In this document: piece by piece, positions 1 through 64,000 of the stretch | How the letters are laid out: every line of letters begins with the position of its first letter | Numbering within the stretch: position 1 is the first letter of the stretch | Notes under the pieces: generated by a model | What the model was told of the DNA's origin: nothing | Databases searched by the model: none | Seen by the model: the letters and a program-made list of their open reading frames with translations, nothing else | Translations under genes and position numbers: made by a program | Assembly: GCA_963733195.1 (NCBI GenBank) | Contig: CAVTCR010000073.1 | Coordinates: forward strand, 96,001 to 160,000 | DNA from: an uncultured delta proteobacterium | GTDB lineage: Bacteria; Desulfobacterota; Binatia; Bin18 | Reading direction: 5' to 3' | Length of the DNA stretch: 64,000 nucleotides

Positions 1-56
1 AGTACATAGGCAAGGCAGAGAATCCCAAAAGACAATGCTAGATCCCACCATTCCAT
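1..56 (-). CDS. 5' end of a putative membrane protein running off the window (MEWWDLALSFGILCLAYV...)
   Basis: ATG at 56 preceded by AAGGAG on the minus strand; hydrophobic N-terminus; not in the ORF track because it is truncated. Confidence 0.35.
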   Translation of the reverse strand, partial: MEWWDLALSFGILCLAYV

Positions 57-262
57 ACGTGACTCCTTCCGAACTCATAATGAGTATCGGTCTGTTATCA
101 GCAAACTGCATGCCTTGTCGTCTTTTGGATGTATGATGCACGATGTGGTCGTACTCGTTTCTCTTAAGAAGGAAAATAAAGAAAAAATGAGATCAGAAGT
201 GATAGCGATGTGGGGAAGCAAGCGTTGATATCGTCACGAGAGAAAACAAATGTAAGATTTTT

Positions 263-595
263 TTGACACTCAATAGGCGAGGAGCGGTTCTACTCGTCCG
301 TTATCCCAACTCTGATTTAGTGACGTACAAAAAGCGTCCTGCATTGGTCGTGCAAGACGAACAGATAGAGACGGGACTCACGCAACGGCTCGTGGCGATG
401 ATTACCTCAAATCTTGTCCGTACGGGTGAGACGCGCGTCCTGATTCAGAAAGACTCCTCTGTCGGGCGCGCGATGGGGCTGATTACCGACTCGGTCATCA
501 TGGCGGATAACATTTTGTTATCTATAGTATATGGCAATTTTATCTATGGTGTATTCTCCCCCATTCTACCTATTGTGTACTCCACCCTTTATTGA
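263..595 (+). pseudogene. PemK/MazF-family toxin with C-terminus replaced
   Basis: RGAVLLVRYPNSD...KKRPALVVQ...VAMITSN...GLITDSVIMADN is MazF-like; similarity stops at about 512 where AT-rich sequence begins; no antitoxin seen. Confidence 0.7.
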
Positions 596-905
596 AGGGG
601 TGTTAGCACCGTAGTGAGCGCAAAGAAACACGAAATGATAGTCGTTAGTGCCTTGAGCGGTGATTCTATCTTTGCCCACCTCGCACTCACGCAGAGCCTA
701 CCGCACCTCCACCCATCCCATAAACTGCCAGCCGCCTCGCCAGTAGTGACGATGACGGCAGCCAGTCCAATCTGAGAAGCAGGGGAGAGGTATGACGCAT
801 GCCGTTGGGTGTCGTCAAAGGGAAAGAGGTCCTATTTCCCAGCGAAAAAACAGACCTCACAGTGAGCAACTAACGCTTGACGGTCAACTGCGGACAGGCG
901 CATAG

Positions 906-1202
906 TTGTGTCTACTAGAGCTACCTATGCTAGAGCCACCACTGCTTGCTACCTACTTCTTGCTTGTCGGTCTCTCGCTGCACGTCCTCGCCTTCTTGCT
1001 CTATCGCCACGATCCTCATGATCCTAAGCTGCGTTTCGTTACTGTGGTCACGGTTTTATTGGGAGTCGTCTCACTGGCCGTCGCGCTGCTGCTGTGGGTA
1101 GGAGACAGCCCGGCTACGAAGGCAGCGTTCACCTCATGCGTTCGCGCGGACACTGAAGCGCACCGGTGGACACCGGCAGAGGAACTGGGAGAGAGGGACT
1201 GA
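906..1202 (+). CDS. small hypothetical membrane protein (2 TM)
   Basis: two hydrophobic segments; converges on the transporter gene; start uncertain. Confidence 0.35.
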   Translation: MCLLELPMLEPPLLATYFLLVGLSLHVLAFLLYRHDPHDPKLRFVTVVTVLLGVVSLAVALLLWVGDSPATKAAFTSCVRADTEAHRWTPAEELGERD

Positions 1203-1205
1203 GTC

Positions 1206-1892
1206 TCATACCTTGATGTCGCTCTCACTACCACCCACTCTGCACCGTGTGTATCTTTCCGTCTTTGTAGTATCGACCGTGCGAGAAAGGAGCCTGTGTG
1301 TAGAGTCTCTGAGTACGCCAAAGCTCGAATGGAAAAAGACCACGGCAATGAGTACCCCAATGAGAATATCCGGCCACGCTGAAGTGGTGAGCGCGACTCC
1401 CACCGCAGCCAGTACAACCCCCAGATTAGCAAGGACATCATTCCGTGAGCAGAGCCAGGTCGAGCGCATATCGAGCTCCCCCGTACGGAACCGCAGGAGC
1501 AGAAGGGCACAGGTGGTATTGGCGAGCAGCGCCAGCAGACCAAACGTACTCATGAGCGATGCAGTCGGCACGACACCAGTGCTCACTTTCTGCAGAACCT
1601 CCACCAGGACGATGCCACCAAATCCGGCCATGAGCAGCCCTTTCAAGAGCGCAGCTCTCGCTTGCCAGCGCTCCCCTTTATGTAACCCATATAGGCTCAC
1701 TGCGTAGACAGTGGCATCACCGAACATATCGAGGGAATCGGCGAGTAGCGCGGTCGAACGAGCGACAAGCCCGCCGCCAAACTCAATACAGAACATTACT
1801 ATGTTAATCGCGAGGACAAGCCTCAAGACATGCCCATAGCGAGTACGCAGCGCACTGATTTCGTGGGATTTAGCTTCACAACATGCATCCAT
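1206..1892 (-). CDS. CDF-family cation transporter (short CzcD-like)
   Basis: ALLADSLDMFGDA and RSTWLCSRND motifs, N-terminal CC, 5-6 TM segments. Confidence 0.9.
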   Translation of the reverse strand: MDACCEAKSHEISALRTRYGHVLRLVLAINIVMFCIEFGGGLVARSTALLADSLDMFGDATVYAVSLYGLHKGERWQARAALLKGLLMAGFGGIVLVEVLQKVSTGVVPTASLMSTFGLLALLANTTCALLLLRFRTGELDMRSTWLCSRNDVLANLGVVLAAVGVALTTSAWPDILIGVLIAVVFFHSSFGVLRDSTHRLLSRTVDTTKTERYTRCRVGGSESDIKV

Positions 1893-2252
1893 AGCGATCC
1901 TTCGCGGGTCGTTTTATCTACAATACAACACCCGACCAATCAGGACAGCACCCAGCAACAATGATGCGGCTGGCGCACGGGGGGAATCCGGTCTCTTACA
2001 CGCTAGCCCCATGGAAGTCTCGCCTTGCTCCTCACTAGGGGCACAGGCGTCCGACCGAGAGGGTTGCCCCTTACGAAAGAGCTTCCCCTCACTGACCAGG
2101 TTCTCGTTCTACTCCTCATCCTGACTGAATAATGTTCAGTGCTCCTCCTGCGCCCCTTCCTACACACTCCTGTAAGGGGAAACATCCCCCTCCTCACTCC
2201 GGCGGCTCCTCCTCCAAGCCCGCTGCTGACTGAATGATATTTAGCGTCTCGT

Positions 2253-2564
2253 GTGAAGCTGAAAGAGAAAAAGATAGCACCGATCGATGGGCGGGTGTTT
2301 ACCTGGAAGGGAAAGGCCATCGCTGAAGGGTGGAGGACAGCTTTTGTTGCGGCTTGTCGCCGGGCGGGGCTCACGGACTTGCACTTTCATGATCTCCGTC
2401 ATACCTTTGTTACTCGAAAGGTACGGGAAGGATGGGATTACAAGCGGATCATGGCGATCACTGGCCACAAGACGTTTGCGGTCTTTCAACGCTACAACAA
2501 TCCGAGCGAGGAAGACATCAAAGCAGTCGTGCTTGCCGATCCTCCCAGGAAGGCGATGGGGTAG
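2253..2564 (+). pseudogene. tyrosine recombinase/integrase C-terminal fragment
   Basis: FHDLRHTF...ITGHK...RY catalytic motifs; N-terminal part missing; ends 85 bp before the tRNA. Confidence 0.85.
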
Positions 2565-2649
2565 GGACCATGCAAAATTTTCCCACATGGTGGCACACAT
2601 GAAATCGAGGTTCTGCAGCGACCCTTCTAAGTACCTGATTTCACTCTGC

Positions 2650-2723
2650 GCGCCCGTAGCTCAACAGGATAGAGCGCCGGGCTTCGAACCCGTAGGCTGG
2701 GGGTTCAAATCCCTCCGGGCGCG
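2650..2723 (+). tRNA. tRNA-Arg (anticodon UCG), CCA not encoded
   Basis: cloverleaf: GCGCCCG/CGGGCGC acceptor, GCTC/GAGC D stem with A20, CT-TCG-AA loop, GGTTCAAATCC T arm; C27:T43 mismatch. Confidence 0.93.
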
Positions 2724-2789
2724 CTTTCTTTGACAACAAATCTCTCACACTCCATGAAACGTTTCTTCGAGCGCTTTCGTAACCGAATC

Positions 2790-3425
2790 GCCGCAAATAT
2801 AACGAACGGTTGGGAACCAAGCAGATTGAATTCAAAAGTCTGGTACCGCATTTGTTCCTGCCGACTCTCCTCAAACAGAAGCTTGGCTATCGTACGCATG
2901 CGTTTGTCTCTCTTCCGGTATTGAACCCTGCCACGCCGATCAACCGCGACTTCGATACTTTTACCCTCATGCCAAAACACAACGATATGGCAGCGATGAT
3001 CGATCGAATGACGTTCTCTCCGAATCAGCCTTCGTTCTACCTCCTCAACGTGGGAGAAACCCATTATCCATATGCCCTACCTGGTGAACCGGAGAGCGAG
3101 TGGCCGCGGATTCATGGCGTCCACGAGGGTCTTCAAACATCTCGACGATTTGGTGGTCGGTGGAAAACTTGTTGAAGATGAGGATGCGGTTCCGCAATTC
3201 TTCGATCAGGAAAAATTGGATCAGCTCCGTGAGCGTCAGCTTCAAGCCGTGCACTATCTCGATGACGTCTTCGTGTGGTTATTTGATAGTGTCCCACCGA
3301 ATACATATGTTACCATGACAGCTGATCACGGTGAGTTATTTGGTGAGGAAGGATACTTTGGGCACGGACCGATCAGCCACGAGAAAGTCTATGAAGTTCC
3401 ATTTGTCGAAAGGAAGATCCGCTAA
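2790..3425 (+). pseudogene. alkaline phosphatase/sulfatase-superfamily metalloenzyme, 5'-truncated, frameshift near 3125
   Basis: GETHYPY and TADHGELFGEEGYFGHG motifs split over ORFs 2810-3175 and 3072-3425; N-terminal metal-binding part absent. Confidence 0.75.
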
Positions 3426-3455
3426 CCGACTTGTCCCGCGGGCTCAAGGAGTACG

Positions 3456-4418
3456 GTGAAACGCTTCCAAGTCTTGCTGGGGATAGCGATTAGCCTAGGG
3501 TGTGGGTACTACGCCTTCCACGATGTGGAATGGGAAAAAGTCAAAGCAGCTTTTTCTCGTATCGATGCGATCGGCTTCCTCCCGGCACTTGTGGTGCTGA
3601 CGCTGCTTCTGCTGTTCCGTGCGTATCGGTGGCAATTGTTTGTGAGTCCGATTCAGCCAGTTCCCCTACGACATTTTTGGTCTGCAACGTTAATCGGCTT
3701 TATGGCGAACGATCTCTTGCCACTACGAGCGGGAGAGGTTGTTCGAGCGTATGCACTTTCCCATCTCGCCTCGGTCCGTATGAGTACTGCCGTGGCCACT
3801 ACTGTTCTTGAGCGTGTGTGGGATGCGGTGGCGGTCGCAATTGTACTTGCCGCGACGCTCTCAGGTTTTCCATTGCCAGGTTGGTTGCGTCATGCGAACT
3901 TCATCCTCTTGGGACTGTGTGCCGTTGTCCTGGTTGGTGGATGGTTCTTGGTTCAGCGAGGGGAAACTGCGTTTGCTCGATTTTCTCCGCGAATTGCGGG
4001 CCTGGCCCGACCTTTTATCAGCGGGTTCACCATGCTACGAAGTGTCCCATTAGTGTTGTGGGTTCTTTCGGTTTCTTTATTGATCTGGCTTACGTTAACC
4101 GGATTCTATTGGGTATTGTTACGAACCTGCGGTTTCAATCTTCCTCTTCAGGCAGCGTTTGTGGTGATGATTTTTACTGTGTTTGCCGCGGCGATTCCTG
4201 CGGCGCCAGGGTATTTGGGAACGTTTCAAGTCGCGATGGAACTTGCACTCCAATTCTATTCCATTCCGAAAGAAGAGGCCCTCGGCTTTTCGCTGGTCGC
4301 GCATGCGGTGCAATACTTCCCGGTTGTGATCGTCGGTTTAATTGAGCTCTTCCGAGTGCGACTACCACTGTGGCCTTCACAGTTGGGGAAGGTGGCGCCA
4401 GAGCACTCACATTCTTGA
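3456..4418 (+). CDS. lysylphosphatidylglycerol synthase TM / UPF0104 flippase-like membrane protein
   Basis: RAYRWQ, GFMANDLLPLRAGEVVRAY, ERVWD and PAAPGYLG motifs. Confidence 0.9.
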   Translation: MKRFQVLLGIAISLGCGYYAFHDVEWEKVKAAFSRIDAIGFLPALVVLTLLLLFRAYRWQLFVSPIQPVPLRHFWSATLIGFMANDLLPLRAGEVVRAYALSHLASVRMSTAVATTVLERVWDAVAVAIVLAATLSGFPLPGWLRHANFILLGLCAVVLVGGWFLVQRGETAFARFSPRIAGLARPFISGFTMLRSVPLVLWVLSVSLLIWLTLTGFYWVLLRTCGFNLPLQAAFVVMIFTVFAAAIPAAPGYLGTFQVAMELALQFYSIPKEEALGFSLVAHAVQYFPVVIVGLIELFRVRLPLWPSQLGKVAPEHSHS

Positions 4419-4466
4419 TATGGGTCTGTAGAAGTCTTTGCTTGCCGACAACTATGGAGCGAGGGC

Positions 4467-7400
4467 TCATGCTGAAAGAGAGATGAGGAGTGCTTGCGCT
4501 TCCCGAAAATCTGCCGTGTTTTGTCCTGCGCTGAATCGCTCATAAAGAGGCCTGAGTGTTTGTCGGGCAAGATCATCCCTTACCTTGTTGCTGCCACAAT
4601 CGACAGAGACGGAGCGTGGCTCGTAGCTCAAGAGCTTTTGACTGCTGCGTTCGCGCAATTTCGATGGATTTGAGAAAACACACTTCGGCTTCGCCTACGG
4701 GGTCAAGGGTCGGGGGTCGGGAATCGGTAATTTTAGACTTTGACCTCTTGAACTTTAAACCCTCTTCCTTTGACTCTGGACCTTGGACCTTGGACTCTGG
4801 GCGATCCTTAACTTCGGACTTCGGACTTCGGACCTCGGATAGCAGTAATACTTCCCCTTTTATCCGATACAGATTTGCCTCAGGAAGAAGCTGCCCTCGT
4901 GTTTGGGCAAGTGTCATCCCTTCCGTCAGTGTCCGGAGGCAATCCGCAGTTTGTCCTGCTACCAATTGCGCCTCGGCCAGGAGCGCGAGAAAATATGCTT
5001 GCCACAAGACTGCACCGGTCGCTTGGTAGGCAGCAACTCCTTGGTGGATCTGTTCGATTCCCTCACGCCCATCGGTCAGCATGGCACGGGCCCAGCCATG
5101 CTGAATAGTACTGCAGGCGAGACAATACGGAAAACCTTTTTCGACCGAGATCGCCATCCCTGCTGCTGCCATTCCTTGAGTGGCGAGGAAATCTCGGTTC
5201 ACCTGGTGGAGTGCTGCCACATGGCATCGTGCCAGCGCGAGACTGTAGTGATGCTCTTGCTCTTGGGCTAATGTCAATGCTTTGTCCGCATAGGCATGCG
5301 CTTGGGCAATATTGCCAAAATGAGAAAAGATGACAGACAGTGACGATAACACAATCACGCTGGGATTATCGACAAAATCCGTTGACGCAATGGGGGCCGG
5401 ATCGTTCAGGGCGAGACTGTGTTCGTAGTGCTGTTGTGCTGCAATTAAATTGCTTTGCCAAAAGAATGTGGAGCCCAGGGCATTGTGCGCAAGAGACAAA
5501 TGGAGTGGATCCTGCGCAGTGCTCGCCAAGTCTAACAACTGGTGGCCCAACGCTAATGCGGTCGGTAGTTCAGCTCGAACAATAGCGAATCCCCAGAGAC
5601 CGAGCAGAATCGGGAAGGGCTGGTAGACACTGCCAGCTTGCTGCCAAAGGGTGTGGGCGCGAGCGTATATCCGTTCGACTACGATCGACGCATAGCCTTC
5701 GGTCGCAGTCAAAGCGGTTCCTAAGGCAGTGCAAAGCGCGATTTCTTGTTGCACTCGTTCAGCAGAATCTGGAACTGCTTTGAGCAATTCCAGGCCGATC
5801 GTAAAATGCTCGATAGCTTCGCGGTAGGCGTAGCGTTGAAGGGCCGTCTCGGCTGCATTGCGGCGATACTGGATTGCGCGGTCGAAGTCACGCCCACGCT
5901 CGAAGTGTATGGCCAGTTTCACAGCAATCTGCTTGGCTTGGACTCCGTATGCCAGCTCTTTTTGCTGACCAATACGCGAGTGCAGATGCACACGTTTCCC
6001 GGCTGGGATACGTTGATAGAGGATATTTTGGTAGAGCGAATGAATAAACGCATATTGCTGCGCAACCGTCCCGTCGGGCCATTCACTAGCTCCGAGGGAC
6101 CGTAAAAAATGGAACCGGCGAGCTAACTTCGTATACTGCTCTTCGACAGTCGGAATTGGGAGCGCTATCGCCGCAGCCACAGCAGCCGCTGAGAACTCGA
6201 TACCGGCAACGCTCGCGACTTCAAGAATCTGCAGCTCGTCCGGAGAAAGACGGTCAAGCTGCATGTCAATCAATTGCTGTACATTCGTTGGGACTATGGT
6301 GTGAATGTCTGCAATCTTGGCGTGGAGTTGCCACTGTCCGTGTTCTTGGCGAAGGAACCCTTGGGCGATGAGATATTCAACGACATTGACCATGAAAAGA
6401 GGATTGCCGTCCGTCCGTTGATACAGCGCCTGTGCGAGCGCTGGAAGAAATGCACTTGAAGGAAAACGGGTCGTCACGTAGGCAAGGACTGCTTCCTCAT
6501 CCAAGAATCCCAATGGAATCGTGTGACATTGTCCATGGGTAGAGAGCTCACGTATCAAGCGTGGTAACGGATGGTCACTTTCTATGATGAAATCAGAGCG
6601 ATAGGTGCCTAGGAAGAGAAGGCGGGATTGATGGTGACGACGAGTGAGGAACGAAAGTAGGTCAAGGGTAGCCAAGTCGCTCCAATGCAAGTCTTCGATA
6701 ATGAGGATCAACGGCTTTTCCGCCGTCAGGCGAGTAAGAGCTTCGGCAAACTCACGCAACATACGGTCGGGCGTTGTGCCTTGGAGAGTCCGGCGGAGCC
6801 GCTTTCGATCGACGGAAGAAATGAGCGAGGGCATTTGCACAAGCCACATCGGGGCATGCTGCCGGAGAATGGTGGTGAGTTGCTCATTGCCTGGGAGACG
6901 GCAGAGGCGCTCTAGCGCCTCAAGAATAGGGAGATACGGTTCTCCAGTCCCATAGTGTTCGATGCATTGCCCTGACACGACCCAAAACCGTGCATCGGCA
7001 GACACACGTGCGAGAAACGTGTCAACGACCGCGGTCTTTCCTATCCCTGGTTCTCCGCTGAGAAATACGGTTTGCTGTTTCCCTTGGAGGAGAGAAAGTA
7101 ACAAGGAGTGAATTTGTGATAGAATGGTATCGCGTCCAACCACAGGCATTGCCGATTGGGGATTGGGGATTGGAGATCGGAGATTGGCAACTGAGAACTG
7201 ACTAGTTTCTTTCGCTTTTGGACGTTGGGCTTTGGACGTTGGGCTTTGAACGTTGGACTTTAGATTTGAGATTTTTACGGACTTCCGAGGGGTGAGGATT
7301 GCTGATTGGTTTCCCTCTCCTGATAACAGGTTACTCATGGCACCAATAAAGCGATAGCCTCGCCACGGAATCGTTTCAATGAAGCGTGGGACCTGTGACT

Positions 7401-7653
7401 CATCTCCCAGGGTCTGTCGTAACCGACGAATGCACACTTTTAGTGCTGCGTCACTGACGTACACCTCCGGCCAGGCCGCATTCAATAATTCCTCCTTGGT
7501 AGCGAGTTGACCGGGACGATCCATCAAACAGCGGAGCACGAGGAAGGCTTTCGGCGTGAGGGTGATGCTGCGGGTTCCGAGCCAGAGGCACTGGTTAACG
7601 GTGTCAAGGCGAAGAGAGGACGATGGTGATGGTTTCTCTGATTTCATTTTCAC
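4467..7653 (-). CDS. wHTH (OmpR/CadC-type) + STAND AAA ATPase + TPR transcriptional regulator; frameshift near 4575
   Basis: LTPKAFLVL...FIETIPWRGYRF wHTH, GEPGIGKT Walker A, IEDLHWSD Walker B, GNPLF, TPR repeats; C-terminal ARQTLRPLYERFSAGQNTADFREAQALL lies in ORF 4467-4658. Confidence 0.88.
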
Positions 7654-7655
7654 GT

Positions 7656-7695
7656 GTTACCGAAATGTAACCACAAATTTACCGTTTTGTTATGA
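7656..7695. promoter_or_regulatory. four heptamer direct repeats with 11-bp period (putative wHTH operator)
   Basis: GTTACCG 7656, GTAACCA 7667, TTTACCG 7678, GTTATGA 7689, between the divergent regulator and DUF1302 genes. Confidence 0.55.
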
Positions 7696-7861
7696 CTTCT
7701 ACTCGTAACTATGAAAATTGCCCTTTGGGCACACGCAGGAACTGTGAGCAGGGGGTCTTATAACACAGTGTACGACAAAAAGTGAAGTCGGCGTGAGAAA
7801 AAAGAAATTTGGCAGACCTCAGCGGCCAAGATGCTGACTGAGGGAGCAAGGAGGGCCAATT

Positions 7862-10191
7862 ATGTGGAGGAGTCGATACGGTATTCTGGGCGGACTGCTA
7901 ACATGGGTGATCTTGGGATGCCTGTCCGCAAGTACGGCATGGGGGTATTTCTTTGATGACCGACGGGAGATGAGCTTATCAGGCTTTGCCTATACGCGCG
8001 GGACCATGGCCTTGTGCATGACGACATGGCGGCGGGCAAAGGGCTCTATAAGCCGGCAACTTGGTGCCAGCATCGAAACTTTCTGACCTTCGAATGGCGC
8101 CATAACATCAGCCGCCTCGCGCGCCGGGTCCCCGACGATTGGGCCGGTGATGGAGTTCCTGAACTTTGACGCCTTTGACTACTACCTCAACATGCGGAAG
8201 AGTATGAAGGGGTGTGGGACTATGGCCCCAAGGCGCATCAGGAAGCAGATGAAGGGGGGACGGCGGCGCCACCTTTTGGGACAAGTATTATGGGCGGCAG
8301 CTGCCGAAGTATCCCTCAGCAGTTCGTGCGGGTCGAAGAACTTTGCCTATGATCTACTCAATATCAACTTTGCCGAGAAACAGGTCAATCAGATCTCCTT
8401 GTTTGAATGGTATTTCAACATTACCAAAGGGCCGTTATTCATTCGCATTGGGCGGCAGAACCTGTCGTGGGGCGAGACGGATGCCTTTCGCCTGCTTGAC
8501 CAGATCAACCCGTTGGATAACTTTTTTGGTGGGTTTTTGGTGCCTTTAGATGAGCGGCGGGTGCCGCTGAGCATGATGCGGGCGCAGTGGAGTTTTGGGA
8601 CGATCGGGCCGGTCAGTGACCTGACGTTAGAAGGGTTTGTATCACCGGATCGGCGCACGTCGGCCTACTACGGGTTGACGCCCAATTTTTGGACGCCGTA
8701 CACGGTGACGTCGCCGGTGTATGGTGGGGCGCATGCCGTGTGGGGGGCCAGTCTTTGGGCGCCAGAGTCCGGGGCCGAAGCAGGGGGATGAGCCGGGGCG
8801 TTTGGCGAGCCGTGCAGTTTTCGGGCGCCAGGGCCGCACTCTAACCTCAGCGACAGTCGTGGCGGGGGGCGCCTAGTGGGCACGATCCATGATTTCACGT
8901 TCTCGATCGCGCACTACTACACATGGCAAGATGGGCCAGTGTCGGGCGCCGGGGTCATCTCGCCTACGACCGCGCACTTAGCGTGGGATATCGATGCCAC
9001 GGGGAATTTATTCAGGTATATCACGGGGAAGAACGCCTTAGAGAAGAATTCGTCGGGGCAGTATGTGAATAACCCGCTGGGGGATCGATGATCCGGTGGT
9101 CAGTGGCGCAAACGGAAAGGGTGGGCCGGGAGCGAGTACCGGCGTGCCGGCGGTGCAAGAGCGCAACACTGGCGTGCCGATTCGGGAGAAGCGGATTCAG
9201 ATCACGGGGGCGTCCCTCTCCTTTCCGGTCAACGCCTTGACCGGGATGTTTGTCGGCTCTGACAACCCGCTGTACTATCTCTACACCACTTTTCGGGGGG
9301 AAGTGGCGTATTTTCGCAATGTCGGGATTCGCTCCAATATTAATGATGGCTCGGTGAGTTACGGGGATGTCAATGGGAACGGGTCGCGCGGTGGCAGCGG
9401 TTTTTGACGTTGCCGTTAGAACAGGCGGCGCAGAGAGCGGAGCAGGCGGGGAATTTCGCTGAAGCGGCAACGATTCGGAAGAATGCGAACTATAATCCGG
9501 TATTTTTACCGGGGGGGTCGCATGCGAGTCAGGGGAATTGTACGGATGGGGCGGGGGTGAGAGGCTGTCGCACTCGGGCATTTCAAGAGCCGCGACATGT
9601 GGGCATTTAGCATTGGATTGGATCATAACCAATGGTTCAGGTGGTTCAACCCCGCCAATAGCTTTGTGTTTTCGGCCCAATTTTTCGTGCGGCATGTATT
9701 GGGCAACAAGCGAGAGTTTGATCGCGGGAGACCGATTGGGTATGAACAACGACCAACTCGGCACGGGGCTAACGTATCGGAAGATCGCGACGGTGGGAGG
9801 TCGGGCCAAGCCACCCACTATCGCCCAACGGCCGGGCGGGCCGGGCGACCGGGGGTTCGCGTGTATCCAGCCTGGGCAGACAGGAGCGCCGACTGCGCCG
9901 CAGTTTGCCCCATGTGAGGAGCGGCGGCTCTACGGGCTGCAAAGCTGGGACATGGTCAACACCCTGTCGATTTCGACTTCGTACTTGGGTGGGAATCTGC
10001 GACCGAGCTTTGTCTTCTTCTATGATTGGAATGGGTCGTGGTTAGTCCAGCCCGGATTTGACTGGAAGTTCTGGGACCCGTTCGCGATGAGCATGCGGTA
10101 CAACTGGATTGATGGCAACTATGGTCCTGCGATTGGGGCGTTCAAGACCAAAGACAGTATCTGGTTAGAGTTCCAGTATCAGTTGTACTAG
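7862..10191 (+). CDS. DUF1302-like outer-membrane beta-barrel protein, multiply frameshifted
   Basis: signal peptide; IRIGRQNLSWGETDAFRLLDQINPLD motif; C-terminal IWLEFQYQLY barrel signature; pieces in ORFs 7862, 8147, 8876, 9096, 9404, 9597, 9538. Confidence 0.75.
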
Positions 10192-10221
10192 GAGTGTTGG
10201 AGGAGAGGAGCCAAGAGGAGG

Positions 10222-10246
10222 ATAGGGCGGGCACTGCCCGCCCTAT
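10222..10246. repeat. perfect palindrome (REP-like or terminator)
   Basis: ATAGGGCGGGCA-C-TGCCCGCCCTAT just after the DUF1302 stop. Confidence 0.6.
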
Positions 10247-10313
10247 GGCACTGTTGGTGAGGGAAGTTGATGCCAATTGCTCCTTTTTCTATTGAGAGAG
10301 GGAGAGAAGGCGC

Positions 10314-10808
10314 ATGTTATTTTTTTCTCTTACTTCTCAAGAGCGACAACTGCTCGAAGAATTCGTCTCACGTACAGTTTTAAGCAATGAAGCACGGCGC
10401 GCCCAAGCACTCTTATGGCTTGATGCTGGAGAAAGCTCGCAAGCCGTAGCTGAACGTTTGCGAGCAAGTCGGCAAACGGTTTACAACTGGGCTGCGCGCT
10501 TTCAACGGCGACGAGGCGAAAGCGATATGTGCATTCGCCTGGCCGACGGGAAACGCAGCGGTCGCCCCTCGACCATCGCCCTGCGGATCGACCCTATTCT
10601 GGAAAAAATCCTCGACCACAGCCCGCGCCAGTTTGGCTACAACACCGATAGGTGGACGATGACTTTACTGATTCGTCATTTAAGTGAAGTCCACCGACTT
10701 GTGGTGAACCGTGCGAACGTCTCCGCTGCTCTACAACGGTTGGGGAAAACCCGACAGTCGTTACATGTATTTGTCGATGAGTTTGAGTTGGATGGGGTGA
10801 CTGGCTGA
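10314..10808 (+). CDS. stand-alone HTH protein homologous to IS630 transposase N-terminal DNA-binding half
   Basis: RRAQALLWLDAG..VAERLRASRQTVYNW..RSGRP..SPRQFGY..RWT; purine-rich RBS; no DDE domain follows. Confidence 0.75.
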   Translation: MLFFSLTSQERQLLEEFVSRTVLSNEARRAQALLWLDAGESSQAVAERLRASRQTVYNWAARFQRRRGESDMCIRLADGKRSGRPSTIALRIDPILEKILDHSPRQFGYNTDRWTMTLLIRHLSEVHRLVVNRANVSAALQRLGKTRQSLHVFVDEFELDGVTG

Positions 10809-10905
10809 TACAAAAAAGGCTATAGGCTGAAGGGGGCTGATGAAAATTAGCGATATTGGGGAGGCTTTTCTCGCGTCGCTGTGTCCCGTTTTTGTTCCCT
10901 AGACT

Positions 10906-10986
10906 TCTCGTTCCCAGGCTTTGCCTGGGAACGCAACGGCAGAGCCTAGCCCGCAGTGCGTACTGAGGCGGAGCCTCGGTACGAGA
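10906..10986. repeat. palindromic repeat of CTCGTTCCCAGGC...GAGCCTCGGTACGAG type
   Basis: terminal inverted repeats with internal hairpin GTTCCCAGGC-TTT-GCCTGGGAAC. Confidence 0.65.
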
Positions 10987-11060
10987 GGATCGCTGCGGAA
11001 CAAATCAGGATCAGCTTAAACTGACTACATACGAGGATTTCCTCATCCCAGGCTGACGCA

Positions 11061-11101
11061 TACTTCGACTTCGCCTTTCAGGTTACGCTCAGCACGAGCG
11101 G
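11061..11101 (+). repeat. REP-like element CTTCGAC-n-GCTCAGCACGAGCGG
   Basis: same family as the split copy (18509-18543 + 35834-35842) and the inverted copy at 35870-35913. Confidence 0.7.
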
Positions 11102-11204
11102 TTTCAGTCGAGAGTACCAATGTGGTGTGATCCAATTTAGCAAAAATTTTCTTTTTCTCCATTTCCCCGTTTATCCCTCATCCTTTATCCCTTATCCTGA
11201 GTGA

Positions 11205-12035
11205 ATGAATTTTTATCGCCTCCGGAATCGTGTCTTCGCTCTGTTCTTCAGCCGGTTTCCTGGACTAACGAAGCGCTGGCTTGAAGGACAGCAATTGGAT
11301 GATTATGGACCTCCGCCGTGGACTCCTCTACGGAAACCGCTCGCGACATGTACGGTGGCCTTGGTAACCACCGCGGGAGTGCATCTGAAGACTGATGAGC
11401 CATTTGATATGGCGGACAAAGATGGAGATCCTAGCTTTCGTGTCATACCGCGAGAAACCACACTTAGACAATTGAGGATTACGCATGATTACTATGACCA
11501 CCGCGATGCCGATAAAGACCTCAACATCGTCCTGCCGTTGACGCGTCTGGAGGAACTCGCCCACGAGGGAGTCATCGGTGGGATTGCACCGTTTCATTAT
11601 AGTTTCATGGGTCACATCGATGGTAGTCACATTCAGCAATTGTTAACGGTGACTGCACCGGAAGTTGCACGACGACTCAAACGAGAACTAGTGGATGCTG
11701 TTGTGCTGACGCCTACGTGAGGATTGTGTAACCGGTCCGTCGGACTGGTCGCTAGAGAAATTGAACGGCACGGGATACCAACGGTGTCGGTGAGCATCCA
11801 GCGAGAATTGACAGAGAAAACTCGGCCTCCACGTGCAGTGTTCCTGCGTTGGCCGTTTGGACATCCGCTTGGCGAGCCATTCAATGTGGCCCAACAGCGC
11901 TGGGTGTTGTTAGATGCTTTGCGGGCGTTGCTCGATATTCATACACCTGGGACTATTATTGATCTGCCGTATTTATGGCGGAGACCAGGGCCGTGGGACA
12001 AGAATGAAGAGTTAAGAATGAAGAATGCAAAATGA
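11205..12035 (+). CDS. PrdB/GrdB-like selenoprotein (glycine/sarcosine/betaine/D-proline reductase protein B family); Sec at TGA 11718-11720
   Basis: ORFs 11205-11720 and 11724-12035 are in frame, joined by TGA: LTPT-U-GLCNRSVGLVAREIERHGIPT (UxxC); ALVTTAGVH, GDPSFRVIP, HDYYDH and FMG motifs. Confidence 0.9.
11731..11749 (+). promoter_or_regulatory. bacterial SECIS-like hairpin
   Basis: ACCGGTCC-GTC-GGACTGGT stem-loop starting 11 nt after the UGA, with G in the apical loop. Confidence 0.7.
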
Positions 12036-12120
12036 AGAATGGAAAACAAAAAAATTCCAAGCAAGGCCAAAATTGCGGAATTCTCAATTCTTCATTTTTA
12101 ATTTTTAATTCTTAATTTTC
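12001..12120. repeat. heptamer tandem repeats arranged as an inverted pair (AGAATGA / TTCTTCATT)
   Basis: AAGAATGAAGAGTTAAGAATGAAGAATG... then ...AATTCTCAATTCTTCATTTTTAATT; forms the selenoprotein C-terminus. Confidence 0.75.
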
Positions 12121-12128
12121 GTAATGCC

Positions 12129-12806
12129 ATGCGCATCTCGATCATCATCCCCACACTCAATGAAGCTCCCTCGATCGTGCAGACGCTCGCGCGTGTACGA
12201 CAGGAAGGCGAGTGTGAGTTGATTGTCGTTGACGGAGGCAGTGACGATAGTACGCTGGAGCTTGCGCGTTCACACGCAGATCTTGTGGTCACTGCGCCGC
12301 GCGGACGTGCACAACAAATGAACACTGGCGCGCGTGAAGCGAACGGTGAGGTGTTGCTGTTCCTCCATGCCGATACGAGACTTCCGTCGGGATTCCTCCA
12401 GCTTCTTACGCAAGCGCTCAATGATCCTCAAGTGGTAGGAGGTCGGTTCGATGTCCGTCTTGACGCAGATGGATGGCCCTTCCGTATGATCGAAACGATG
12501 ATGAACCTGCGTTCTCGGTTGACAAGAATCTCAACTGGGGACCAAGCGATCTTTGTCCGCCGACAGGTGTTCCAGAAGATCGGCGGGTATCCCGATCTTG
12601 CCTTGATGGAAGATGTAGAATTTAGCCGCAAACTGAAACGAGAGGGAAAGATTGCGTGCTTACACGAGCGAGTAGTGACCTCAGCCCGACGTTGGCAGCG
12701 GGACGGTGTATTCCACACGATCGTGCGGATGTGGGTCTTACGGTTGTGTCACTTTTGGGGAGTGCCCGCGTCTCGATTGCGAGAGTTTTATGCGGATACG
12801 CGATGA
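12129..12806 (+). CDS. GT2 glycosyltransferase, TIGR04283-like (rSAM/selenodomain-associated transferase 2)
   Basis: IIIPTLNEA, VDGGSDD, RGRAQQMNTGA, FLHADT, GDQAIF, MEDVEFS and TSARRW motifs. Confidence 0.9.
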   Translation: MRISIIIPTLNEAPSIVQTLARVRQEGECELIVVDGGSDDSTLELARSHADLVVTAPRGRAQQMNTGAREANGEVLLFLHADTRLPSGFLQLLTQALNDPQVVGGRFDVRLDADGWPFRMIETMMNLRSRLTRISTGDQAIFVRRQVFQKIGGYPDLALMEDVEFSRKLKREGKIACLHERVVTSARRWQRDGVFHTIVRMWVLRLCHFWGVPASRLREFYADTR

Positions 12807-12860
12807 AGGCAGGCTTCAGGATTTGGGATCTAGGATTTAGAGGGGATATGTTTTGCTTTC

Positions 12861-12885
12861 GTAGGGGCACGGCGCGCCGTGCCCT
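12861..12885. repeat. GTAG-type REP palindrome within heptamer repeats
   Basis: GTAGGGGCACGGCGCGCCGTGCCCT between convergent genes. Confidence 0.7.
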
Positions 12886-12925
12886 GTATTCTTTTCCGTA
12901 AAGCCCAAAGCCTATATCCCAAAGT

Positions 12926-13852
12926 CTACTTCACTTCCCCAGCATAAATCTGCATGCACGTGCGTAAGAAGGATAACGCTTCTCCTTGTTGTCGTTGGAA
13001 GGAGTTGCGACCAATGATTGAGCCAAAACCACCACCATCACGGATCGCGCGTACTTCGTTAAAGAAGGCTTCGTCATTGTCACTCTTCGCGCCACCCGAG
13101 AAAATCACAATACGTTTGCCGTTGAAGGAACTTTGTACGACGTGGCTAACGCGCTGCGACAAGGTTTCAATCGGAATGTGATGCTTCTGATAGACTTTCT
13201 TCGCCTCGCCTAACTCGATATGCGCACTCGGTAACTTGACCTTGACGATGTGAGCACCGAGCTGACAGGCAATCTGTGCAGCATAGGTGACGACATCGAC
13301 GGCGGTTTCGCCTTCCTTGCTAAGATCGGACCCGCGGGGATACGACCAGAGCACCATCGCAAGCCCTTTTGACTTTGCTTCCTTTGTAATCTCCCGTGCC
13401 TGTTCGTACATGGTCTGGGCTTGGGAGGAACCGGGGTAGATCGTGAAACCAACTGCTACGCAGCCTAGGCGGAGCGCATCATCAACACTCGCTGTGACAG
13501 AAGACAGGGGGTCTTTCTCGTCGTGTAGTGTGTCGTGATTGTTGAGTTTGAGAATCAGCGGGATCTCACCGAGAAATTTGGTGACTCCGGCTTCGATGAA
13601 CCCGAGGGGAGCCGCGTAGGCGTTACAACCTGCCGCAAGGGCAAGCTGGTAATGATAATCTGGGTCGTATCCTGCTGGGTTGGGTGCGAAACTGCGAGCG
13701 GGACCATGCTCAAATCCTTGATCGACGGGGAGAATCACTAGTTTCCCAGTGCCGCCAAGCCGACCGTGGTTGAGCAGGCGCGCAATGTTGGTTCGTGTTC
13801 CTGGGTTATCACTCTCATACCAGCTCAGAATTTCACGGACACGTTCTGTCAT
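12926..13852 (-). CDS. fbaB: class I fructose-bisphosphate aldolase (DhnA type)
   Basis: ILPVDQGFEHGP, GFTIYPGS, WSYPRG, VKVK and GSIIGRNSFQR motifs. Confidence 0.95.
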   Translation of the reverse strand: MTERVREILSWYESDNPGTRTNIARLLNHGRLGGTGKLVILPVDQGFEHGPARSFAPNPAGYDPDYHYQLALAAGCNAYAAPLGFIEAGVTKFLGEIPLILKLNNHDTLHDEKDPLSSVTASVDDALRLGCVAVGFTIYPGSSQAQTMYEQAREITKEAKSKGLAMVLWSYPRGSDLSKEGETAVDVVTYAAQIACQLGAHIVKVKLPSAHIELGEAKKVYQKHHIPIETLSQRVSHVVQSSFNGKRIVIFSGGAKSDNDEAFFNEVRAIRDGGGFGSIIGRNSFQRQQGEALSFLRTCMQIYAGEVK

Positions 13853-13930
13853 AGGGCTCCTCCTTAAATGATAGAGCAGTGAAGCAGGCTGCTGCTATGG
13901 TAACCTGAATGGCTAACGATTTTCAACGTG

Positions 13931-14926
13931 TTACCTGTAAAAGGATTCTGCCTGCAAAACATCTTCAGCGCTGCCGATCAACAACGGTACACGCTGGTGC
14001 AAACTCGTGGGTGTCACATCAAGAATTCGCTGCGTGCCATTGCTGGCTTTTCCTCCTGCGTGCTCTGTAACCATTGCTAAGGGATTGGCTTCATACATCA
14101 AGCGAAGTTTACCATTGATATTCTTTGGGTCTGAAGGATAGAGAAAAATCCCACCTTTCAATAACGTGCGGTGATAATCAGCGACGAGTGAGCCAACGTA
14201 TCGCGCTCCGTATGGGCGTCCGGTGGCTTTGTCCTTTTGCTGAACGTAGTCAATGTATCCTTTGGTTGGCGCATTCCATTCCAAGCGCCGTCCTTCGTTA
14301 ATACTATAAGTCGAGCCGCGTTTTGGAATACGGATGTTTTCGTGAGAAAGCAAAAATTCTCCAAGCCCTGGCTCAAGGGTAAAACCGTGGACACCGTTAC
14401 CAGTGGTGAACACAAGCATCGTGCTAGACCCGTATAACGCATACCCCGCAGCGATCTGTTGATTGCCAGGAAGATGGAGCGCTTTGACGAGGTCTGCTCC
14501 TGCCACTTCTCGTGGCCGGCGATGGACGGAGAAGATTGAACCAACAGTGACATTGACATCGATATTCGAGGAACCATCCAAAGGATCAACAAAGACGACA
14601 TACTTCCCTTTGTCGTTACCGAGGATCTGGGCTGGCTGCGCCATTTCCTCAGAGACGACTTCGCCAACTAACTCACCGTACTCAAAAGCCCTCAGAAATG
14701 CATCGTTGGCGAGGATGTCCAGCTTCTGGACGATCTCGCCTTGGACGTTCACTTCCTCGGTTGCTCCTAAAATACCGAGGAGACCTGCGCGCCCGAGTTC
14801 GTACGCAATCTGCCTGGCTGCCCAGGAAATTTGCGACATGAGGATTGAAAACTCTCCGGTTGCACCAACGTGTGTCTGTTGTTGTTGCAGAAGATAGCGT
14901 GGAAGGGTAACAGCTGTATTCTTCAT
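13931..14926 (-). CDS. fbp: class 1 fructose-1,6-bisphosphatase
   Basis: VSEE, DPLDGSSNID, RYVGSLVAD and GKLRLMYEANP motifs. Confidence 0.97.
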   Translation of the reverse strand: MKNTAVTLPRYLLQQQQTHVGATGEFSILMSQISWAARQIAYELGRAGLLGILGATEEVNVQGEIVQKLDILANDAFLRAFEYGELVGEVVSEEMAQPAQILGNDKGKYVVFVDPLDGSSNIDVNVTVGSIFSVHRRPREVAGADLVKALHLPGNQQIAAGYALYGSSTMLVFTTGNGVHGFTLEPGLGEFLLSHENIRIPKRGSTYSINEGRRLEWNAPTKGYIDYVQQKDKATGRPYGARYVGSLVADYHRTLLKGGIFLYPSDPKNINGKLRLMYEANPLAMVTEHAGGKASNGTQRILDVTPTSLHQRVPLLIGSAEDVLQAESFYR

Positions 14927-15258
14927 AATTCCCTCTTTACGAAGATTGAATTTACCCGTTTGCGGTGCAGGGGTACGCTACCTTTTCTTGTATCATAGAG
15001 ATGTCTAATGAAGAACTATCAGGAGCGAGGAATGCGAGGAGAGGGGTGGATCGACAGGGAAGGGGCTGTGGGGGTGGTGGGGGTGGTGGAGGTGCCGCCT
15101 TCCCTGCCGCGTCCGTAAATATAGAACGGCAAAGGACAAAAAAACTTAAGAGGAAACGCCGAGAAAAGAAATAACGCAGCATGCTGCACTCTATGTAGTT
15201 CTTTCGTTCTTTTTGTCATGTTAACTACTGATGTGATTATGTTGCTTCTGTTTCATCG

Positions 15259-16083
15259 TTAACGTTGTAAAAATTGCGAGACAAGTTCTGCGGCCCGTTG
15301 AGGTTGTTCGAGCAACAGGCTATGTCCTGCGCCGGGGACGCGCGCGACTTCTGCATGCGCTAATCCTTGCGCAAACACTTCAGCTAGCCCGACTGGAGCT
15401 AAACGATCGTCTTCCGCCCAGACGAGTAGGGTTGGTGTGGGAATACGAAAGAGACGGTCCTTTAATCGCGGATTGTGGAGATAGGGTGGCTTCCAGCCAA
15501 GTCGTGCAGCGACCATTTGGGCCTTATAGAAGAGCATTGTCATCTCAGGGGACATCTGATCAGGAATGGCACCCATTGCTAACTCTGAATGTTGGTCGTG
15601 GAAGAGCAATTCTCGGACTTCCTGCTGTCCCCCTTCTGCCTTTGGCGTGACGGTATAAAAGAAGTTGCCAATGCGTGCGTGTGGGACTGAGATACCGAGA
15701 GGATTAATGAGGACGAGTTTGTGCAACCGATGTGCGTAACGGGTAGCGAATTCGGTAGCAATCCACCCTCCTAATGAAACGCCCACGACATGTACCTTGT
15801 CGAGCTGCAAGGCGTCGAGAACGTCCCGACAAAAGAACACGGCATCTTCGACGGTTTCAAGATCATCAAAACCCTCGCTATCGGCATATCCAGGAAGCGC
15901 AGGAGCATACATAGAAAACGTCGACGCAAGTGTATCATGAAAGGCAGTAAACCCTGCATTACTTGGGAGACTGTGAACGTCGGCAACGATTCCGTGTAAG
16001 TACAACACTGGAGTGCCGTTGCCACCACGGAGAAGCTGAACTTTCTTGTTACGAATAGTCAATGTCTCTAATTGGAGTGTCAT
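15259..16083 (-). CDS. alpha/beta fold hydrolase
   Basis: LYLHG, GVSLGG nucleophile elbow, GAGH..LEQP. Confidence 0.9.
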   Translation of the reverse strand: MTLQLETLTIRNKKVQLLRGGNGTPVLYLHGIVADVHSLPSNAGFTAFHDTLASTFSMYAPALPGYADSEGFDDLETVEDAVFFCRDVLDALQLDKVHVVGVSLGGWIATEFATRYAHRLHKLVLINPLGISVPHARIGNFFYTVTPKAEGGQQEVRELLFHDQHSELAMGAIPDQMSPEMTMLFYKAQMVAARLGWKPPYLHNPRLKDRLFRIPTPTLLVWAEDDRLAPVGLAEVFAQGLAHAEVARVPGAGHSLLLEQPQRAAELVSQFLQR

Positions 16084-16194
16084 TGCTTTGTCCTACAGAA
16101 ATGGCGTACTTGACGTGGCGCACGAGCACGAGAATGCGGAGGTGCCACGTGCAACGCGAGAGTGATAAAAAACCACCCCTGCTATGCTGTAGAC

Positions 16195-17433
16195 CTACGC
16201 GTGAGTGTCGTGTTGCGGTTGGGTTCTGACGCCAGGCAAGGAGGCGAACTCCAAATCGGCGTACTTGCGGACGTAAGGGAAAACCTCGGTCGCCAGCAGT
16301 TCCATGTTCTTGCGCGTCAAGTGATCAGGGAGGCTACCGAATTGAGGGAGCGCGAGCAGGTGGCCGACCTTGAACTCAAGTACATACTTCAGCAGTTGTT
16401 CGCGTACCTTTGCCGCACTGCCGATGAGCACAGATCCGCCGGCTTCGACGTCATCCCACGTGCGGGCGTGACCTAACTGCCAGTTTGACGCGCCACTCTC
16501 ATTTCCGGGTGCACTAATTTCCTGTAAGCGTTGCAGCGATTTCAATGAAGTGTAACCCGGAGGCATCCAGGCTCGACCTTTACCGGCAAAGCCTTTGAGC
16601 AGTTTGTCAATGAAATACCATACATGCTCTTCTGCTTCAGCGCGGGCTTGCTGGTCTGTCTCGGCGACGTAGATTGGCACCAGCCATCCGAGTTGTTCAG
16701 GATTACACGGCTTATTCGCGCGTTCGACCGCGTGCCAAAAATAGGCGGCGTTTTGGCGGAACGAGTCGACATGAGCATAGGTGAGCGCAGCATAGATGAA
16801 GCCGCGCTCGGCCACGAAGTCCATAGTCTCAACGCTGCCTGCGCCAGGAATCCATACCGGAGGGTAGGGCTTTTGTACTGGTCGCGGCCACGGGTTAACG
16901 TACTGAAATTGATAATGTTTGCCATCCCATGAGAACGGTCCCGGGTCAGTCCACGCTTTGATGATCAGATCGGTAGCCTCACGGAAACGTTCGCGAGCAA
17001 AAGTAGGATTAATGTTGTACGAGTAGTATTCCGGTCCACCACCGACGACAAAGCCGGCGTCAAACTTGCCGCGGAACATGTTGTCGAGCATGGCAAATTC
17101 TTCAGCGATTTTGATCGGTACTTCGTAGAGCGGCAACCCATTGCCCAACACCATGACCCGTGCCCGCTGTATACGCTGTGATAATGCTGCGGCAATTAAA
17201 TTGGGCGAGGGCATAATTCCGTAGGCGTTCTGATGATGCTCATTGATGACCACACCATCGAAGCCTAACTGGTCAGCGTAGACCAGTTGGTTGATATATT
17301 GATGGTACACATCTGGTCCGCGCTGCGGGTCAAACAAAGAGTTTGGGCACGTGACCCAAGCGGTGTCATATTTTTCCTCGAAGTCTTGAGGCAAATGCGG
17401 CCACGGCATTAAATGAAACATCCAAAATTTCAT
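16195..17433 (-). CDS. LLM-class flavin-dependent oxidoreductase
   Basis: NEHHQNAYGIMPSPN, AEEFAMLD and PRPVQKPYPPVW motifs. Confidence 0.93.
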   Translation of the reverse strand: MKFWMFHLMPWPHLPQDFEEKYDTAWVTCPNSLFDPQRGPDVYHQYINQLVYADQLGFDGVVINEHHQNAYGIMPSPNLIAAALSQRIQRARVMVLGNGLPLYEVPIKIAEEFAMLDNMFRGKFDAGFVVGGGPEYYSYNINPTFARERFREATDLIIKAWTDPGPFSWDGKHYQFQYVNPWPRPVQKPYPPVWIPGAGSVETMDFVAERGFIYAALTYAHVDSFRQNAAYFWHAVERANKPCNPEQLGWLVPIYVAETDQQARAEAEEHVWYFIDKLLKGFAGKGRAWMPPGYTSLKSLQRLQEISAPGNESGASNWQLGHARTWDDVEAGGSVLIGSAAKVREQLLKYVLEFKVGHLLALPQFGSLPDHLTRKNMELLATEVFPYVRKYADLEFASLPGVRTQPQHDTHA

Positions 17434-17612
17434 ACATGCTCCCTCTGCATGAACAGTCAGCCCCGTCTACCATATCCTGAGGTCGCTTGCCAAGCGTCAC
17501 CAGAAGGTCAAAAGCTACGTGTGGTGTGATGGGTGCGAGAACCGCTGCCCCTACCAATGCGGAAACGATCCGGGTAGAATCGCGCGGCTACATCAAAAAG
17601 GAGGAGAATCGT

Positions 17613-18497
17613 ATGAGCCAAATTCCGGCTGATTTGCTTGAGTTTATGGAAACGTTACGACCGCCAAAAGGGGTCAACCCCGCTGACATGTTGCAGCGGA
17701 ATGATGCGTTGATGAATGGTAATCCTCCCTCTGTAGGGGCCGTGCATGATGGGGTGCTTCTGCGTGAGGTTGCTGGCTGGCGGCTGACGGCAGATATTTC
17801 TGTCCCGCATGGTAGTGGCCCGCATCCAGTATTGGTGTATTTCCACGGTGGTGGTTGGACGATGGGAAGCCCGAAGACTCACTTGCGCGTAGGCCGAGAA
17901 TTCGCTGCTGCGGGATATCTGACGATCAACATCGATTATCGTCGTGCACCGAAGCACCGGTTCCCAGCGGCGTTCGATGACTGTTTCTTCGCGACGCAGT
18001 GGGCGGTCGAGAATGCGGCGAAGTATGGTGGTGATGCTAAGCGCCTTGCTGTTGGTGGAGACTCCGCTGGCGGAAACCTTGCCGCTGCGGTGTTGGCAGA
18101 GAGCACGAAAAAAGGTGGACCAAAGATTAACGTCGGCGTGCTGATCTACGGTGTGTTTGATTATCACGACACAATGAAAGCTTTGGGGACACCCAAGCCA
18201 GAATCGCAGTTTTATCTTCCTGTCGAGCAGTATGAGACGTTACGCGGCGATCCTCGTGTGAGTCCGCTGAATAGCTGTGCGAAGTTCCCACCATGTTACG
18301 TTGGTGTGGGGACAAAAGACCCAATTTACGCCGAGTCAATCAAGATTGCAGCAGCGTTGAAAGCTGCCGGGATTGATCATGATCTGCACGTGATCGAAGG
18401 TGCTCCTCACGGCTTTTTTCAACTGACGCCGTTACCTGCTTACGCTGAAGGGTATAAACGCGCGATTGGATTTATGGACCGGTACCTCAAGAAGTAA
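17613..18497 (+). CDS. HSL-family esterase/lipase
   Basis: HGGGW, GDSAGGNL and HGF motifs; ATG after AGGAGGAG. Confidence 0.93.
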   Translation: MSQIPADLLEFMETLRPPKGVNPADMLQRNDALMNGNPPSVGAVHDGVLLREVAGWRLTADISVPHGSGPHPVLVYFHGGGWTMGSPKTHLRVGREFAAAGYLTINIDYRRAPKHRFPAAFDDCFFATQWAVENAAKYGGDAKRLAVGGDSAGGNLAAAVLAESTKKGGPKINVGVLIYGVFDYHDTMKALGTPKPESQFYLPVEQYETLRGDPRVSPLNSCAKFPPCYVGVGTKDPIYAESIKIAAALKAAGIDHDLHVIEGAPHGFFQLTPLPAYAEGYKRAIGFMDRYLKK

Positions 18498-18553
18498 TGC
18501 TCGCTTTATGCTTCGACCCCGCTGCTGTAGCTACGCTGCTCAGAAACAAACTC

Positions 18554-18961
18554 TCAGGCAGTGTCCGATTGGGGGAGGAGCGTGAAGCCCAAGTGGGTAG
18601 CGGTGCGTTTGAGCTGGCGAATCGCCCGTTGACGCAGGTGCTCATCATAGGTCTCCTGACTCTGGGGCTGATAGGGCGTGTGATGTTTGAGGACCTGGTA
18701 GAGGATCCGGGCCAACTTATGTGCGGTGGCGGTGATTGCCGACGCCGGGCCTTTACGTGCCCGCAGGCGGCGATAAGAACTGCCCAAGGCGGTTTGCGTG
18801 CGGCCCAGGGTTTGCGCGGCCAAGCGCAACACTTGTGCCGCCCGGCGATTGCCTTTGAGGGGCTTACTGCGCAAGACCTTTCCGCCTGAGATGTCGTTGT
18901 GGGGCGCCAAGCCCAGCCAGGAAGCGAAGTGCTTCTCGGTGGGCCACTTGCTCATATCCGT
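18554..18961 (-). pseudogene. IS110 transposase, C-terminal half
   Basis: DMSKWPTEKHFASWLGLAP..ISGGKVL..AITATAHKLARILY; cut by an IS6 inverted repeat at 18962. Confidence 0.9.
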
Positions 18962-19095
18962 GGATCTGTCGCAAGTTTTCGCCTCAAGAGCGTTCTGCTA
19001 TGCTCCTCAACTAACGGTGAGGGGAGGAGCGGTGGGATGATCGACTTCAAAGGAAGCCAGTTTGAGCGGGAGATCATCATGTGGGGCGTGAGATG
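18962..19095 (+). mobile_element. IS6-family left end with truncated transposase start
   Basis: IR GGATCTGTCGCAAGTT followed by MIDFKGSQFEREIIMWGVRW, similar to the IS6 at 33991. Confidence 0.85.
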
Positions 19096-19233
19096 GCGCG
19101 TCGGATACCTGGTGCACGGATAGTTACTATCACTGGTACTGGCCACGTGAGCTACATCGAACGACCAGAAGCCTTCAACGAGGTCGTATTGCACTTTCTT
19201 AACGGCGTTGACCAAGACGGAGCAGTGCAGTAA
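19090..19233 (+). pseudogene. C-terminal remnant of an alpha/beta hydrolase
   Basis: manual translation MARRIPGARIVTITGTGHVSYIERPEAFNEVVLHFL...*; fused directly to the IS6 fragment. Confidence 0.7.
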
Positions 19234-19316
19234 CACGGACGTTGAAGCAATCGACTGCACCAAGGATAGCCTACGTGGGGAGTGGATCAACCGGTCCAGG
19301 CAAGGAGGCAACTACC

Positions 19317-20505
19317 ATGAAGACCGTTATGAGTGACAGGCGGTGGGCGAAGGCCTATCCGGAGTTAGGGACTGGCCCTGTTCCAGCCGAACCCTGTATT
19401 TCGTCGGCGTACTTCGAGCTTGAACGCGAGCGGGTCTTCCGCCGGGTGTGGTTGAATGTAGGCAGGGTCGAGGAGATTCCTAAGCCGGGAGATTATGTGG
19501 TGAGAGATCTCGCCGTCTGCAACGCGTCAATTCTACTCATGCGGGGGGATGACGGAGTCGTGCGAGGATTTCACAATGTCTGTTCCCATCGTGGGAATCA
19601 AGTAGTCGGGAACAAGAAAGGATCGTGTCGGGGAGGGCTGACGTGCAATTTTCATAGCTGGTCGTATGACAGCAAGGGGCAACTCGAAGTGGGTGCCGGA
19701 CGAGGAGAATTTTTTTGGCCTGCAGAAAAGCGAGTACGGGCTGACGCCAGTTGCCACCGACATCTGGGAAGGGTTTATCTTCATCAACCTGGATCCGCGT
19801 CCGCGGGAGAGTCTCACCGCCTACCTTGGAGGAGTCGCCGAGCAGCTCGGCGGCGGTCGCTTTGAGCGACTGACGTTAGCCCACACCTATAAGGTAGACG
19901 AACGGGCCAATTGGAAGGTGGCGCTCGATGCCCAGAATGAGGTGTATCATTTACCCTTCCAACACCGGTACTCGTTCCCGGATGTCTTTGCGCTCAAAGA
20001 GAATCGTTATACCCGGCTCCTGGATGTCAAATTCTTTCGTGAGCACAGTGTGTACTCGTGCGAGATCAATCCTGCACATAAAGTGAGTGTCAGCGAGGCG
20101 CTCATGGCTCGCCTGGACACCTCCACCACGGAGTGTCGGCTGCCGCTGATCGGAGACTTTGACTTCTATACGATTTTTCCGAACTTTGTCGTGCTGCTCT
20201 TTCGGGGTCTGACGAAGGACTACTTCATGACGTACAACTTCTGGCCGCTCGCGGTGGATCACACCATTTGGGAAGTCAATGTGTACTTTCCCCCGGCAGA
20301 CAACGTGGGACAACGGATCGGGCAAGAATACATGACGTGCCGCCTTCGCAATGTGCTCCAGGAAGATGCCACCGCCCATGAAACCGTGCACGCTGGTCTG
20401 GCATCGAGGGCAAAGACCCACGTGCTCCTGCAGGATGACGAGATTCAGATCCGGCACTTTCACAAAACGCTGGAAGACCACGTCGGATTCTACACAGGAG
20501 CGTGA
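19317..20505 (+). CDS. Rieske aromatic ring-hydroxylating oxygenase alpha subunit (frameshift near 19685)
   Basis: CSHRG...CNFHSW Rieske motif; NWKVALDAQNEVYHLPFQH mononuclear Fe motif; QED. Confidence 0.9.
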
Positions 20506-20511
20506 AGGCCT

Positions 20512-20856
20512 ATGGAACAAGAGAGAACGACCGCATCTCAGGGGATCCTGCCGGCGCCGTTTCGCAGCCTGGAACTTTTCGGCGCATGGGCACTGGCGAC
20601 GGAAAGTGAACGTATCCACAAACGCCTCGCGAGCTCGATCGAAGAGCTGCGGGTGTTTTACGGTGCCATGCTGCCGCAGATGGAAACGATCGTGCCGTAT
20701 CTCAATCAGTTCCCCCTTGAAGGCATGCCAGAGGATGTGCAACGCCTGTTCTTGCTCACACTCTCATTCGTGGAAGTCACGAGTGCGGTCGAGTTATACG
20801 GGCAACCAGGAGTGATAAACGGCTTTGACCCTGCGCGTTTTCTTCCTGTGGAATGA
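20512..20856 (+). CDS. conserved hypothetical protein coupled to the Rieske gene
   Basis: LP.PF..LE.F..WAL.TE.ER..KR..SS.EEL..FY pattern; starts 6 bp after the oxygenase stop. Confidence 0.75.
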   Translation: MEQERTTASQGILPAPFRSLELFGAWALATESERIHKRLASSIEELRVFYGAMLPQMETIVPYLNQFPLEGMPEDVQRLFLLTLSFVEVTSAVELYGQPGVINGFDPARFLPVE

Positions 20857-20929
20857 CAATCCTGCTGCTGGTATGACTCTTCAGCGTGACGAGCGTCACG
20901 CGAGACCCAGAGAGAGAGGAAGGTGAGTT

Positions 20930-21705
20930 GTGGCAGGTCGACTAGATCAGAAAGTCAGCGTTGGTGACCGGAGGCGCCTCGGGTATTGGACGAGCCGCAG
21001 CTCTGGCCTTTGCTCGGGAAGGAGCCAGGGTTGTCGTTTCCGATGTAACTGTTGTCGGAGGCGAAGAGACTGTGCAGATGATTCAGGCCACCGGCGGCAC
21101 GGCCATGTTTGTGAAGGCGGATGTCTCTCAGGGGAACGAAGTTGAGAGAATGGTCAAGCTGGCGGTGGAGACCTATGGTCGGCTGGACTGTGCGTTTAAC
21201 AATGCCGGCATCCAGGGGGATCTGGCGCAGACGGCCGAATGTAGCGAAGAGAATTGGCAACGCATCATCGCCATCAACCTGACCGGAGTGTGGCTCTGTA
21301 TGAAACATGCAATCCCGTTCATGGTGCAGCGAGGCTCCGGCGCCATTGTCAATACGGCCTCAAACTTTGGCTTGGTGGGGTCGAACGGGATGCCAGCCTA
21401 TGCGGCAAGCAAGCACGGAGTCTTGGGACTCACCAAAACAGCGGCCCTAGAGTATGCCAAGGCGGGAATCCGTATTAACGCCGTCTGTCCCGGACCAACC
21501 CAGACCCCGTTGGTGGACAACGTCTTACGCCAGCAGCCCCAGCGTGCAGAACCAAATAGTCGCAGCAATTCTAGCCAGGGAGCCCGTGGGGCGGATGGGG
21601 CGGCCCGAAGAGATTGCCGAAGCCGTGGTGTGGCTTTGTTCGGAGGCCGCTTCTTTTGTGACTGGCATCGCCCTGGCCGTGGACGGCGGCTATGTGGCGC
21701 AATAG
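20930..21705 (+). CDS. SDR family oxidoreductase (frameshifts near 20955 and 21550)
   Basis: [17 protein letters not shown] and VDGG motifs across three frames. Confidence 0.88.
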
Positions 21706-21727
21706 GCAATAGGGCAAAGGAGGAATT

Positions 21728-22198
21728 ATGAAACCGGACTGTCCCGCGCAGTTTCACGGAATTGATCACGTGGTGCTCCAAGTAACCGATAGTGAACGGG
21801 CCCTCCATTTTTACACCCAGATCCTGGGGCTCACGGTTGAGCGAGTCATTGAAGACCTGCAGATTTACCAGCTCCGTTGTGGCCGGAATCTCATTGACTT
21901 GCGTGTGTTGCCACAGGGCAAGACGCTGGCGGCGAAGGAGGAACGGGGCATAGACCATCTCTGCCTTATGCTGCAAGAGGGCGTCGACGCCATCGTCAAC
22001 TATCTCAAGGAGCACGACGTACCGATCATGTTTGGCCCCGTCGAATCGTACGGCGCCACGGGGTTCGGCACCTCCGTGTACGTCTTGGACCCGGACGGGC
22101 ACACACTCGAATTGAAGGCTGCCTACGCCCAGTATCCCATGCGGACCACCGCCAAAGAAGCAATGGCGGGTCTAACCCGGCCCGGGACAAAGCCATAG
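21728..22198 (+). CDS. VOC/glyoxalase family protein
   Basis: IDHVVL, DHLCL and YVLDPDGHTLEL motifs. Confidence 0.9.
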   Translation: MKPDCPAQFHGIDHVVLQVTDSERALHFYTQILGLTVERVIEDLQIYQLRCGRNLIDLRVLPQGKTLAAKEERGIDHLCLMLQEGVDAIVNYLKEHDVPIMFGPVESYGATGFGTSVYVLDPDGHTLELKAAYAQYPMRTTAKEAMAGLTRPGTKP

Positions 22199-22301
22199 CC
22201 CGACGGTAGGCGTTGTCAACGTGTTAGCCGTTTCCCTAAGTGATCACTTGCCGGTTCGGGTACAGAGGCCATGGCGGCGGCCCGGAAAGGAGACTTTTAC
22301 T

Positions 22302-22962
22302 ATGCCCTATCGTGTTGAGCGTATCGACCCGCAACGCACTGCCCTGATCGTGGTGGACATGGAGAATGATTTCGTCGCGCCAGGCGCCCCTATGGAAACG
22401 CCTGCCGGGCGCGCCATGCTGCCCACGCTCAAGCGCGCTCTTACCTGTTGTCGCAAGCAAGGTATCCAGATCATCTACACCACTCACGCCCATCGACGCG
22501 ATGGCTGCGACATGGGCCGCTTCGCCGACCTGTGGCTGCCGATCAGGCACGGGACTGGTCTGGTGGACGGTGAGCCTGGCATCGAGATCTATCCTGAGAT
22601 TGCGCCCCAGGCTGAGGAGTTCATCATCAAGAAGCGCCGCTATAGCGCCTTTTATGGCACCGATCTAGAGATCATCCTCCGCGGCCTGGGTATAAACACC
22701 GTGGTCATCTCCGGCGTTACCACCGAGAACTGCTGCCACGCCACCGCTCGTGACGCCTTGTTCCGCGACTACAAAGTCGTATTCCTCTCCGACGCCACCG
22801 CGACCTTCGACTACCCAGATGTGGGTCAAGGGGAAATGGCGGCCGCAGAGGTACACCGCGTCACGTTTGGTGATCCTCTCGGTCTCCACTGCCCATGTGA
22901 TGACCACCGATGAGTTCATTGCTCGCACCGTGGTCGCCCGGCCTGTGGCTGCGGTCGGTTGA
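22302..22962 (+). CDS. isochorismatase-like cysteine hydrolase (frameshift near 22866)
   Basis: ALIVVDMENDF, KRRYSAFYGT and GVTTENCCHATARDA motifs. Confidence 0.88.
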
Positions 22963-22984
22963 GGTTGTCGGCTGCACTTGTCTC

Positions 22985-23113
22985 CTTTCAAGAACCGTTC
23001 CACCGGATTGAGCTCCAGGCTATAGGGCGGGAGGCGGCGCGGCGCGACATGGCGGGGTCACGCCACCTGCTGGCTGACATGACTGGGACTGTTGTCCAAA
23101 ACAGCGCCAAGAT
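22985..23113 (-). pseudogene. IS630 DDE-domain remnant
   Basis: manual translation VLDNSPSH...*...RLPPYSLELNPVERF. Confidence 0.7.
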
Positions 23114-23291
23114 GGGCTTTGTCAACTTGTTAGGTACTATATGGTATGGCAAATTTGCAACATGAATACCCTGTCTGATGCAAAGAAACAGAAAAATCAT
23201 CGGTTTCCCGTCGAAATCATCAACCACGCGACAGCGTGACTGACACATGCATGAGGCATGGTAATCGCATAGGAATCCGAGGCAGAGCAGT

Positions 23292-24620
23292 ATGAGCCAC
23301 AAGCAACGCGCACATGCATCTCGCAGGTTTTCTGATCGCCGGGCCGGTGGCGCATAGTCATGCGCTCTGGCGCCATCCGGCGCACGCCGTGCCGTTTCTG
23401 TCGGTAGACTATTACGTCGAGATTGCGCAACTGCTCGAACGGGGTCGCTTTGATCTGCTCTTCTTTGCCGATCGCCTCGCCATCGCCGACCGCTATGGCA
23501 GCGATAAAACTGTCGGCCTACGCTATGGCGATCAAGATGCGACGCGACTCGATCCCATGCCTATTCTCGGCGCACTGGCCGCCACGACTGGACATATCGG
23601 TTTGGGAGCCACGCGGTCGACAACCTACGAGCAACCCTATCATCTCGCACGCGAATTCCGCACGCTCGATCATCTTTCACAGGGCCGAGCGGCGTGGAAT
23701 GTGGTGACCTCAATGAACGACGGTGAGGCGCTCAATTTCGGTCGCAGCTGAACACCTCAGTCATAACGAGCGCTATGACCGAGCGGACGAATTCATGGAG
23801 CTGATAGGTAAGCTATGGGAGAGCTGGGAGCAGGACGCTCTCATCCTCGATCGCGCTCAGGGTCTTTACGCGGACCCGGACAAAGTCCACTACGTCTAGC
23901 TTGCAGGTCGCTATTTCACCTCGCGTGGTCCGTTGAATATTCCTCACAGTCCCCAGGGACGTCCGGTAATTATCCAAGCGGGTGCCTCAGCGCGCGGTCA
24001 GACCTTCGCAGCCAAATGGGCAGAGGTCATCTTTCAGATCGCCCCGACCCGCACGCACATGCGGCGTGCGACCGCAGGCATCCGGGAAGCAGTCGCGCAA
24101 CTCGGACGGAAATCTGAAGACTGTAAAGTCTTAACGGCGGTGATGCCGTTTATCGGCCGCACCGAGCGGGAAGCGCAGGACACCCGCGATCAGATCAATG
24201 CACTAGTCAATCCCTTGGTCGGGCTGTCGACGCTCTCTGCCCATGCCAATGTGGATCTGGCCACGGTCGCTCTCGATGCACAGGTGGAAGACCTGCGCGA
24301 AGTTACGGCACACAGAGCTTGATTGCCCTGGCAGCGCAGCACGCCAAGGAGCACGGGCTCACAATGCGTGACCTTGGCCAACACTACGGCGAAAGCATTC
24401 TTGTGCCACAACTCTGCGGGACGGCTACTCAGATTGCGGAGCAGTTAACCGAGATGTTTACGTCGGGTGACGCTGACGGCTTCGTCATTTCGCCCGCGCT
24501 ACTACCGGACTCGTTTGCAGCCTTTGTCGAAGGACGGTTGTCCCGGAGCTGCAGCGCATGGGAGTGTTCCGGGAGGAGTATGCAGCAACGACGCTCCGCG
24601 GTAATTTATGCACGCCATAA
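23292..24620 (+). pseudogene. NtaA/DmoA/SnaA-family FMN-dependent monooxygenase pseudogene
   Basis: MHLAGF, FFAD, LDHLSQGRAAWNVVTS, PQGRPVIIQAGAS; several frameshifts plus an in-frame TAG at 23897. Confidence 0.88.
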
Positions 24621-24874
24621 GGACGAACACGGCGGATCGTAAAGCAGGAGCACAGGGCAAGACAGGAGACGGATGACATGGCCGACGTGGTCGCTCCACA
24701 CCGAACGAGGTGCGTTGCAGGAGATACGGAACATCGACAGCGGTTGTACCATTGGTAGCGCTGTTCGTTTCCTTTCATACCATCACCGCCAGTGAATATC
24801 CTCACTGTGAAGACCGCTTTCATGTCCATTGACGAGGGGACAACAGTGCGGTGGGAACGGCCTGCCGCACGAGT

Positions 24875-25012
24875 TCATGCTGATGTCGCAGCGAGGAGAC
24901 GTTGCACTTCGTGCACCACCCAGTCGACACGATCTTTACCCCAAAACCGTTTCCCATTGACAACCTAGGTTGGTACTCCCGACACCTCATCGCGGTCAAA
25001 GGCGGCCAGCGC
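24875..25012 (-). pseudogene. DsbA/HCCA-isomerase-like C-terminal remnant
   Basis: VSGVPT..VNGKRFWGKDRVDWV. Confidence 0.55.
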
Positions 25013-25303
25013 CAGATTAGGCATGGGGACCGGACCAAAGCTCGTGTGTACGATGCTCTGCCATTGCCCTTTGCTTAGAGATGTTTCCGTCCACACGCGG
25101 CGCAGTGGCGGTGCTGGGCAAGATAGGTTGTTGTCTGCTGCTCGACCGCATTTCGTCTGTACGTTTGCCACAAGTTCTTTGCCCTCGGCAAGAGTTAAGC
25201 CCAACGTCTCCATGGTGGGTGCGTCTTTGCTCACGGCCAGCCCTTCCCAGCGTTGCTGGGTCCCGTAATCCCCTATGCAGATCACTTCAATACAGAAGTT
25301 CAT
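25013..25303 (-). pseudogene. ISKra4-family transposase N-terminal remnant
   Basis: METLGLTLAEGKELVANVQ...HTSFGPV. Confidence 0.7.
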
Positions 25304-25935
25304 CGCCACCACCTCCGCTGCTGCATGAGAGACGCTAACCGTTCATTAGCTTCCTTGCGACTGAACCGTGTTGGTGTCAGTGGCCCAGTACGTGCGAGCC
25401 GTTCCTCGACACTTTTCCAACCAGTTGTGACGGCTTCTTCAAAAACCGGCCAGTCAACGTCAGATTCATCACTATAAACCTGGGCTAAGAGTTTCATCGA
25501 CCCGGCGATGGTGGCTGGGTCGCTGATCTGCGGGCTTGCCGCCTGCTGCTTGAGCATCAGCCGATAACCACGTGGTCCGCCGCAGCTTTCTGGTGGTGCG
25601 AATCCTCGCCCCTCTAAACATTCCGGATCGCGTTTGTCTGGACTCCCGTCTTGCACGTCCAAGACTCGGATCTCTCATTCCCAGAGATCAAGCGTATTAC
25701 AGATGTAGAGCAATTTCTCTTGCCGACGCAACTGAAAATCACGCAGTCGCTTGTCACGGAAGCGTCGTTGGTAGCTATTGAACTCCTGCCCATACACCCG
25801 AATGATGAAACCCAGCTCGTGCTGCCAGCCTAGCATGCTGAGGAACACGTCATGGAGTTCGGTAATTTCGACATCATCGGAGATCGCGAACACCCGCGCC
25901 ACAATCGGGTTCACGTCATTTAATACCGCACGCAA
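25300..25935 (-). pseudogene. pRiA4b ORF-3 / IS passenger protein with internal stop
   Basis: ELHDVFLSMLGW, DLWE*EIRV, GRGFAPPESCGGPRGY; directly upstream of the ISKra4 transposase. Confidence 0.75.
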
Positions 25936-26007
25936 AATGCAATAGCTTAAAGGGAGGGGGAATGGTATTTCTCATACCCCCAGCTTACTCCCTAACCGCT
26001 TCCTTAC

Positions 26008-26116
26008 GGTACTGTCGCAAAGTTGATAGTAACACTCTGTTATCTACAATTAGTGGTGTTTTTCACACTAGCGCATTTCAAGATATGGTATAGTCGGTAA
26101 ACTTTGCGACAGTACC
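26008..26116 (+). mobile_element. 109-bp MITE with IS6-type inverted repeats (copy 1)
   Basis: perfect 17-bp IR GGTACTGTCGCAAAGTT / AACTTTGCGACAGTACC; no ORF. Confidence 0.85.
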
Positions 26117-26913
26117 CTGCGCCTCGGGATAGTGCTGGGTGAGCAACGGCTGCATGAATTGGGCATAGTCACTGGCGGTGCGGCATTCGCGGACCTCGAC
26201 ATAGCGAAAGCCGGTATGGGGCTCAAACGCGAGGGACACAGAACATGAGCCGTTCTTTCTGGTATTCATAATGATACCGTTTCGCTTTGCCGGGACTCAT
26301 GGGCAGAATCCCGCCGACCTCCTCAATCAGAAAGCAGGGCCGTTCATCGAAGCAGAGTAACGGATGGCGAACGTCGTAAGGGAGCTGATAGTGATGAAGG
26401 ATATCTTCCATATGCCACACGTAAGCGCCGGTAATGTCGCCCATACACCACTGCTCACTCAACCACGGCTTGAGTTTATTTTTTTTAGTACGCGCCGCAC
26501 GCTCTCATGGGAAATCGACTCCGTCACCGCAAGTTCCACCACCTTGTCGGCCATCAACTGCAACGTCCAGCGACCCCGGCCCGTTGGGGGTGTACTGCAG
26601 GCAATCATCGCGACCTTGGCTTCCACCCGACTATCCGGCGTAATCGGACGCCCACTGCGGGGCGCGTCGTGGAGCAGCTCGAGAATAGGGGCCTGCCCCT
26701 TCTGCTGATATTTCTTGCGCACGTTGTACACTGTCCCCCGCGATACTCCCAAGATGCTCGGTCAGATCTTGTTCTTTCCGTCCTTCGTCCAACAACAGTA
26801 ACATCCGCACTCGGGTAATCGCGCGCGCACTGTTTTTCCCGTGGCCGACAAAGTCCTCCAAGGCTTTGCGTTTCCCTTTGGGTTAATGTGACGACTCGTG
26901 GTTTCGTAGGCAT
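26117..26913 (-). pseudogene. IS630-family transposase, frameshifted and truncated by the MITE
   Basis: PRSGRP, GRWTLQL, VRRVLKK-(A8 slip)-KLKPW, CFDERP and YHYEY motifs. Confidence 0.88.
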
Positions 26914-27373
26914 CCTTCCCTCCTGCTGATGGCGGGAGGATATGAAACTCGCCCTTCTTGCTCAAAATCTTTTGTGAAAGACCACTTAACGGAAAATTCG
27001 GCAAGTAGAAAACTCGCGACAAAACCCAGATGTGCGCCTCTCTCCCTTGTTTCACACGCTCACGCCACTAACCCTCCAAGTCGTGGATATAGCAAGATGA
27101 ACGAATCTGAACAGCAAGACGAACAGTTTGGGGCTCAAGGCGAACCAATTGTGTGAAGTAGAATGCGGTCCTGTACAGGAAGATGCAGGGGTGTAGCCCC
27201 AGAGACGCAAACGAATGTAACGATTTCCATTGAAATGACAAATACTTGGGAACACCATTCCGAGGGTTTGGTCTCAACGTCCTTAAGGGCAGAAGTTGGT
27301 CAGCAGTAAGGACATAGGGTGGCGCCAAGGGTGTTCAATCCTGCACTCGAGGGGAAAAGAGGAAGGAGCAGAT

Positions 27374-27737
27374 ATGGAACTACATGACGAGTCCCAAGAG
27401 CTCATCACATTGGCTGATCTGGTCCCGGTCCAGCTCAGTGATCCGATTGCCGTACGGCTGCGGATGAAGGGAGAATTTCGCCTGTTGTGGGCGGTGCTCG
27501 AAGATGGGATCGAGTGCTACCTGCGCTATGGTGACCATCCTTCTGCGGTGCTGCGGGAACTCTTCCAGGAGGCGAACGACTGGATTGAAGCTAAAGAAGG
27601 AGAAGGCCTCTGTAGTTTTATTGGCATCTGTGGGGCATTTCAGATTGATCCTAGTTATCTCCGGCGTGGTCTCCGGCGTCGGTTACGAGACAATCCGCCA
27701 GCACCAGACGCTGGGTCCGCTCAAACAGGCGGCGTAA
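27374..27737 (+). CDS. uncharacterised small protein, paralogue 1 (GE-RL--AVL-D family); frameshift near 27688
   Basis: GEFRLLWAVLEDGIECY...FQEANDWI...SFIGICGAFQIDPSYLRRGL; RBS AAGGAG. Confidence 0.75.
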
Positions 27738-27770
27738 CCAAAGCGGGGGCACGGAAGGAAGACATTTTTT

Positions 27771-27879
27771 GGATCTGTCGCAAAGTTTACGAACTATACC
27801 ATATAGTGAAATGTTCGAGCGTGAAAAACACTCCCGATTGTAGATAACAGAGTGTTACTATCAACTTTGTGACAGAGCC
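27771..27879 (-). mobile_element. 109-bp IS6-type MITE (copy 2, inverted)
   Basis: reverse complement aligns end to end with 26008-26116 (AAAGTTGATAGTAACACTCTGTTATCTACAAT shared). Confidence 0.85.
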
Positions 27880-27973
27880 GTTTTTCTTCCCCCAGGTGGG
27901 TTGTCGCTGTCCGTCCTCTGCGTGACTGTGTGGACAGTCCCCTGGGGCAGAGTGCCACGAAAGGGATGAAGTC

Positions 27974-28291
27974 ATGACCGAACCCCCGCTTGACCCGCAG
28001 CGTGCCTATGAAGCCTTAGCGGAGGCCCTCCGACTCTTCTATGCGCAACCGCCCACTGATCAGGCCCTTACCGCAGTGCGGGATGCGGTTACACATGCGA
28101 CGGAGGTGTGGCAGAGGTGCGAGTTGCACCGCGCCACCAGCACGAAGGAGTTTCGCGCTCACGTGGTCAGACTCAAATTGCTCTTGGCCGGCGTGTACCA
28201 GACCCTCGACGTCCTCCCTGGTGTGCCCTGCCAGGCGGCCTCACCGTCCTCTCCCGCGGTCAGCCCCTCTATTCGACATGAGAAACACTGA
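27974..28291 (+). CDS. hypothetical protein
   Basis: ATG ORF, helical-looking, no recognised motif. Confidence 0.4.
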   Translation: MTEPPLDPQRAYEALAEALRLFYAQPPTDQALTAVRDAVTHATEVWQRCELHRATSTKEFRAHVVRLKLLLAGVYQTLDVLPGVPCQAASPSSPAVSPSIRHEKH

Positions 28292-28609
28292 AGAGTTGGC
28301 GGGCGTACCGGAGAGCGCGGACCGTTCTCCCCTGCCCAATTTTGCCACAGACGAAAGCCCGGCCGACGCCCTCCGCTGGAGTTTGCGAAGTTCTTTGGTG
28401 CTCTGCGGTCATGATGGTGTTGATAGGCGTGAGAATGCCCTGGAACGTCTATACAAGGGCGCGCAACTTGATGTCGCCTCGGCGCAACACGTGCAGGCCT
28501 TCAAAACCTTCCAGAAAGCGGTCGTGTTTCAGATGTGTTGATAACGGGCTACAAACTTCTGATTTTTAATGTCTTTTAAGAAAGCCAGCAACAATTCTGC
28601 GACACTACC

Positions 28610-29047
28610 CCGTTTGTCCCGCAGCAGAATATCGATGACTTGCTCATGTTGATCTACCGCACGATAGAGATAGTGCTTGTGTCCACCGCGGAAGCAGAAC
28701 ACTTCGTCTACGTACCACCGCCGCCCCTATCGTCTCCGGTAGTGATGGAGCGCCTTGGCTAATTGAGGTCCGAAGGTTTGCACCCACTTAAGCACCGTGC
28801 GCGCTGAGACATCGATATGGCGCTTAGCTAAGAGTTGCATGACGTGGGCGGCCGCCAGCGGGTAGCAGGCATACCAACGCATGGCGGTGAGGATCACGTC
28901 GGGCGGCCAGCGATAGCCCGAGAACATCGACGTGGAGGCAGCCGTAAAATCACGCTGGCAAGGACTGCAGCCATAGCGCTGTCGACCCCGTTGGTCATAG
29001 CCGTCTCGTTTCGTAGCTGGCCGTTGACAAAAAGGGCAATGTATCAC
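28610..29047 (-). pseudogene. IS6-family transposase with N-terminal zinc finger, truncated
   Basis: CPFC..CSPC, FSGYRWPPDVIL, RR*GRRWYVDEVF..YLYRAVDQ; cut by an IS6-like IR ending at 28609. Confidence 0.82.
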
Positions 29048-29541
29048 GGATCCAGAGTGTACATGAGCACCAGCTAAATTCGCAAACTCCTAGTGACGGC
29101 TGTCTCCCTGCTACGGTCTGTGGTGCCTTCACAACATATATCGCTCCATGAAGCGATCCATCTCGATGTCCGGCACGTCAAGATTTTCAGACACAGGCCT
29201 CCACACGAAGGGCAAAGAGGGAAGCGGAGCAAATCAAGGTGTTGTTGCGATGCGCGGCGCGGCACACGAGCACGGAGTTCAGCACGGCACCGTCACCCCC
29301 ACCGCGTGGTAGAAGGGAGGAGCTAAGGTGAGCCTGCCCTCGGCTCCCCGCTACTGCCGACCAGCCGCGCGCATGCTATGGTAGCGGACGACTCCACGCG
29401 GTACGGCGTGGAAGAGAAAGAGCAAGGCTATGGTGAACGACGTGTCGCCTTCTGACCGCCGTCAGCGGAGACAGGGGTTTCTCAATCCGCAGCTGGTGCC
29501 GTCTAGTCTTCAGAGAAGGTATTTTCGATGCGATTTATAAG

Positions 29542-30884
29542 CAATACTTCGGACATTTTTTTGAGCGATCGGGGTTAACAAGGAAGGCCACGAACTGCTT
29601 GAATATGAGTGTGCAACTCCCACTCAGGCGGTTCATGGCCTATGACAATTGTCAGTGACATACTGCAGCAGATGCCGGCAGTCCGTCAACCACAACGAAA
29701 GTTTCTTATGGTGTTGTTTGCTACGATCCTCGCTCTGCGCGAGCGCGTGACCGGACGCAATCTGAGTCGCTACTGCGACTACTCTGAGCGGACGATTGCG
29801 CGCCAGTTCCGAGCTTCTTTCGATTGGCCGGAGTTTCATCACCGTGATGATGACAGCGGCGCTCGATCCATGCTCAGAACTCATCTCGGTGCCGGATGCG
29901 TCGTTCATTCCGAAGAGCGGCAAACAGACGTTCGGCCTGGGGCACTTCTTCAACGGCTGCGCGAATCGGGCGGAACCGGGACTGGAGATTTCGACGCTGG
30001 CAGTGGTGGACGTTACCCGCCGCTGTGCGTTCACGCTTGCCGTGGCGCAGACCCCGCCCGGCAAGGCGGACACGACGGAAGGACAAGCGCGAGGAGGAGA
30101 CGCGCATGGATTTCTATAAACAACAACTCCATGACCAGCGCCACCGGTTGCCCAGCAGGATCCGCTATCACTGCGTCGACGGCTACTTTGCCAAGCAGAC
30201 GTACATAGATGAGGGAGTGGCACTGAATCTGCACCCCATCACCAAACTACGCCACGACGCCAACGGTTTGTTTCTCTATACCGGGCCACATCCCAAGCGG
30301 CGAGGGCGACGACGCAAGTATGACGGCAAGGTCAACTTTCACGACTTGTCCCGATTTGAAGTGCTTGGCACGCTAGAGGAGAAACCGCATATCCATTTAT
30401 ACACGGCGGTGGTGTGGCACGTCTCCCTCAAGCGCCAGCTGCGCGTGGTGGTCCTCGTCAATTGGAAAGATCCCACCAAACCGCGTACATTGTCTTGGCC
30501 TCCACGGATGTGGCGCTGGACGGGCGCAAGTTGGTGGAGTTATACATCGCCCGCTTCCAGATTGAGTTCCTCTTCCGCGACAGCAAACAGTTCACTGGCC
30601 TCACCGATTGTCAGGCGCGTGCTGCACCGGTCCTCGATTTTCATTTCAATGCCGCGCTGGCGACACTCAATCTGGCCCGGACCGAGGAATTGCAGGCCCA
30701 GACCGAGCCAAAGCCCCACGTCTTCTCGATGGCGAGTTGGAAACAACGGCATTTCAATGAACGATTGCTCGATGTCTTTATTGCAAACTTAGCGCTTGAC
30801 CCCATGTGGGTGAAAAATCATCCCGGCTATGAGAAACTCAGAACTTACGGCGCTATTGCTGCCTGATTTTTGTCCGAACTATTG
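29542..30884 (+). mobile_element. IS4-superfamily (IS701/ISH3-like) insertion sequence; transposase 29642-30866 frameshifted
   Basis: IRs CAATACTTCGGACA / TGTCCGAACTATTG; 5-bp target duplication ATAAG on both sides; DASF, DGYF and YIARFQIEFLFRDSKQ motifs. Confidence 0.9.
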
Positions 30885-30956
30885 ATAAGTAGAATCTTCA
30901 ATAAGTAGACTCAAATACTTAGCTCAAAGTTTGTCCCGGAAGAGACTTAGTGTGGT

Positions 30957-31181
30957 ATGGTATCACGAGGCCTGCAAAAAGTTTTACGAGAGCATGCTCG
31001 TCTGTTATTTGGCCCTCTAGGTGGAATTGGCATTCTTTGGATCGTCACTGAATGGGTAGACCGTGCAGATTTTTTTGCCGGCATTCTTAGTGGGGAATCG
31101 GGGGTGGAAAAGATGGTAGAATGGCTTGCTTACCACCCGTCACTATTTGTTGTTGGAATTCTAGCTTCTGGGCAGTTATAG
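30957..31181 (+). CDS. small hypothetical membrane protein
   Basis: ATG ORF with two hydrophobic stretches. Confidence 0.35.
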   Translation: MVSRGLQKVLREHARLLFGPLGGIGILWIVTEWVDRADFFAGILSGESGVEKMVEWLAYHPSLFVVGILASGQL

Positions 31182-31239
31182 TTCCCACCGCTCTCTGGCG
31201 GAACCACATTGAGGGGCTGCCTCGACAATTTAATGAGGG

Positions 31240-31752
31240 ATGAGGGAGGGGACTGTGCGGCACAGACAAGTGCTCCGCGACCTTATTCATCCGGTCCACG
31301 CTAAGTGGACCGGTGCCCCCTCGTCATTTGTCACCGTAACTCGTTTTATTGAAAAGGCGGGATTTCCCCAGGGGCTCCCGCTTAAGAAGGGAGAGTTACG
31401 GCACTACGCGGAGCGCGCAGAAAAGCTGTGGTTTGGTGACCGTAAAGAGTTACTAGATTTCTGTAGGGCGATTTACCCGGCGCACGGTGAGTCGCCTTTG
31501 CTGACTCCAACCCAACGAACGCATCTCTACCTAGCGAGAACGTTGCTCGCGAAGTTTTGGGATGAATGGGGGAGGCGTTGCTACGACGAAGAAAGTATTA
31601 AGGAAGGGGTACTACTTCCGCGCTTGCAATCTTGGGAGTTGACGTTACTGACATACTTAGAAGTTGCGCTTGCTCTCCGCAACAATGAGAGATTAGAGGG
31701 GAAGCAAGGACTGTTTCGACTTGGCTACGAAGTAGCAAAAAAGAACAAATAG
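31240..31752 (+). CDS. hypothetical protein
   Basis: 170-aa ATG ORF with GAGG RBS; no motif recognised. Confidence 0.55.
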   Translation: MREGTVRHRQVLRDLIHPVHAKWTGAPSSFVTVTRFIEKAGFPQGLPLKKGELRHYAERAEKLWFGDRKELLDFCRAIYPAHGESPLLTPTQRTHLYLARTLLAKFWDEWGRRCYDEESIKEGVLLPRLQSWELTLLTYLEVALALRNNERLEGKQGLFRLGYEVAKKNK

Positions 31753-32129
31753 TGACAACGTGTTCATGCCATTACCCCCGAGTTTGGCAGCAAAATTCTC
31801 CTTATTTTTTGCTACTTTCGGTGACGTATCTCTCCTGTATCCTCTGACTCGTCCTCTCCCCAATCGTCTCGTACGCCCCAAGAGGGACGTCATTTTGAGG
31901 AGGCTACGCAATGAGACGCTTCAACGAGTCCCGAGCGAGCCATCTATTTCTACTGGCGCGTGGTCAGCGTCACCAAGATAAAGATCGTGGCTGTCAGTGC
32001 CCAAAAGAACAAGTTGAAAAGATTCCCAGCCAATACGTCGCATCATTGAGGAGCATCCGTATGCACATGAGACCTCCCGGAAAAGGGGCGACTTCGTGCC
32101 CCACCGGGTGCTCCCTCGAAAATAGTGGC

Positions 32130-33390
32130 TTAACCAGGCAACGCGAGGGAGCGCTCTTCTAGGCTTTGGACGGTCACGTGTAGCCCAAGGCGTTCGAGTC
32201 GCTTCAGGAGCATCCGTTTCCGGTGGTCGGCGTTGAGGCGGTCCACATAATCTGCACCCAATTCTCGGTCCGGCTGTTTGGCTTTGAGCCTATGATACAC
32301 TATCCCCAAGATCGTATGGGCGACGGCGACAATCGCGCGCTTCTTCCCCTTACGGGCAGCGAGGCGACGGAACCGAGTCGCCAAGTAGGTGTCCTTGGTA
32401 TGCGACGCCGCCCAAGCAGCTTGACAGAGACTACGCCGCAACCACGCGTTCCCCTTACGAGAGGTCCCCGACAAGCGCTTGCCAGCGCTCTCGTGATTGC
32501 CGGGACACAGACCCGCCCAGCTGGCCAAGTGCTGGGCAGAAGGAAACTGCTCCTTATTCACTCCGATCTCGGCCACCAGATTGGTGGCGGCGACCTCCTC
32601 AATGCCGGGAATCGTCGTACACAGGGTGATAGCGTCCTGGTACTCTGTGACATGCGCTTAAATCTGTTCGTCCAGCCTTGCAATCTGGGATTCCAGGAAT
32701 GCCAATTGTTCCCACTGCGAGACGCAACCGCCAGCGATGGTGGTCTGTGAGGCGGCCGTGGAGCGCGAGCTGCAGGGCGGGAATCTTCTCCCGCAAACGG
32801 CCGCGGGCTAGGTCAGCGCGTGTGGCGACATCTTCTTCCCCGCCAGCAGTTGGGCGGGCATAGCGCGGCCCAGAAACCCCTAACCAGTCACTCGCCACCG
32901 AGGCCAGCTTGAGGTTAGCGTCCTCCAGGATCTTTTGCCTGCGCTTGGCGACCGCCGTGTGATCCTGACGCAGACTCGTTCGCAGCCGGGTGAGGTCCCG
33001 CAGCTCCCGTATCGGCGGTGGAGGCCAGAAGCTGCCCCGCAGCAACCCCTGCTGGAGTAAGTCCGCAATCCATTGATAGTCTTTCGGGGTCAGTTTTGCG
33101 GCCGGGGACCGCTTTGATGTGCTGAGCATTGATTAGCAACACCTCAAACTGTCCTTCCAGGATGTTCCAGACCGGCTGCCAATAAACCCCCGTGGATTCC
33201 ATTGCCACATGAGTGACCTGCAGGCCGTGCAACCAGTCTGTCAACTCCAGCAGGTCGCGGGTCATGGTCCCGAACCGACGAATCTCCTGCTGGGTGGTAC
33301 CGGCAGCGTCCCGCAGAAGAACACAGGTGGTGATCCTCTTCTTGTGCACGTCCAATCCACAACAGCGAGCATACCTGACGCACCTGCCTC
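32130..33390 (-). pseudogene. second IS110-family transposase, frameshifted
   Basis: GLDVHK, MESTGVYW, PGRKTD, AEIG..FPSAQHLASWAGLCPGNHESAGK, AIVAVAH. Confidence 0.9.
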
Positions 33391-33630
33391 CCTCCTTCCA
33401 CGCGTCAAAAGCCGAGCGTCTACTCTCAGTAGACTCTCCCTCGCGTGCTCGCCACTGATAGCGGCGGCGACAATTCGTTATGCCTGCGGGCGCTCCGGTT
33501 ACACTGGTGCGCGGGCTTCTACAGCGCCAGCACCCTTCAACCTCTCTGCTCTTGACGACGCACCCTCAAGAGAAGCACAGTCCGTCCTCATTTTCATCCT
33601 TCACTGTGAGCACTCAGCTCATCACCCACT

Positions 33631-33990
33631 GGTGCCATTCGCAAACCCAGGACGCGCGAGGGTAGGTGCGGAGGCACTGCTCAGGCAGCCAATACTGCCT
33701 CCCAGATCTGTGGAGTTCGTGCATGAGGGGAGCAGAGGACCGAGACATCAAATTGCCCTTTCTTCATCTGGTGAACGAGTTCGATGCCAGTGCTAGTAGT
33801 AGTCGTGTAATCAAAGCGCTTGCATCCCAGCATCGGTCGCACGCGCTGTTTCACTCGCCTGTGGTCCTGCGCAATCAGGGTGTTCACATAGCGGTTCGTC
33901 CGCCCACGGAGTGTTGTTGGTAAGAGGCCCTCTGCTTGGAGTTCGCCTACCGCGACATGCGAGGCGGTATAGCCGTCAAGGGCCATCTTC
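33631..33990 (-). pseudogene. IS6 transposase C-terminal remnant with degenerate IR
   Basis: DGYTASH..NTLIAQDHRRVKQRVRPMLG..GIELVHQMKKGQ. Confidence 0.8.
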
Positions 33991-34797
33991 GGCTTTGTCG
34001 CAACTTTGCAGGTGAGAGTTGATCCGCTATGCTTCTTCCCTGATTGGGCGGTGGAAGAGGAGCGGGATGAGCGATTTCAAGGGGAGCCCATTTGAGCGAG
34101 AGATCATTATGTGGGCCGTACGGTGGTATGTTGCGTATCCCATCTCTTATCGACAGCTCGAGGAGAGGATGGGCGAGCGAGGGGTGGCTGTGGATCATTC
34201 CACCCTTAATCGGTGGGGCATTAAATACGCTCCCGAGTTTGAGAAGCAGTTCCGTTGCCGGCAGCGCGCCGTGGGAAAGAGCTGGCGGCTCGACGAGACC
34301 TACGTGAAAATCAGAGGGAAATGGGCGTATTTGTATCGCGCCGTCGATAAAGACGGCCACCCCATTGATTTTTTGCTGACCCCCCAGCGCGATCGGGACG
34401 CTGCAGAGACCTTCTTACGCAAAGCTATTCGTAGTCAGGGACTCCCAGAGAACATCACGATCGACCAGAGTGGCAGTAACACGGCAGCAATCACGCACTA
34501 CAATAAGACGCAGAAGACCGCGCTTGTCATCTGCCACTCGAAATATCTCAATAACATCGTCGAGCAAGACCATCGGGCAGGGAAACGGCTGACGCGTCCC
34601 ATGTTGGGTTTCCAATCCTTTTGGGCGGCCCGCTGTACGGTCGCCGGCATAGGGGTGAGGCATGCGATTCGCAAAGGCCAGCTGATATGCACTGGGAATG
34701 CACCTCAAACGCCGGCGGAGCAATGCTATGCTTTGGCCGCATAAGTCACTAAAAGTAAATACTACGCTCGTCTCCATTTTAACTTTGCGACGGAATC
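33991..34797 (+). mobile_element. IS6-family insertion sequence, full length (transposase 34067-34744)
   Basis: IRs GGCTTTGTCGCAACTT / AACTTTGCGACGGAATC; WRLDETY, YLYRAVD and NNIVEQDHR DDE motifs. Confidence 0.92.
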
Positions 34798-35576
34798 TTG
34801 CATAGTGCTGCTCAATGTACGTGTCGTATTCATGCACTTGGGTGGTGTAGAAATCATACAAGGCCAGCGCCTGCTTGAGGGCAAAGACGTGTTCGGGCCG
34901 GTAGTGGCCGCTCAGCGCTTTGGCAATCTCGGCGGCACTCGCATGGCAGCGCTCATGGCGTAGCTGGGCCAGGGCCTGCGGATCACGCTCGCCCGCGACG
35001 ATCGCGCGAATCAGCCGCAGCCCGGTGAGACCCATAATGTCACTCACCACTTGCGTCAACTAGCACGTTCATCTGCTGCAACGCTTTCTGCATATGCTGG
35101 ATATGCGTGGCGCGATTCTCGAGCAACATGGTCCGTTGCCGCAAATAGGTCCGCAACACCCGCATCTCTTCCGCCGGACGAAAAGACGCCGTGAGCAACC
35201 CATAGCTATGCAACTGCTGCAACCACTGACAATCTTGTACCCCGCTCTTGCGCCCCGGCACGTGCTTCAGATGGCGCGCATTGACCACCTAGACCTCCAT
35301 CCCGCGTGCTTCCAACACTTCATAGAGCGGAATCCAATACACCCCTGTCGATTCCAGCGCCACGCTCGTCACCTGACACTGCCCCAACCAATCCGCCAAC
35401 GCATACAAGTCTGGCGTAAACGTGCCAAAGGCCCGCACCGGCTGCGCCGCGCGCTCGGCGGGCACGCTGACCCACATCTCTTCCGCTCCAATGTCCACCC
35501 CCGCCGCCGCACGATTCTGTACTCCCAGCTTCGGGGGTACTACCGCTTGGGGCGCCCGCCGCTTGGGTCTCTGCAT
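34798..35576 (-). pseudogene. IS110 transposase, N-terminal half (partner of 18554-18961)
   Basis: GVDIG, LESTGVYW, PGRKSGVQDCQWLQQLH, GERDP; internal stop and frameshift; cut by the IS6 IR. Confidence 0.9.
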
Positions 35577-35579
35577 CGC

Positions 35580-35828
35580 CTTGTTCCTCCTGTCCCTGGT
35601 CTTCAGCCCCAGACCTGGACACCTCAGTCCCACCTACGCTGCTCAGCGGGGTCGCGGCTTGGTGCCAGCCTCGCCTCCATTCTTTGCTCCATTAGGGTCC
35701 AGAACCAGTCTCAGCATCGGGCTCCTGCAGCACCATTCGTAACGCCGGTCTTAGCTTGTCGGGGCAGGTCGCTGAGGATAGCACTCTCCCGTTTCTGTCT
35801 CCATGCTGAGCGCCCCGCGCTCTGGGGA
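35580..35828 (-). ncRNA. candidate IS110 bridge-RNA region (non-coding left end)
   Basis: about 250-nt non-coding end containing matches to the rebuilt target and donor junctions. Confidence 0.5.
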
Positions 35829-35869
35829 CTCAGCATGAACGGGTGTTCTGGTTTAAGGTGAGGATTATT

Positions 35870-35913
35870 CCGCTTGTCCTGAGCGTCGTCGCGTAAGCGA
35901 CAAAGTCGAAGGG
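35870..35913 (-). repeat. REP-like element CTTCGAC-n-GCTCAGGACAAGCGG (inverted partner of the IS110-split copy)
   Basis: CCGCTTGTCCTGAGC-GTCGTCGCGTAAGCGACAAA-GTCGAAGGG. Confidence 0.7.
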
Positions 35914-35969
35914 CGGAGAGAAAGGAGACGTTGCACGCGGGCAAATTTTCCTCTCCTTCTTCCGTTCCT

Positions 35970-36722
35970 CTATCGAAACAAATCCGCCTCTGCTGGACGA
36001 ATTAGCTTCTTGCTGTCACCTTCAGCGGGAATAAACTGATAACCTCGGATGATAACTGCCGGGACTCCAGCTCCTTTTTCCATTAATAATCCTGCGGCGG
36101 CAGCAAGTTCATCAGCGACCGCGACAACCGTGTGATGCAGCTCGCGTCCCCGTAGGTCAGTGGCACCACGGAGATCGAGTAATGGCTCAAGTCCTGACAC
36201 ACCAAGCGCGAACTCGACCAGCCCATCACGCCATGGGCGACCAAATGTATCGGTGATGATAACACCCAGTGTGACTTTGCGCTGTTCTTGGAGGGCAAGC
36301 CGTAGCGCACGAGCTGATCCATCAATGTCCTTGGGAAGAAGAATAGCGATATCATCCCCAAGGCTGTTCGATTCATCCATCCCTGAGTTTGCGCACACCC
36401 AACCATGCTTGGTCTCGGTGATCACCACACCGTTCTTCATCCGCACGATACGGCTACTCTCACGCAGAACGACCTCTACTGCTCGTGGGTCTTTGTCCCA
36501 TTGCGTGGCGATTTGCTGTGCGAAGGGTGAAGGCTCGACAGTTTTGAGATCGACGATCGCCCCTTCTGCCTTTGACACGATCTTCTGACAGAGAATAACC
36601 ACATCGCCGTTTTGCAGGCCAATCTGTGCCTTATCGATAGCGCTTAGCAAAATCGCTGGGAGGTTGTCTCCTGGAGAAATTGCTGGGATACCGGGAATGG
36701 GAATGATTGAGATTGTATTCAT
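35970..36722 (-). CDS. cofE: coenzyme F420-0:L-glutamate ligase
   Basis: KIVSKAEG, VCANSGMDESN, TDTFGRPWR and DELAAAA motifs. Confidence 0.95.
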   Translation of the reverse strand: MNTISIIPIPGIPAISPGDNLPAILLSAIDKAQIGLQNGDVVILCQKIVSKAEGAIVDLKTVEPSPFAQQIATQWDKDPRAVEVVLRESSRIVRMKNGVVITETKHGWVCANSGMDESNSLGDDIAILLPKDIDGSARALRLALQEQRKVTLGVIITDTFGRPWRDGLVEFALGVSGLEPLLDLRGATDLRGRELHHTVVAVADELAAAAGLLMEKGAGVPAVIIRGYQFIPAEGDSKKLIRPAEADLFR

Positions 36723-36815
36723 AATATCCTAATGCATGATGCGTGAAACGTAATGCGTAAAGTGTGAAACGTAGAACGTAAACTCTGACGTTGTCGCGCG
36801 TTTACGTTCTACTCT

Positions 36816-37787
36816 TTATGTATTCTGAGGCAAGCAGCGTTTCTTGTGAGGATATTCTATAACGGCCTGTGCTAACGCAATCGATTTCTCCATATCGCTC
36901 ATAATCGTGTCAGTGACGATCACCGATATGCCGAGTTGCTCTATCTGTTGCCTCTGTTGCTGGTCTTGTGAATCAATGACAAAAGTATTGAGGAAGTCCC
37001 GATAAAGACCAGCGACGCCGACCGCTGAGACATCGATTCCGAGACCACTGAGTAAGCGGTCTGCGGGTCCTTTGATTGGCTTGCCGGCAACGAGCGGGCT
37101 GATCGCAACGATTGGTGCGGCAGTTTCTCGCAATGCCGATCGCACGCCGGGGAGTGCCAGAATCGGACCAATACTTACAATCGGATTGCTCGGCGGAAAA
37201 ATCACTAGATGTGCAGAACGAATCGCATCGCAGACGTCAGGAGCGGCAGTCGCGTCCTCGATGCCACGGAATTCGACATTATTCACAGTTCCCTCACTTC
37301 GGCGTTTAACAAAATATTCCTGAAACGGAAGTGCTCCAGCTTCGGTGTGAACAATAGTACGCACAGGATCGTTACTCATGGGAAGAATAGTGGCACGGAC
37401 GTTCCATGATTGTGCGATGGCCTGAGTGATTTCGCTCAGTGACTTCCCCTGGCGCAATTGTTGGGTACGGAAGAGGTGCGTGGCAAGATCGGTATCCCCC
37501 AAACCGAACCAGTTCTCAGGATAGTAGCGACCTAATGCGTTGAGGCAGCGAAAGGTTTCTTCTGGAAGTCCCCAGCCCTTTCCCGTATCCACTGAGCCGG
37601 CGAGCGTATAAGTGATCGTATCGAGATCAGGGGAAACTGAGAGGCCAAAAAATTCGTCATCATCCCCAGTATTAACGATGACACACAATCGCACTGGATC
37701 TATGACGCGTACAAGGCCGCGTAAAAAACGTGCGGCGCCAACTCCTCCAGCCAGAGCAGTGACGGTGAGATCTGTGGGTATCGTCAC
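36816..37787 (-). CDS. cofD: 2-phospho-L-lactate transferase
   Basis: LAGGVGAARF, VNTGDD, PDLDT, FQEYFV, PSNPIVSIGPIL and KGPA motifs. Confidence 0.95.
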   Translation of the reverse strand: MTIPTDLTVTALAGGVGAARFLRGLVRVIDPVRLCVIVNTGDDDEFFGLSVSPDLDTITYTLAGSVDTGKGWGLPEETFRCLNALGRYYPENWFGLGDTDLATHLFRTQQLRQGKSLSEITQAIAQSWNVRATILPMSNDPVRTIVHTEAGALPFQEYFVKRRSEGTVNNVEFRGIEDATAAPDVCDAIRSAHLVIFPPSNPIVSIGPILALPGVRSALRETAAPIVAISPLVAGKPIKGPADRLLSGLGIDVSAVGVAGLYRDFLNTFVIDSQDQQQRQQIEQLGISVIVTDTIMSDMEKSIALAQAVIEYPHKKRCLPQNT

Positions 37788-37855
37788 GCGCGCTCCTGGC
37801 CTGCCCTTTTATTATTTCCCCGTTTCGCCTGTGGGGAGAGTAATGTGTGGCGAGG

Positions 37856-39142
37856 TTAATGTGATACTTGCTGCTTCTCGCGTTCAAACGGATGGACGTA
37901 GCGAAATTGGTCGGAGGCAGCAAGTCGTTTGTATGAACCAAAACGTTCGTCTGGATTCTCAACCAGATCAAGCGGACTCAATTCCTCATCATCACCCGTA
38001 AAGATTTTTCGCAAGGTGTACGTTGTCGTGCGTTCCGCTGGGGTGCGCCCGAGGTCGCGTGTCAACCGGCGTAATTCCTTAGGTGGGACGAGTTGTCCAT
38101 ATTGTGCGCCAGCCGAGGTGGAGATGCTTTCATTAATGAGCGTTCCACCAAGGTCATTGGCACCTACAGTCAATAGATATTGCGCCATCTTAGGGCCTTC
38201 TTTGACCCACGAAGCCTGAATGTTGCGGAACGTAGGTCCCAACATCAGCCGAGCAACTGCATGCATCTTGACGACTTCCGCGCCAGTCGCACCTTGTCGG
38301 ACATTCTTGACGAGCTTGCGTTGGTACATCGGGGCTTCTTGATGAATCAACGAGAGTGGCACGAATTCCGTAAACCCACCGGTCTCTTTCTGAATATCAC
38401 GTAGCAAGTTCATGTGCTTGACCCAGTGCACCGGAGTCTCGACATGGCCATACATGATAGTCGAGGTCGTCGGGATTCCGAGACTGTGAGCAGATGTGAT
38501 GACCTCGATCCACTGTTGTACCGTCACACGGCCTGGGGCAATAATGTCACGAATATCCTGATCGAGAATTTCTGCCGAGGTTCCTGGCAGAGTGCCTAAG
38601 CCTGCTTCTTTCAACTCTTTGAGATACTGGATGACTGGAATGCCGGCACGAACAGAGCCGTAGTTCACCTCCTCCGGTGAAAACGCATGAACATGCAGAT
38701 CAGGCAATACTTTCTTCACCGCTCGGGTCAGATCGATGTACAAGCGACCATCCATCTTTGGCGGTAAGCCTGCTTGCATGCAGACCTCAGTGGCCCCCAT
38801 ATCAACGGCTTCTTGTGCGCGCCGAATAATTTCTTCCATGGGCAGGAAGTAGCCTTGTTCTTCGCGATACTCGCGGCTGAACGCGCAGAAGGTGCAGTGT
38901 TTGATGCAGACGTTCGTGAAGTTGATGTTGCGATTGACAACGTACGTGACGACTTCACCGACGTGGCGGCGACGCATTTCATCAGCGACGAGGCCTACAG
39001 CTTGAAGGTCAAGACCGTTGGTGTCACACAGCCGTAGACCTTCGCTCCACGAAATCTCCTCACCATCGAGAGCACGATTAAGGATCGTGCTCACTTCACG
39101 ATCAACATGTTCAAGGATAGCAGTCAGTCCGTTGGTTACCAC
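37856..39142 (-). CDS. cofH: FO synthase subunit CofH (radical SAM)
   Basis: VNRNINFTNVCIKHCTFCAF, PGTSAEIL, MYGHVE and GANDLGGTLINESIS motifs. Confidence 0.93.
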   Translation of the reverse strand: MVTNGLTAILEHVDREVSTILNRALDGEEISWSEGLRLCDTNGLDLQAVGLVADEMRRRHVGEVVTYVVNRNINFTNVCIKHCTFCAFSREYREEQGYFLPMEEIIRRAQEAVDMGATEVCMQAGLPPKMDGRLYIDLTRAVKKVLPDLHVHAFSPEEVNYGSVRAGIPVIQYLKELKEAGLGTLPGTSAEILDQDIRDIIAPGRVTVQQWIEVITSAHSLGIPTTSTIMYGHVETPVHWVKHMNLLRDIQKETGGFTEFVPLSLIHQEAPMYQRKLVKNVRQGATGAEVVKMHAVARLMLGPTFRNIQASWVKEGPKMAQYLLTVGANDLGGTLINESISTSAGAQYGQLVPPKELRRLTRDLGRTPAERTTTYTLRKIFTGDDEELSPLDLVENPDERFGSYKRLAASDQFRYVHPFEREKQQVSH

Positions 39143-39244
39143 GGTAAAACTCCTCAGGATTAAAACGTCAAACGTGATGCGTGAGAGTTGCTCACTCCCT
39201 AGGCTCGTTTTGCGCCTTAGTCATTACTCGTTACGTCTGTATTC

Positions 39245-40402
39245 TTAGCAAGCCGCCACTTGCTCTTGTAATTCTTGGGTGCGCGGGCGTAGTGCAGGTA
39301 AGAGAAATCCTGGACGTGTAATGTACTCTGGGTAAATCGCGAGCCGTTCCCGCAACGTGAATCCCTCCTCTTCACATGTCTGTGCGAGCGTTACCAGGTG
39401 AGGCCATGCCGCTTCGGGATTCACGTAATCTTTCGTTACTGGTGAAATACCGCCCCAGTCGTTAATTCCTGCACGCAGGATCAACTTATGATCATGTGGG
39501 CTGAGGTTGGGCGGCGCTTGCAGGTTCATCTTCCCACCCAAGAGCAGTCGTGCAACCGCGACTGTTTTCGCCATCTCCAGACTTTCGGGCTCTGGCGCAT
39601 CAGCCATGCGCGTCTTCGGCTTGGCTCGAAAGTTCTGCACGATGACTTCCTGAATATGGCCGTACTCCCGGTGAATGTCCCGGATGGCGATAAGGCTATC
39701 GACACACTCTTCGCGCGTCTCGCCAATACCGATAAGGATGCCGGTTGTAAATGGAATCTCCAGCTCACCGGCTTCACGTAACATGCGCACACGTACGACA
39801 GGATCTTTGTCAGGTGCAGAGAAGTGGGCCATACCACGTTGGCGTAGGCGCGGGCTGATATTTTCCAGCATCAGACCAAGACTCACGTTCACTTCCTTGA
39901 GCCACTTCATTTCGTTGTAGCTCATCACCCCAGCGTTGGTATGTGGCAACAGTCCCTGCGTGAGTGCGATTTCGCATGCACGATAGATATACTCGGTGGT
40001 GTTCTGATGGCCAAATCCGGCGAGTGTGGCACGATAACCGCTGTACGCGAGCTCTGGTTTATCCCCTAAACACATCAACGCTTCTTTGCAGCCCTGGGCT
40101 CTGCCGCGCTTAACCCAGTCAAGAATCTCGTCTGGTGTCATAGTCCACGCATCAGGATCACGTGGATCTTTGCGGAACGTGCAATACGAACACCGGTCAC
40201 GGCATAAATTGGTAACCGGGAGGAACACCTTACGCGAATATGTAACTGTCCTCCCCTTATGGCGATCACGAAGCTCCCCTGCAGCTGCCAACATGGCAGG
40301 GACATCTTCGTCGGCGCAGCTGATGAGCGTATAACCTTCCTCAGCGGAAAGCGACTTGTCCTGAAGGGCTTTGTTGAGAATCACTAAAAAGTGAGGTTGC
40401 AC
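39245..40402 (-). CDS. cofG: FO synthase subunit CofG (radical SAM)
   Basis: TYSRKVFLPVTNLCRDRCSYCTF, LPHTNAG, QAPPNL and DWGGISPVT motifs. Confidence 0.95.
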   Translation of the reverse strand: MQPHFLVILNKALQDKSLSAEEGYTLISCADEDVPAMLAAAGELRDRHKGRTVTYSRKVFLPVTNLCRDRCSYCTFRKDPRDPDAWTMTPDEILDWVKRGRAQGCKEALMCLGDKPELAYSGYRATLAGFGHQNTTEYIYRACEIALTQGLLPHTNAGVMSYNEMKWLKEVNVSLGLMLENISPRLRQRGMAHFSAPDKDPVVRVRMLREAGELEIPFTTGILIGIGETREECVDSLIAIRDIHREYGHIQEVIVQNFRAKPKTRMADAPEPESLEMAKTVAVARLLLGGKMNLQAPPNLSPHDHKLILRAGINDWGGISPVTKDYVNPEAAWPHLVTLAQTCEEEGFTLRERLAIYPEYITRPGFLLPALRPRTQELQEQVAAC

Positions 40403-40580
40403 GGAGATCTCCTGCCAACGCTTGCCCGAGTATTAGTGGAGGGGGGTGGTAATGTCAACCAGGTTTTTGCCGAAATATCACTTTTCTGTGATATTACTAA
40501 ACAATATTCTAGCGAAAAGTCTGAAATGATGAAGATTGTAGAGACACTCTCGCTCGCATCTCTACACAAAGGAGGAGAGA

Positions 40581-41453
40581 TTACACGATTTTATTCAACG
40601 GATACTCGATAATTCCTTCAGCTCCGTTCTTGATGAGCTTGGGAATAAGTTCCCGAACTACTTCTTCGCTAATCACACTCTCTACTGCGAACCAATCACT
40701 GTGATAGAGCGGCGAGACGGTTGGTGCGTTGAGACTCGGCAGCATGTTCACAACGGTATCGAGTTTTGCTCTCGGTACATTCAGTTTAATGCCGACCTTG
40801 GCTTCCGCCATGAGCGCGCCTTTGAGCAACAGCGCAATTTGCTCAATCTTCTCGCGCTTTCCTGGATCTTTCCAGGCTTGCCGATTGGCAATGATCTGGG
40901 GATTCGAAGTAAACAGCTCCCACACAATCTTGAGTCCATGCGCACGAATAGTCGAGCCAGACTCGGTCACTTCTACAATCGCATCGACCAAGCCTTCAGC
41001 TGCTTTGGCTTCGGTTGCACCCCACGAGAACTCTACGTCGACTTTGACCTTACGTTCAGCAAAATAGCGGCGTGTATACTCGACTAACTCGGTGGCGATC
41101 CGTTTGCCTTGCAGATCTTCCGGCGTGCGGATGGGAGAATCATGGGGAACGGCAAGGACCCAGCGCGTCGGTTGAAAACTGGCTTTGGAATACACCAGGT
41201 CAGAGATGACCTCAACGTCGGCATCGTACTCCATGATCCAGTCTTTACCAGTAATGCCAGCTTCGAGCGTGCCAGACTCAATGTAGCGTGCTATCTCTTG
41301 GGCACGCACCAGCATGCAACGGATTGAGGGGTCGTCGATGCTGGGAAAATAACTACGAGAACTAGTTGTGATTTTCCATCCAGCCTTGCGAAATAATTCG
41401 ATAGTAGAATTCTCAAGGCTTCCTTTGGGAATACCAAGCTTTAATGCATCCAT
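40581..41453 (-). CDS. hisG: ATP phosphoribosyltransferase (long form)
   Basis: [22 protein letters not shown] and C-terminal regulatory domain ([15 protein letters not shown]). Confidence 0.95.
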
Positions 41454-41514
41454 ACGGAAAAAGTTCCTAACATAGGGGTAGCGGGGTCGCAAGTTGGACG
41501 GTGTGAAGATTGTG

Positions 41515-41748
41515 TTACTGACCACCGCGCACGTGCTGCTCAAGCAGTTGGATATGGCGACGCAGCAGGAGGTCGCGATTGCGAAGGGCTTCGACTGCAT
41601 CTTGAGTGAGTCCTGCGACCGCTTTGGGGTCACACGGCACGACATAGGTGACTTCTGGCAGGGCTGGCCCTGGAGGCAATGGCTGGACCCTCGTACTAAA
41701 TGAGCAACCGGAGAAAACCAATCCTAATATAACCAACCCCTTCCTCAT
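41515..41748 (-). CDS. small proline-rich lipoprotein
   Basis: [15 protein letters not shown] lipobox, GAGGAG RBS, 77 aa. Confidence 0.7.
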
Positions 41749-41853
41749 GATCTCCTCTTTCACACAAGTGCACACATAGTCGTCCCGAGTGGACTCTGCT
41801 ACATATGGCACGCGTACGGCTTTGACAAGACACGCGAGGTGGAGGACAGGACG

Positions 41854-42894
41854 ATGAAACTTGCCGAGATTGCCCAGCGACTTGGGTGTGAGCTGCGAGG
41901 AGACGGAGATGTCGAGATCGCTGGGATGAATAGCATCGATGAAGCGCAACCACATGAGATGACCTTTGTCGCGAACAAAAAATATCTGGCTAAACTGGCG
42001 ACGACCAAAGCCGCCGCTGTCATTCTTGCTCCTACTGACCCAGACACAGCTCTCCCGTCCCTGCGAACGCCGGACCCCTATCTCGCTTTTGCCAGAGTAC
42101 TTGAATGGTTTTATCCGCCCTATGTTCCTCCAGTTGGGATACATCAAACTGCGGTGATTGCACCGACTGCACGCATTGGTGTATCCGCTTTTGTCGGGCC
42201 ATACGTGGTTATTGGTGAGAACGTTATGATTGGCGATCATGCGCGGATTTTTGCTCATGTTGTGATTTATCCAGACGTCCAGATTGGCCATTCGTTTACC
42301 GCACATGCTGGGGTAGTGGTTCGTGAGGGAACGAAAATCGGAGACCGTGTGGTCTTGCAAGGCGGAGTAGTGATTGGTGGTGATGGGTTTGGTTATGTAC
42401 CGCTTCCGGACGGATCAGCCTATAAAATCCCGCAAACCGGGACCGTTACGCTCGCAGATGACGTTGAGATCGGTGCGAATACCACGATTGATCGTGCGGC
42501 GATGGGAACCACTATGATTCGTCGCGGTGCAAAGCTCGACAACCTCGTCATGATTGGTCATGGCTGTGATGTCGGAGAGGGAGCGCTTCTTGCTGCGCAA
42601 GTGGGACTCTCGGGGAGTACCAAACTAGAAGCTGGGGTACGTATGGGTGGGCAAGTCGGGGCTGCGGGCCATCTGACCGTGGGAAAAAATACGATGGTTG
42701 CAGCGCAAAGCGGTATTCCCCACGATGTACCGGCGAACTCAGTAGTCGGTGGATACCCTGCGGTTGATATTATGTTGTGGCGGCGCTATTCGGCAGCATT
42801 GCCGAAGTTGCCCGAGCTCATGCGCAGGATACGTCGACTTGAACAAGCGCTGCAAGGGAATGAAGAATTAAAAATAAAGAGTGAAAACCAATAA
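41854..42894 (+). CDS. lpxD: UDP-3-O-acylglucosamine N-acyltransferase
   Basis: hexapeptide repeats, DGFGY, KIPQTG, EIGANTTIDR and KLDNLVMIGH motifs. Confidence 0.96.
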   Translation: MKLAEIAQRLGCELRGDGDVEIAGMNSIDEAQPHEMTFVANKKYLAKLATTKAAAVILAPTDPDTALPSLRTPDPYLAFARVLEWFYPPYVPPVGIHQTAVIAPTARIGVSAFVGPYVVIGENVMIGDHARIFAHVVIYPDVQIGHSFTAHAGVVVREGTKIGDRVVLQGGVVIGGDGFGYVPLPDGSAYKIPQTGTVTLADDVEIGANTTIDRAAMGTTMIRRGAKLDNLVMIGHGCDVGEGALLAAQVGLSGSTKLEAGVRMGGQVGAAGHLTVGKNTMVAAQSGIPHDVPANSVVGGYPAVDIMLWRRYSAALPKLPELMRRIRRLEQALQGNEELKIKSENQ

Positions 42895-42975
42895 AAGACT
42901 CAGGAAAAATACGCAGCAATCCATATCCTACGATTACTCTGCATTCCCCATTTTCCATTCTTCATTTTGTTGGTG

Positions 42976-43608
42976 ATGCTTGTGGCCCGCACAAAGAATC
43001 CATCTCCTCTACCCAACCGTAAAGAATCACAGGAGGATTGGATTCTGGATGACCAGGCCCTGGTGGCGGCGGTTGCACGTCAGGAACAGGAGGCCATCGA
43101 GCGTCTGTATGACCGATATCACATTATGGTGTACCACCTCGCCCGCAAAATCCTGAATGCTCCAGACCGTGCTGAGGAGGTCGTCTACGACGTATTTTGG
43201 CAAGTCTGGCGCGAGGCTGGACGTTACGATGGACAGCGCGGTAGCGTTGGTGCGTGGTTAACCACGCTCGCGCGTAGTCGAGCGATTGACGCGCTACGAG
43301 TACGAAAAGTTCAACCCTCGACAATAAACGACACAGAACTTGCGGAACGTTCCCTGCTCACTGACCCGACACCGAACCCAGAGGAACACACGGGCCTCGA
43401 GCAGCGAGCTGCCCTTGTGCGGATGGCAATAGAAACGCTACCGACTGAGCAGCGAGCCGCCCTGGAATTAGCCTTTTTCCGCGGATTGTCACACAGTGAA
43501 ATCGCCGAACATCTAGACGAACCCGTTGGGACGGTCAAAACACGTATTCGCACAGCTATGCTACGGCTGCGAGACCGCTTACGTCCACTTCTTGGTGGTA
43601 CCTCATGA
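42976..43608 (+). CDS. ECF sigma factor (SigK-like); start uncertain
   Basis: AEEVVYDVFWQVW, WLTTLARSRAID and GLSHSEIA..GTVKTRIR motifs. Confidence 0.93.
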   Translation: MLVARTKNPSPLPNRKESQEDWILDDQALVAAVARQEQEAIERLYDRYHIMVYHLARKILNAPDRAEEVVYDVFWQVWREAGRYDGQRGSVGAWLTTLARSRAIDALRVRKVQPSTINDTELAERSLLTDPTPNPEEHTGLEQRAALVRMAIETLPTEQRAALELAFFRGLSHSEIAEHLDEPVGTVKTRIRTAMLRLRDRLRPLLGGTS

Positions 43609-44849
43609 CGCATCAAGAGTTGAAAGACCTTCTGCCGCTCTACGTTGTGGGCGGGCTCGATTCGGAGTCCATCGCTGAGGTCGAATATCACCTTGACACT
43701 AACTGTGACTCATGTCCAGACGAGCTTCGCGAATGGCGAGAAGTCGCGGGTTTGATTCCTTTAGGAGCAACCCCAGAGGGCCCGAGCGCAGGAGTAAAAG
43801 AGCGACTATTGCAGCGTGTCAGACAAGAGAACGGTACCGCCAAGGTCATTCCCTTGCGACCACGGCGATGGCAGGCCTCGTGGATTACGTTGCCGTTGGC
43901 CGCTGCCGCTGCAATACTCTTAGTGATTGGCGGGCTGCGGTATCGTGGTCTGACGACGCTGGTTGCAACCCAAATGCAACGCATTGAAGAACTTACTGTT
44001 CGTACGGCAGAACAGGCGGCGCAGGCGGAAACAATTGGGTCACTGCTCAAACAAGAACAAGCGAAACTCGCGAGTCGCGATACGGAAATCCAACGGCTCA
44101 CAGCCTCGCTTGCTGAATACCATTCCGCCAGCACAGGGAAATCGCAGCAAGTGATTACACTCGAAGCTGCGCTCGCGGAACAACAACAGCGGGTTGCTGC
44201 ACGTGAGCAGGAGTTAGCTCGAGTGAAAGAGCAAGCTGTGGCGACGGAACGCGAACTTGCGCAGACGCGACGAACCAGCAAGGAGCGCCTGGAATACGCA
44301 ACTGCGGCTACCGCTGCTCAACGTGAGATCCAACGTCTGAGGGTGGAACTTGCGCAGGCGCAAGAAGATGTCGCGACCAGCGAACGCGAAGTGCGAGATA
44401 TGCGGGGCCAGATAGAACAACAGCGGACTTTGGTAGCAGTGAGTACACGCGAGCTTGACCACTTACGTGAGGCTGTTGCACGTCAACGCGGCGTGATCGA
44501 AGTACTGACTTCACCTGGAGTGCGGGTTGAGTATCTGCGTCACGCGATGCCTGGTCTTGAGACTGAAGGACATGTACTCTGGAATGAGCGGAAGAAAGCG
44601 TGGGTGTTCTACGCTTTTCGTATGCCACAGCCAGAACAGGGCAAAGAATATCAAGTTTGGTTTATGACTGAAAAAGAAGGCCCAGTCAGTGCGGGAGTAT
44701 TCATGCCTGATCAGTCAGGGACTGGGCAGGTTCTTGCTGCTCCACCATCAAAGTTATTCGGCAAGATTACTGCGGTCGCAGTAACGTTGGAGCCGAAGGG
44801 TGGTCTGCCTAAACCGTCGGGGGCGATGTACCTTCGTGGATCGCTCTAG
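43605..44849 (+). CDS. RskA-like anti-sigma factor with ZAS motif and long coiled-coil insert
   Basis: HLDTNCDSC, single TM, about 190-aa coiled coil, YQVWF..PVSAGVF..AVTLEPKGG RskA C-domain; ATGA overlap with the sigma gene. Confidence 0.9.
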   Translation: MTHQELKDLLPLYVVGGLDSESIAEVEYHLDTNCDSCPDELREWREVAGLIPLGATPEGPSAGVKERLLQRVRQENGTAKVIPLRPRRWQASWITLPLAAAAAILLVIGGLRYRGLTTLVATQMQRIEELTVRTAEQAAQAETIGSLLKQEQAKLASRDTEIQRLTASLAEYHSASTGKSQQVITLEAALAEQQQRVAAREQELARVKEQAVATERELAQTRRTSKERLEYATAATAAQREIQRLRVELAQAQEDVATSEREVRDMRGQIEQQRTLVAVSTRELDHLREAVARQRGVIEVLTSPGVRVEYLRHAMPGLETEGHVLWNERKKAWVFYAFRMPQPEQGKEYQVWFMTEKEGPVSAGVFMPDQSGTGQVLAAPPSKLFGKITAVAVTLEPKGGLPKPSGAMYLRGSL

Positions 44850-45178
44850 CAACACGGCGGAAGTTTGGGGTCTAGCACGGCTCGTAAGCGGCTCGGGTCG
44901 AGGTTAAGTCCAAGACAGATGTTCTCGAAGGAAAAAAGCCAGGTGTGATCGTGGCCTCGTATCCAACGTAAGGCGTCATGGTAGGTCGAACGGCTGCGGG
45001 CTCCATATGCATAGCGATAGCGTTCGATACACTCGACTGCATCTTTCAGTACTGCCAGCATCAACCGTTCCTCGCCACGGTCATAATAGAGTTCCTCAAG
45101 GGTGGACAGTAGGGAGGGGGCAGGAGCGCGATTAGAGACACGATAAGCCTCATGCAGATTCCGTGCGTGTATATTCAT
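44846..45178 (-). CDS. uncharacterised small protein, paralogue 2
   Basis: GEERLMLAVLKDAVECI...DALRWI...WLFSFENICLGLNLDPSRLR; GGAGG RBS. Confidence 0.8.
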   Translation of the reverse strand: MNIHARNLHEAYRVSNRAPAPSLLSTLEELYYDRGEERLMLAVLKDAVECIERYRYAYGARSRSTYHDALRWIRGHDHTWLFSFENICLGLNLDPSRLRAVLDPKLPPCC

Positions 45179-45475
45179 TCGTCAGCCTCCTTGTACCTCC
45201 TTTTACGACTGAGAAGCTGGGTTGGATGCAGAGGCGAGCCCTTGCCGAATGCTGAATTCTTTGTCACGGAAGCACAACAAGGGTATAAAGAAACTGGTCG
45301 CACTTGCAAAAGCAACGACAATACAGGCAAAATAAAGTTTCTCCCAGTAAATCCAAATCTGGTTCATTATCGTAGATTCACGGAGGGGAGTGTCTTTCGG
45401 GGGTAGGGCAACAACTCAAAAAGAGAGAGCTTCGTATAGAAAAGGAGTCTCTTTTTAGGCAAAGGAGGTAGGCAT

Positions 45476-46676
45476 ATGAGGAAACTATTCTTTGGGGGTT
45501 CGTTCAGAGCAATCGGTATTCTGACACTGGCATTGGGGTTCTGTTTGACCGCCGTTCCACGCGTGAATGCGGCTGACCACGGAGACGCGCCCATTGCTGG
45601 GAACAATCAGTCTACAGATATAGCGGACGTATTCGCATTTCTTGATCCGAACGATAACTCCAGGCTCGTTCTGGCCCTGACTCAGCGTGGGTTCATTGCG
45701 GCAGGTGAGAATGCCAACTTCGGCATCTTCGACCAGTTTCTGCAATATCGATTTTTATTGGAGACCACCGGTGACGCGGAGCCAGACCAGTTCATCAACA
45801 TTACCTTTACCGCACCGGCAGGTTCGGGTGGACCGCAGACGGCGACTATCAAATTGTCCGGCGACCGGAGCTTTAGCGCTCCTACCACCCAATCCTCAAC
45901 TGCCCCCGCCGCACCAACGCAAGTGGTGACAACCGACTCGGCGACTGGCATCTCGTTCTTTGCCGGTTTAGTTGACGATCCGTTCTTCTTTGATATCCCA
46001 GCCTTCGGTCGCTTCGTGGCCTCGGTGCGCGCTGGGGCACCTGATGCCACCCAGTTGCAGCGCGGACGAGACAGCTTTCGCTGGGTACAACATTATGGGG
46101 ATCGCACTCAGTATTCCCTTGTCGTTCCTGCAAAGTCCCAGCTCCATTGGCGTAAGCGCGGCCATCCGGCGCAACGAGGAGACGCGCGTTCGCAACGACG
46201 AGTTCGACACCTCGGGGAAATTCCGCCAGGTTGAGCGCATGGGTAATCCCGCCGTCAACGTCGCACTTATTCCCTTTGCTCGCAAGGATGAGCACAACTT
46301 TGCGACTCCGGAAGACGATGCGGACGGGCAGTTCGCTAACGACATCGTGGCGACACTGACCGCGCTGGGCACCAATGCAACCAACATCGGTATCCTTGCC
46401 AGTGTGGCTGTGACCAACGGCGATTATCTGCGACTCAACACCCAAACTGCCAATGTGGGGCCGATGGGTGGCAACAATGCTGGAGCGGGATTTCCCAACG
46501 GACGGCGACTTGCCGATGATACCATTGATACGATCCTCTTCTTCGTCGCCAACCAGAATACCTTGGGGGACAATGTGAATGCGAGCGACGTTCCCCCTGG
46601 CAACACCTTTCCCTTCCTTGCGCTCTCGCAGCAACCGCGCGATCCTGGCGTAATTGACGACAACACGCGTAATTGA
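45476..46676 (+). CDS. DUF4331-family secreted protein (frameshift near 46080)
   Basis: signal peptide then ADHGDAP, DIADVFAF, FAGLVDDPFFFD, QVERMGNPAVN and GFPNGRRLADD motifs. Confidence 0.9.
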
Positions 46677-46684
46677 TCGTTGGA

Positions 46685-46818
46685 AGAGACTGTTCAGAAA
46701 GGGGTAGAACAGTGTCATTGCGAGCTGCAGACGAAGCAATCTTTGTTTGAAAAGAGATTGCTTCATCGCTGGTGGCTCCTCGCAATGACTCATCTCTTTG
46801 GCTTTTCGGATAGTCTCT
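46685..46818. repeat. nested palindromic repeat: GTCATTGCGAG...CTCGCAATGAC (46714-46789) inside an outer IR
   Basis: inner RPE-like element with GAAGCAATC/GATTGCTTC; outer AGAGACTGTTCAGAAAG / CTTTTCGGATAGTCTCT. Confidence 0.75.
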
Positions 46819-46850
46819 AACTATCTCGGTCGTCCGTAGGTTCCGGAAGA

Positions 46851-48168
46851 ATGATCGCTCTCAGCTTTGTCTCTGTCTTCATGATTGCGTTCATATGGAC
46901 TGGCTACAATGAGGAAACAGCAACGGCGGACCAATCATTTTCGCTCCCTCCTGCTACACCACTGGCATCGGACACGGATCAGGTAATCGCCACGATCCGG
47001 TCTCTTGAAGAGAAGGTCAAGAAAAACCCTGACGACTTCATTGCCTACACCAAGTTGGCAGGGTATTACCTCCAGCGGCAGCGCGAGACCGGCAGTAATG
47101 AATATCTCACGCTAGCTGGGCGTGCCGCCCGGGCCTCGCTTGCCGTTTTACCACCGGAACAAAACTACAGTGGTCTTGCCGTGCTCGCACAAACCGAATA
47201 CGCGCTACACAATTTCGCCATTGCACGTGACCACGCTATGCGGTTGACTGAGCTGAGCCCGGTCAAAAGCATCGGATTTGAGATTCTCAGCGACGCGCTC
47301 CTCGAACTTGGTGAATACGACAGTGCCCGACGTGCGCTCAATCGAATGCAGGGTCTCAAAGAAAAAACTACCCGTACGCAGACTCGTCTCGGCAAATACG
47401 CGCTGTTGCGTGGCCACCCTCGGGATGCTGCACAGTATCTTTCAGAGGCTCTGGTGCTGGCGCTCGAACAGTCTCCCCCTCAGAGCGAGACCGTAGCCTG
47501 GTGCCGCTGGCAATTAGGTGAGATCGCGTTCTCGGTCGGTGATTACCAAACTGCTGAGCACCACTACCGTGAGGCATTGATTACCTTTCCTAATTTCTTT
47601 CGTGCGCGCGCAGCGCTGGCCCGTGTTTTGGCTGCTCGTAGGGATCTCTCAGGGGCGATCGCGTTGTACGAACCAGTTGTACAGTCCCTTCCAGATCTCA
47701 GCTTTGTTGCAGCTCTTGGGGACTTGTATCACCTTGTCGGGACGAGAGCAGGATGCTACGGCGCAATATGCACTGGTTGAACGGATCGCCCAACTCGAGA
47801 CGGTTAACGGCTCTCTGTATAATCGCCAACTCGCGCTCTTTTACGCTGACCATGACCATAAGCCCGAAGAAGCCTACACCAACGCAGTGAAGGAATACGC
47901 CGTACGACGAGATATTTATGGAGCAGATGCGGTAGCGTGGACAGCGCTCAAAGCCAACAAAATTGCTGAAGCGAAAAGTGCTATCAAAGAAGCACTGCGG
48001 CTCGGCACTCAGGATGCACGAATCTTGTATCATGCTGGGATGATTGCTGCCGCGGCAGGAGAGCGTGTACGCGCTCGTGAATATCTGACTCAGGCATTGA
48101 CCCTCAGCCCTGGGTTCGATCCGCTACAAGCGTCGATTGCGAGGAAAGCTTTAGCACTGCAGAAATGA
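46851..48168 (+). CDS. membrane-anchored TPR protein (frameshift near 47740)
   Basis: YLQRQRETG, HNFAIA, DALLELGEY and RRDIYGADAVAW motifs of the TPR type found beside DUF4331. Confidence 0.85.
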
Positions 48169-48248
48169 CATAGCAGGGACAAGAGCGGAGTCGTACTGTC
48201 CTTGGCCCGTAGACTAAATCAGACCGCAAGAGATTGGCACCCCGGTCA

Positions 48249-48308
48249 TGTTACCCTGAACAAAGTGAAGGATGTCTCAGAGAGAGTTTTCGCTCGCTCA
48301 GAATGACA
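48249..48308. repeat. degenerate palindromic repeat (TGTTACCCTGAAC...GCTCAGAATGACA)
   Basis: terminal IR with internal GTGAAG / TTCGC arms. Confidence 0.55.
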
Positions 48309-48507
48309 ACAGTGAGCAGGCTCGTTGGAAAGCATAGGAATCTGATATGGTTCGATTGAGAAAATCTGATTACAGCAGCCTGCACGTATAGATCAGTAGA
48401 ACTTGTGTAGTGGTGGCCTTGAAAGCAAAGACCGGGTGAACTGTAAAAGGTGAAGGCTCCTAATGTTGTCACAGTCCTTGGCCCCAATACAATTGGGAGA
48501 GCAGAAA

Positions 48508-50060
48508 ATGAGCGCGAACAGACCACTTCCCTCATCGCCACTCGCGGTTCTTGTTTTTGTCGTGTTGCTCTTACTGCCGGGGCACTGCCTTGCCCACCCA
48601 ATGGGGAATTTCAGTATTAATCATTTCTCCGCTATCGCTGTTTATCCGACGTTCGTTCGTGTGTCGTATGTCATTGACATGGCAGAGATTCCTACGTTCC
48701 AGGAGATACAAGACTCTGGGCTAGTTGCTCAACCAGATGACCCTTCAGCGACTCTGTATCGAGACCGCAAAGTAGAGGAGTGGCGACAAGGTCTTGTGTT
48801 GCGTGTCAGCGAGCAAACTCTGACTTTGTCTCCTCGTTCAAGTGAGCTGACTTTTCCCGCAGGTGCTGGGGGATTGCCGACCTTACGGCTTGCGGTCGTA
48901 TATGAAGCACCCCTGCAATTCGAGAGTGGAACACTCGTGTATGAGGACCGCAATTATCCACAACGAGTCGGATGGAAGGAGGTCGTGGCACGTTCATACG
49001 ATGGAGCGAAACTCACTCGCAGTTCAGTTCCTGGGGAAAGTAAGAGCCAGCAACTGACCAATTATGCGTCCGATCTCTTGCAAGCGCCACCACAAGATTT
49101 GCAGGCAGAGCTGATGTTTTCTATCCCAACGACTGCACATGCTCAAGCTTCGAGTACCCCGTCGGCGACAGAGATAGGTTCCGCAAACGTTCGAGAATCG
49201 CCAACTCCGCGGAGTTGGCTGACCGAACTCATTACCGTGCGACAACTCACGCCCGGTCTTATTGTCCTATCACTGTTAGTGGCAATGGGATTCGGAGCTT
49301 TGCATGCCCTTGAACCTGGACATGGCAAAACGCTTGTTGCTGCATATCTGGTGGGAGAACGTGGGACAGCCTGGCATGCGCTATTGCTTGGTCTCACAGT
49401 GACAGCAAGCCATACCATCGGAGTGTTTGCACTCGGTGCAGTGGCACTTTTTGCTTCACATTACATCGTCCCTGAGCAACTGTATCCCTGGCTTAACCTC
49501 GTTTCTGGGCTCCTCATCGCGGGTATGGGAGGGATACTGCTTCGTCAAGCCTGTCTGCGCTCCGTCGGCTATGCGCCCTCGCACCATCATCATTCTCACG
49601 ATTCCGACCATCATCATGCCCATGATCATCACGATCACACGATCACCATCATCACGATCATACCCATACGCATAAGGATGCGTCCCGCCACCATCACGAT
49701 GCTCACGATCCTAGCGCAAGCAATCACGTGTCGTATGGCACCCTACTCACGTTAGGCATTACGGGAGGCATGATTCCGTGTCCTGGGGCGTTGGTTGTGT
49801 TACTCAGTGCGGTGGCGTTGCAACGTATTGCCTTTGGCCTGCTCTTGATCGTAGCCTTCAGTGTTGGCTTGGCTGCCGTCCTCGTTAGCGTTGGTTTACT
49901 TCTCGTCTCTGCGCGTGGTTCACTCCAACGATGGAGTGGAGGAGGGGTATGGGTGACGTACCTCCCATTCTTATCTCCTCTGGTAATGACCCCAGTAGGC
50001 GTGCTGCTCGTTCTTCGTGCGCTCTCTGATACTGGTCTCCTGCCGCAATTCCTTTTCTAA
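48508..50060 (+). CDS. Ni/Co transporter (RcnA/NicO-like) fused to an N-terminal periplasmic domain; frameshift in the His-rich linker
   Basis: signal peptide then HPMGNFSINH; HALEPGHGKT, SHT, poly-His/Asp linker, GGMIPCPGALVVLL. Confidence 0.88.
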
Positions 50061-50173
50061 CAGAAAGTCTCACGTCTCTTCAATCGAATAAAAACCCCTG
50101 CTTACTCACAGGGATATCATCTCATCAACAGTAAAGGTTTTTCAATCGAGACCGATCTTGCTGTCAGGGTGCA

Positions 50174-50188
50174 TGGTACGCCATTTGC
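50174..50188 (+). promoter_or_regulatory. sigma-54 promoter (-24/-12)
   Basis: TGGTACGCCATTTGC, 80 bp upstream of the kinase start. Confidence 0.6.
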
Positions 50189-50267
50189 CACCAATAGGCG
50201 CACGCAATAATTCCTCGAGCGTGCAAACCATTGGAACTATGTCGTGGCCCCTGGAGAGGAGTTGTTT

Positions 50268-52226
50268 ATGTCTCGCTTTTCCCTAGCGAGCTTACGTTTT
50301 CGGTTGCTCTTACTCGTATTATTTGCTGTTATCCCGGCATTTCTGTTGACGGTGTTCACGAACTGGAACGAACGCCGACTCGCCGCATCAGAGGTTCGTG
50401 AAGAGGCGCTACGCCTCGCTCGACTGGCAGCAGCAGACCAAGAACAGTTAGTAGAGGGTGTACGTCAACTGCTGTTGACATTGGCTCGCATTCCCGAAGT
50501 TCAAGGTGGCGATGCTGCCCACTGCCGGGCTCTCTTGGCTGATCTTCTCAGACAACATCGCCGCTATACCAACCTTGGGGTGATTCAAGCCAATGGGGAT
50601 GTGGTTTGTAGCGGTTCTCCTGTTGCGAAAGGGGATCTCAACACTGAGCAATCGCTCGTGGCGGCTGCTCGACAAACGATCGAAACCGGGGAGTTTATCG
50701 TCGGAGATTACCAAGCCGGGCGTACAACACGCGGTGAAGCCGTTGTTTCTTTCACTTATCCAGTGTTCAACGCCACTGGCGAGAGACATGCAGCAGTGTT
50801 CGCCACCCTCGATTTGACTTGGCTCAATCAATTTGCCGCGGAAATCGATTTACCGCAAGATTCCACACTGACAGTGATTGATCGTAAGGGGATTGTCTTG
50901 GCCCGCCATCCGGAGAGAGGAAAATGGGTTGGGCAAGTGGCCCCAGAAGCGGCGCTGATCCAGGGGTTAGCAGGAAACCTGGATGAAGATACTGCCCAGG
51001 TTGTTGGTGATGATAACGTCTCCCGACTCTATGCCTTTACTGTATTGCGTGCCGCTGGTGGTGCCGCTTATGTCAGCGTGGGCATTCCTACGGAAGTTGC
51101 TTTTGCTGCCTCTAATCGTGTGTTACGCGTCACCATGGCTGGGTTAGCACTGGCTGCGGCGTTCGTTCTGGCCTTAGCTTGGTTTGGTGCAGATCTTTTG
51201 ATTCTTCGTCGGGTGAACCTCGTACTAGGTGCTACGGAGCGCTTGAGTCATGGCGACCTGAGTGTCCGTACTGGACTTCCACATGGTCCTGGCGAGCTTA
51301 ACCTCTTAGGTTACGGTTTTGACCAAATGGCCGAAACTCTTCAGTTACGAGAAAAAGAGCGGACTGCTGCTGAGGAAGAAATCCGTACTCTCAATAGCGA
51401 TCTCGAACTACGAGTGACGGAACGAACAACACAGCTAGAGTCAGCTAACAAGGAGTTAGAAGCGTTTTCGTACTCGGTATCGCACGACTTACGAGCGCCT
51501 CTACGTGGGATGGCTGGATTCGCACGCATCCTGATGGAAGATTACGCCGAACAACTTCCCGAAGATGCAGTACGCTCGCTGAAACGGATTCAGGATAACG
51601 CCCAAAAGATGGGAACATTGATTGATGATCTACTCGCTTTTTCTCGCCTTAGCCGTCAGGCTTTGAGCAAACAACCCATCAATCCTGGTGGCCTTGCACG
51701 CCAGATTTTCGAAGAACTGCGTGGAGACCAAGATGGTCGGAAGCTTGATATTGTCATTGAAGAGATGCCGCAATTCCAAGGTGACCCCGCGTTGTTTAAG
51801 CAGGTATATGTGAACTTGCTTGCCAATGCGCTGAAATTTACTCGCAAGCGTGAGCCTGGGCGTATCGCAATCGGCTGTCAGAACATTGATGGAGAAGACG
51901 TGTATTTCGTCAAAGATAACGGAGTCGGCTTCGATATGCGCTATGCCAATAAGCTCTTTGGCGTGTTTCAACGACTTCATGATGCAAAGGAGTATGAAGG
52001 TACCGGTGTTGGCCTTGCCATCGTCCAACGCGTTATCACACGACATGGTGGACGTTTGTGGGCCGACGCAGAGATTGAGAAAGGTGCTTCGTTTTACTTT
52101 ACAGTTGGAGATGCACAGCAGGTTGAGCAGGACGATACGACAGGACAGAATAGCGTGGTGGTGAACGGGGTGGTACCGAATGGACAGTCGAACGGCCTTG
52201 ATGCCCAACAGAGTAGTCACTCGTAG
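50268..52226 (+). CDS. sensor histidine kinase (Cache + HAMP + HisKA + HATPase)
   Basis: FSYSVSHDLRAPLR, NLLANALKF, DNGVGF and GTGVGLAIV motifs. Confidence 0.95.
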   Translation: MSRFSLASLRFRLLLLVLFAVIPAFLLTVFTNWNERRLAASEVREEALRLARLAAADQEQLVEGVRQLLLTLARIPEVQGGDAAHCRALLADLLRQHRRYTNLGVIQANGDVVCSGSPVAKGDLNTEQSLVAAARQTIETGEFIVGDYQAGRTTRGEAVVSFTYPVFNATGERHAAVFATLDLTWLNQFAAEIDLPQDSTLTVIDRKGIVLARHPERGKWVGQVAPEAALIQGLAGNLDEDTAQVVGDDNVSRLYAFTVLRAAGGAAYVSVGIPTEVAFAASNRVLRVTMAGLALAAAFVLALAWFGADLLILRRVNLVLGATERLSHGDLSVRTGLPHGPGELNLLGYGFDQMAETLQLREKERTAAEEEIRTLNSDLELRVTERTTQLESANKELEAFSYSVSHDLRAPLRGMAGFARILMEDYAEQLPEDAVRSLKRIQDNAQKMGTLIDDLLAFSRLSRQALSKQPINPGGLARQIFEELRGDQDGRKLDIVIEEMPQFQGDPALFKQVYVNLLANALKFTRKREPGRIAIGCQNIDGEDVYFVKDNGVGFDMRYANKLFGVFQRLHDAKEYEGTGVGLAIVQRVITRHGGRLWADAEIEKGASFYFTVGDAQQVEQDDTTGQNSVVVNGVVPNGQSNGLDAQQSSHS

Positions 52227-52268
52227 TGTGAGATTCTGACTTTGTTTGAGATGAGGAGGATACATAGC

Positions 52269-52730
52269 ATGGCTGCACAAGGGGAAATTGCAATCCTATT
52301 GGTAGAAGATAACCCAGATGATGCGGACCTAGCGCTTCGCGCGCTCAAGAAAGTGAAAGTGGATAACGGTACCCTGCCCATTACGATTGAACATGTGATC
52401 GACGGGGCACAAGCAATCGACTTTCTTTTCTGTACTGGGGACTATACGACCCGGAATCGGCAGAACCGCCCTAAAGTAATTTTGCTTGATCTGAAGTTGC
52501 CAAAAGTTGATGGACTTGAAGTGCTCCAACGTATTAAGAAGGAAAGTGATACACGGACGATCCCTGTGGTGATGCTGACCTCATCACGTGAGGAACGTGA
52601 CCTCGTCGAGAGCTATCAGTTGGGAGTGAATAGTTATATCGTCAAGCCGGTGGATTTTGAGCAATTCACTGAGGCGGTCAAACAGCTTGGCTCATACTGG
52701 TTACGACTCAATCAGCAGTCGGGACACTAA
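52269..52730 (+). CDS. single-domain response regulator (Rcp1-like)
   Basis: [23 protein letters not shown] and NSYIVKP motifs. Confidence 0.95.
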
Positions 52731-52941
52731 CGTCATTGCGTCACCGTGCCACTCATCGCTCAGTGCACGTGTTTCCAGTACAGTCTCCTGCCTCGTTTTC
52801 GCTCGGGCCATGCTCTTCGACTACGCCGTCGTGGCGGCGTAGTTTCTCCTGAACTACAATGAAAGATTTGTGCGAACGGAAACATTTTCCGTTGTTGGAC
52901 AGAAGGCTTCGGTTGCCTCCTGTCAGGTCCGCCTTCCTTCC

Positions 52942-54371
52942 TCATACCTGATCAGTGAACAACATATTGTGTTCGGCAGAAATGCTAGAGAAGACAATGA
53001 CTGTTCCACTATTGTTGCCAGAGGTACGCATAAATTCCTTTGTCTTCTCGATCATCCCTTCTCGTGTCGTTATGTCCGGAGGTAGGAGAAGCGGAGTTAC
53101 CCCACGAATAAGGGCAAGTCGCCGGTAGGTATCGACCCGCGGCGTGGCTGCAAGAATCGGTGTGCCGGGCGGTATTTGGCGACGAGTCGTGCGCTTGTTC
53201 CTTCGAAGGTAACGGTGACAATCGCTTCTAATCTGAGTGTAGAAGCAATGTGACAGGCGGCCTGGGCCATGAGATCAGCTTCCGACGGTGCAAATTCCTC
53301 CACTCGACGATCTCTAGTACCGGGAGATAGCTCTGTGTGTTCTGCTTCGCGCGCAATGTCCGCCATTGCCTGTACCGCTTGTACGGGATAGCGACCGATA
53401 GCGGTCTCTTCAGAAAGCATCAGCGCATCGGTGCCATCGATGACCGCATTGGCAACGTCCGCAGCCTCGGCGCGCGTTGGGCGAGGAGCGTTTACCATTG
53501 ACCACAGCATTTGCGTGGCGGTAATCACTGGTTTTGCTTGTTGATTGGCCTTGGCAATGAGCTGTTTTTGCACGAGAGGGACGCGCGCAAAAGCTGTTTC
53601 AATGCCAAGATCACCGCGTGCGACCATAACACCATCGGCTGCAGCAATGATCTCATCAATGTGGCCGAGTGCGGCTTGTGTTTCAATTTTGGCGATGATG
53701 GGGATATTGCTCCCTCGTTGCGCAATTTCCGACCTGGCGATGCGGATGTCCTCAGCAGTGCGTACGAACGAAAGTCCGATATAGTCAATCTGGTGGTCGA
53801 TCCCGAATTGAAGGTCGGAAAACAAATCTTTGAGGCTGAGGATTGGTAACTTGAACAGACCAGAGGGACAATTCACGCCCTTATGCGCACTGAGGTTGCC
53901 GCCTACAGTGACTTGGCAGTGAATATCCTCTGCAGTGACCTGCCGTACTTCGAGGGCAACTGCTCCATCTGCGAGAAGCAAAGTGTCTCCTGGCTTCACT
54001 TCTTGTGGGAGGTGAGCGTAGGAAACAGATACTACTTGTTGCGTGCCGACTATTGGCCGTGTGGTTAATGTGAATGACTCGCCAGCCCTGAGCGTAATGC
54101 TTCCGTTCGTGAAGGTACCGATCCGTACCTTTGGACCAGCAAGATCTTGTAGGATTGCGACCGGTACGTTGAGCTGCTCAGCAATGCGACGGGCGCGAGT
54201 AATTACCTGAGCATGTTCTTCCTGTGTCCCATGAGAGAAGTTGAGACGAAGAACATCTGCGCCTGCCTCAAGGAGCGCTCGGAGTTGCTCTTCAGATTGT
54301 GAAGCTGGACCGATCGTGCAAACAATCTTACTTTTCGGTTCTGCGCGCCAGGGAGCAGAGCTGAGAGCCAT
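52942..54371 (-). CDS. pyk: pyruvate kinase (frameshift near 53160)
   Basis: KIVCTIGPAS, RLNFSHG, AKIE, MVARGDLG, TATQM, LSEETA; C-terminus PILAATP..LALIRGV in a shifted frame. Confidence 0.93.
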
Positions 54372-54683
54372 ACGTGTTGTTCTCCTCTCACTTTAAAATC
54401 CCACCGACACTCCTACTGTAGCAAAAAATACTACCTGGTCCGACTCGCCGATACATAGGTCGCTTCCAAAGTCAGACAATTGACGGCTGATAATAAGCGA
54501 TTGAAGAGGTCCGAGGAGGAAAGGCTCCTATACGAGCTAATCAAATAAGAACGAAAGAAAGGTGGGGTTAGCTAGAGGTAGAGGACAGAAAGCGTCACAT
54601 ATGAAGAAAACAAGGGTAAGGGAGTATTGAGAAAATCTGTCTGGCTCTGAGGCCGTTCTCTCCCATGTTCTGTTTCTTCTTGG

Positions 54684-55328
54684 CTATCCCTTACTGTCTG
54701 ATGCCGAGGCTGTATCCAACTCGTGAAGTTTATTTTGTAGGGTCTTGATCAGTTCTTCATACGACGACTTGGTGAGAATCCGGTTAAATTGGTTGCGATA
54801 GTTCTGCACCATGCTCACGTTTTCGATCACCACATCGTAGACGAGCCATTTCCCGTTAACGTTATGCAAACGGTACCCAATCGAGAAGATTCTGTTCTGT
54901 ACCGGATCAAGCACGCGTGTATCGACTTCAGAGAATTTGTCCTCGATACGCTCGTGGTCAAAGAAAAATTGGACACCGTTGTTGTAGCGGTCAAGATTGT
55001 GCGAGTATGTCTTCTCGACGAGAGCAATGAAAAGCTGGACAAACTCTTGCTGCTGCTGATCCGTGAGGCCTTTCCAATGCGTGCTCAGTGTCCGCTTCGC
55101 CAATTCTTGTGAATCGAACTGCGGTAAAACAACCTCTTTGACCTTCGCGAGGCGCTGTTGCTTGTGGTCTTGGCCCTGATAACTCGGGTCTTCCAAGACC
55201 GCGCGCGCTTGCTGGATTGTCGTGCGGATCGTCTCGATCGGCGAGTCGGCAGTTGCCCAGGCATTCACCGTCATCGTTATGAGAACAGCCCCAGCAATAT
55301 TCAAGAGGACAGCAGATCGACTTCTCAT
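54684..55328 (-). CDS. mlaC: phospholipid-binding periplasmic protein MlaC
   Basis: signal peptide; WLVYDVVIENVSMVQNYRNQF motif. Confidence 0.92.
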   Translation of the reverse strand: MRSRSAVLLNIAGAVLITMTVNAWATADSPIETIRTTIQQARAVLEDPSYQGQDHKQQRLAKVKEVVLPQFDSQELAKRTLSTHWKGLTDQQQQEFVQLFIALVEKTYSHNLDRYNNGVQFFFDHERIEDKFSEVDTRVLDPVQNRIFSIGYRLHNVNGKWLVYDVVIENVSMVQNYRNQFNRILTKSSYEELIKTLQNKLHELDTASASDSKG

Positions 55329-55368
55329 GGTCTTCTCCTCCTTACCGCTGATAAACTATATAAGCCCA

Positions 55369-56136
55369 TTACTCAGCAATTTGTTTTGCGCGTCTTTGTT
55401 GATAACCATCTTGCACTGCTCCGTACAGATCAACAGTATACCGATTCACATCTTCAAAGAGTTCAAGATTCAGGGACCGGTAGTTAATGGCACTTCCTAC
55501 AGTCGTGCCACCACGGACGGCGATCAGTTGGAGAGTTGAGAGAAAATAGGTCATCGGGTTCATTGCTCCGTCTGCAACGAGTCCGACTGTGTCACGAATA
55601 TTCGACGGGCCATAGAATGGCAACATCAGGTAAGGGCCTGAAGGAACACCATACACTGCCAAGGTCTGGCCAAAGTCTTCAGGGCTCTCCTTCCACCCAA
55701 GCCATTCATCAGCGACATCGAGAAATCCGACACCGCCGATTGTTGTATTGATGACAAAGCGACCGACTTCTCGTCCGGCCTGTGGGATTTTGCCCTGGAA
55801 CAGGTTGTTGGCAAAGCGTTCCACGATTCCCAGGTTCTTAAAGAACCGCTGCACCCCACGTTGGGCGGCATTTGGCATGACTGCATCGTACGCAGTAGCG
55901 ACTGGACGCAATGCATACTCATCGAGTTTGAGATTAAACTCGAACACTGGCTGGTTGAACCATTCCAATGTGTCTGGCGGAGGTGGGGAAAATAGTTCCT
56001 CTGCACCAAGTTTTGGACGTGGAGATGTCGTCTCCTCGTCTGTCGATGGTGTTTGCGCCTGGGCTGGCATCGGGAATATAATTCCGCTCAGAATACTAAC
56101 ACTCATGAGCGCTGCGAGTAGTATTCGTACCGTCAC
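55369..56136 (-). CDS. mlaA: MlaA/VacJ family protein
   Basis: RFVINTTIGGVG, EDFGQTL and PYLMLPFYGPSNIRD motifs; no clear lipobox. Confidence 0.92.
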   Translation of the reverse strand: MTVRILLAALMSVSILSGIIFPMPAQAQTPSTDEETTSPRPKLGAEELFSPPPPDTLEWFNQPVFEFNLKLDEYALRPVATAYDAVMPNAAQRGVQRFFKNLGIVERFANNLFQGKIPQAGREVGRFVINTTIGGVGFLDVADEWLGWKESPEDFGQTLAVYGVPSGPYLMLPFYGPSNIRDTVGLVADGAMNPMTYFLSTLQLIAVRGGTTVGSAINYRSLNLELFEDVNRYTVDLYGAVQDGYQQRRAKQIAE

Positions 56137-56198
56137 GGTATGCTCCTCTCTCGTCTACTGTTACTATCGTCCTTACCCTCGACTGTCTTTACTCCATT

Positions 56199-56672
56199 TC
56201 ATTGGGTGTCTTGCGGTGAGGGGTTGGTTTCGACATTGCCGAAAATGAACTTTTGAATAATTTCCTGCAAATCAACAGGAGATTCAGTGTTACGAATATA
56301 GCCCCCTGGTGCAATCTGGTTAGCAGTGGTTCCCGGAAGAATCTCAACATAGCGCTCGCCGATGAGTCCGGCAGATTTGATGGCGGCTTTAGCATCTTCT
56401 TTTAATACGATCGTCGGTTTGAGATGGATGGTCACGTGGGCACGATAATCTGGTGTTAACTGGACGGCAACAACGCGGCCAATGTTTACACCTGCTAACT
56501 CTACAAGCGCACCGTCTTGTAACCCTCCAGCGTTGGTAAACTCGGCTTTTACGGCATACCCCTCGGCCGTGCCGAAGCCCACCTGGCCAAGGTGAAGAGA
56601 CAGGTACACCAAGACCACGATGCCGCAGAGCAAGAGAAGGCCAACCAGCAATTCTGAATTACTCGTCTTCAT
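56199..56672 (-). CDS. mlaD: MCE protein MlaD
   Basis: AGGLQDGALVELAGVNIGRV and GLIGERYVEI motifs. Confidence 0.92.
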   Translation of the reverse strand: MKTSNSELLVGLLLLCGIVVLVYLSLHLGQVGFGTAEGYAVKAEFTNAGGLQDGALVELAGVNIGRVVAVQLTPDYRAHVTIHLKPTIVLKEDAKAAIKSAGLIGERYVEILPGTTANQIAPGGYIRNTESPVDLQEIIQKFIFGNVETNPSPQDTQ

Positions 56673-56681
56673 AGCTAAGAG

Positions 56682-57428
56682 TTAGTTCGCCTCAATCGGG
56701 CCGTCACTGCGACCATGGATGAACTGTTGGACCAGCGGATTTGTCGAGGATTGGATGGTCACAGGGGTTCCAACGGCAACAATCGCCCCTTCGTGCAACA
56801 TAGCGACCTGCGTGGCTAAGGAAAAGATCTCTGGAATCTCATGGCTGACAATGACCGCGGTGAAATGCAGCATTTCGTGGAGGTCGAGGATGAGTTGGTG
56901 AATCGCATTGACACGAATCGGATCAAGCCCTGTCGTAGGCTCGTCAAAGAGGAGAAACTCCGGTTCAGAAACCAGTGCGCGCGCCATGGCTACACGTTTC
57001 CGCATACCACCAGAAAGTTCAGCAGGAAATTTTTCGTCTACGCCTGCCAACCCGACTTGTGCCAAACGTTCGCGCACCTTTTCCCGGATAACCGTTTCTC
57101 GTAGACGGGTTTTTTCTCTCAGAGGAAACGCTACATTGTCATATACCGAAAGTGAGTCAAATAACGCTCCGCCTTGGAAGAGCATGCCGAAACGAGTACG
57201 TATGTCATTCAACGCCCGACCGCGCAAGTGACTCACTTCAATATCATCTACCCAGACTTCACCAGCATCGGGTTGCATTAAGCCAATGAGAAGCTTTAAC
57301 AAACAGCTTTTGCCGGCACCGCTTCGGCCAATGATGGTATAGATAGAGCCGTCGGGGATCTCTAAATTCACACCAGCGAGGACACGTTGGCTGCCAAAGG
57401 CTTTGTGCAGGTTGACAACGCGAATCAT
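56682..57428 (-). CDS. mlaF: ABC ATPase MlaF
   Basis: GRSGAGKS, LSGGMRKRV and DEPTTGLDP motifs. Confidence 0.92.
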   Translation of the reverse strand: MIRVVNLHKAFGSQRVLAGVNLEIPDGSIYTIIGRSGAGKSCLLKLLIGLMQPDAGEVWVDDIEVSHLRGRALNDIRTRFGMLFQGGALFDSLSVYDNVAFPLREKTRLRETVIREKVRERLAQVGLAGVDEKFPAELSGGMRKRVAMARALVSEPEFLLFDEPTTGLDPIRVNAIHQLILDLHEMLHFTAVIVSHEIPEIFSLATQVAMLHEGAIVAVGTPVTIQSSTNPLVQQFIHGRSDGPIEAN

Positions 57429-57435
57429 GAGGATG

Positions 57436-58203
57436 CTACAAAATCGAAGTGAGGAAATAATCCCATACTAAGATGAGTACTGAGCACATAACAACAGCTT
57501 GCGTCGTAGCGTGACTGACCCCCTCTGCGCCGCGTGCAGCATAAAAGCCTTTAAAACAGCAAACCCACGCGACGATCACGCCAAACGAAAGAGATTTGTA
57601 CAACCCGCCCCAAATGTCGTCGAGCGTAACGGCACTGCTCATCTGCGTGAAGTATGAACCCGCACTCACGCCAAGGAGTTGCACCCCAACGAGATAACCT
57701 CCATAGATACCAACGACAACAAACACCGCATTGAGTAAGGGAAAGGTAATGATGGCGGCAAGGAGAATGGGGACGACGAGATACTTGATCGGGTTGAGGG
57801 CCATCACTTCCAATGCATCAATCTGTTCGGAGATGCGCATGATCCCAAGTTCGGCGGTTAACGCCGATCCTGCCCGCCCAGTGATCATCAACGCCGAGAG
57901 CACTGGGCCTAACTCTCGTATCAAGCTGAGCCCGACGCCAGGCCCAAGAAAAGCCTCACCGCCAAAACGCCGTAGCGCGGTGTAGCCTTGGAAGGCCACA
58001 ACCATACCGGTGAATGCTCCAGTGAAAATGATCAAAAGGAGAGATCGAGCACCAATGAAGTCAATGCGACGAAGGAGCTGATTCAGTTGGAGTGGGGGAA
58101 CAAACAGATGTAAAAGGACTGAGGCAAGAAAGATTCCCATCTTGCCAGTTTCGTGGAGAAAACGATTGGTAACCCGTGCACTGAAACGTGCTAACGTCAA
58201 CAC
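57436..58203 (-). CDS. mlaE: ABC permease MlaE
   Basis: RELGPVL, GRAGSALTAELG and EQIDALEVMA motifs. Confidence 0.93.
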   Translation of the reverse strand: MLTLARFSARVTNRFLHETGKMGIFLASVLLHLFVPPLQLNQLLRRIDFIGARSLLLIIFTGAFTGMVVAFQGYTALRRFGGEAFLGPGVGLSLIRELGPVLSALMITGRAGSALTAELGIMRISEQIDALEVMALNPIKYLVVPILLAAIITFPLLNAVFVVVGIYGGYLVGVQLLGVSAGSYFTQMSSAVTLDDIWGGLYKSLSFGVIVAWVCCFKGFYAARGAEGVSHATTQAVVMCSVLILVWDYFLTSIL

Positions 58204-58464
58204 TCGCGCAACCTCACCCTATAACCCTCGTCGCGGCACTGTTTGCTATACAATGAGGTATCGAAACTCAACGCCTCATATAAGCCGCATTGCGGTGGTA
58301 GCGCGAATGACCTACCACACGCACTCGGACCGCTCAAGAGAGCAGGCTATGATGAGATACTGGATGTTTTCTCGATCTATCGCAGCGATGCTCACTTCGC
58401 CAAAGCGTACCGCGAGTGTAGTCGTACGGGCGCGGTGTTCCGAGAACGTGGGGTTAGAACGGAA

Positions 58465-58902
58465 CTAACTGCGCCGGCGAGTGAGCTTGTACGGCGAGTC
58501 CCAGACGTCGGGCTCGATATACGCAGGATTCAAGGTATCCCACCGAATCAGTTTACGACGGAAGTATTCGGCATTGAGATCAAGATGAACACAGATACTC
58601 TCAAAGCCAAACAACCATTCTGGGTTTGTATCCCAGAACCAGTCGCGAATCTCACGGAAGACCTCGCGACCGTAATCTGTTCGTGTATGCCGGTAACGGA
58701 ACCAACAGGCGACAGCGTCTTGTAGCACTGCGAACATCAGTCTTCGTTCGCCGGTCCACGTCGCTGTCGATTGTTGACCTGCGGTAAAGAACTGTTCAGG
58801 AAGGAAGAGGAGGGGTTGTAAACGATGATGATCGGCAGGGGGAATGCCAAACACCTCTTGTTCAGGAAACGGGAGAGATTTTGCTGTATTTGTCTGTTCC
58901 AT
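58465..58902 (-). CDS. uncharacterised small protein, paralogue 3
   Basis: LPEQF...GERRLMFAVLQDAVACW...FREIRDWF...WLFGFESICVHLDLNAEYFR; AAGGA RBS. Confidence 0.8.
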   Translation of the reverse strand: MEQTNTAKSLPFPEQEVFGIPPADHHRLQPLLFLPEQFFTAGQQSTATWTGERRLMFAVLQDAVACWFRYRHTRTDYGREVFREIRDWFWDTNPEWLFGFESICVHLDLNAEYFRRKLIRWDTLNPAYIEPDVWDSPYKLTRRRS

Positions 58903-59003
58903 GCTGCTATTCCTTATCTGGGGAAGGGGAGATCTTAACTGCGCGTATGGGAGCAGAGTTGCAGCCCTGGGCTTATTCGATTTCTCGTGGGTCCCATATT
59001 TCA

Positions 59004-59018
59004 GCAATAAATAGGCCA
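59004..59018 (-). promoter_or_regulatory. sigma-54 promoter upstream of paralogue 3
   Basis: minus strand TGGCCTATTTATTGC (GG-N10-GC). Confidence 0.55.
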
Positions 59019-59190
59019 AATATAAGGCCACTTCGAGTACGTAAATCTCTCCCTAATGAGGAGAGTTGCCTCATATAGTGTGTTTATGTCCCTTTTTGCC
59101 CCACTGTTGTACCTTTCGAAATATACGAATAACCCTACTTCCTATATATTTTCCCAGAGGATGCGAGAATTTAGCTGTAGATGCGATTGA

Positions 59191-59205
59191 TGGCACAGCC
59201 ATTGC
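59191..59205 (+). promoter_or_regulatory. sigma-54 promoter upstream of the 59375 ORF and otsAB
   Basis: TGGCACAGCCATTGC, consensus match. Confidence 0.7.
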
Positions 59206-59374
59206 GGGAATACAGACTACACATCATAACTACCTGCCCTCATTCCATTATTATTTCGATATTTAGTAGGTATCGAATTGAAATTTTAACAAGGATCCTC
59301 GCTCTTTAGTCTGATCATCGATGAAGAACCTGATGGTTCGTTCGTCACGCGGGGATTGAGAAGGAGATTAATTA

Positions 59375-59653
59375 ATGGTGCAAGCGCAAAATCCGCAAGA
59401 GGCATATGAAAAAGGGTATATTGATGGATCGCGGATGGCGGAACAGATGCGATGGCAAGGAACGCCGATCGGCAACATGCTTAAAGGCTCTTGTTATGAC
59501 CCAGATCGTCATTTTCATGCCGCCTACGACGATGGCTTTAAGCGTGCGATGGATGCTGCAAGCCGTGTGGAATGGTCTTTTCCCGAAGGAAAAACCTCGA
59601 CTATTGAACATTTTGAGGTCTCTAGTCCCAATCGCTGGTTGTCTGCTGTATAA
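59375..59653 (+). CDS. small hypothetical protein with YxxG(Y/F) repeats
   Basis: AAGGAG RBS; AYEKGYIDG and AYDDGFKRA. Confidence 0.65.
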   Translation: MVQAQNPQEAYEKGYIDGSRMAEQMRWQGTPIGNMLKGSCYDPDRHFHAAYDDGFKRAMDAASRVEWSFPEGKTSTIEHFEVSSPNRWLSAV

Positions 59654-59717
59654 AAAATTGCCGCCAGTGGCAAAAAAATACCGATACGAATAGCGGCGAA
59701 TGATCCGGAGGACAAGA

Positions 59718-61286
59718 ATGACCGTGAGAGCTTTTCAGAGAGACGGATCGTGGACTGCGACGTTCTTGCAAAAGACTATTCGTGAAAAATTACAAGGGCG
59801 CCGCCTCGTGGTTGTATCAAACCGTGAACCGTATATGCACGAATATGGGAGAGACCTGCTGGTGTGTGAACGCCCTGCATCCGGTATGGTAAGTGCCATC
59901 GACCCAGTGTTACAGGCCTGCGGTGGATTATGGGTTGCGCACGGCAGTGGTTCAGCCGACCGTTTGGTTGTTGACGAACAAGACCGTATTGAGGTCCCTC
60001 CAGAGGCTCCACGTTATACTCTCAAGCGTGTGTGGCTCTCGAAACAAGAAGAGCAAGGGTATTATTACGGATTTGCAAACGAAGGACTCTGGCCACTTTG
60101 TCATGTGGTGTTTGCCCGTCCTCGCTTCGACCTCAGCGACTGGGCTACCTATGTCGATGTCAATCAAAAGTTTGCCTATGCGATTCTTGCCGAAATTCAA
60201 GATACGCCTGCGCTCATATGGATTCAGGATTATCACTTTGCATTGCTGCCACGTATGTTGAAGGAATCGCGGCCAGACGTGATGATCGCACAGTTTTGGC
60301 ACATTCCATGGCCGAATCCTGAAGCCTTTCGTATTTGCCCCTGGAAGCACGAGATATTGTGGGGGCTGTTAGCGAACGACCTACTAGGCTTCCATATTCG
60401 TTATCATTGCGACAATTTTCTCGCGACAGTGAAGCGTGAACTGGAAGTGCGCGTTGATCATGAGCGCTCATCAGTATTTCACCATGATGGGATAGAGACT
60501 CTTATCCGACCCTTCCCTATTAGTACTGACTTCGCTGGGGTCTCTAAGCAAGCCGAGAGTGATGAGGTCAAGGCGGAAAGTCGGCGTTTACAGGCATTGC
60601 GCGAAATTCGTGGACGACGCGTATGTCTCGGTCTTGATCGTCTCGACTACACGAAGGGGATTCCTGAACGCCTGCGGGCGTTTGAACGACTCCTGTGTAA
60701 GTATCCGCATTTGCAACGGAAGGTCGTGTTCGTGCAAGTCGGTCCTGAAAGTCGTATGGCGATCCCACGTTATAAGGCTCTCAATGAAGAGATTGTTCGT
60801 TTGGTTTCTGAGCTCAACCGCAAGTATGGAAGTCCTGACTGGGTTCCGGTTGTCCTGTTGCGGCAGCATTTATCGCTCGCACGTGTATTGGCTTGGTACC
60901 GTCTTGCTGAGGTTTGCGTTGTCAGTTCTTTACACGACGGGATGAATCTCGTTGCCAAAGAGTATGTAGCGGCCAAGAACGACCGAGAGGGAGTGTTGGT
61001 GTTAAGCCGGTTTACCGGGGCGGCTCGCGAGCTAGATCAAGCGCTTCTGATTAATCCGTATGACACTGAAGCCTTTGCTGATATTCTAGCTACGGCTTTA
61101 GACATGGAGAATGAGGAGCGAGAAAACCGTATGCAGCGTTTGCGGGATACGGTGAAGAGCAATAATATCTATCGCTGGGCAGGAAAAATACTTACGACCT
61201 TAGCATCTCTGCATCAGAAGCCGCAGTCAAGCCAGCCTGTGTCTACTGTGTCGGTTGAAATTGCCGCCCTGGCCTCAGGGGCCTAG
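59718..61286 (+). CDS. otsA: trehalose-6-phosphate synthase
   Basis: VVSNREPY, WPLCH, QDYH, FWHIPWP, DRLDYTKG and DGMNLVAKEY motifs. Confidence 0.95.
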   Translation: MTVRAFQRDGSWTATFLQKTIREKLQGRRLVVVSNREPYMHEYGRDLLVCERPASGMVSAIDPVLQACGGLWVAHGSGSADRLVVDEQDRIEVPPEAPRYTLKRVWLSKQEEQGYYYGFANEGLWPLCHVVFARPRFDLSDWATYVDVNQKFAYAILAEIQDTPALIWIQDYHFALLPRMLKESRPDVMIAQFWHIPWPNPEAFRICPWKHEILWGLLANDLLGFHIRYHCDNFLATVKRELEVRVDHERSSVFHHDGIETLIRPFPISTDFAGVSKQAESDEVKAESRRLQALREIRGRRVCLGLDRLDYTKGIPERLRAFERLLCKYPHLQRKVVFVQVGPESRMAIPRYKALNEEIVRLVSELNRKYGSPDWVPVVLLRQHLSLARVLAWYRLAEVCVVSSLHDGMNLVAKEYVAAKNDREGVLVLSRFTGAARELDQALLINPYDTEAFADILATALDMENEERENRMQRLRDTVKSNNIYRWAGKILTTLASLHQKPQSSQPVSTVSVEIAALASGA

Positions 61287-61288
61287 GC

Positions 61289-62077
61289 ATGTTGGAGAGG
61301 ATGCCCGTTTCTCTTTGGAAAAGCCCGTGGCCTGAGCGGTTGCGTTGTGCTTTGCCGCGCTTGTTGTTATGTCTTGATTATGATGGCACGCTTACTCCCA
61401 TCGCTGAGCGTCCGGACGAGGCGCGTCCTCCTGCTGCATTGTTGACCCTTCTTTCCCGGCTTGTTGAGCACCCCCACATCGCCGTTGCTATCGTCAGTGG
61501 TCGAGCCCTTCCTGATCTGCGTGCGCTCCTGCCAATACCTGGACTTGTGTTCATCGGTACTCATGGGTGTGAGGTCGGAACCGCAGACGGAGGGACACGG
61601 TTACTTGTGCCGGGTGGGGTGGTTTCTTTAGCGATCACTCGCCTCCGTCAAGAGATTGCCCCTATGCTGTTCGACTCGCCAGGCCTCCTTTTGGAAGACA
61701 AACGCTACGCCCTTGCACTCCACTATCGCCTCGCGCGACCAGAGGACATGCGGGTCATTGAAGGATTTCTTGCTGCCGTACGGGAATATCAACGCAAAGG
61801 AATTACATTGGAAGTGATCCACGGAAAAAAAGTCGTCGAGGTTCGGCCAGTCGGTAGCAACAAAGGGAAGGCCGTGCAGTTTCTCCTCGCTGGAAAGTAT
61901 ACCAACACCCTCCCTATCTACATAGGAGACGATCTAACCGACGAGGAGGCGTTTGTGGCCCTTGGCGAGCGTGGGGTAACAATTATCGTGGCCGATCCAC
62001 CTCGCGCCTCTGCAGCTCAGTGTTATCTGAAAGACCATCGAGAAGTTCTTCGCTTCCTATCTGGATTGGTGAGTTAA
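61289..62077 (+). CDS. otsB: trehalose-6-phosphate phosphatase
   Basis: LDYDGTL, SGR, HYR, KG.A and GDDLTDE HAD motifs. Confidence 0.95.
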   Translation: MLERMPVSLWKSPWPERLRCALPRLLLCLDYDGTLTPIAERPDEARPPAALLTLLSRLVEHPHIAVAIVSGRALPDLRALLPIPGLVFIGTHGCEVGTADGGTRLLVPGGVVSLAITRLRQEIAPMLFDSPGLLLEDKRYALALHYRLARPEDMRVIEGFLAAVREYQRKGITLEVIHGKKVVEVRPVGSNKGKAVQFLLAGKYTNTLPIYIGDDLTDEEAFVALGERGVTIIVADPPRASAAQCYLKDHREVLRFLSGLVS

Positions 62078-62235
62078 TTGGCACCTCTTTTGAAAGAACA
62101 AAGAATATTGTGGAAAATCATCAAGGAAAACTTGTGACCATGTCTTTTCCTCTGTCGGGGTTCACGATAGAAACAGAGAAATGGGGGCTAGATGAGGCGT
62201 TGGGAGGAAACTTGTGGCATCTTGCCCCGGAGACT

Positions 62236-63759
62236 ATGAGCCTAGGCAATAAACTTACCTGCTATCTCTTAGTTGGTGTCCTCTTGGTCATGGGAATCGA
62301 CTTGTATCTTAGTGTCGAGCGGACACGTGCCAATCTCTTAGTCGATTTGCGGAGCGAAGTATCAACTCTTAGTCGCACTTTGCAACTTGCATTGGATACT
62401 GCGGGGGGAGATACGCCAGAGCGATACTTCGATCGCCTCGTCGTCGGGATCAGTGGATTTGAGAACGTACTTGGGGTGGCCTTCTATAATCGTAACGGTG
62501 ATATCACCTCGCTTTCGGCCTCACTAGAGAATCGTAAACTACCGGATGTCGATGTTCGTGGGATTATTGATTCTCGCACTCCGGCCGAGGGATTGCTTAC
62601 CGAAGGAAAGGCACAACGGTATTACCGCGTCGGGCCGATTGCAAACTCAGAGGGGGAAGGAATCGCTGCATTTTTGGTCATCGAAGATCTGCCACTATTC
62701 ACCAATGAGTTTCGTGCACGAGCCTACCAAACGCTACTGACAACTGCTGGTTTAATGGGAGTGCTAGTTCTTATCGTTCCCGTAATGATTCGTCGTGGAG
62801 TTACGCAACCTCTCAACCGCTTCGCACAACAGATTGAAGTTATCGGTCAGGGGAGATTCGATCAACGTCTGGCAACGACGCGTCGCGATGAAATCGGTCG
62901 CCTCGCACAAGAATTTGATCGTATGTGCAGCCGGCTGGAATCTGCCCAGCATCGTCTGCTTGTCGAGAGCGAGGAAAAGTTGCGGTTGGAGCGAACTCTG
63001 CGCCATTCTGGGAAACTTGCGGCCTTAGGACAACTCGCTTCACGTCTCGCCCACGAGATTGGTACGCCACTCAATGTCATCCAAGGACGAGCAGAGCAGC
63101 TGTTACGACAAGAAGGATTGGTTGAGAAAGATCGTAATTTCATTCGGGTGATTATTTCTCAGATCGAACGTATCAGTGGATTCCTCCGTGAACTGTTAAC
63201 CTTGGCACGACGACCAGAGCCGCGCTTACGGGTAGTGTCGGTCAATGACATCGTTCGTCACGTTCGCGAAGTGATTGGTGAGCAAGAGCAACAAGCTGGA
63301 GCTGAAGTCATCCTTGCCTTGGCATTAGAAGACGCGCTTCCGGCAGTGCAGGTCGACCCGGACCAACTCGAACAGGTTCTTCTCAATCTCACTGTGAATG
63401 CACTCCAAGCAGTAGGAACGGTGGGTTCGGTGACGTTGAAGACCCAACTTGTAGAACAGGGGCATAGCAACAGAGAGGCAACTGTTGACGTGATTGTTGC
63501 GGATACTGGTCCTGGGATTCATCCGGACGATCTTCCTCGTGTGTTTGAGCCGTTCTTTACGACAAAAGGATCGAGTGGGACCGGCCTAGGATTGGCAATC
63601 AGCCGCGAGATTGTTCTCAATCATCACGGGGAGATTCGCGTTGAGAGTGAGGCCGGACGCGGGGCACGATTCATCGTGTCGTTACCGGTTCAGAAAGATC
63701 TCGCGATTGGAGAACAATCAGTGACTATGATTGAGTCTAGGGGAGGAATTTCATGCTAA
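62236..63759 (+). CDS. NtrB-like sensor histidine kinase with HAMP domain
   Basis: LAHEIGTPLN, NLTVNA, DTGPGI and FFTTK..GTGLGL motifs. Confidence 0.93.
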   Translation: MSLGNKLTCYLLVGVLLVMGIDLYLSVERTRANLLVDLRSEVSTLSRTLQLALDTAGGDTPERYFDRLVVGISGFENVLGVAFYNRNGDITSLSASLENRKLPDVDVRGIIDSRTPAEGLLTEGKAQRYYRVGPIANSEGEGIAAFLVIEDLPLFTNEFRARAYQTLLTTAGLMGVLVLIVPVMIRRGVTQPLNRFAQQIEVIGQGRFDQRLATTRRDEIGRLAQEFDRMCSRLESAQHRLLVESEEKLRLERTLRHSGKLAALGQLASRLAHEIGTPLNVIQGRAEQLLRQEGLVEKDRNFIRVIISQIERISGFLRELLTLARRPEPRLRVVSVNDIVRHVREVIGEQEQQAGAEVILALALEDALPAVQVDPDQLEQVLLNLTVNALQAVGTVGSVTLKTQLVEQGHSNREATVDVIVADTGPGIHPDDLPRVFEPFFTTKGSSGTGLGLAISREIVLNHHGEIRVESEAGRGARFIVSLPVQKDLAIGEQSVTMIESRGGISC

Positions 63760-64000
63760 CGGCGGAGCGTAGGGGCCGTGCGCGAGTTCTCGTACTGGAT
63801 GATGAGCGAGAAATGGGGTCATTTCTCGTCGATCTCCTGAGTGATGAAGGCTACACCACAGAGGCGTACCAGAGAGGGACTGAGGTCGTCGCCGCACTAG
63901 AGAAAGAAGGCGCAGACTTACTCATCACGGATATGGTGATGGATGGCATGAAAGGCATGGAAGTCTTACGGGCTGCGAAACTCCGCGACCCGAGCATTGC
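63753..64000 (+). CDS. response regulator receiver domain (probably NtrC-type), runs off the window
   Basis: manual translation MLTAERRGRARVLVLDDE...LLITDMVMDGMKG; overlaps the kinase stop. Confidence 0.85.
   Translation, partial: MLTAERRGRARVLVLDDEREMGSFLVDLLSDEGYTTEAYQRGTEVVAALEKEGADLLITDMVMDGMKGMEVLRAAKLRDPSI

Follow-up and report, generated by a model that had tools for sequence, protein, structure and literature searches.

In the 64,000-nt stretch of DNA analysed here (the window), an IS110-family element sits in a REP within the spacer between an esterase gene and cofE and, with the crossover core CT taken as boundary, forms a composite of 17,293 bp (Table 1). Very probably, a single IS110 insertion into the REP was followed by the acquisition of IS6-borne mosaic DNA that split the recombinase gene, and then by decay. 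The nested anatomy and the targeting of a REP, both put forward in an earlier note on this DNA, are borne out. Anatomy, origin at a single site, agreement between guides and flanks and the damage to the genes are demonstrated by the observations described in the following.

TABLE 1. Features of the composite and its immediate flanks. Positions refer to the window; C41 and C79 carry paralogs of the IS110 element in the same genome.
Feature	Position	Strand	Evidence and remarks
Occupied REP tail, ending ...GCTACG	18509-18535	-	Right-target side in recombinase-sense orientation; matches tail of family CCGYTYRTSCTGAGCGTAGC...GTCGAAGCA
Crossover core CT, left copy	18536-18537		AG on recombinase-sense strand; junctions of 25 homologs and REP consensus
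IS110 right end, non-coding, 16 nt	18538-18553	-	Holds GTTTCTGAGC on sense strand; common to C41, C79 and homologs
IS110 recombinase, C-terminal fragment and stop codon	18554-18961	-	aa 320-454 of intact paralog; Transposase_20 domain, PF02371; tblastn, 76% identity to P0001
IS6-family remnant (~150 bp)	18962-19110	+	Left inverted repeat and first ~24 transposase codons; N-terminal peptide alignment; homology lost after ~19110
Rieske ring-hydroxylating oxygenase alpha-subunit pseudogene	19305-20493	+	Frameshift near 19672-19715; PF00355 and PF00848 in different frames
Small ORF beside alpha subunit, possible small subunit	20506-20853	+	67% aa identity, full length, to G007 neighbour; no Pfam match
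Short-chain dehydrogenase, apparently intact	20961-21731	+	PF00106, E 8e-59
Glyoxalase/extradiol-dioxygenase-fold protein, apparently intact	21728-22198	+	PF00903; 79% aa identity to G007
Isochorismatase-family hydrolase, apparently intact	22221-22913	+	PF00857, E 2e-42
Pseudogene of a luciferase-like monooxygenase, split over at least two frames	23296-24319	+	Separate frames match PF00296 at profile positions 9-117 and 146-245
PRiA4_ORF3-like pseudogene	25303-25971	-	In-frame stop 25675-25677; PF07929 over two same-frame ORFs
MITE, 109 bp, IS6-type terminal inverted repeats	26008-26116		Perfect 17-nt inverted repeats; copies on four other contigs
IS630-like pseudogene/repeated element	26117-26988	-	HTH_32 and weak DDE_3; 87% identity to two C76 copies
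Second IS6-type MITE copy, inverted	27771-27881		107-nt inverted repeat, 86% match with 26006-26112
Third IS6-family transposase gene, fragment	28532-28978	-	PF13610; tblastn
Repeated IS-like element	29542-30887	+	Weak DDE_5 (PF13546, E 0.004); 81.5% identity to C58
Second, unrelated IS110-family pseudogene, frameshifted	32160-33364	-	Three ORFs with PF01548 and PF02371; protein 32-49% identical to P0001
IS6 DDE-domain fragment	33711-33896	-	PF13610; tblastn
Complete IS6-family element, 807 bp	33991-34797	+	Transposase 34067-34744, 225 aa, PF13610, E 3e-37; inverted repeats
IS110 recombinase, N-terminal fragment	34798-35576	-	aa 1-~257; DEDD domain, PF01548 on two ORFs; tblastn to P0001
Bridge-RNA-like stem-loop 2	35615-35702	-	RNAalifold and pair counts; loop 3' strand 35637-35646
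Bridge-RNA-like stem-loop 1	35703-35750	-	RNAalifold and pair counts; loop 3' strand 35708-35717
Outer left end of IS110	35751-35828	-	Covarying terminal hairpin 35808-35822; 7-nt subterminal inverted repeat 35791-35797
Crossover core CT, right copy	35829-35830		Junctions of 25 homologs and REP consensus
Occupied REP head, left-target side	35831-35842	-	CAGCATGAACGG on + strand; REP family head; specified by stem-loop 1 guide
Second REP, same family, facing the occupied one	35870-35912	+	Among the 68 copies listed

Ends of the Element and Target Site

The ends of the element are real because they are common to two paralogs of the same genome (C41 and C79). Homology in this comparison begins at 18530/18535 and ends at 35838, and the junctions ...GCTCAG/AAACAAA and ...GGGGA/CTCAG are found in all three copies. 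The earlier note had proposed that deletion from one CTCAG (18539) to the other (35829) rebuilds a REP. While the origin of the flanks from a REP stands, the exact cut does not, as it leaves 3 nt surplus relative to any genomic copy, and none of the 68 REP copies listed reads CTGAGCAGC, the sequence expected from such a deletion. On its own, the 5-mer carries no significance; it also occurs at 18553, 35623, 35642 and 35710. The true core, CT, lies 3 nt to the left of the left CTCAG and coincides with the initial two bases of the right-hand copy. Excision at this core yields an empty site equal to the consensus REP, and in a wider count 44 of 76 REP copies read CTGAG+CGTA. The same core is implied at both junctions of those homologs for which both were recovered, with the exception of L074 that reads GG (one of 22 right junctions).

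A long non-coding left end and a short right end are characteristic of the IS110 group (PMC11208160). Here, the two ends comprise 252 nt (35577-35828) and 16 nt, and, as in that group, a CT core is present at both junctions without a long target duplication and without terminal inverted repeats. The repeat at 11061-11101 and the copy at 35870 facing the occupied site, which the earlier note had equated, do belong to one REP family with at least 68 genomic copies. Regular expressions retrieved 68-76 dispersed copies with conserved head and tail, and six head-to-head pairs with 10-11 nt between the partners; the intergenic position was examined for the copies inside the window.

With regard to the locus in relatives, esterase and cofE adjoin each other in G001, G010 and G011, i.e., in three of the 11 esterase loci fetched, with a distance of about 100 bp in G001, a member of the same genus. 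The adjacency predicted earlier is thus present, but the empty REP pair predicted along with it was found in none of the relatives compared, and the G001 spacer is devoid of any REP, so that we only infer the state before insertion.

A Bridge-RNA-Like Left End

The 252-nt left end appears to carry an undamaged bridge-RNA-like structure with two loops. When 25 left ends were aligned (RNAalifold), 34 pairs were predicted, 17 of them with compensatory change, and such change was seen in all five pairs of helix 1, the terminal hairpin. Paired cells amounted to 94.7% as compared to 81.4% in shuffles (0/500) and 30-45% with partners slid. The 7-nt subterminal motif is invariant in alignment A1, and the bridge-RNA region of the window does not depart from the alignment at any column conserved in at least 92% of the sequences.

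In both loops, the 3' strand covaries with the junctions. In stem-loop 2, this strand corresponds to the donor left end, the core and 2 nt of target and matches its own junction in 10 of 10 positions; its counterpart in stem-loop 1 corresponds to the left target flank, the core and 2 nt of donor, with 9 of 10 positions matching. Guide segments agree with their own junctions in 8.56 of 10 positions vs. 5.89 for junctions of other elements, and the corresponding values for the second set of segments are 8.09 and 6.58 (0/10000 permutations each). Where C79 has ATT, the window guide has ATG, matching the REP variant of the window itself. For the 5' strand of loop 1 vs. the right target the signal was weak (14/3000). 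A guide for the right side of the donor was looked for and not found (3.76 for own, 3.84 for other junctions), and the earlier statement that the IS110 ends are intact therefore holds only for the left-donor side, where the guide matches, and otherwise by conservation with the paralogs. The predicted RNA conforms to the IS110 group in that it contains two internal loops, the strands of which match target and donor flanks. Rfam 15 gave no match (E<=1, positions 17000-37500), and a sigma-70-like promoter was not found in 35500-35950.

The Split Recombinase Gene

Both recombinase pieces are co-linear on P0001, a 454-aa protein encoded on contig C79 and the one intact recombinase of the clade in this genome. 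By tblastn, 18557-18961 corresponds to aa 320-454 and 35567-~34798 to aa 2-~257, both on the minus strand, and PF01548 (N-terminal, DEDD/RuvC-like) and PF02371 (C-terminal, Tnp) are present in the fragments as well as in P0001. Between the pieces, ~62 codons are missing, a gap of 188-193 bp (about 190 bp). An uninterrupted functional gene is absent from the element: it is split by 15,836 bp, and its N-terminal piece additionally contains a stop codon (TAG, 35289-35291) and a frameshift near 35046-35062. Homology to C41 breaks off at 18962 and starts again at 34800. The IS6-type inverted repeat GGATCTGTCGCAAGTTT begins at 18962 and another one terminates at 34797, in exact coincidence with both breakpoints. 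In agreement with the earlier note, the halves belong to one subfamily, share the strand, are separated by a short central gap and are each cut at an IS6 inverted repeat.

It is very unlikely that the halves stem from two IS110 copies residing in different REPs and joined via IS6 recombination, in which case the 17 kb would be rearranged chromosome. Since all copies share one insertion point within similar REPs, any two halves would seem to rebuild a REP, and IS6 elements are numerous in the genome. However, the halves are co-linear on one strand and about equally distant from the paralogs (84.5 and 82.7% nucleotide identity to C41, 73.1 and 73.9% to C79), the rare ATG variant of the left-target guide matches the flank on the far side, and esterase adjoins cofE in the three relatives named above.

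IS6 Boundaries

The right IS6 unit (ends GGCTTTGTCGCAAC... and, as reverse complement, ...GATTCCGTCGCAAAG) resembles IS6/IS26 elements in its single IS240/IS26-type DDE transposase (225 aa; about 220-250 aa in the family) and, at about 0.8 kb, in its size; short inverted repeats terminate it on both sides. The plus strand carries both IS6 reading frames, which confirms the direct orientation of the two ends noted earlier. With ~72% identity the two units are different elements. A matched pseudo-compound transposon was considered and rejected, since the units, although equally oriented, are not copies of one IS; the IS6-bounded structure of this type that had been suggested is not upheld, the left unit being a ~150-bp stump. 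An 8-bp target duplication is lacking as well (ATATCCGT at 18954-18961 differs from TTGCATAG at 34798-34805), as expected if an adjacent deletion followed.

An artificial join of the draft assembly through repeated IS sequences is extremely unlikely. The draft genome consists of 87 contigs (completeness 93%, contamination 4.5%) and IS fragments are dense in the region, but the IS6 units at the junctions are not repeats that would confuse an assembler, the left one having a single genomic match at 73% and the right one a nearest copy at 76% identity. Furthermore, both breakpoints lie exactly at transposon ends, as biologically expected, and contigs of low depth from other public runs agree with interior pieces to within 1-3 differences, none of these contigs reaching across a junction.

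Given the preferred reading of one insertion opened later, we infer the sequence of events and the mode of IS6 action as follows. An IS110-group element of ~1.65 kb, with a long bridge-RNA left end, a 16-nt right end and a 454-aa DEDD/Tnp recombinase, would have used its own bridge RNA to enter one of the two facing REPs between esterase and cofE. IS6-family transposition would afterwards have brought 15,836 bp of foreign mosaic DNA into the recombinase gene with loss of ~190 bp, likely by cointegrate-type entry and subsequent IS6 adjacent deletion or by two IS6 insertions and subsequent recombination. Stop codon and frameshift would have been acquired next.

Interior DNA

The inserted DNA forms a decaying stack that comprises a small aromatic-catabolism set, some members of which are broken, together with IS6, IS630-like, IS701-like and second IS110 pieces and IS6-type MITEs. 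Three cargo genes are broken and the right half consists of IS and MITE debris. The catabolic cargo emphasized in the earlier note is not a working one: the gene for the Rieske alpha subunit is frameshifted, the luciferase-like gene is spread over two or more frames and an in-frame stop codon interrupts the PRiA4-like gene. The Rieske pseudogene matches, in two frames, an intact open frame of 401 aa (stop to stop) in G007; its frameshift could be an assembly error of the draft. Neutral decay, not selection, is seen in the cargo.

Comparison With Known Systems

The element resembles IS621 and the IS110 group (Durrant et al., 2024, PMC11208160; Hiraizumi et al., 2024, PMC11208158) in its DEDD and Tnp domains, the latter with a weak direct match to the IS621 structure 8wt6 (E 5e-5), in having a long left end, a short right one and two stem-loops that contain internal loops, in its CT core and REP targets, and in guides that, on the 3' strand of either loop, precede 2-nt "handshake"-like positions. 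It differs by the length of the recombinase (454 vs. 326 aa, the IS621 figure being that given in the preprint by Hu et al., bioRxiv 10.64898/2026.08.14.744561), the lack of an Rfam family match, the location of the CT core, which is antisense to the recombinase gene, and the presence of a subterminal inverted repeat of 7 nt; moreover, only 3'-strand guides were demonstrated and the copy is dead.

Similar to the expanded IS110 loci of the same preprint, donor ends surround many kb of foreign DNA with stepwise growth in place. In those loci, the recombinase module is intact, with the cargo accumulating next to it, and roughly one half are free of other transposases, whereas in the window the foreign DNA lies inside the recombinase gene, is IS6-bounded and includes at least five other transposase remnants. 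The ends are authentic, but the recombinase is broken and the contigs searched gave no evidence of a junction.

Direct IS6-family ends bracketing DNA, and flank loss without target duplication that fits a copy-in intramolecular event, recall IS26 pseudo-compound transposons and IS6 adjacent deletion as outlined by Varani et al. (2021, PMC7986276) and Harmer and Hall (PMC7885326). Compared with these, the IS6 units differ (~72% identity), one of them has been reduced to a 150-bp stump and resistance genes are absent. ISPpu9 and ISPpu10 of Pseudomonas putida (PMC12288879; bioRxiv 10.64898/2026.03.19.712850) are likewise multicopy IS110-family elements in REPs or conserved intergenic repeats; host lineage and recombinase clade are different and the window copy is inactivated.

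Mobility and Significance

The composite is now a fixed relic that has kept IS110 termini and bridge-RNA gene and lacks a recombinase of its own. That the entire 17 kb could be excised in trans, as envisaged in the earlier note, stays conjectural; the unit is present once in the genome, its recombinase is dead and the metagenome contigs searched contained neither of the inner junctions. The public runs found hold <=0.07 of the sampled words. That a non-autonomous, cargo-carrying IS110 moves 17.3 kb between REPs with its own bridge RNA and the C79 recombinase is very unlikely. Both termini are conserved with the paralogs, the bridge-RNA region is unchanged at conserved columns, the donor-left guide matches in 6 of 6 positions inside the 10/10 segment, and an intact clade recombinase is at hand; the preprint by Hu et al. 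describes IS110 loci that carry cargo in nature, the recovery of a circle from one of 9,177 bp and bridge RNA that may act in trans. On the other hand, identity between the C79 recombinase and the window fragments is no higher than ~72-76%, the right-donor end is TACACG in C79 vs. TCCCCA in the window, a search of the region stated above gave no sigma-70-like promoter, the unit is single-copy and the cargo is in neutral decay; the same preprint detected no activity in truncated-recombinase loci and describes whole-unit mobility as falling with size.

Cargo-bearing IS110 loci are already known from that 2026 preprint. As a REP-inserted IS110 later opened by ~16 kb of mobile DNA with decaying catabolic genes, the 17.3-kb composite is a layered transposon relic of the ordinary kind and not a demonstrated cargo carrier. 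There is still some scope for mobilisation in trans, as the termini are intact and the bridge RNA is undamaged; if this occurred, the composite would be a natural non-autonomous donor for bridge recombination, moving unrelated genes and IS6 elements along.

An Interrupted IS110-Family Element Between the Esterase Gene and cofE

The window belongs to contig C73 of a draft genome (6.95 Mb, 87 contigs), and the spacer between its esterase gene and cofE measures 17.4 kb and is bordered at both ends by pieces of one IS110-family element (see table). Esterase loci were collected from 11 relatives with 1.5-kb flanks (L002-L012; L001 denotes the window locus). The gene cofE adjoins the esterase gene in three of these loci (G001, G010 and G011) and lies outside the fetched flank in seven. 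As judged from gene order, this adjacency shows the 17.3 kb to be an insertion at a single ancestral site. An empty REP doublet, for which the earlier note proposed to compare related genomes, was found in none of these relatives: the two genes are adjacent in the three genomes named, but the spacer of G001, a member of the same genus, comprises ~100 bp without REP and without IS. In G002, also of the same genus, an IS110 of this clade lies at the contig breaks: the esterase contig runs 235 bp past the gene before it stops within the right end of the IS, and the cofE contig starts within its left end (contigs breaking inside IS110: L003, G002:C227, and L014, G002:C208). This IS is multi-copy in G002, with at least 13 contig ends. 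The target in G002 lies in the same spacer and is a REP of another family (GTCATTCTGAG...), so that this insertion is probably independent.

Features of the esterase-cofE region and of the DNA inserted in it
Feature	Position	Strand	Remarks
REP	11061-11101		family CCGYTYRTSCTGAGCGTAGC...GTCGAAGCA
Alpha/beta-hydrolase (esterase) gene	17487-18497	+	left neighbour of the composite
IS110 right end	18538-18553		16 nt
Recombinase, C-terminal piece	18961-18557	-	matches P0001 aa 320-454
IS6-type inverted repeat and first ~24 transposase codons	from 18962	+	IS6 homology lost past ~19110
Rieske oxygenase alpha gene			interior; in two frames
Small conserved ORF			interior
SDR gene			interior
Glyoxalase-fold protein gene			interior
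Isochorismatase-family protein gene			interior
Luciferase-like gene			interior; at least two frames
PRiA4_ORF3-like gene			interior; in-frame stop
Two 109-bp MITEs	26008-26116, 27771-27881		inverted to each other, bracket 1.66 kb
IS630-like pseudogene			interior, past gene set
Two IS6 fragments			interior, past gene set
IS-like repeat			interior, past gene set
Second IS110 pseudogene, unrelated subgroup	32160-33364	-	frameshifted; 32-49% aa identity to P0001
Complete IS6-family element	33991-34797	+	807 bp; 225-aa PF13610 transposase
Recombinase, N-terminal piece	35567-34790	-	matches P0001 aa 2-180 and 171-260
IS110 left end	35577-35828		252 nt
REP	35870		facing; family CCGYTYRTSCTGAGCGTAGC...GTCGAAGCA
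cofE	35970-36722	-	right neighbour of the composite

The Recombinase Gene and Its Interruption

BLAST against the genome retrieved two IS110 paralogs, located on contigs C41 and C79. The C41 copy is a pseudogene that matches 18530-18962 at 84.5% and 34800-35838 at 82.7% identity, while the C79 copy shares 73.1% and 73.9% identity with the two window halves and encodes an intact recombinase of 454 aa, P0001, that carries PF01548 and PF02371 and gives a direct, weak match to the IS621 structure. P0001 is 72-76% identical to the window fragments, and the genome encodes no other intact recombinase of the clade. Because of their matches to P0001, all on the minus strand, the window halves are co-linear and members of one subfamily, as the earlier note had anticipated, with a short central gap of ~62 codons (193 bp by comparison with C41, 188 bp with C79). 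The N-terminal piece is damaged twice, by a stop codon (TAG, 35289-35291) and by a frameshift near 35046-35062. Closest homologs of the clade are mainly found in records titled Chloroflexota or Anaerolineae; the closest public recombinase homolog, L045 (80% aa identity), stems from a record titled as a Deltaproteobacteria MAG, a contrast suggestive of either horizontal transfer or misbinning.

Homology to the C41 copy ends at 18962 and restarts at 34800. IS6 ends in direct orientation, reported previously for both breakpoints, were seen there, both reading on the + strand. A matched IS6 pair did not stand up to comparison: left and right IS6 are ~72% identical over the 150 bp that they have in common and the 8 bp outside the two ends differ, so the interrupting DNA has IS6 ends but does not carry two copies of one IS. 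A joint of 18962 to 34985 in the public sequencing run X5 (shorter side 24 nt, unknown letters in between) is most simply an uninterrupted IS110 of a relative and was left out of account.

Junctions, Core and REP Target

The junction motifs are common to all three copies in the genome (window, C41 and C79) and were compared with those of 22 further homologs from public genomes. In these 22 homologs the right-end junction reads GTTTCT-xAG-yAG-target and the left junction target-xAG-element. The extra triplet was absent from intact REPs, as none of the 68 listed genomic copies reads CTGAGCAGC, and CTGAG is followed by CGTA in 44 of 76 genomic REPs when a looser pattern is used. Placing the core at CT (18536-18537 and 35829-35830, + strand) lets the window yield CTGAG plus CGTA just as intact REPs do, and we therefore adopted it; the element then spans 18538-35830, i.e., 17,293 bp with one core copy included. 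CTGAG on the sense strand (CTCAG in the earlier note) was dropped as the shared core, since homolog junctions and intact REPs shift the core by 3 nt, and the three bases following CTGAG at the right-end junction were rejected as target after intact REPs, both from the genome and from the neighbourhood of a homolog, had been compared.

Judged by the reconstructed junction, the empty site would be a consensus REP of the family CCGYTYRTSCTGAGCGTAGC...GTCGAAGCA. Both tabulated REPs, including the facing copy, belong to this family, so that the match noticed earlier was borne out. Six head-to-head REP pairs occur elsewhere in the genome, which harbors two abundant REP families with a common CTGAG centre; GTCATTCTGAG has 84 sites and CCGYTYRTSCTGAG has 76.

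With its long left end and short right end the element agrees with the IS110 group as characterized in PMC11208160. A 7-nt subterminal inverted repeat (CAGAAAC at 18541-18547, GTTTCTG at 35791-35797, + strand) is terminal at the right end and lies ~35 nt inside at the left end; it exceeds in length the 2-3-bp pattern reported for IS110-group elements, and AGAAAC is nearly invariant across 25 aligned left ends.

A Predicted Bridge RNA

The left ends of the window element, the C41 and C79 copies and the 22 homologs (n = 25) share a fold made up of a hairpin at the terminus and two stem-loops whose internal loops are large. Compensatory changes were found in 17 of the 34 pairs of the predicted fold, and 94.7% of alignment cells were paired compared with 81.4% in shuffles (0/500 reached the observed value) and 30-45% with partners slid. 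The 3' strand of loop 1 (35708-35717) reproduces the six final bases of the target, then the core, then two bases of the donor; in the 3' strand of loop 2 (35637-35646) donor and target exchange roles, with six final donor bases before the core and two target bases after it. The flank/column pairs with top mutual information are exactly these guide positions, with identity in 21/21 or 25/25 cases. One guide scored 8.56/10 against its own junction and 5.89/10 against those of other elements, the other 8.09/10 and 6.58/10 (0/10000 permutations each), values that are inflated by relatedness among the homologs; row L053 was kept in this test despite a mis-picked segment B. The window guides agree with their own junctions at 9/10 and 10/10 positions. 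Loop 1 reads ATG in the window and ATT in the C79 paralog, and the REP heads read CATG and CATT, respectively, such that each guide variant fits one REP family. The 5' strand of loop 1 complements the right target weakly (14/3000 permutations), and no right-donor guide was found when the 5' strand of loop 2 was compared with the right donor end (own 3.76, other 3.84).

Wherever a column is conserved in 92% or more of the other sequences, the RNA region of the window is unchanged. Scanning 17000-37500 at E<=1 gave no Rfam match, and a scan of 35500-35950 gave neither a sigma-70-like promoter nor a terminator. As in IS621, according to PMC11208158, the guide on the 3' strand of each loop is followed by two handshake-like bases, whereas, unlike in IS621, the core reads CT on the antisense strand of the recombinase gene. 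A hairpin at 35808-35822 (minus strand), at the extreme tip of the left end and outside both guide loops, exhibits compensatory changes in all five pairs across the 25 sequences and may either form a stem-loop at the 5' end of the RNA or act as a signal at the DNA level.

The Interior Gene Set

The interior comprises 15,836 bp with 56.2% G+C, compared with 52-53% outside the element. The catabolic cargo described in the earlier note is present as a Rieske gene set, but the Rieske alpha, luciferase-like and PRiA4_ORF3-like genes are broken. Best relatives of the gene set are other genera of the same family: G007 is 74% identical at the nucleotide level, and each of the three genes compared keeps an intact open reading frame there; single interior genes reach 84-86% in G013 and G005; same-genus genomes reach at most 69%. 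At 20878 and 20956, both upstream of the SDR gene and past the small ORF, relatives' contigs in the public runs X2 and X5 (90-95% alike) each lack one base, and the window may contain further small indels in this region. Members of the MITE family end in 17-nt inverted repeats resembling those of IS6 (GGTACTGTCGCAAAGTT), with more copies on contigs C12, C39, C63 and C67. The second IS110 pseudogene adjoins an IS6 fragment within the inserted DNA.

Origin and Mobility of the Composite

The IS110 element would first have inserted into the REP under guidance of its bridge RNA, a step demonstrated by the match of the guides to the flanks. The recombinase gene would then have taken up IS6-bounded DNA and lost ~190 bp; the IS6 ends are present, and the probable route follows from what PMC7986276 and PMC7885326 document for IS6 elements, namely copy-in transposition and adjacent deletion. 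More IS traffic and point decay would have followed in the interior while the IS110 gene decayed; the damage is evident, and the order of events is a likely reconstruction.

Nothing indicates movement of the composite, of which the genome contains a single copy. Neither inner junction (26 and 25 nt) had an exact match among metagenome contigs, and a 9.9-kb query retrieved nine public runs, each with at most 0.07 of its words. Reads of four runs on 17000-36900 yielded short scattered contigs, none of them across the IS110/IS6 junctions, the outer junctions or the empty site. Hu et al. (bioRxiv 10.64898/2026.08.14.744561) describe IS110 loci of up to ~100 kb, a circle from a 9,177-bp locus and lack of activity with a truncated recombinase, and report no whole-unit movement above ~20 kb; excision is inefficient and dependent on donor-arm recognition according to Xie et al. 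and Hiraizumi et al. (2026). Mobilization in trans, as proposed in the earlier note, is conceivable, yet we regard it as very improbable and unsupported because the composite is single-copy, its inner junctions found no match in metagenome contigs, the C79 recombinase is divergent, the right-donor end of the C79 copy differs from that of the window, and the reports cited speak against it.

Implications

Nested ISs, IS110 elements that target REPs, and IS110 loci of increased size have already been described, and the composite is a dead example of them. As a cargo carrier it matters little, with a dead recombinase, decaying cargo and large loci already in a 2026 preprint. Its value lies in a REP-targeting IS110 clade, with recombinases of 454 aa and a bridge RNA readable from comparative data, in the ATT and ATG guide variants of two paralogs in one genome that track two REP families, and in a clean case of IS6 activity both inactivating and inflating an IS110 locus. 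IS6 insertion can mimic the architecture of a 'cargo-bearing IS110', and counts of such loci should keep it apart from true capture of cargo.

Follow-up and report, generated by a model that had tools for sequence, protein, structure and literature searches.

A probable bridge RNA with reversed guide order in the non-coding left end of a decayed IS110-family element

In a 64,000-nucleotide stretch of DNA from an uncultured delta proteobacterium (the window), an IS110-family insertion sequence has a non-coding left end, the minus strand of which probably encodes a bridge (seek) RNA of about 160 nt, 35766-35606, with a two-module fold and with guides in reversed order. A probability of roughly 0.85 is assigned to this reading on the basis of sequence comparison. 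It can be observed across relatives of the element that three guides covary with their DNA partners. The RNA would be made in the element and bound by its transposase. An earlier sequence-only reading had also proposed a candidate bridge RNA in this left end of the IS110, a proposal with which the conserved fold and the guide covariation agree well, the strand being that of the transposase; the covariation of left-end segments with insertion sites across homologues, by which it suggested the assignment be checked, was found for the two target guides, and a third guide covaries with the right end of the element. The five strings on which that reading was built are present on the plus strand, namely CTACGCTGCTCAGC at 35634-35647, CTCAGCAT at 35710-35717, AGTCCC at 35626-35631, GTTTCTG at 35791-35797, and CATGCTGAG at 35802-35810. 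The features of the element, the RNA, and the flanking DNA are listed in Table 1.

Table 1. Features of the putative bridge RNA, its host element, and the flanking target DNA, in window coordinates.
Feature	Position	Strand	Basis
Left-end terminus: GAGCGC/GCGCTC hairpin, then CTCAGCATG (35810-35802)	35798..35828	-	sequence
Left arm CAGAAAC of subterminal inverted repeat	35791..35797	-	relatives
Right arm GTTTCTG of subterminal inverted repeat	18547-18541	-	sequence
Putative bridge-RNA core, 161 nt	35606..35766	-	RNAalifold on 47 sequences, covariation
Closing helix P0	35766-35758 with 35614-35606	-	helix test across relatives
Basal stem P1	35750-35747 with 35706-35703	-	RNAalifold
Distal hairpin Ha, UGGUGC..GCCCG	35735-35718	-	RNAalifold
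Stem P2, enclosing second module	35702-35697 with 35620-35615	-	added to RNAalifold result; alignment-free test
Hairpin Hb, UGGUGAC..GAUCCCG, homologous to Ha	35679-35647	-	RNAalifold
Left target half and core, ATGCTG + AG (flank, not element)	35829..35836	-	soil contig alignment
Right target half CGTAGCTAC (flank)	18527..18535	-	empty sites, soil contig, right-end motif
Left-target guide AUGCUGAG, loop 1, 3' side, 8/8 identical to left flank + core AG	35717-35710	-	sequence, relatives
Right-target guide UUACG, loop 1, 5' side	35738..35742	-	family signal; register by eye
Left-donor guide CUGAGCAG, loop 2, 3' side, identical to right end + core AG (18543-18536)	35639..35646	-	relatives, sequence
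Extension CGUAG, 5/5 identical to right flank CGTAG	35634..35638	-	sequence
GGGACU, complementary to core and first 4 nt of left end	35626..35631	-	sequence
Transposase gene, 5' part, dead	34801..35576	-	sequence, paralog comparison
IS6/IS240-type element interrupting the IS110	33990..34800 (left limit approximate)	+	PF13610 at 128 bits
3' part of same IS110	18536..18962	-	nt identity to paralogs, sequence
Right end and core CTGAGCAG	18543-18536	-	sequence
Weak -10-like TATCCT	35775..35780	-	by eye from alignment; a putative element

Since the transposase gene is dead and its 3' part lies about 16 kb away, the interval 35828-35577, on the minus strand, represents the left, non-coding end of an IS110-family insertion sequence that is dead and split. 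Approximately 250 nt of non-coding DNA precede the IS110-type transposase, which starts with the ATG at 35576 and reads leftwards. In the window copy, two N-terminal pieces matching PF01548 scored 28.2 and 23.3 bits, neither reaching the cut-off of 29 bits, an in-frame TAG is present at 35288-35286, and the motif GRKSDVQDCQW of the intact paralog reads GRKSGVQDCQW, the replaced D (D110 in alignment A1) being invariant in eight relatives. Intact catalytic residues together with an open reading frame are thus not found in this copy. The gene is broken off at about 34800 by an IS6/IS240-type element, the transposase of which lies at 34019-34744 and the terminal repeat of which, AACTTTGCGACGGAATC, ends at about 34797; no second copy of this element was detected within the window at the nucleotide level by blast. 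Compared with the corresponding 3' parts in two paralogs, the 3' part of the IS110 is 73% and 84.5% identical at the nucleotide level; it contains the C-terminus of the transposase, with a stop at about 18556-18554 and 18 nt after the stop. The two halves together lack about 190 bp of the gene. The transposase gene was probably killed and split by IS6-type elements after insertion.

Besides the window copy, the genome (6.9 Mb in 87 contigs) has the element in two more full copies. The copy on contig C41 has 83% nucleotide identity and is broken, and that on contig C79 has 74% nucleotide identity and an intact gene of 454 amino acids, with PF01548 at 83.3 bits and PF02371 at 39.8 bits, the domains of the IS110 family. 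Three additional matches of about 53 nt are miniature elements of about 150-180 nt, in which only about 50 nt at the start of the left end and about 20 nt at the close of the right end are kept; the first approximately 50 nt of the left end are common to the paralogs and these three elements. The right-end motif TT[TC]GTTTCTGAG occurs in 44 copies in the genome, of which 39 continue with CAG. By a strict pattern, a left end was located upstream of the motif in 11 of the 44, eight of them at 62-184 nt and three at 1.65-1.70 kb, the latter being C41, C79, and a 1.7-kb element on contig C24. Beyond this genome, 14 of the 401 genomes compared from the phylum have relatives with an amino acid identity of about 50%, and 598 of the 600 candidate stretches listed from species-representative genomes encode relatives. 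From these at least 598 confirmed relatives, 80 were taken for comparison, with 47-60% amino acid identity and from many phyla. Judged by its transposase, the element belongs to a widespread subfamily with DEDD transposases of about 450 amino acids. A plasmid search for the closest named insertion sequence returned just the label "IS110 family transposase", and a Pfam family search of the element's own genome gave no usable IS621 locus from the control genomes.

The first nucleotide of the left end is the T at 35828, similarity to the paralogs begins at about 35838, and the true right end extends through ...CTGAGCAG, with its last base at 18536. In the genome there are 89 copies of a palindromic repeat that opens with GTCAT[TG]CTGAG. 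In 13 of the 89, which are empty sites, CAT[TG]CTGAG is followed directly by CG.AGCGAAG, and the consensus of the flank in the genome is CG.AG. In a soil contig (X3 record 5, 151 nt, from an RNA library), the left flank of the window copy from 35829 is joined to ...GACGCTACG, and the other side of the contig, ...GCTTTATGCTTCGACTTCGCTGACGCTACG, is a near-copy of the right flank of the window copy from 18535 downward. Because CAG is carried by 39/44 right ends and is absent from both the 13 empty sites and the soil contig, the target before insertion lacked CAG and read ATGCTGAG, then CGTAGC. The core is AG. A right end placed at CTGAG was considered as well and rejected by the empty sites and the right-end motifs. 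In nature, the element targets a family of palindromic repeats in its own genome, as do the miniature elements.

The outermost part of the left end is occupied by the terminal hairpin and by the left arm of a subterminal inverted repeat. In 47 relatives the longest exact inverted repeat has a mean length of 7.77 compared with 5.66 in permuted data (z 13.1, 0/300), and in 47/47 the left arm begins at a distance of 31-39 nt from the left terminus. The subterminal repeats are 5-11 bp in length and lie about 8 nt from the right end, where the right arm abuts the site matched by the right-end guide. GTTTCTG had been regarded as a match to the end of the element, and CATGCTGAG as a string inverted relative to the flank. 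The former does match, as an arm of the covarying subterminal repeat, and CTCAGCATG, the latter as read on the minus strand, is indeed complementary to the flank and sits in the terminal hairpin region. Neither is a guide loop, since both lie upstream of the conserved RNA fold.

P1, Ha, and Hb of the fold were derived by RNAalifold from 47 non-identical left ends aligned on a common scaffold. The fold consists of a closing helix, P0, which links the 5' end with the segment directly behind P2, followed by two homologous modules, in each of which a basal stem leads through an internal loop to a distal hairpin with the pattern UGGUG..CCCG. In alignment A2, standard pairs occupy 91.7% of cells over 24 pairs, in comparison with 77.7% after shuffling (0/500 as high) and 33-50% when the pairing partners are slid, and changes on both sides are observed in 17 of the 24 pairs. 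P2 is poorly aligned in A2, with 72.6% paired; in an alignment-free test it reached 6.38/7 versus 5.46 (z 10.1, 0/500). The longest helix at P0 has a mean of 7.32 versus 5.71 (z 9.0, 0/300), and in many relatives P0 is a helix of 8-13 bp of unrelated sequence. In the window copy P0 is weakened, by eye, to 6/9 pairs compared with 9/9 in both paralogs, while the other helices are intact. Two invariant U.G pairs (47/47 and 46/47) fit only the transposase strand, which is therefore the RNA strand. The recombinase strand of the left end would accordingly give a structured RNA from non-coding DNA, as expected of an IS621-type bridge RNA. An Rfam scan of 32000-37000 with E up to 1 gave two chance-level matches, both below gathering scores, and when the left ends of the window copy and the paralog were folded as single sequences, they did no better than shuffles (z 0.44 and 0.08).

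Guides were sought in two sets of loci. After nine truncated or duplicate loci had been dropped, 91 loci remained at the start, 76 with both anchors, 74 after refinement, and 67 non-identical, unselected for guide match. A finer set comprised 53 loci with at least 6/7 matches at both ends, reduced to 47 non-identical and then to 46 on removal of one locus whose right flank was the left end of another copy. The 47-sequence set used for the column matrix was chosen on guide match, and only the tests on the 67 relatives are free of that selection; all z-scores overstate significance, since the relatives are not independent. Two variable segments are observed, each directly after the CCCG that closes a hairpin, and for this reason they are placed on the 3' side of the loops. 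The first is identical to the left flank and core. Its last 7 nt are found perfectly within the 130-nt upstream window in 42/67 relatives, with a mean of 6.39 versus 4.97 in permuted data (z 16.9, 0/500), and the assignment of CTCAGCAT (AUGCUGAG in the RNA) as a target guide is thereby upheld. The second is identical to the right end and core, with 7/7 matches downstream of the stop in 57/67 (z 16.3, 0/500). The third guide, for the right target half, was revealed by a scan of 46 relatives, with a mean of 4.28 versus 3.66 of 6 (z 6.6, 0/300). In the column matrix it appears as an antidiagonal signal, columns 32, 31, and 30 being complementary to core-1, RT+1, and RT+2 with z of 3.8, 4.4, and 4.1, respectively. 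The target loop thus pairs with the left and right target halves, core included. Its 5' side is the one that reads the top strand (right half), and its 3' side reads the bottom strand (left half).

Weaker signals adjoin the two 3'-side guides. Columns 70 and 71, the two nucleotides after the first guide, are identical to RD+1 and RD+2 at the start of the left end (z 3.1 and 5.3), and column 177, the nucleotide after the second guide, is identical to RT+1 (z 3.9), with no covariation from RT+2 onward. These non-cognate matches are situated where handshake guides are found in IS621. A guide for the right donor half gave no signal in five scans covering the region between the loops and the region after the second guide, with or without wobble pairs (z -1.1 to 1.1), and no diagonal in the column matrix; the core-pairing column, with z of 3.2-3.7, is the only pairing seen toward this half. 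GGGACU (35631-35626) was tried as a right-donor guide and rejected, with z 1.1 in the family and 4/6 and 3/6 matches by eye in the paralogs. AGTCCC, the same string on the plus strand, had been put forward as matching the end of the element, and its complementarity to the core and the start of the left end stands; a guide role found no backing in the comparison of relatives.

In the window copy, the left-target guide is followed by two handshake-like nucleotides, AC (guide plus AC at 35708..35717); the right donor half starts with TC, giving a 1/2 match. The right-target guide UUACG pairs with top-strand CGTAG (18535-18531) through one U.G wobble, is one nucleotide off the family register, and does not pair with the core in this copy. 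In the intact paralog, by contrast, 6 nt match cleanly and in register. The left-donor guide is lengthened at a spot where the clade of the window copy has about 4 extra nucleotides in comparison with the rest of the family. In its three members the extension reads CGTAG (window), CATAG, and CGTAA, which fits the flank consensus CG.AG. Since the CGUAG extension equals the right flank, the loop-2 stretch is colinear with the product junction of right end and flank, as handshake guides are in IS621. With moderate confidence, resting on one clade of three related copies, CGUAG is considered a lengthened handshake segment, and its 5 nt may act as a handshake.

A second reading of the same stretch deserves serious attention, even if the odds seem to lie somewhat against it: the second segment may be a guide for the donor (right end) and nothing else, the 5-nt flank match being no working handshake and arising from coincidence, from RNA-RNA pairing of which it is a by-product (CGUAG is complementary to UUACG), or from repeat-derived sequence. 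In keeping with this, only RT+1 covaries across the family, the extensions of the two paralogs match their own flanks at just 1/5 and 3/5 positions, and the 5/5 match was noticed post hoc, though its chance is about 1 in 1000 per site. Nevertheless, all three clade members keep C[GA]TA[GA] in agreement with the genome-wide consensus, the extension sits exactly at the handshake-like column of the family, and in the cited work on IS621 extra handshake pairs of this kind raise efficiency (PMC11208158, PMC13626964), which favors the handshake interpretation.

The 14-mer CTACGCTGCTCAGC had been described as identical to the rebuilt target junction and as possibly one unbroken target guide across the core, unlike the split-guide layout of IS621. 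This is very improbable. The 14/14 identity to the left flank GCTG plus AGCAGCGTAG is obtained if the element ends at GTTTCTG; the element ends at CTGAGCAG, however, and the target is without CAG, so that the 14-mer matches the present right junction, and at 13/14, rather than the target. The CAG belongs to the element, as the right ends, the empty sites, and the soil contig demonstrate. Within the window, with up to one mismatch, the 14-mer occurs exactly at 35634-35647 and as 13/14 at 18531-18544; the chance expectation is 0.02 over 100 shuffles, none of which had two matches. Its make-up is the last G of the conserved CCCG, the 8-nt right-end/core guide, and 5 nt identical to the right flank, so its fourteenth base is a G of an invariant motif, and the homologous segment in relatives tracks the right end and not the left flank (e.g., L050, L072). 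A contiguous target guide is already contradicted on these grounds and would need insertion at empty sites carrying GCTGAGCAGCGTAG; a donor guide with a flank-matching extension takes its place. Finally, a fold serving as a 5' leader that controls translation or stability of the transposase mRNA, with the flank matches as side effects, would agree with its end some 15 nt upstream of GGAGGA (35590-35585), the ribosome-binding site, but is hardly credible, as a leader needs no segments that change with the left flank, right flank, and right end in dozens of relatives, and as the transposases of IS110/IS1111 elements co-purify with, and need, RNAs from the corresponding non-coding regions, according to the cited reports (PMC11187229, PMC11208160).

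Regarding expression of the bridge RNA, a scan of 35540-35900 for consensus promoters and terminators found none, and no -35/-10 pair across the element ends was seen by eye. At the place of the weak TATCCT, which may represent a -10 element, relatives carry TATAAT-like hexamers (TATAAT itself in several), 10-15 nt upstream of P0. Five public runs match the window, with shares of 0.05-0.28, and assembled contigs from four were compared. Contigs of X1 (RNA library) cover 35672-35882, and X5 (library kind not stated) gave one 210-nt contig, 35561-35770, contigs of either kind being unable to give start, strand, or expression; stretches that these runs leave bare carry no weight either way. As one RNA-library contig spans the junction, it may be derived from DNA or from read-through.

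Bridge recombinases are under engineering as programmable DNA-insertion tools, the rules for which have so far been drawn from IS621 and a handful of relatives. The family considered here would separate guide order from the position of the RNA upstream or downstream of the transposase, a result that bears on the proposed history of RNA moving between element ends. The lengthened segment would be a natural case of a feature that controls efficiency in laboratory work on IS621, and the miniature elements of about 150-180 nt may serve as natural minimal donors that define the cis needs of the enzyme. There is also a lesson for annotation, in that a boundary error of three bases makes a donor guide look like a target guide.

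Among known systems, IS621 as described in the cited accounts (PMC11208160, PMC11208158, PMC13626964) shares with the present element an RNA in a long left end, upstream of a DEDD/Tnp recombinase and on the same strand, two internal loops that read DNA partners, on both strands in each loop of IS621 and on both strands of the target here, 1-2 nt with which the 3'-side guides end and which match the non-cognate partner (handshake), and a palindromic repeat as target. The recombinases are remote (E 5e-5, 25.7 bits), with 454 amino acids here and 328 in IS621. In IS621, the top-strand (right-half) guides with the handshake nucleotides are on the 3' side (PMC11208160, PMC11208158, PMC13626964), whereas the order of the guides is reversed in both loops here. 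The sequence-only reading was thus correct that the layout departs from IS621, by this reversed 5'/3' order and not by a contiguous guide. The core is AG or AA in the present family and CT in the IS621 descriptions, the extension in the window clade has 5 nt compared with 2 nt, and the closing helix P0 and the long subterminal inverted repeat set the present family apart from IS621, as do the lack of a detected right-donor guide and of an evident junction-spanning promoter. As the RNA-DNA pairing corresponds to that of IS621 with the DNA flipped left to right, the strand cut first is predicted to be opposite to that of IS621, in the element sense.

The guide order is instead that of the IS1111 seekRNAs of ISEc11, ISPa11, and ISKpn4, in which the top-strand complement lies 5' of the bottom-strand match, as it does here; in the same account, subterminal inverted repeats flank the recombination site and some members target palindromic repeats (PMC11187229). 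IS1111 elements have their non-coding region downstream of the transposase, in contrast to the upstream region here, and their transposases have 330-350 amino acids, compared with 454 here and with 395-455 in the subgroup that contains IS110 itself (PMC11187229). Their repeats of 11-13 bp with 7- and 3-bp terminal extensions (PMC11187229) also differ from those of the present family, which are 5-11 bp and asymmetric, about 8 bp from the right end and 31-39 bp from the left. ISEc21 resembles the element in that its upstream non-coding region gives rise to an RNA that matches both target strands, with transposase binding shown for ISEc21 itself, but it has the guide order of IS621, with the bottom-strand match first, opposite to the IS1111 type, and a 358-amino-acid transposase, and the account of it reports no subterminal repeats (PMC11187229). 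ISPpu9 and ISPpu10 of Pseudomonas putida, IS110-family elements in repetitive extragenic palindromes (PMC12288879, bioRxiv 10.64898/2026.03.19.712850), occur in other hosts and belong to other transposase lineages, the likeness noted being that of family and insertion site. No literature description was found of an upstream RNA with IS1111-type order, and supplementary figures may already show one. It is tentatively suggested, at odds somewhat below even, that the IS110 subfamily with transposases of about 450 amino acids has a third bridge-RNA layout, with an upstream RNA in IS1111 order, asymmetric covarying repeats, a closing helix, and no right-donor guide; its synapse would be mirrored with the bottom strand cut first, and it would represent an evolutionary intermediate of the two known groups. 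In the clade of this genome, on the same suggestion, the handshake would have lengthened to 5 nt and the RNA would serve about 40 miniature elements in trans. The locus in the window is a relic, and the putative bridge RNA gene within it belongs, as far as sequence can tell, to a known kind, in a branch that is large and uncharacterised.

The insertion target is a palindromic repeat family of the form GTCATTCTGAG CG.AGCGAAGAATCTCTC ... GAGAGACCCTTCG .. CACTCAGGGTGAC, and the motif GTCAT[TG]CTGAG is present in 89 copies in the genome to which the window belongs. A second variant of this repeat, CATGCTGAG CGTAGC ... GTCGAAGCA, was also observed, its users being the window copy of the IS110 element and the miniature elements on contigs C77 and C82 of the same genome.

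This genome also contains a family of miniature elements in which the IS110 is reduced to approximately 50 nt from its left end and approximately 20 nt from its right end. The portion of the window matched by elements such as L005 and L006, as listed in the table, extends from 35787 to 35840. The right-end motif occurs 44 times in the genome, and in 8 of these cases a left end fitting a strict pattern is found 62-184 nt upstream of the motif. Many of the remaining motif copies have a different internal sequence in common, with ATCCAGGGGGCAGTGGGCGGAGCAT preceding the end. The 1.7-kb element on contig C24 possesses the same left and right ends as the IS110 of the window. Its interior displayed no match beyond 54 nt to the DNA of that IS110, and no PF01548 match inside it was obtained in the search of the genome. 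This element may hold other cargo.

The two halves of the split IS110 abut terminal repeats of IS6 type, one at 18963 and one ending at about 34797. These repeats come from two elements that are unlike at the nucleotide level, suggesting that IS6-type elements introduced or rearranged approximately 16 kb here. The second IS110-family fragment and the IS6/IS240 C-terminal fragment adjoin the IS6-type element at 33990..34800 (+), and together the three constitute a nest of insertion sequences.

Features in the window and related elements in the same genome
Feature	Location	Strand	Remarks
Miniature element L005	contig C86
Miniature element L006	contig C4
1.7-kb element	contig C24, about 3308-5011		partly covered by locus L004
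IS6-type terminal repeat GGATCTGTCGCAAGTT	window 18963 (region 18963-18980)		abuts one IS110 half
IS6-type terminal repeat AACTTTGCGACGGAATC	window, ends at about 34797 (region 34781-34797)		abuts other IS110 half
Second IS110-family transposase fragment	window 32800-33430	minus	unrelated to the first; MESTGVYW motif, stops present
C-terminal fragment of another IS6/IS240 transposase	window 33681-33986	minus	PF13610, 41 bits
Four genes	window 35970-40402	minus	downstream of IS110 insertion site

In the relative L048, a locus from a Mycoavidus record, the right flank is identical to the start of its own left end, CCTCTTAAGGGG. Judging from this identity, either another copy follows this one head-to-tail, or the contig captures a circle junction.

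Judged by sequence, the four genes downstream of the insertion site are presumably genes of coenzyme F420 biosynthesis, a set that we take to resemble gamma-glutamyl ligase, 2-phospho-L-lactate transferase, and the two FO synthase subunits.
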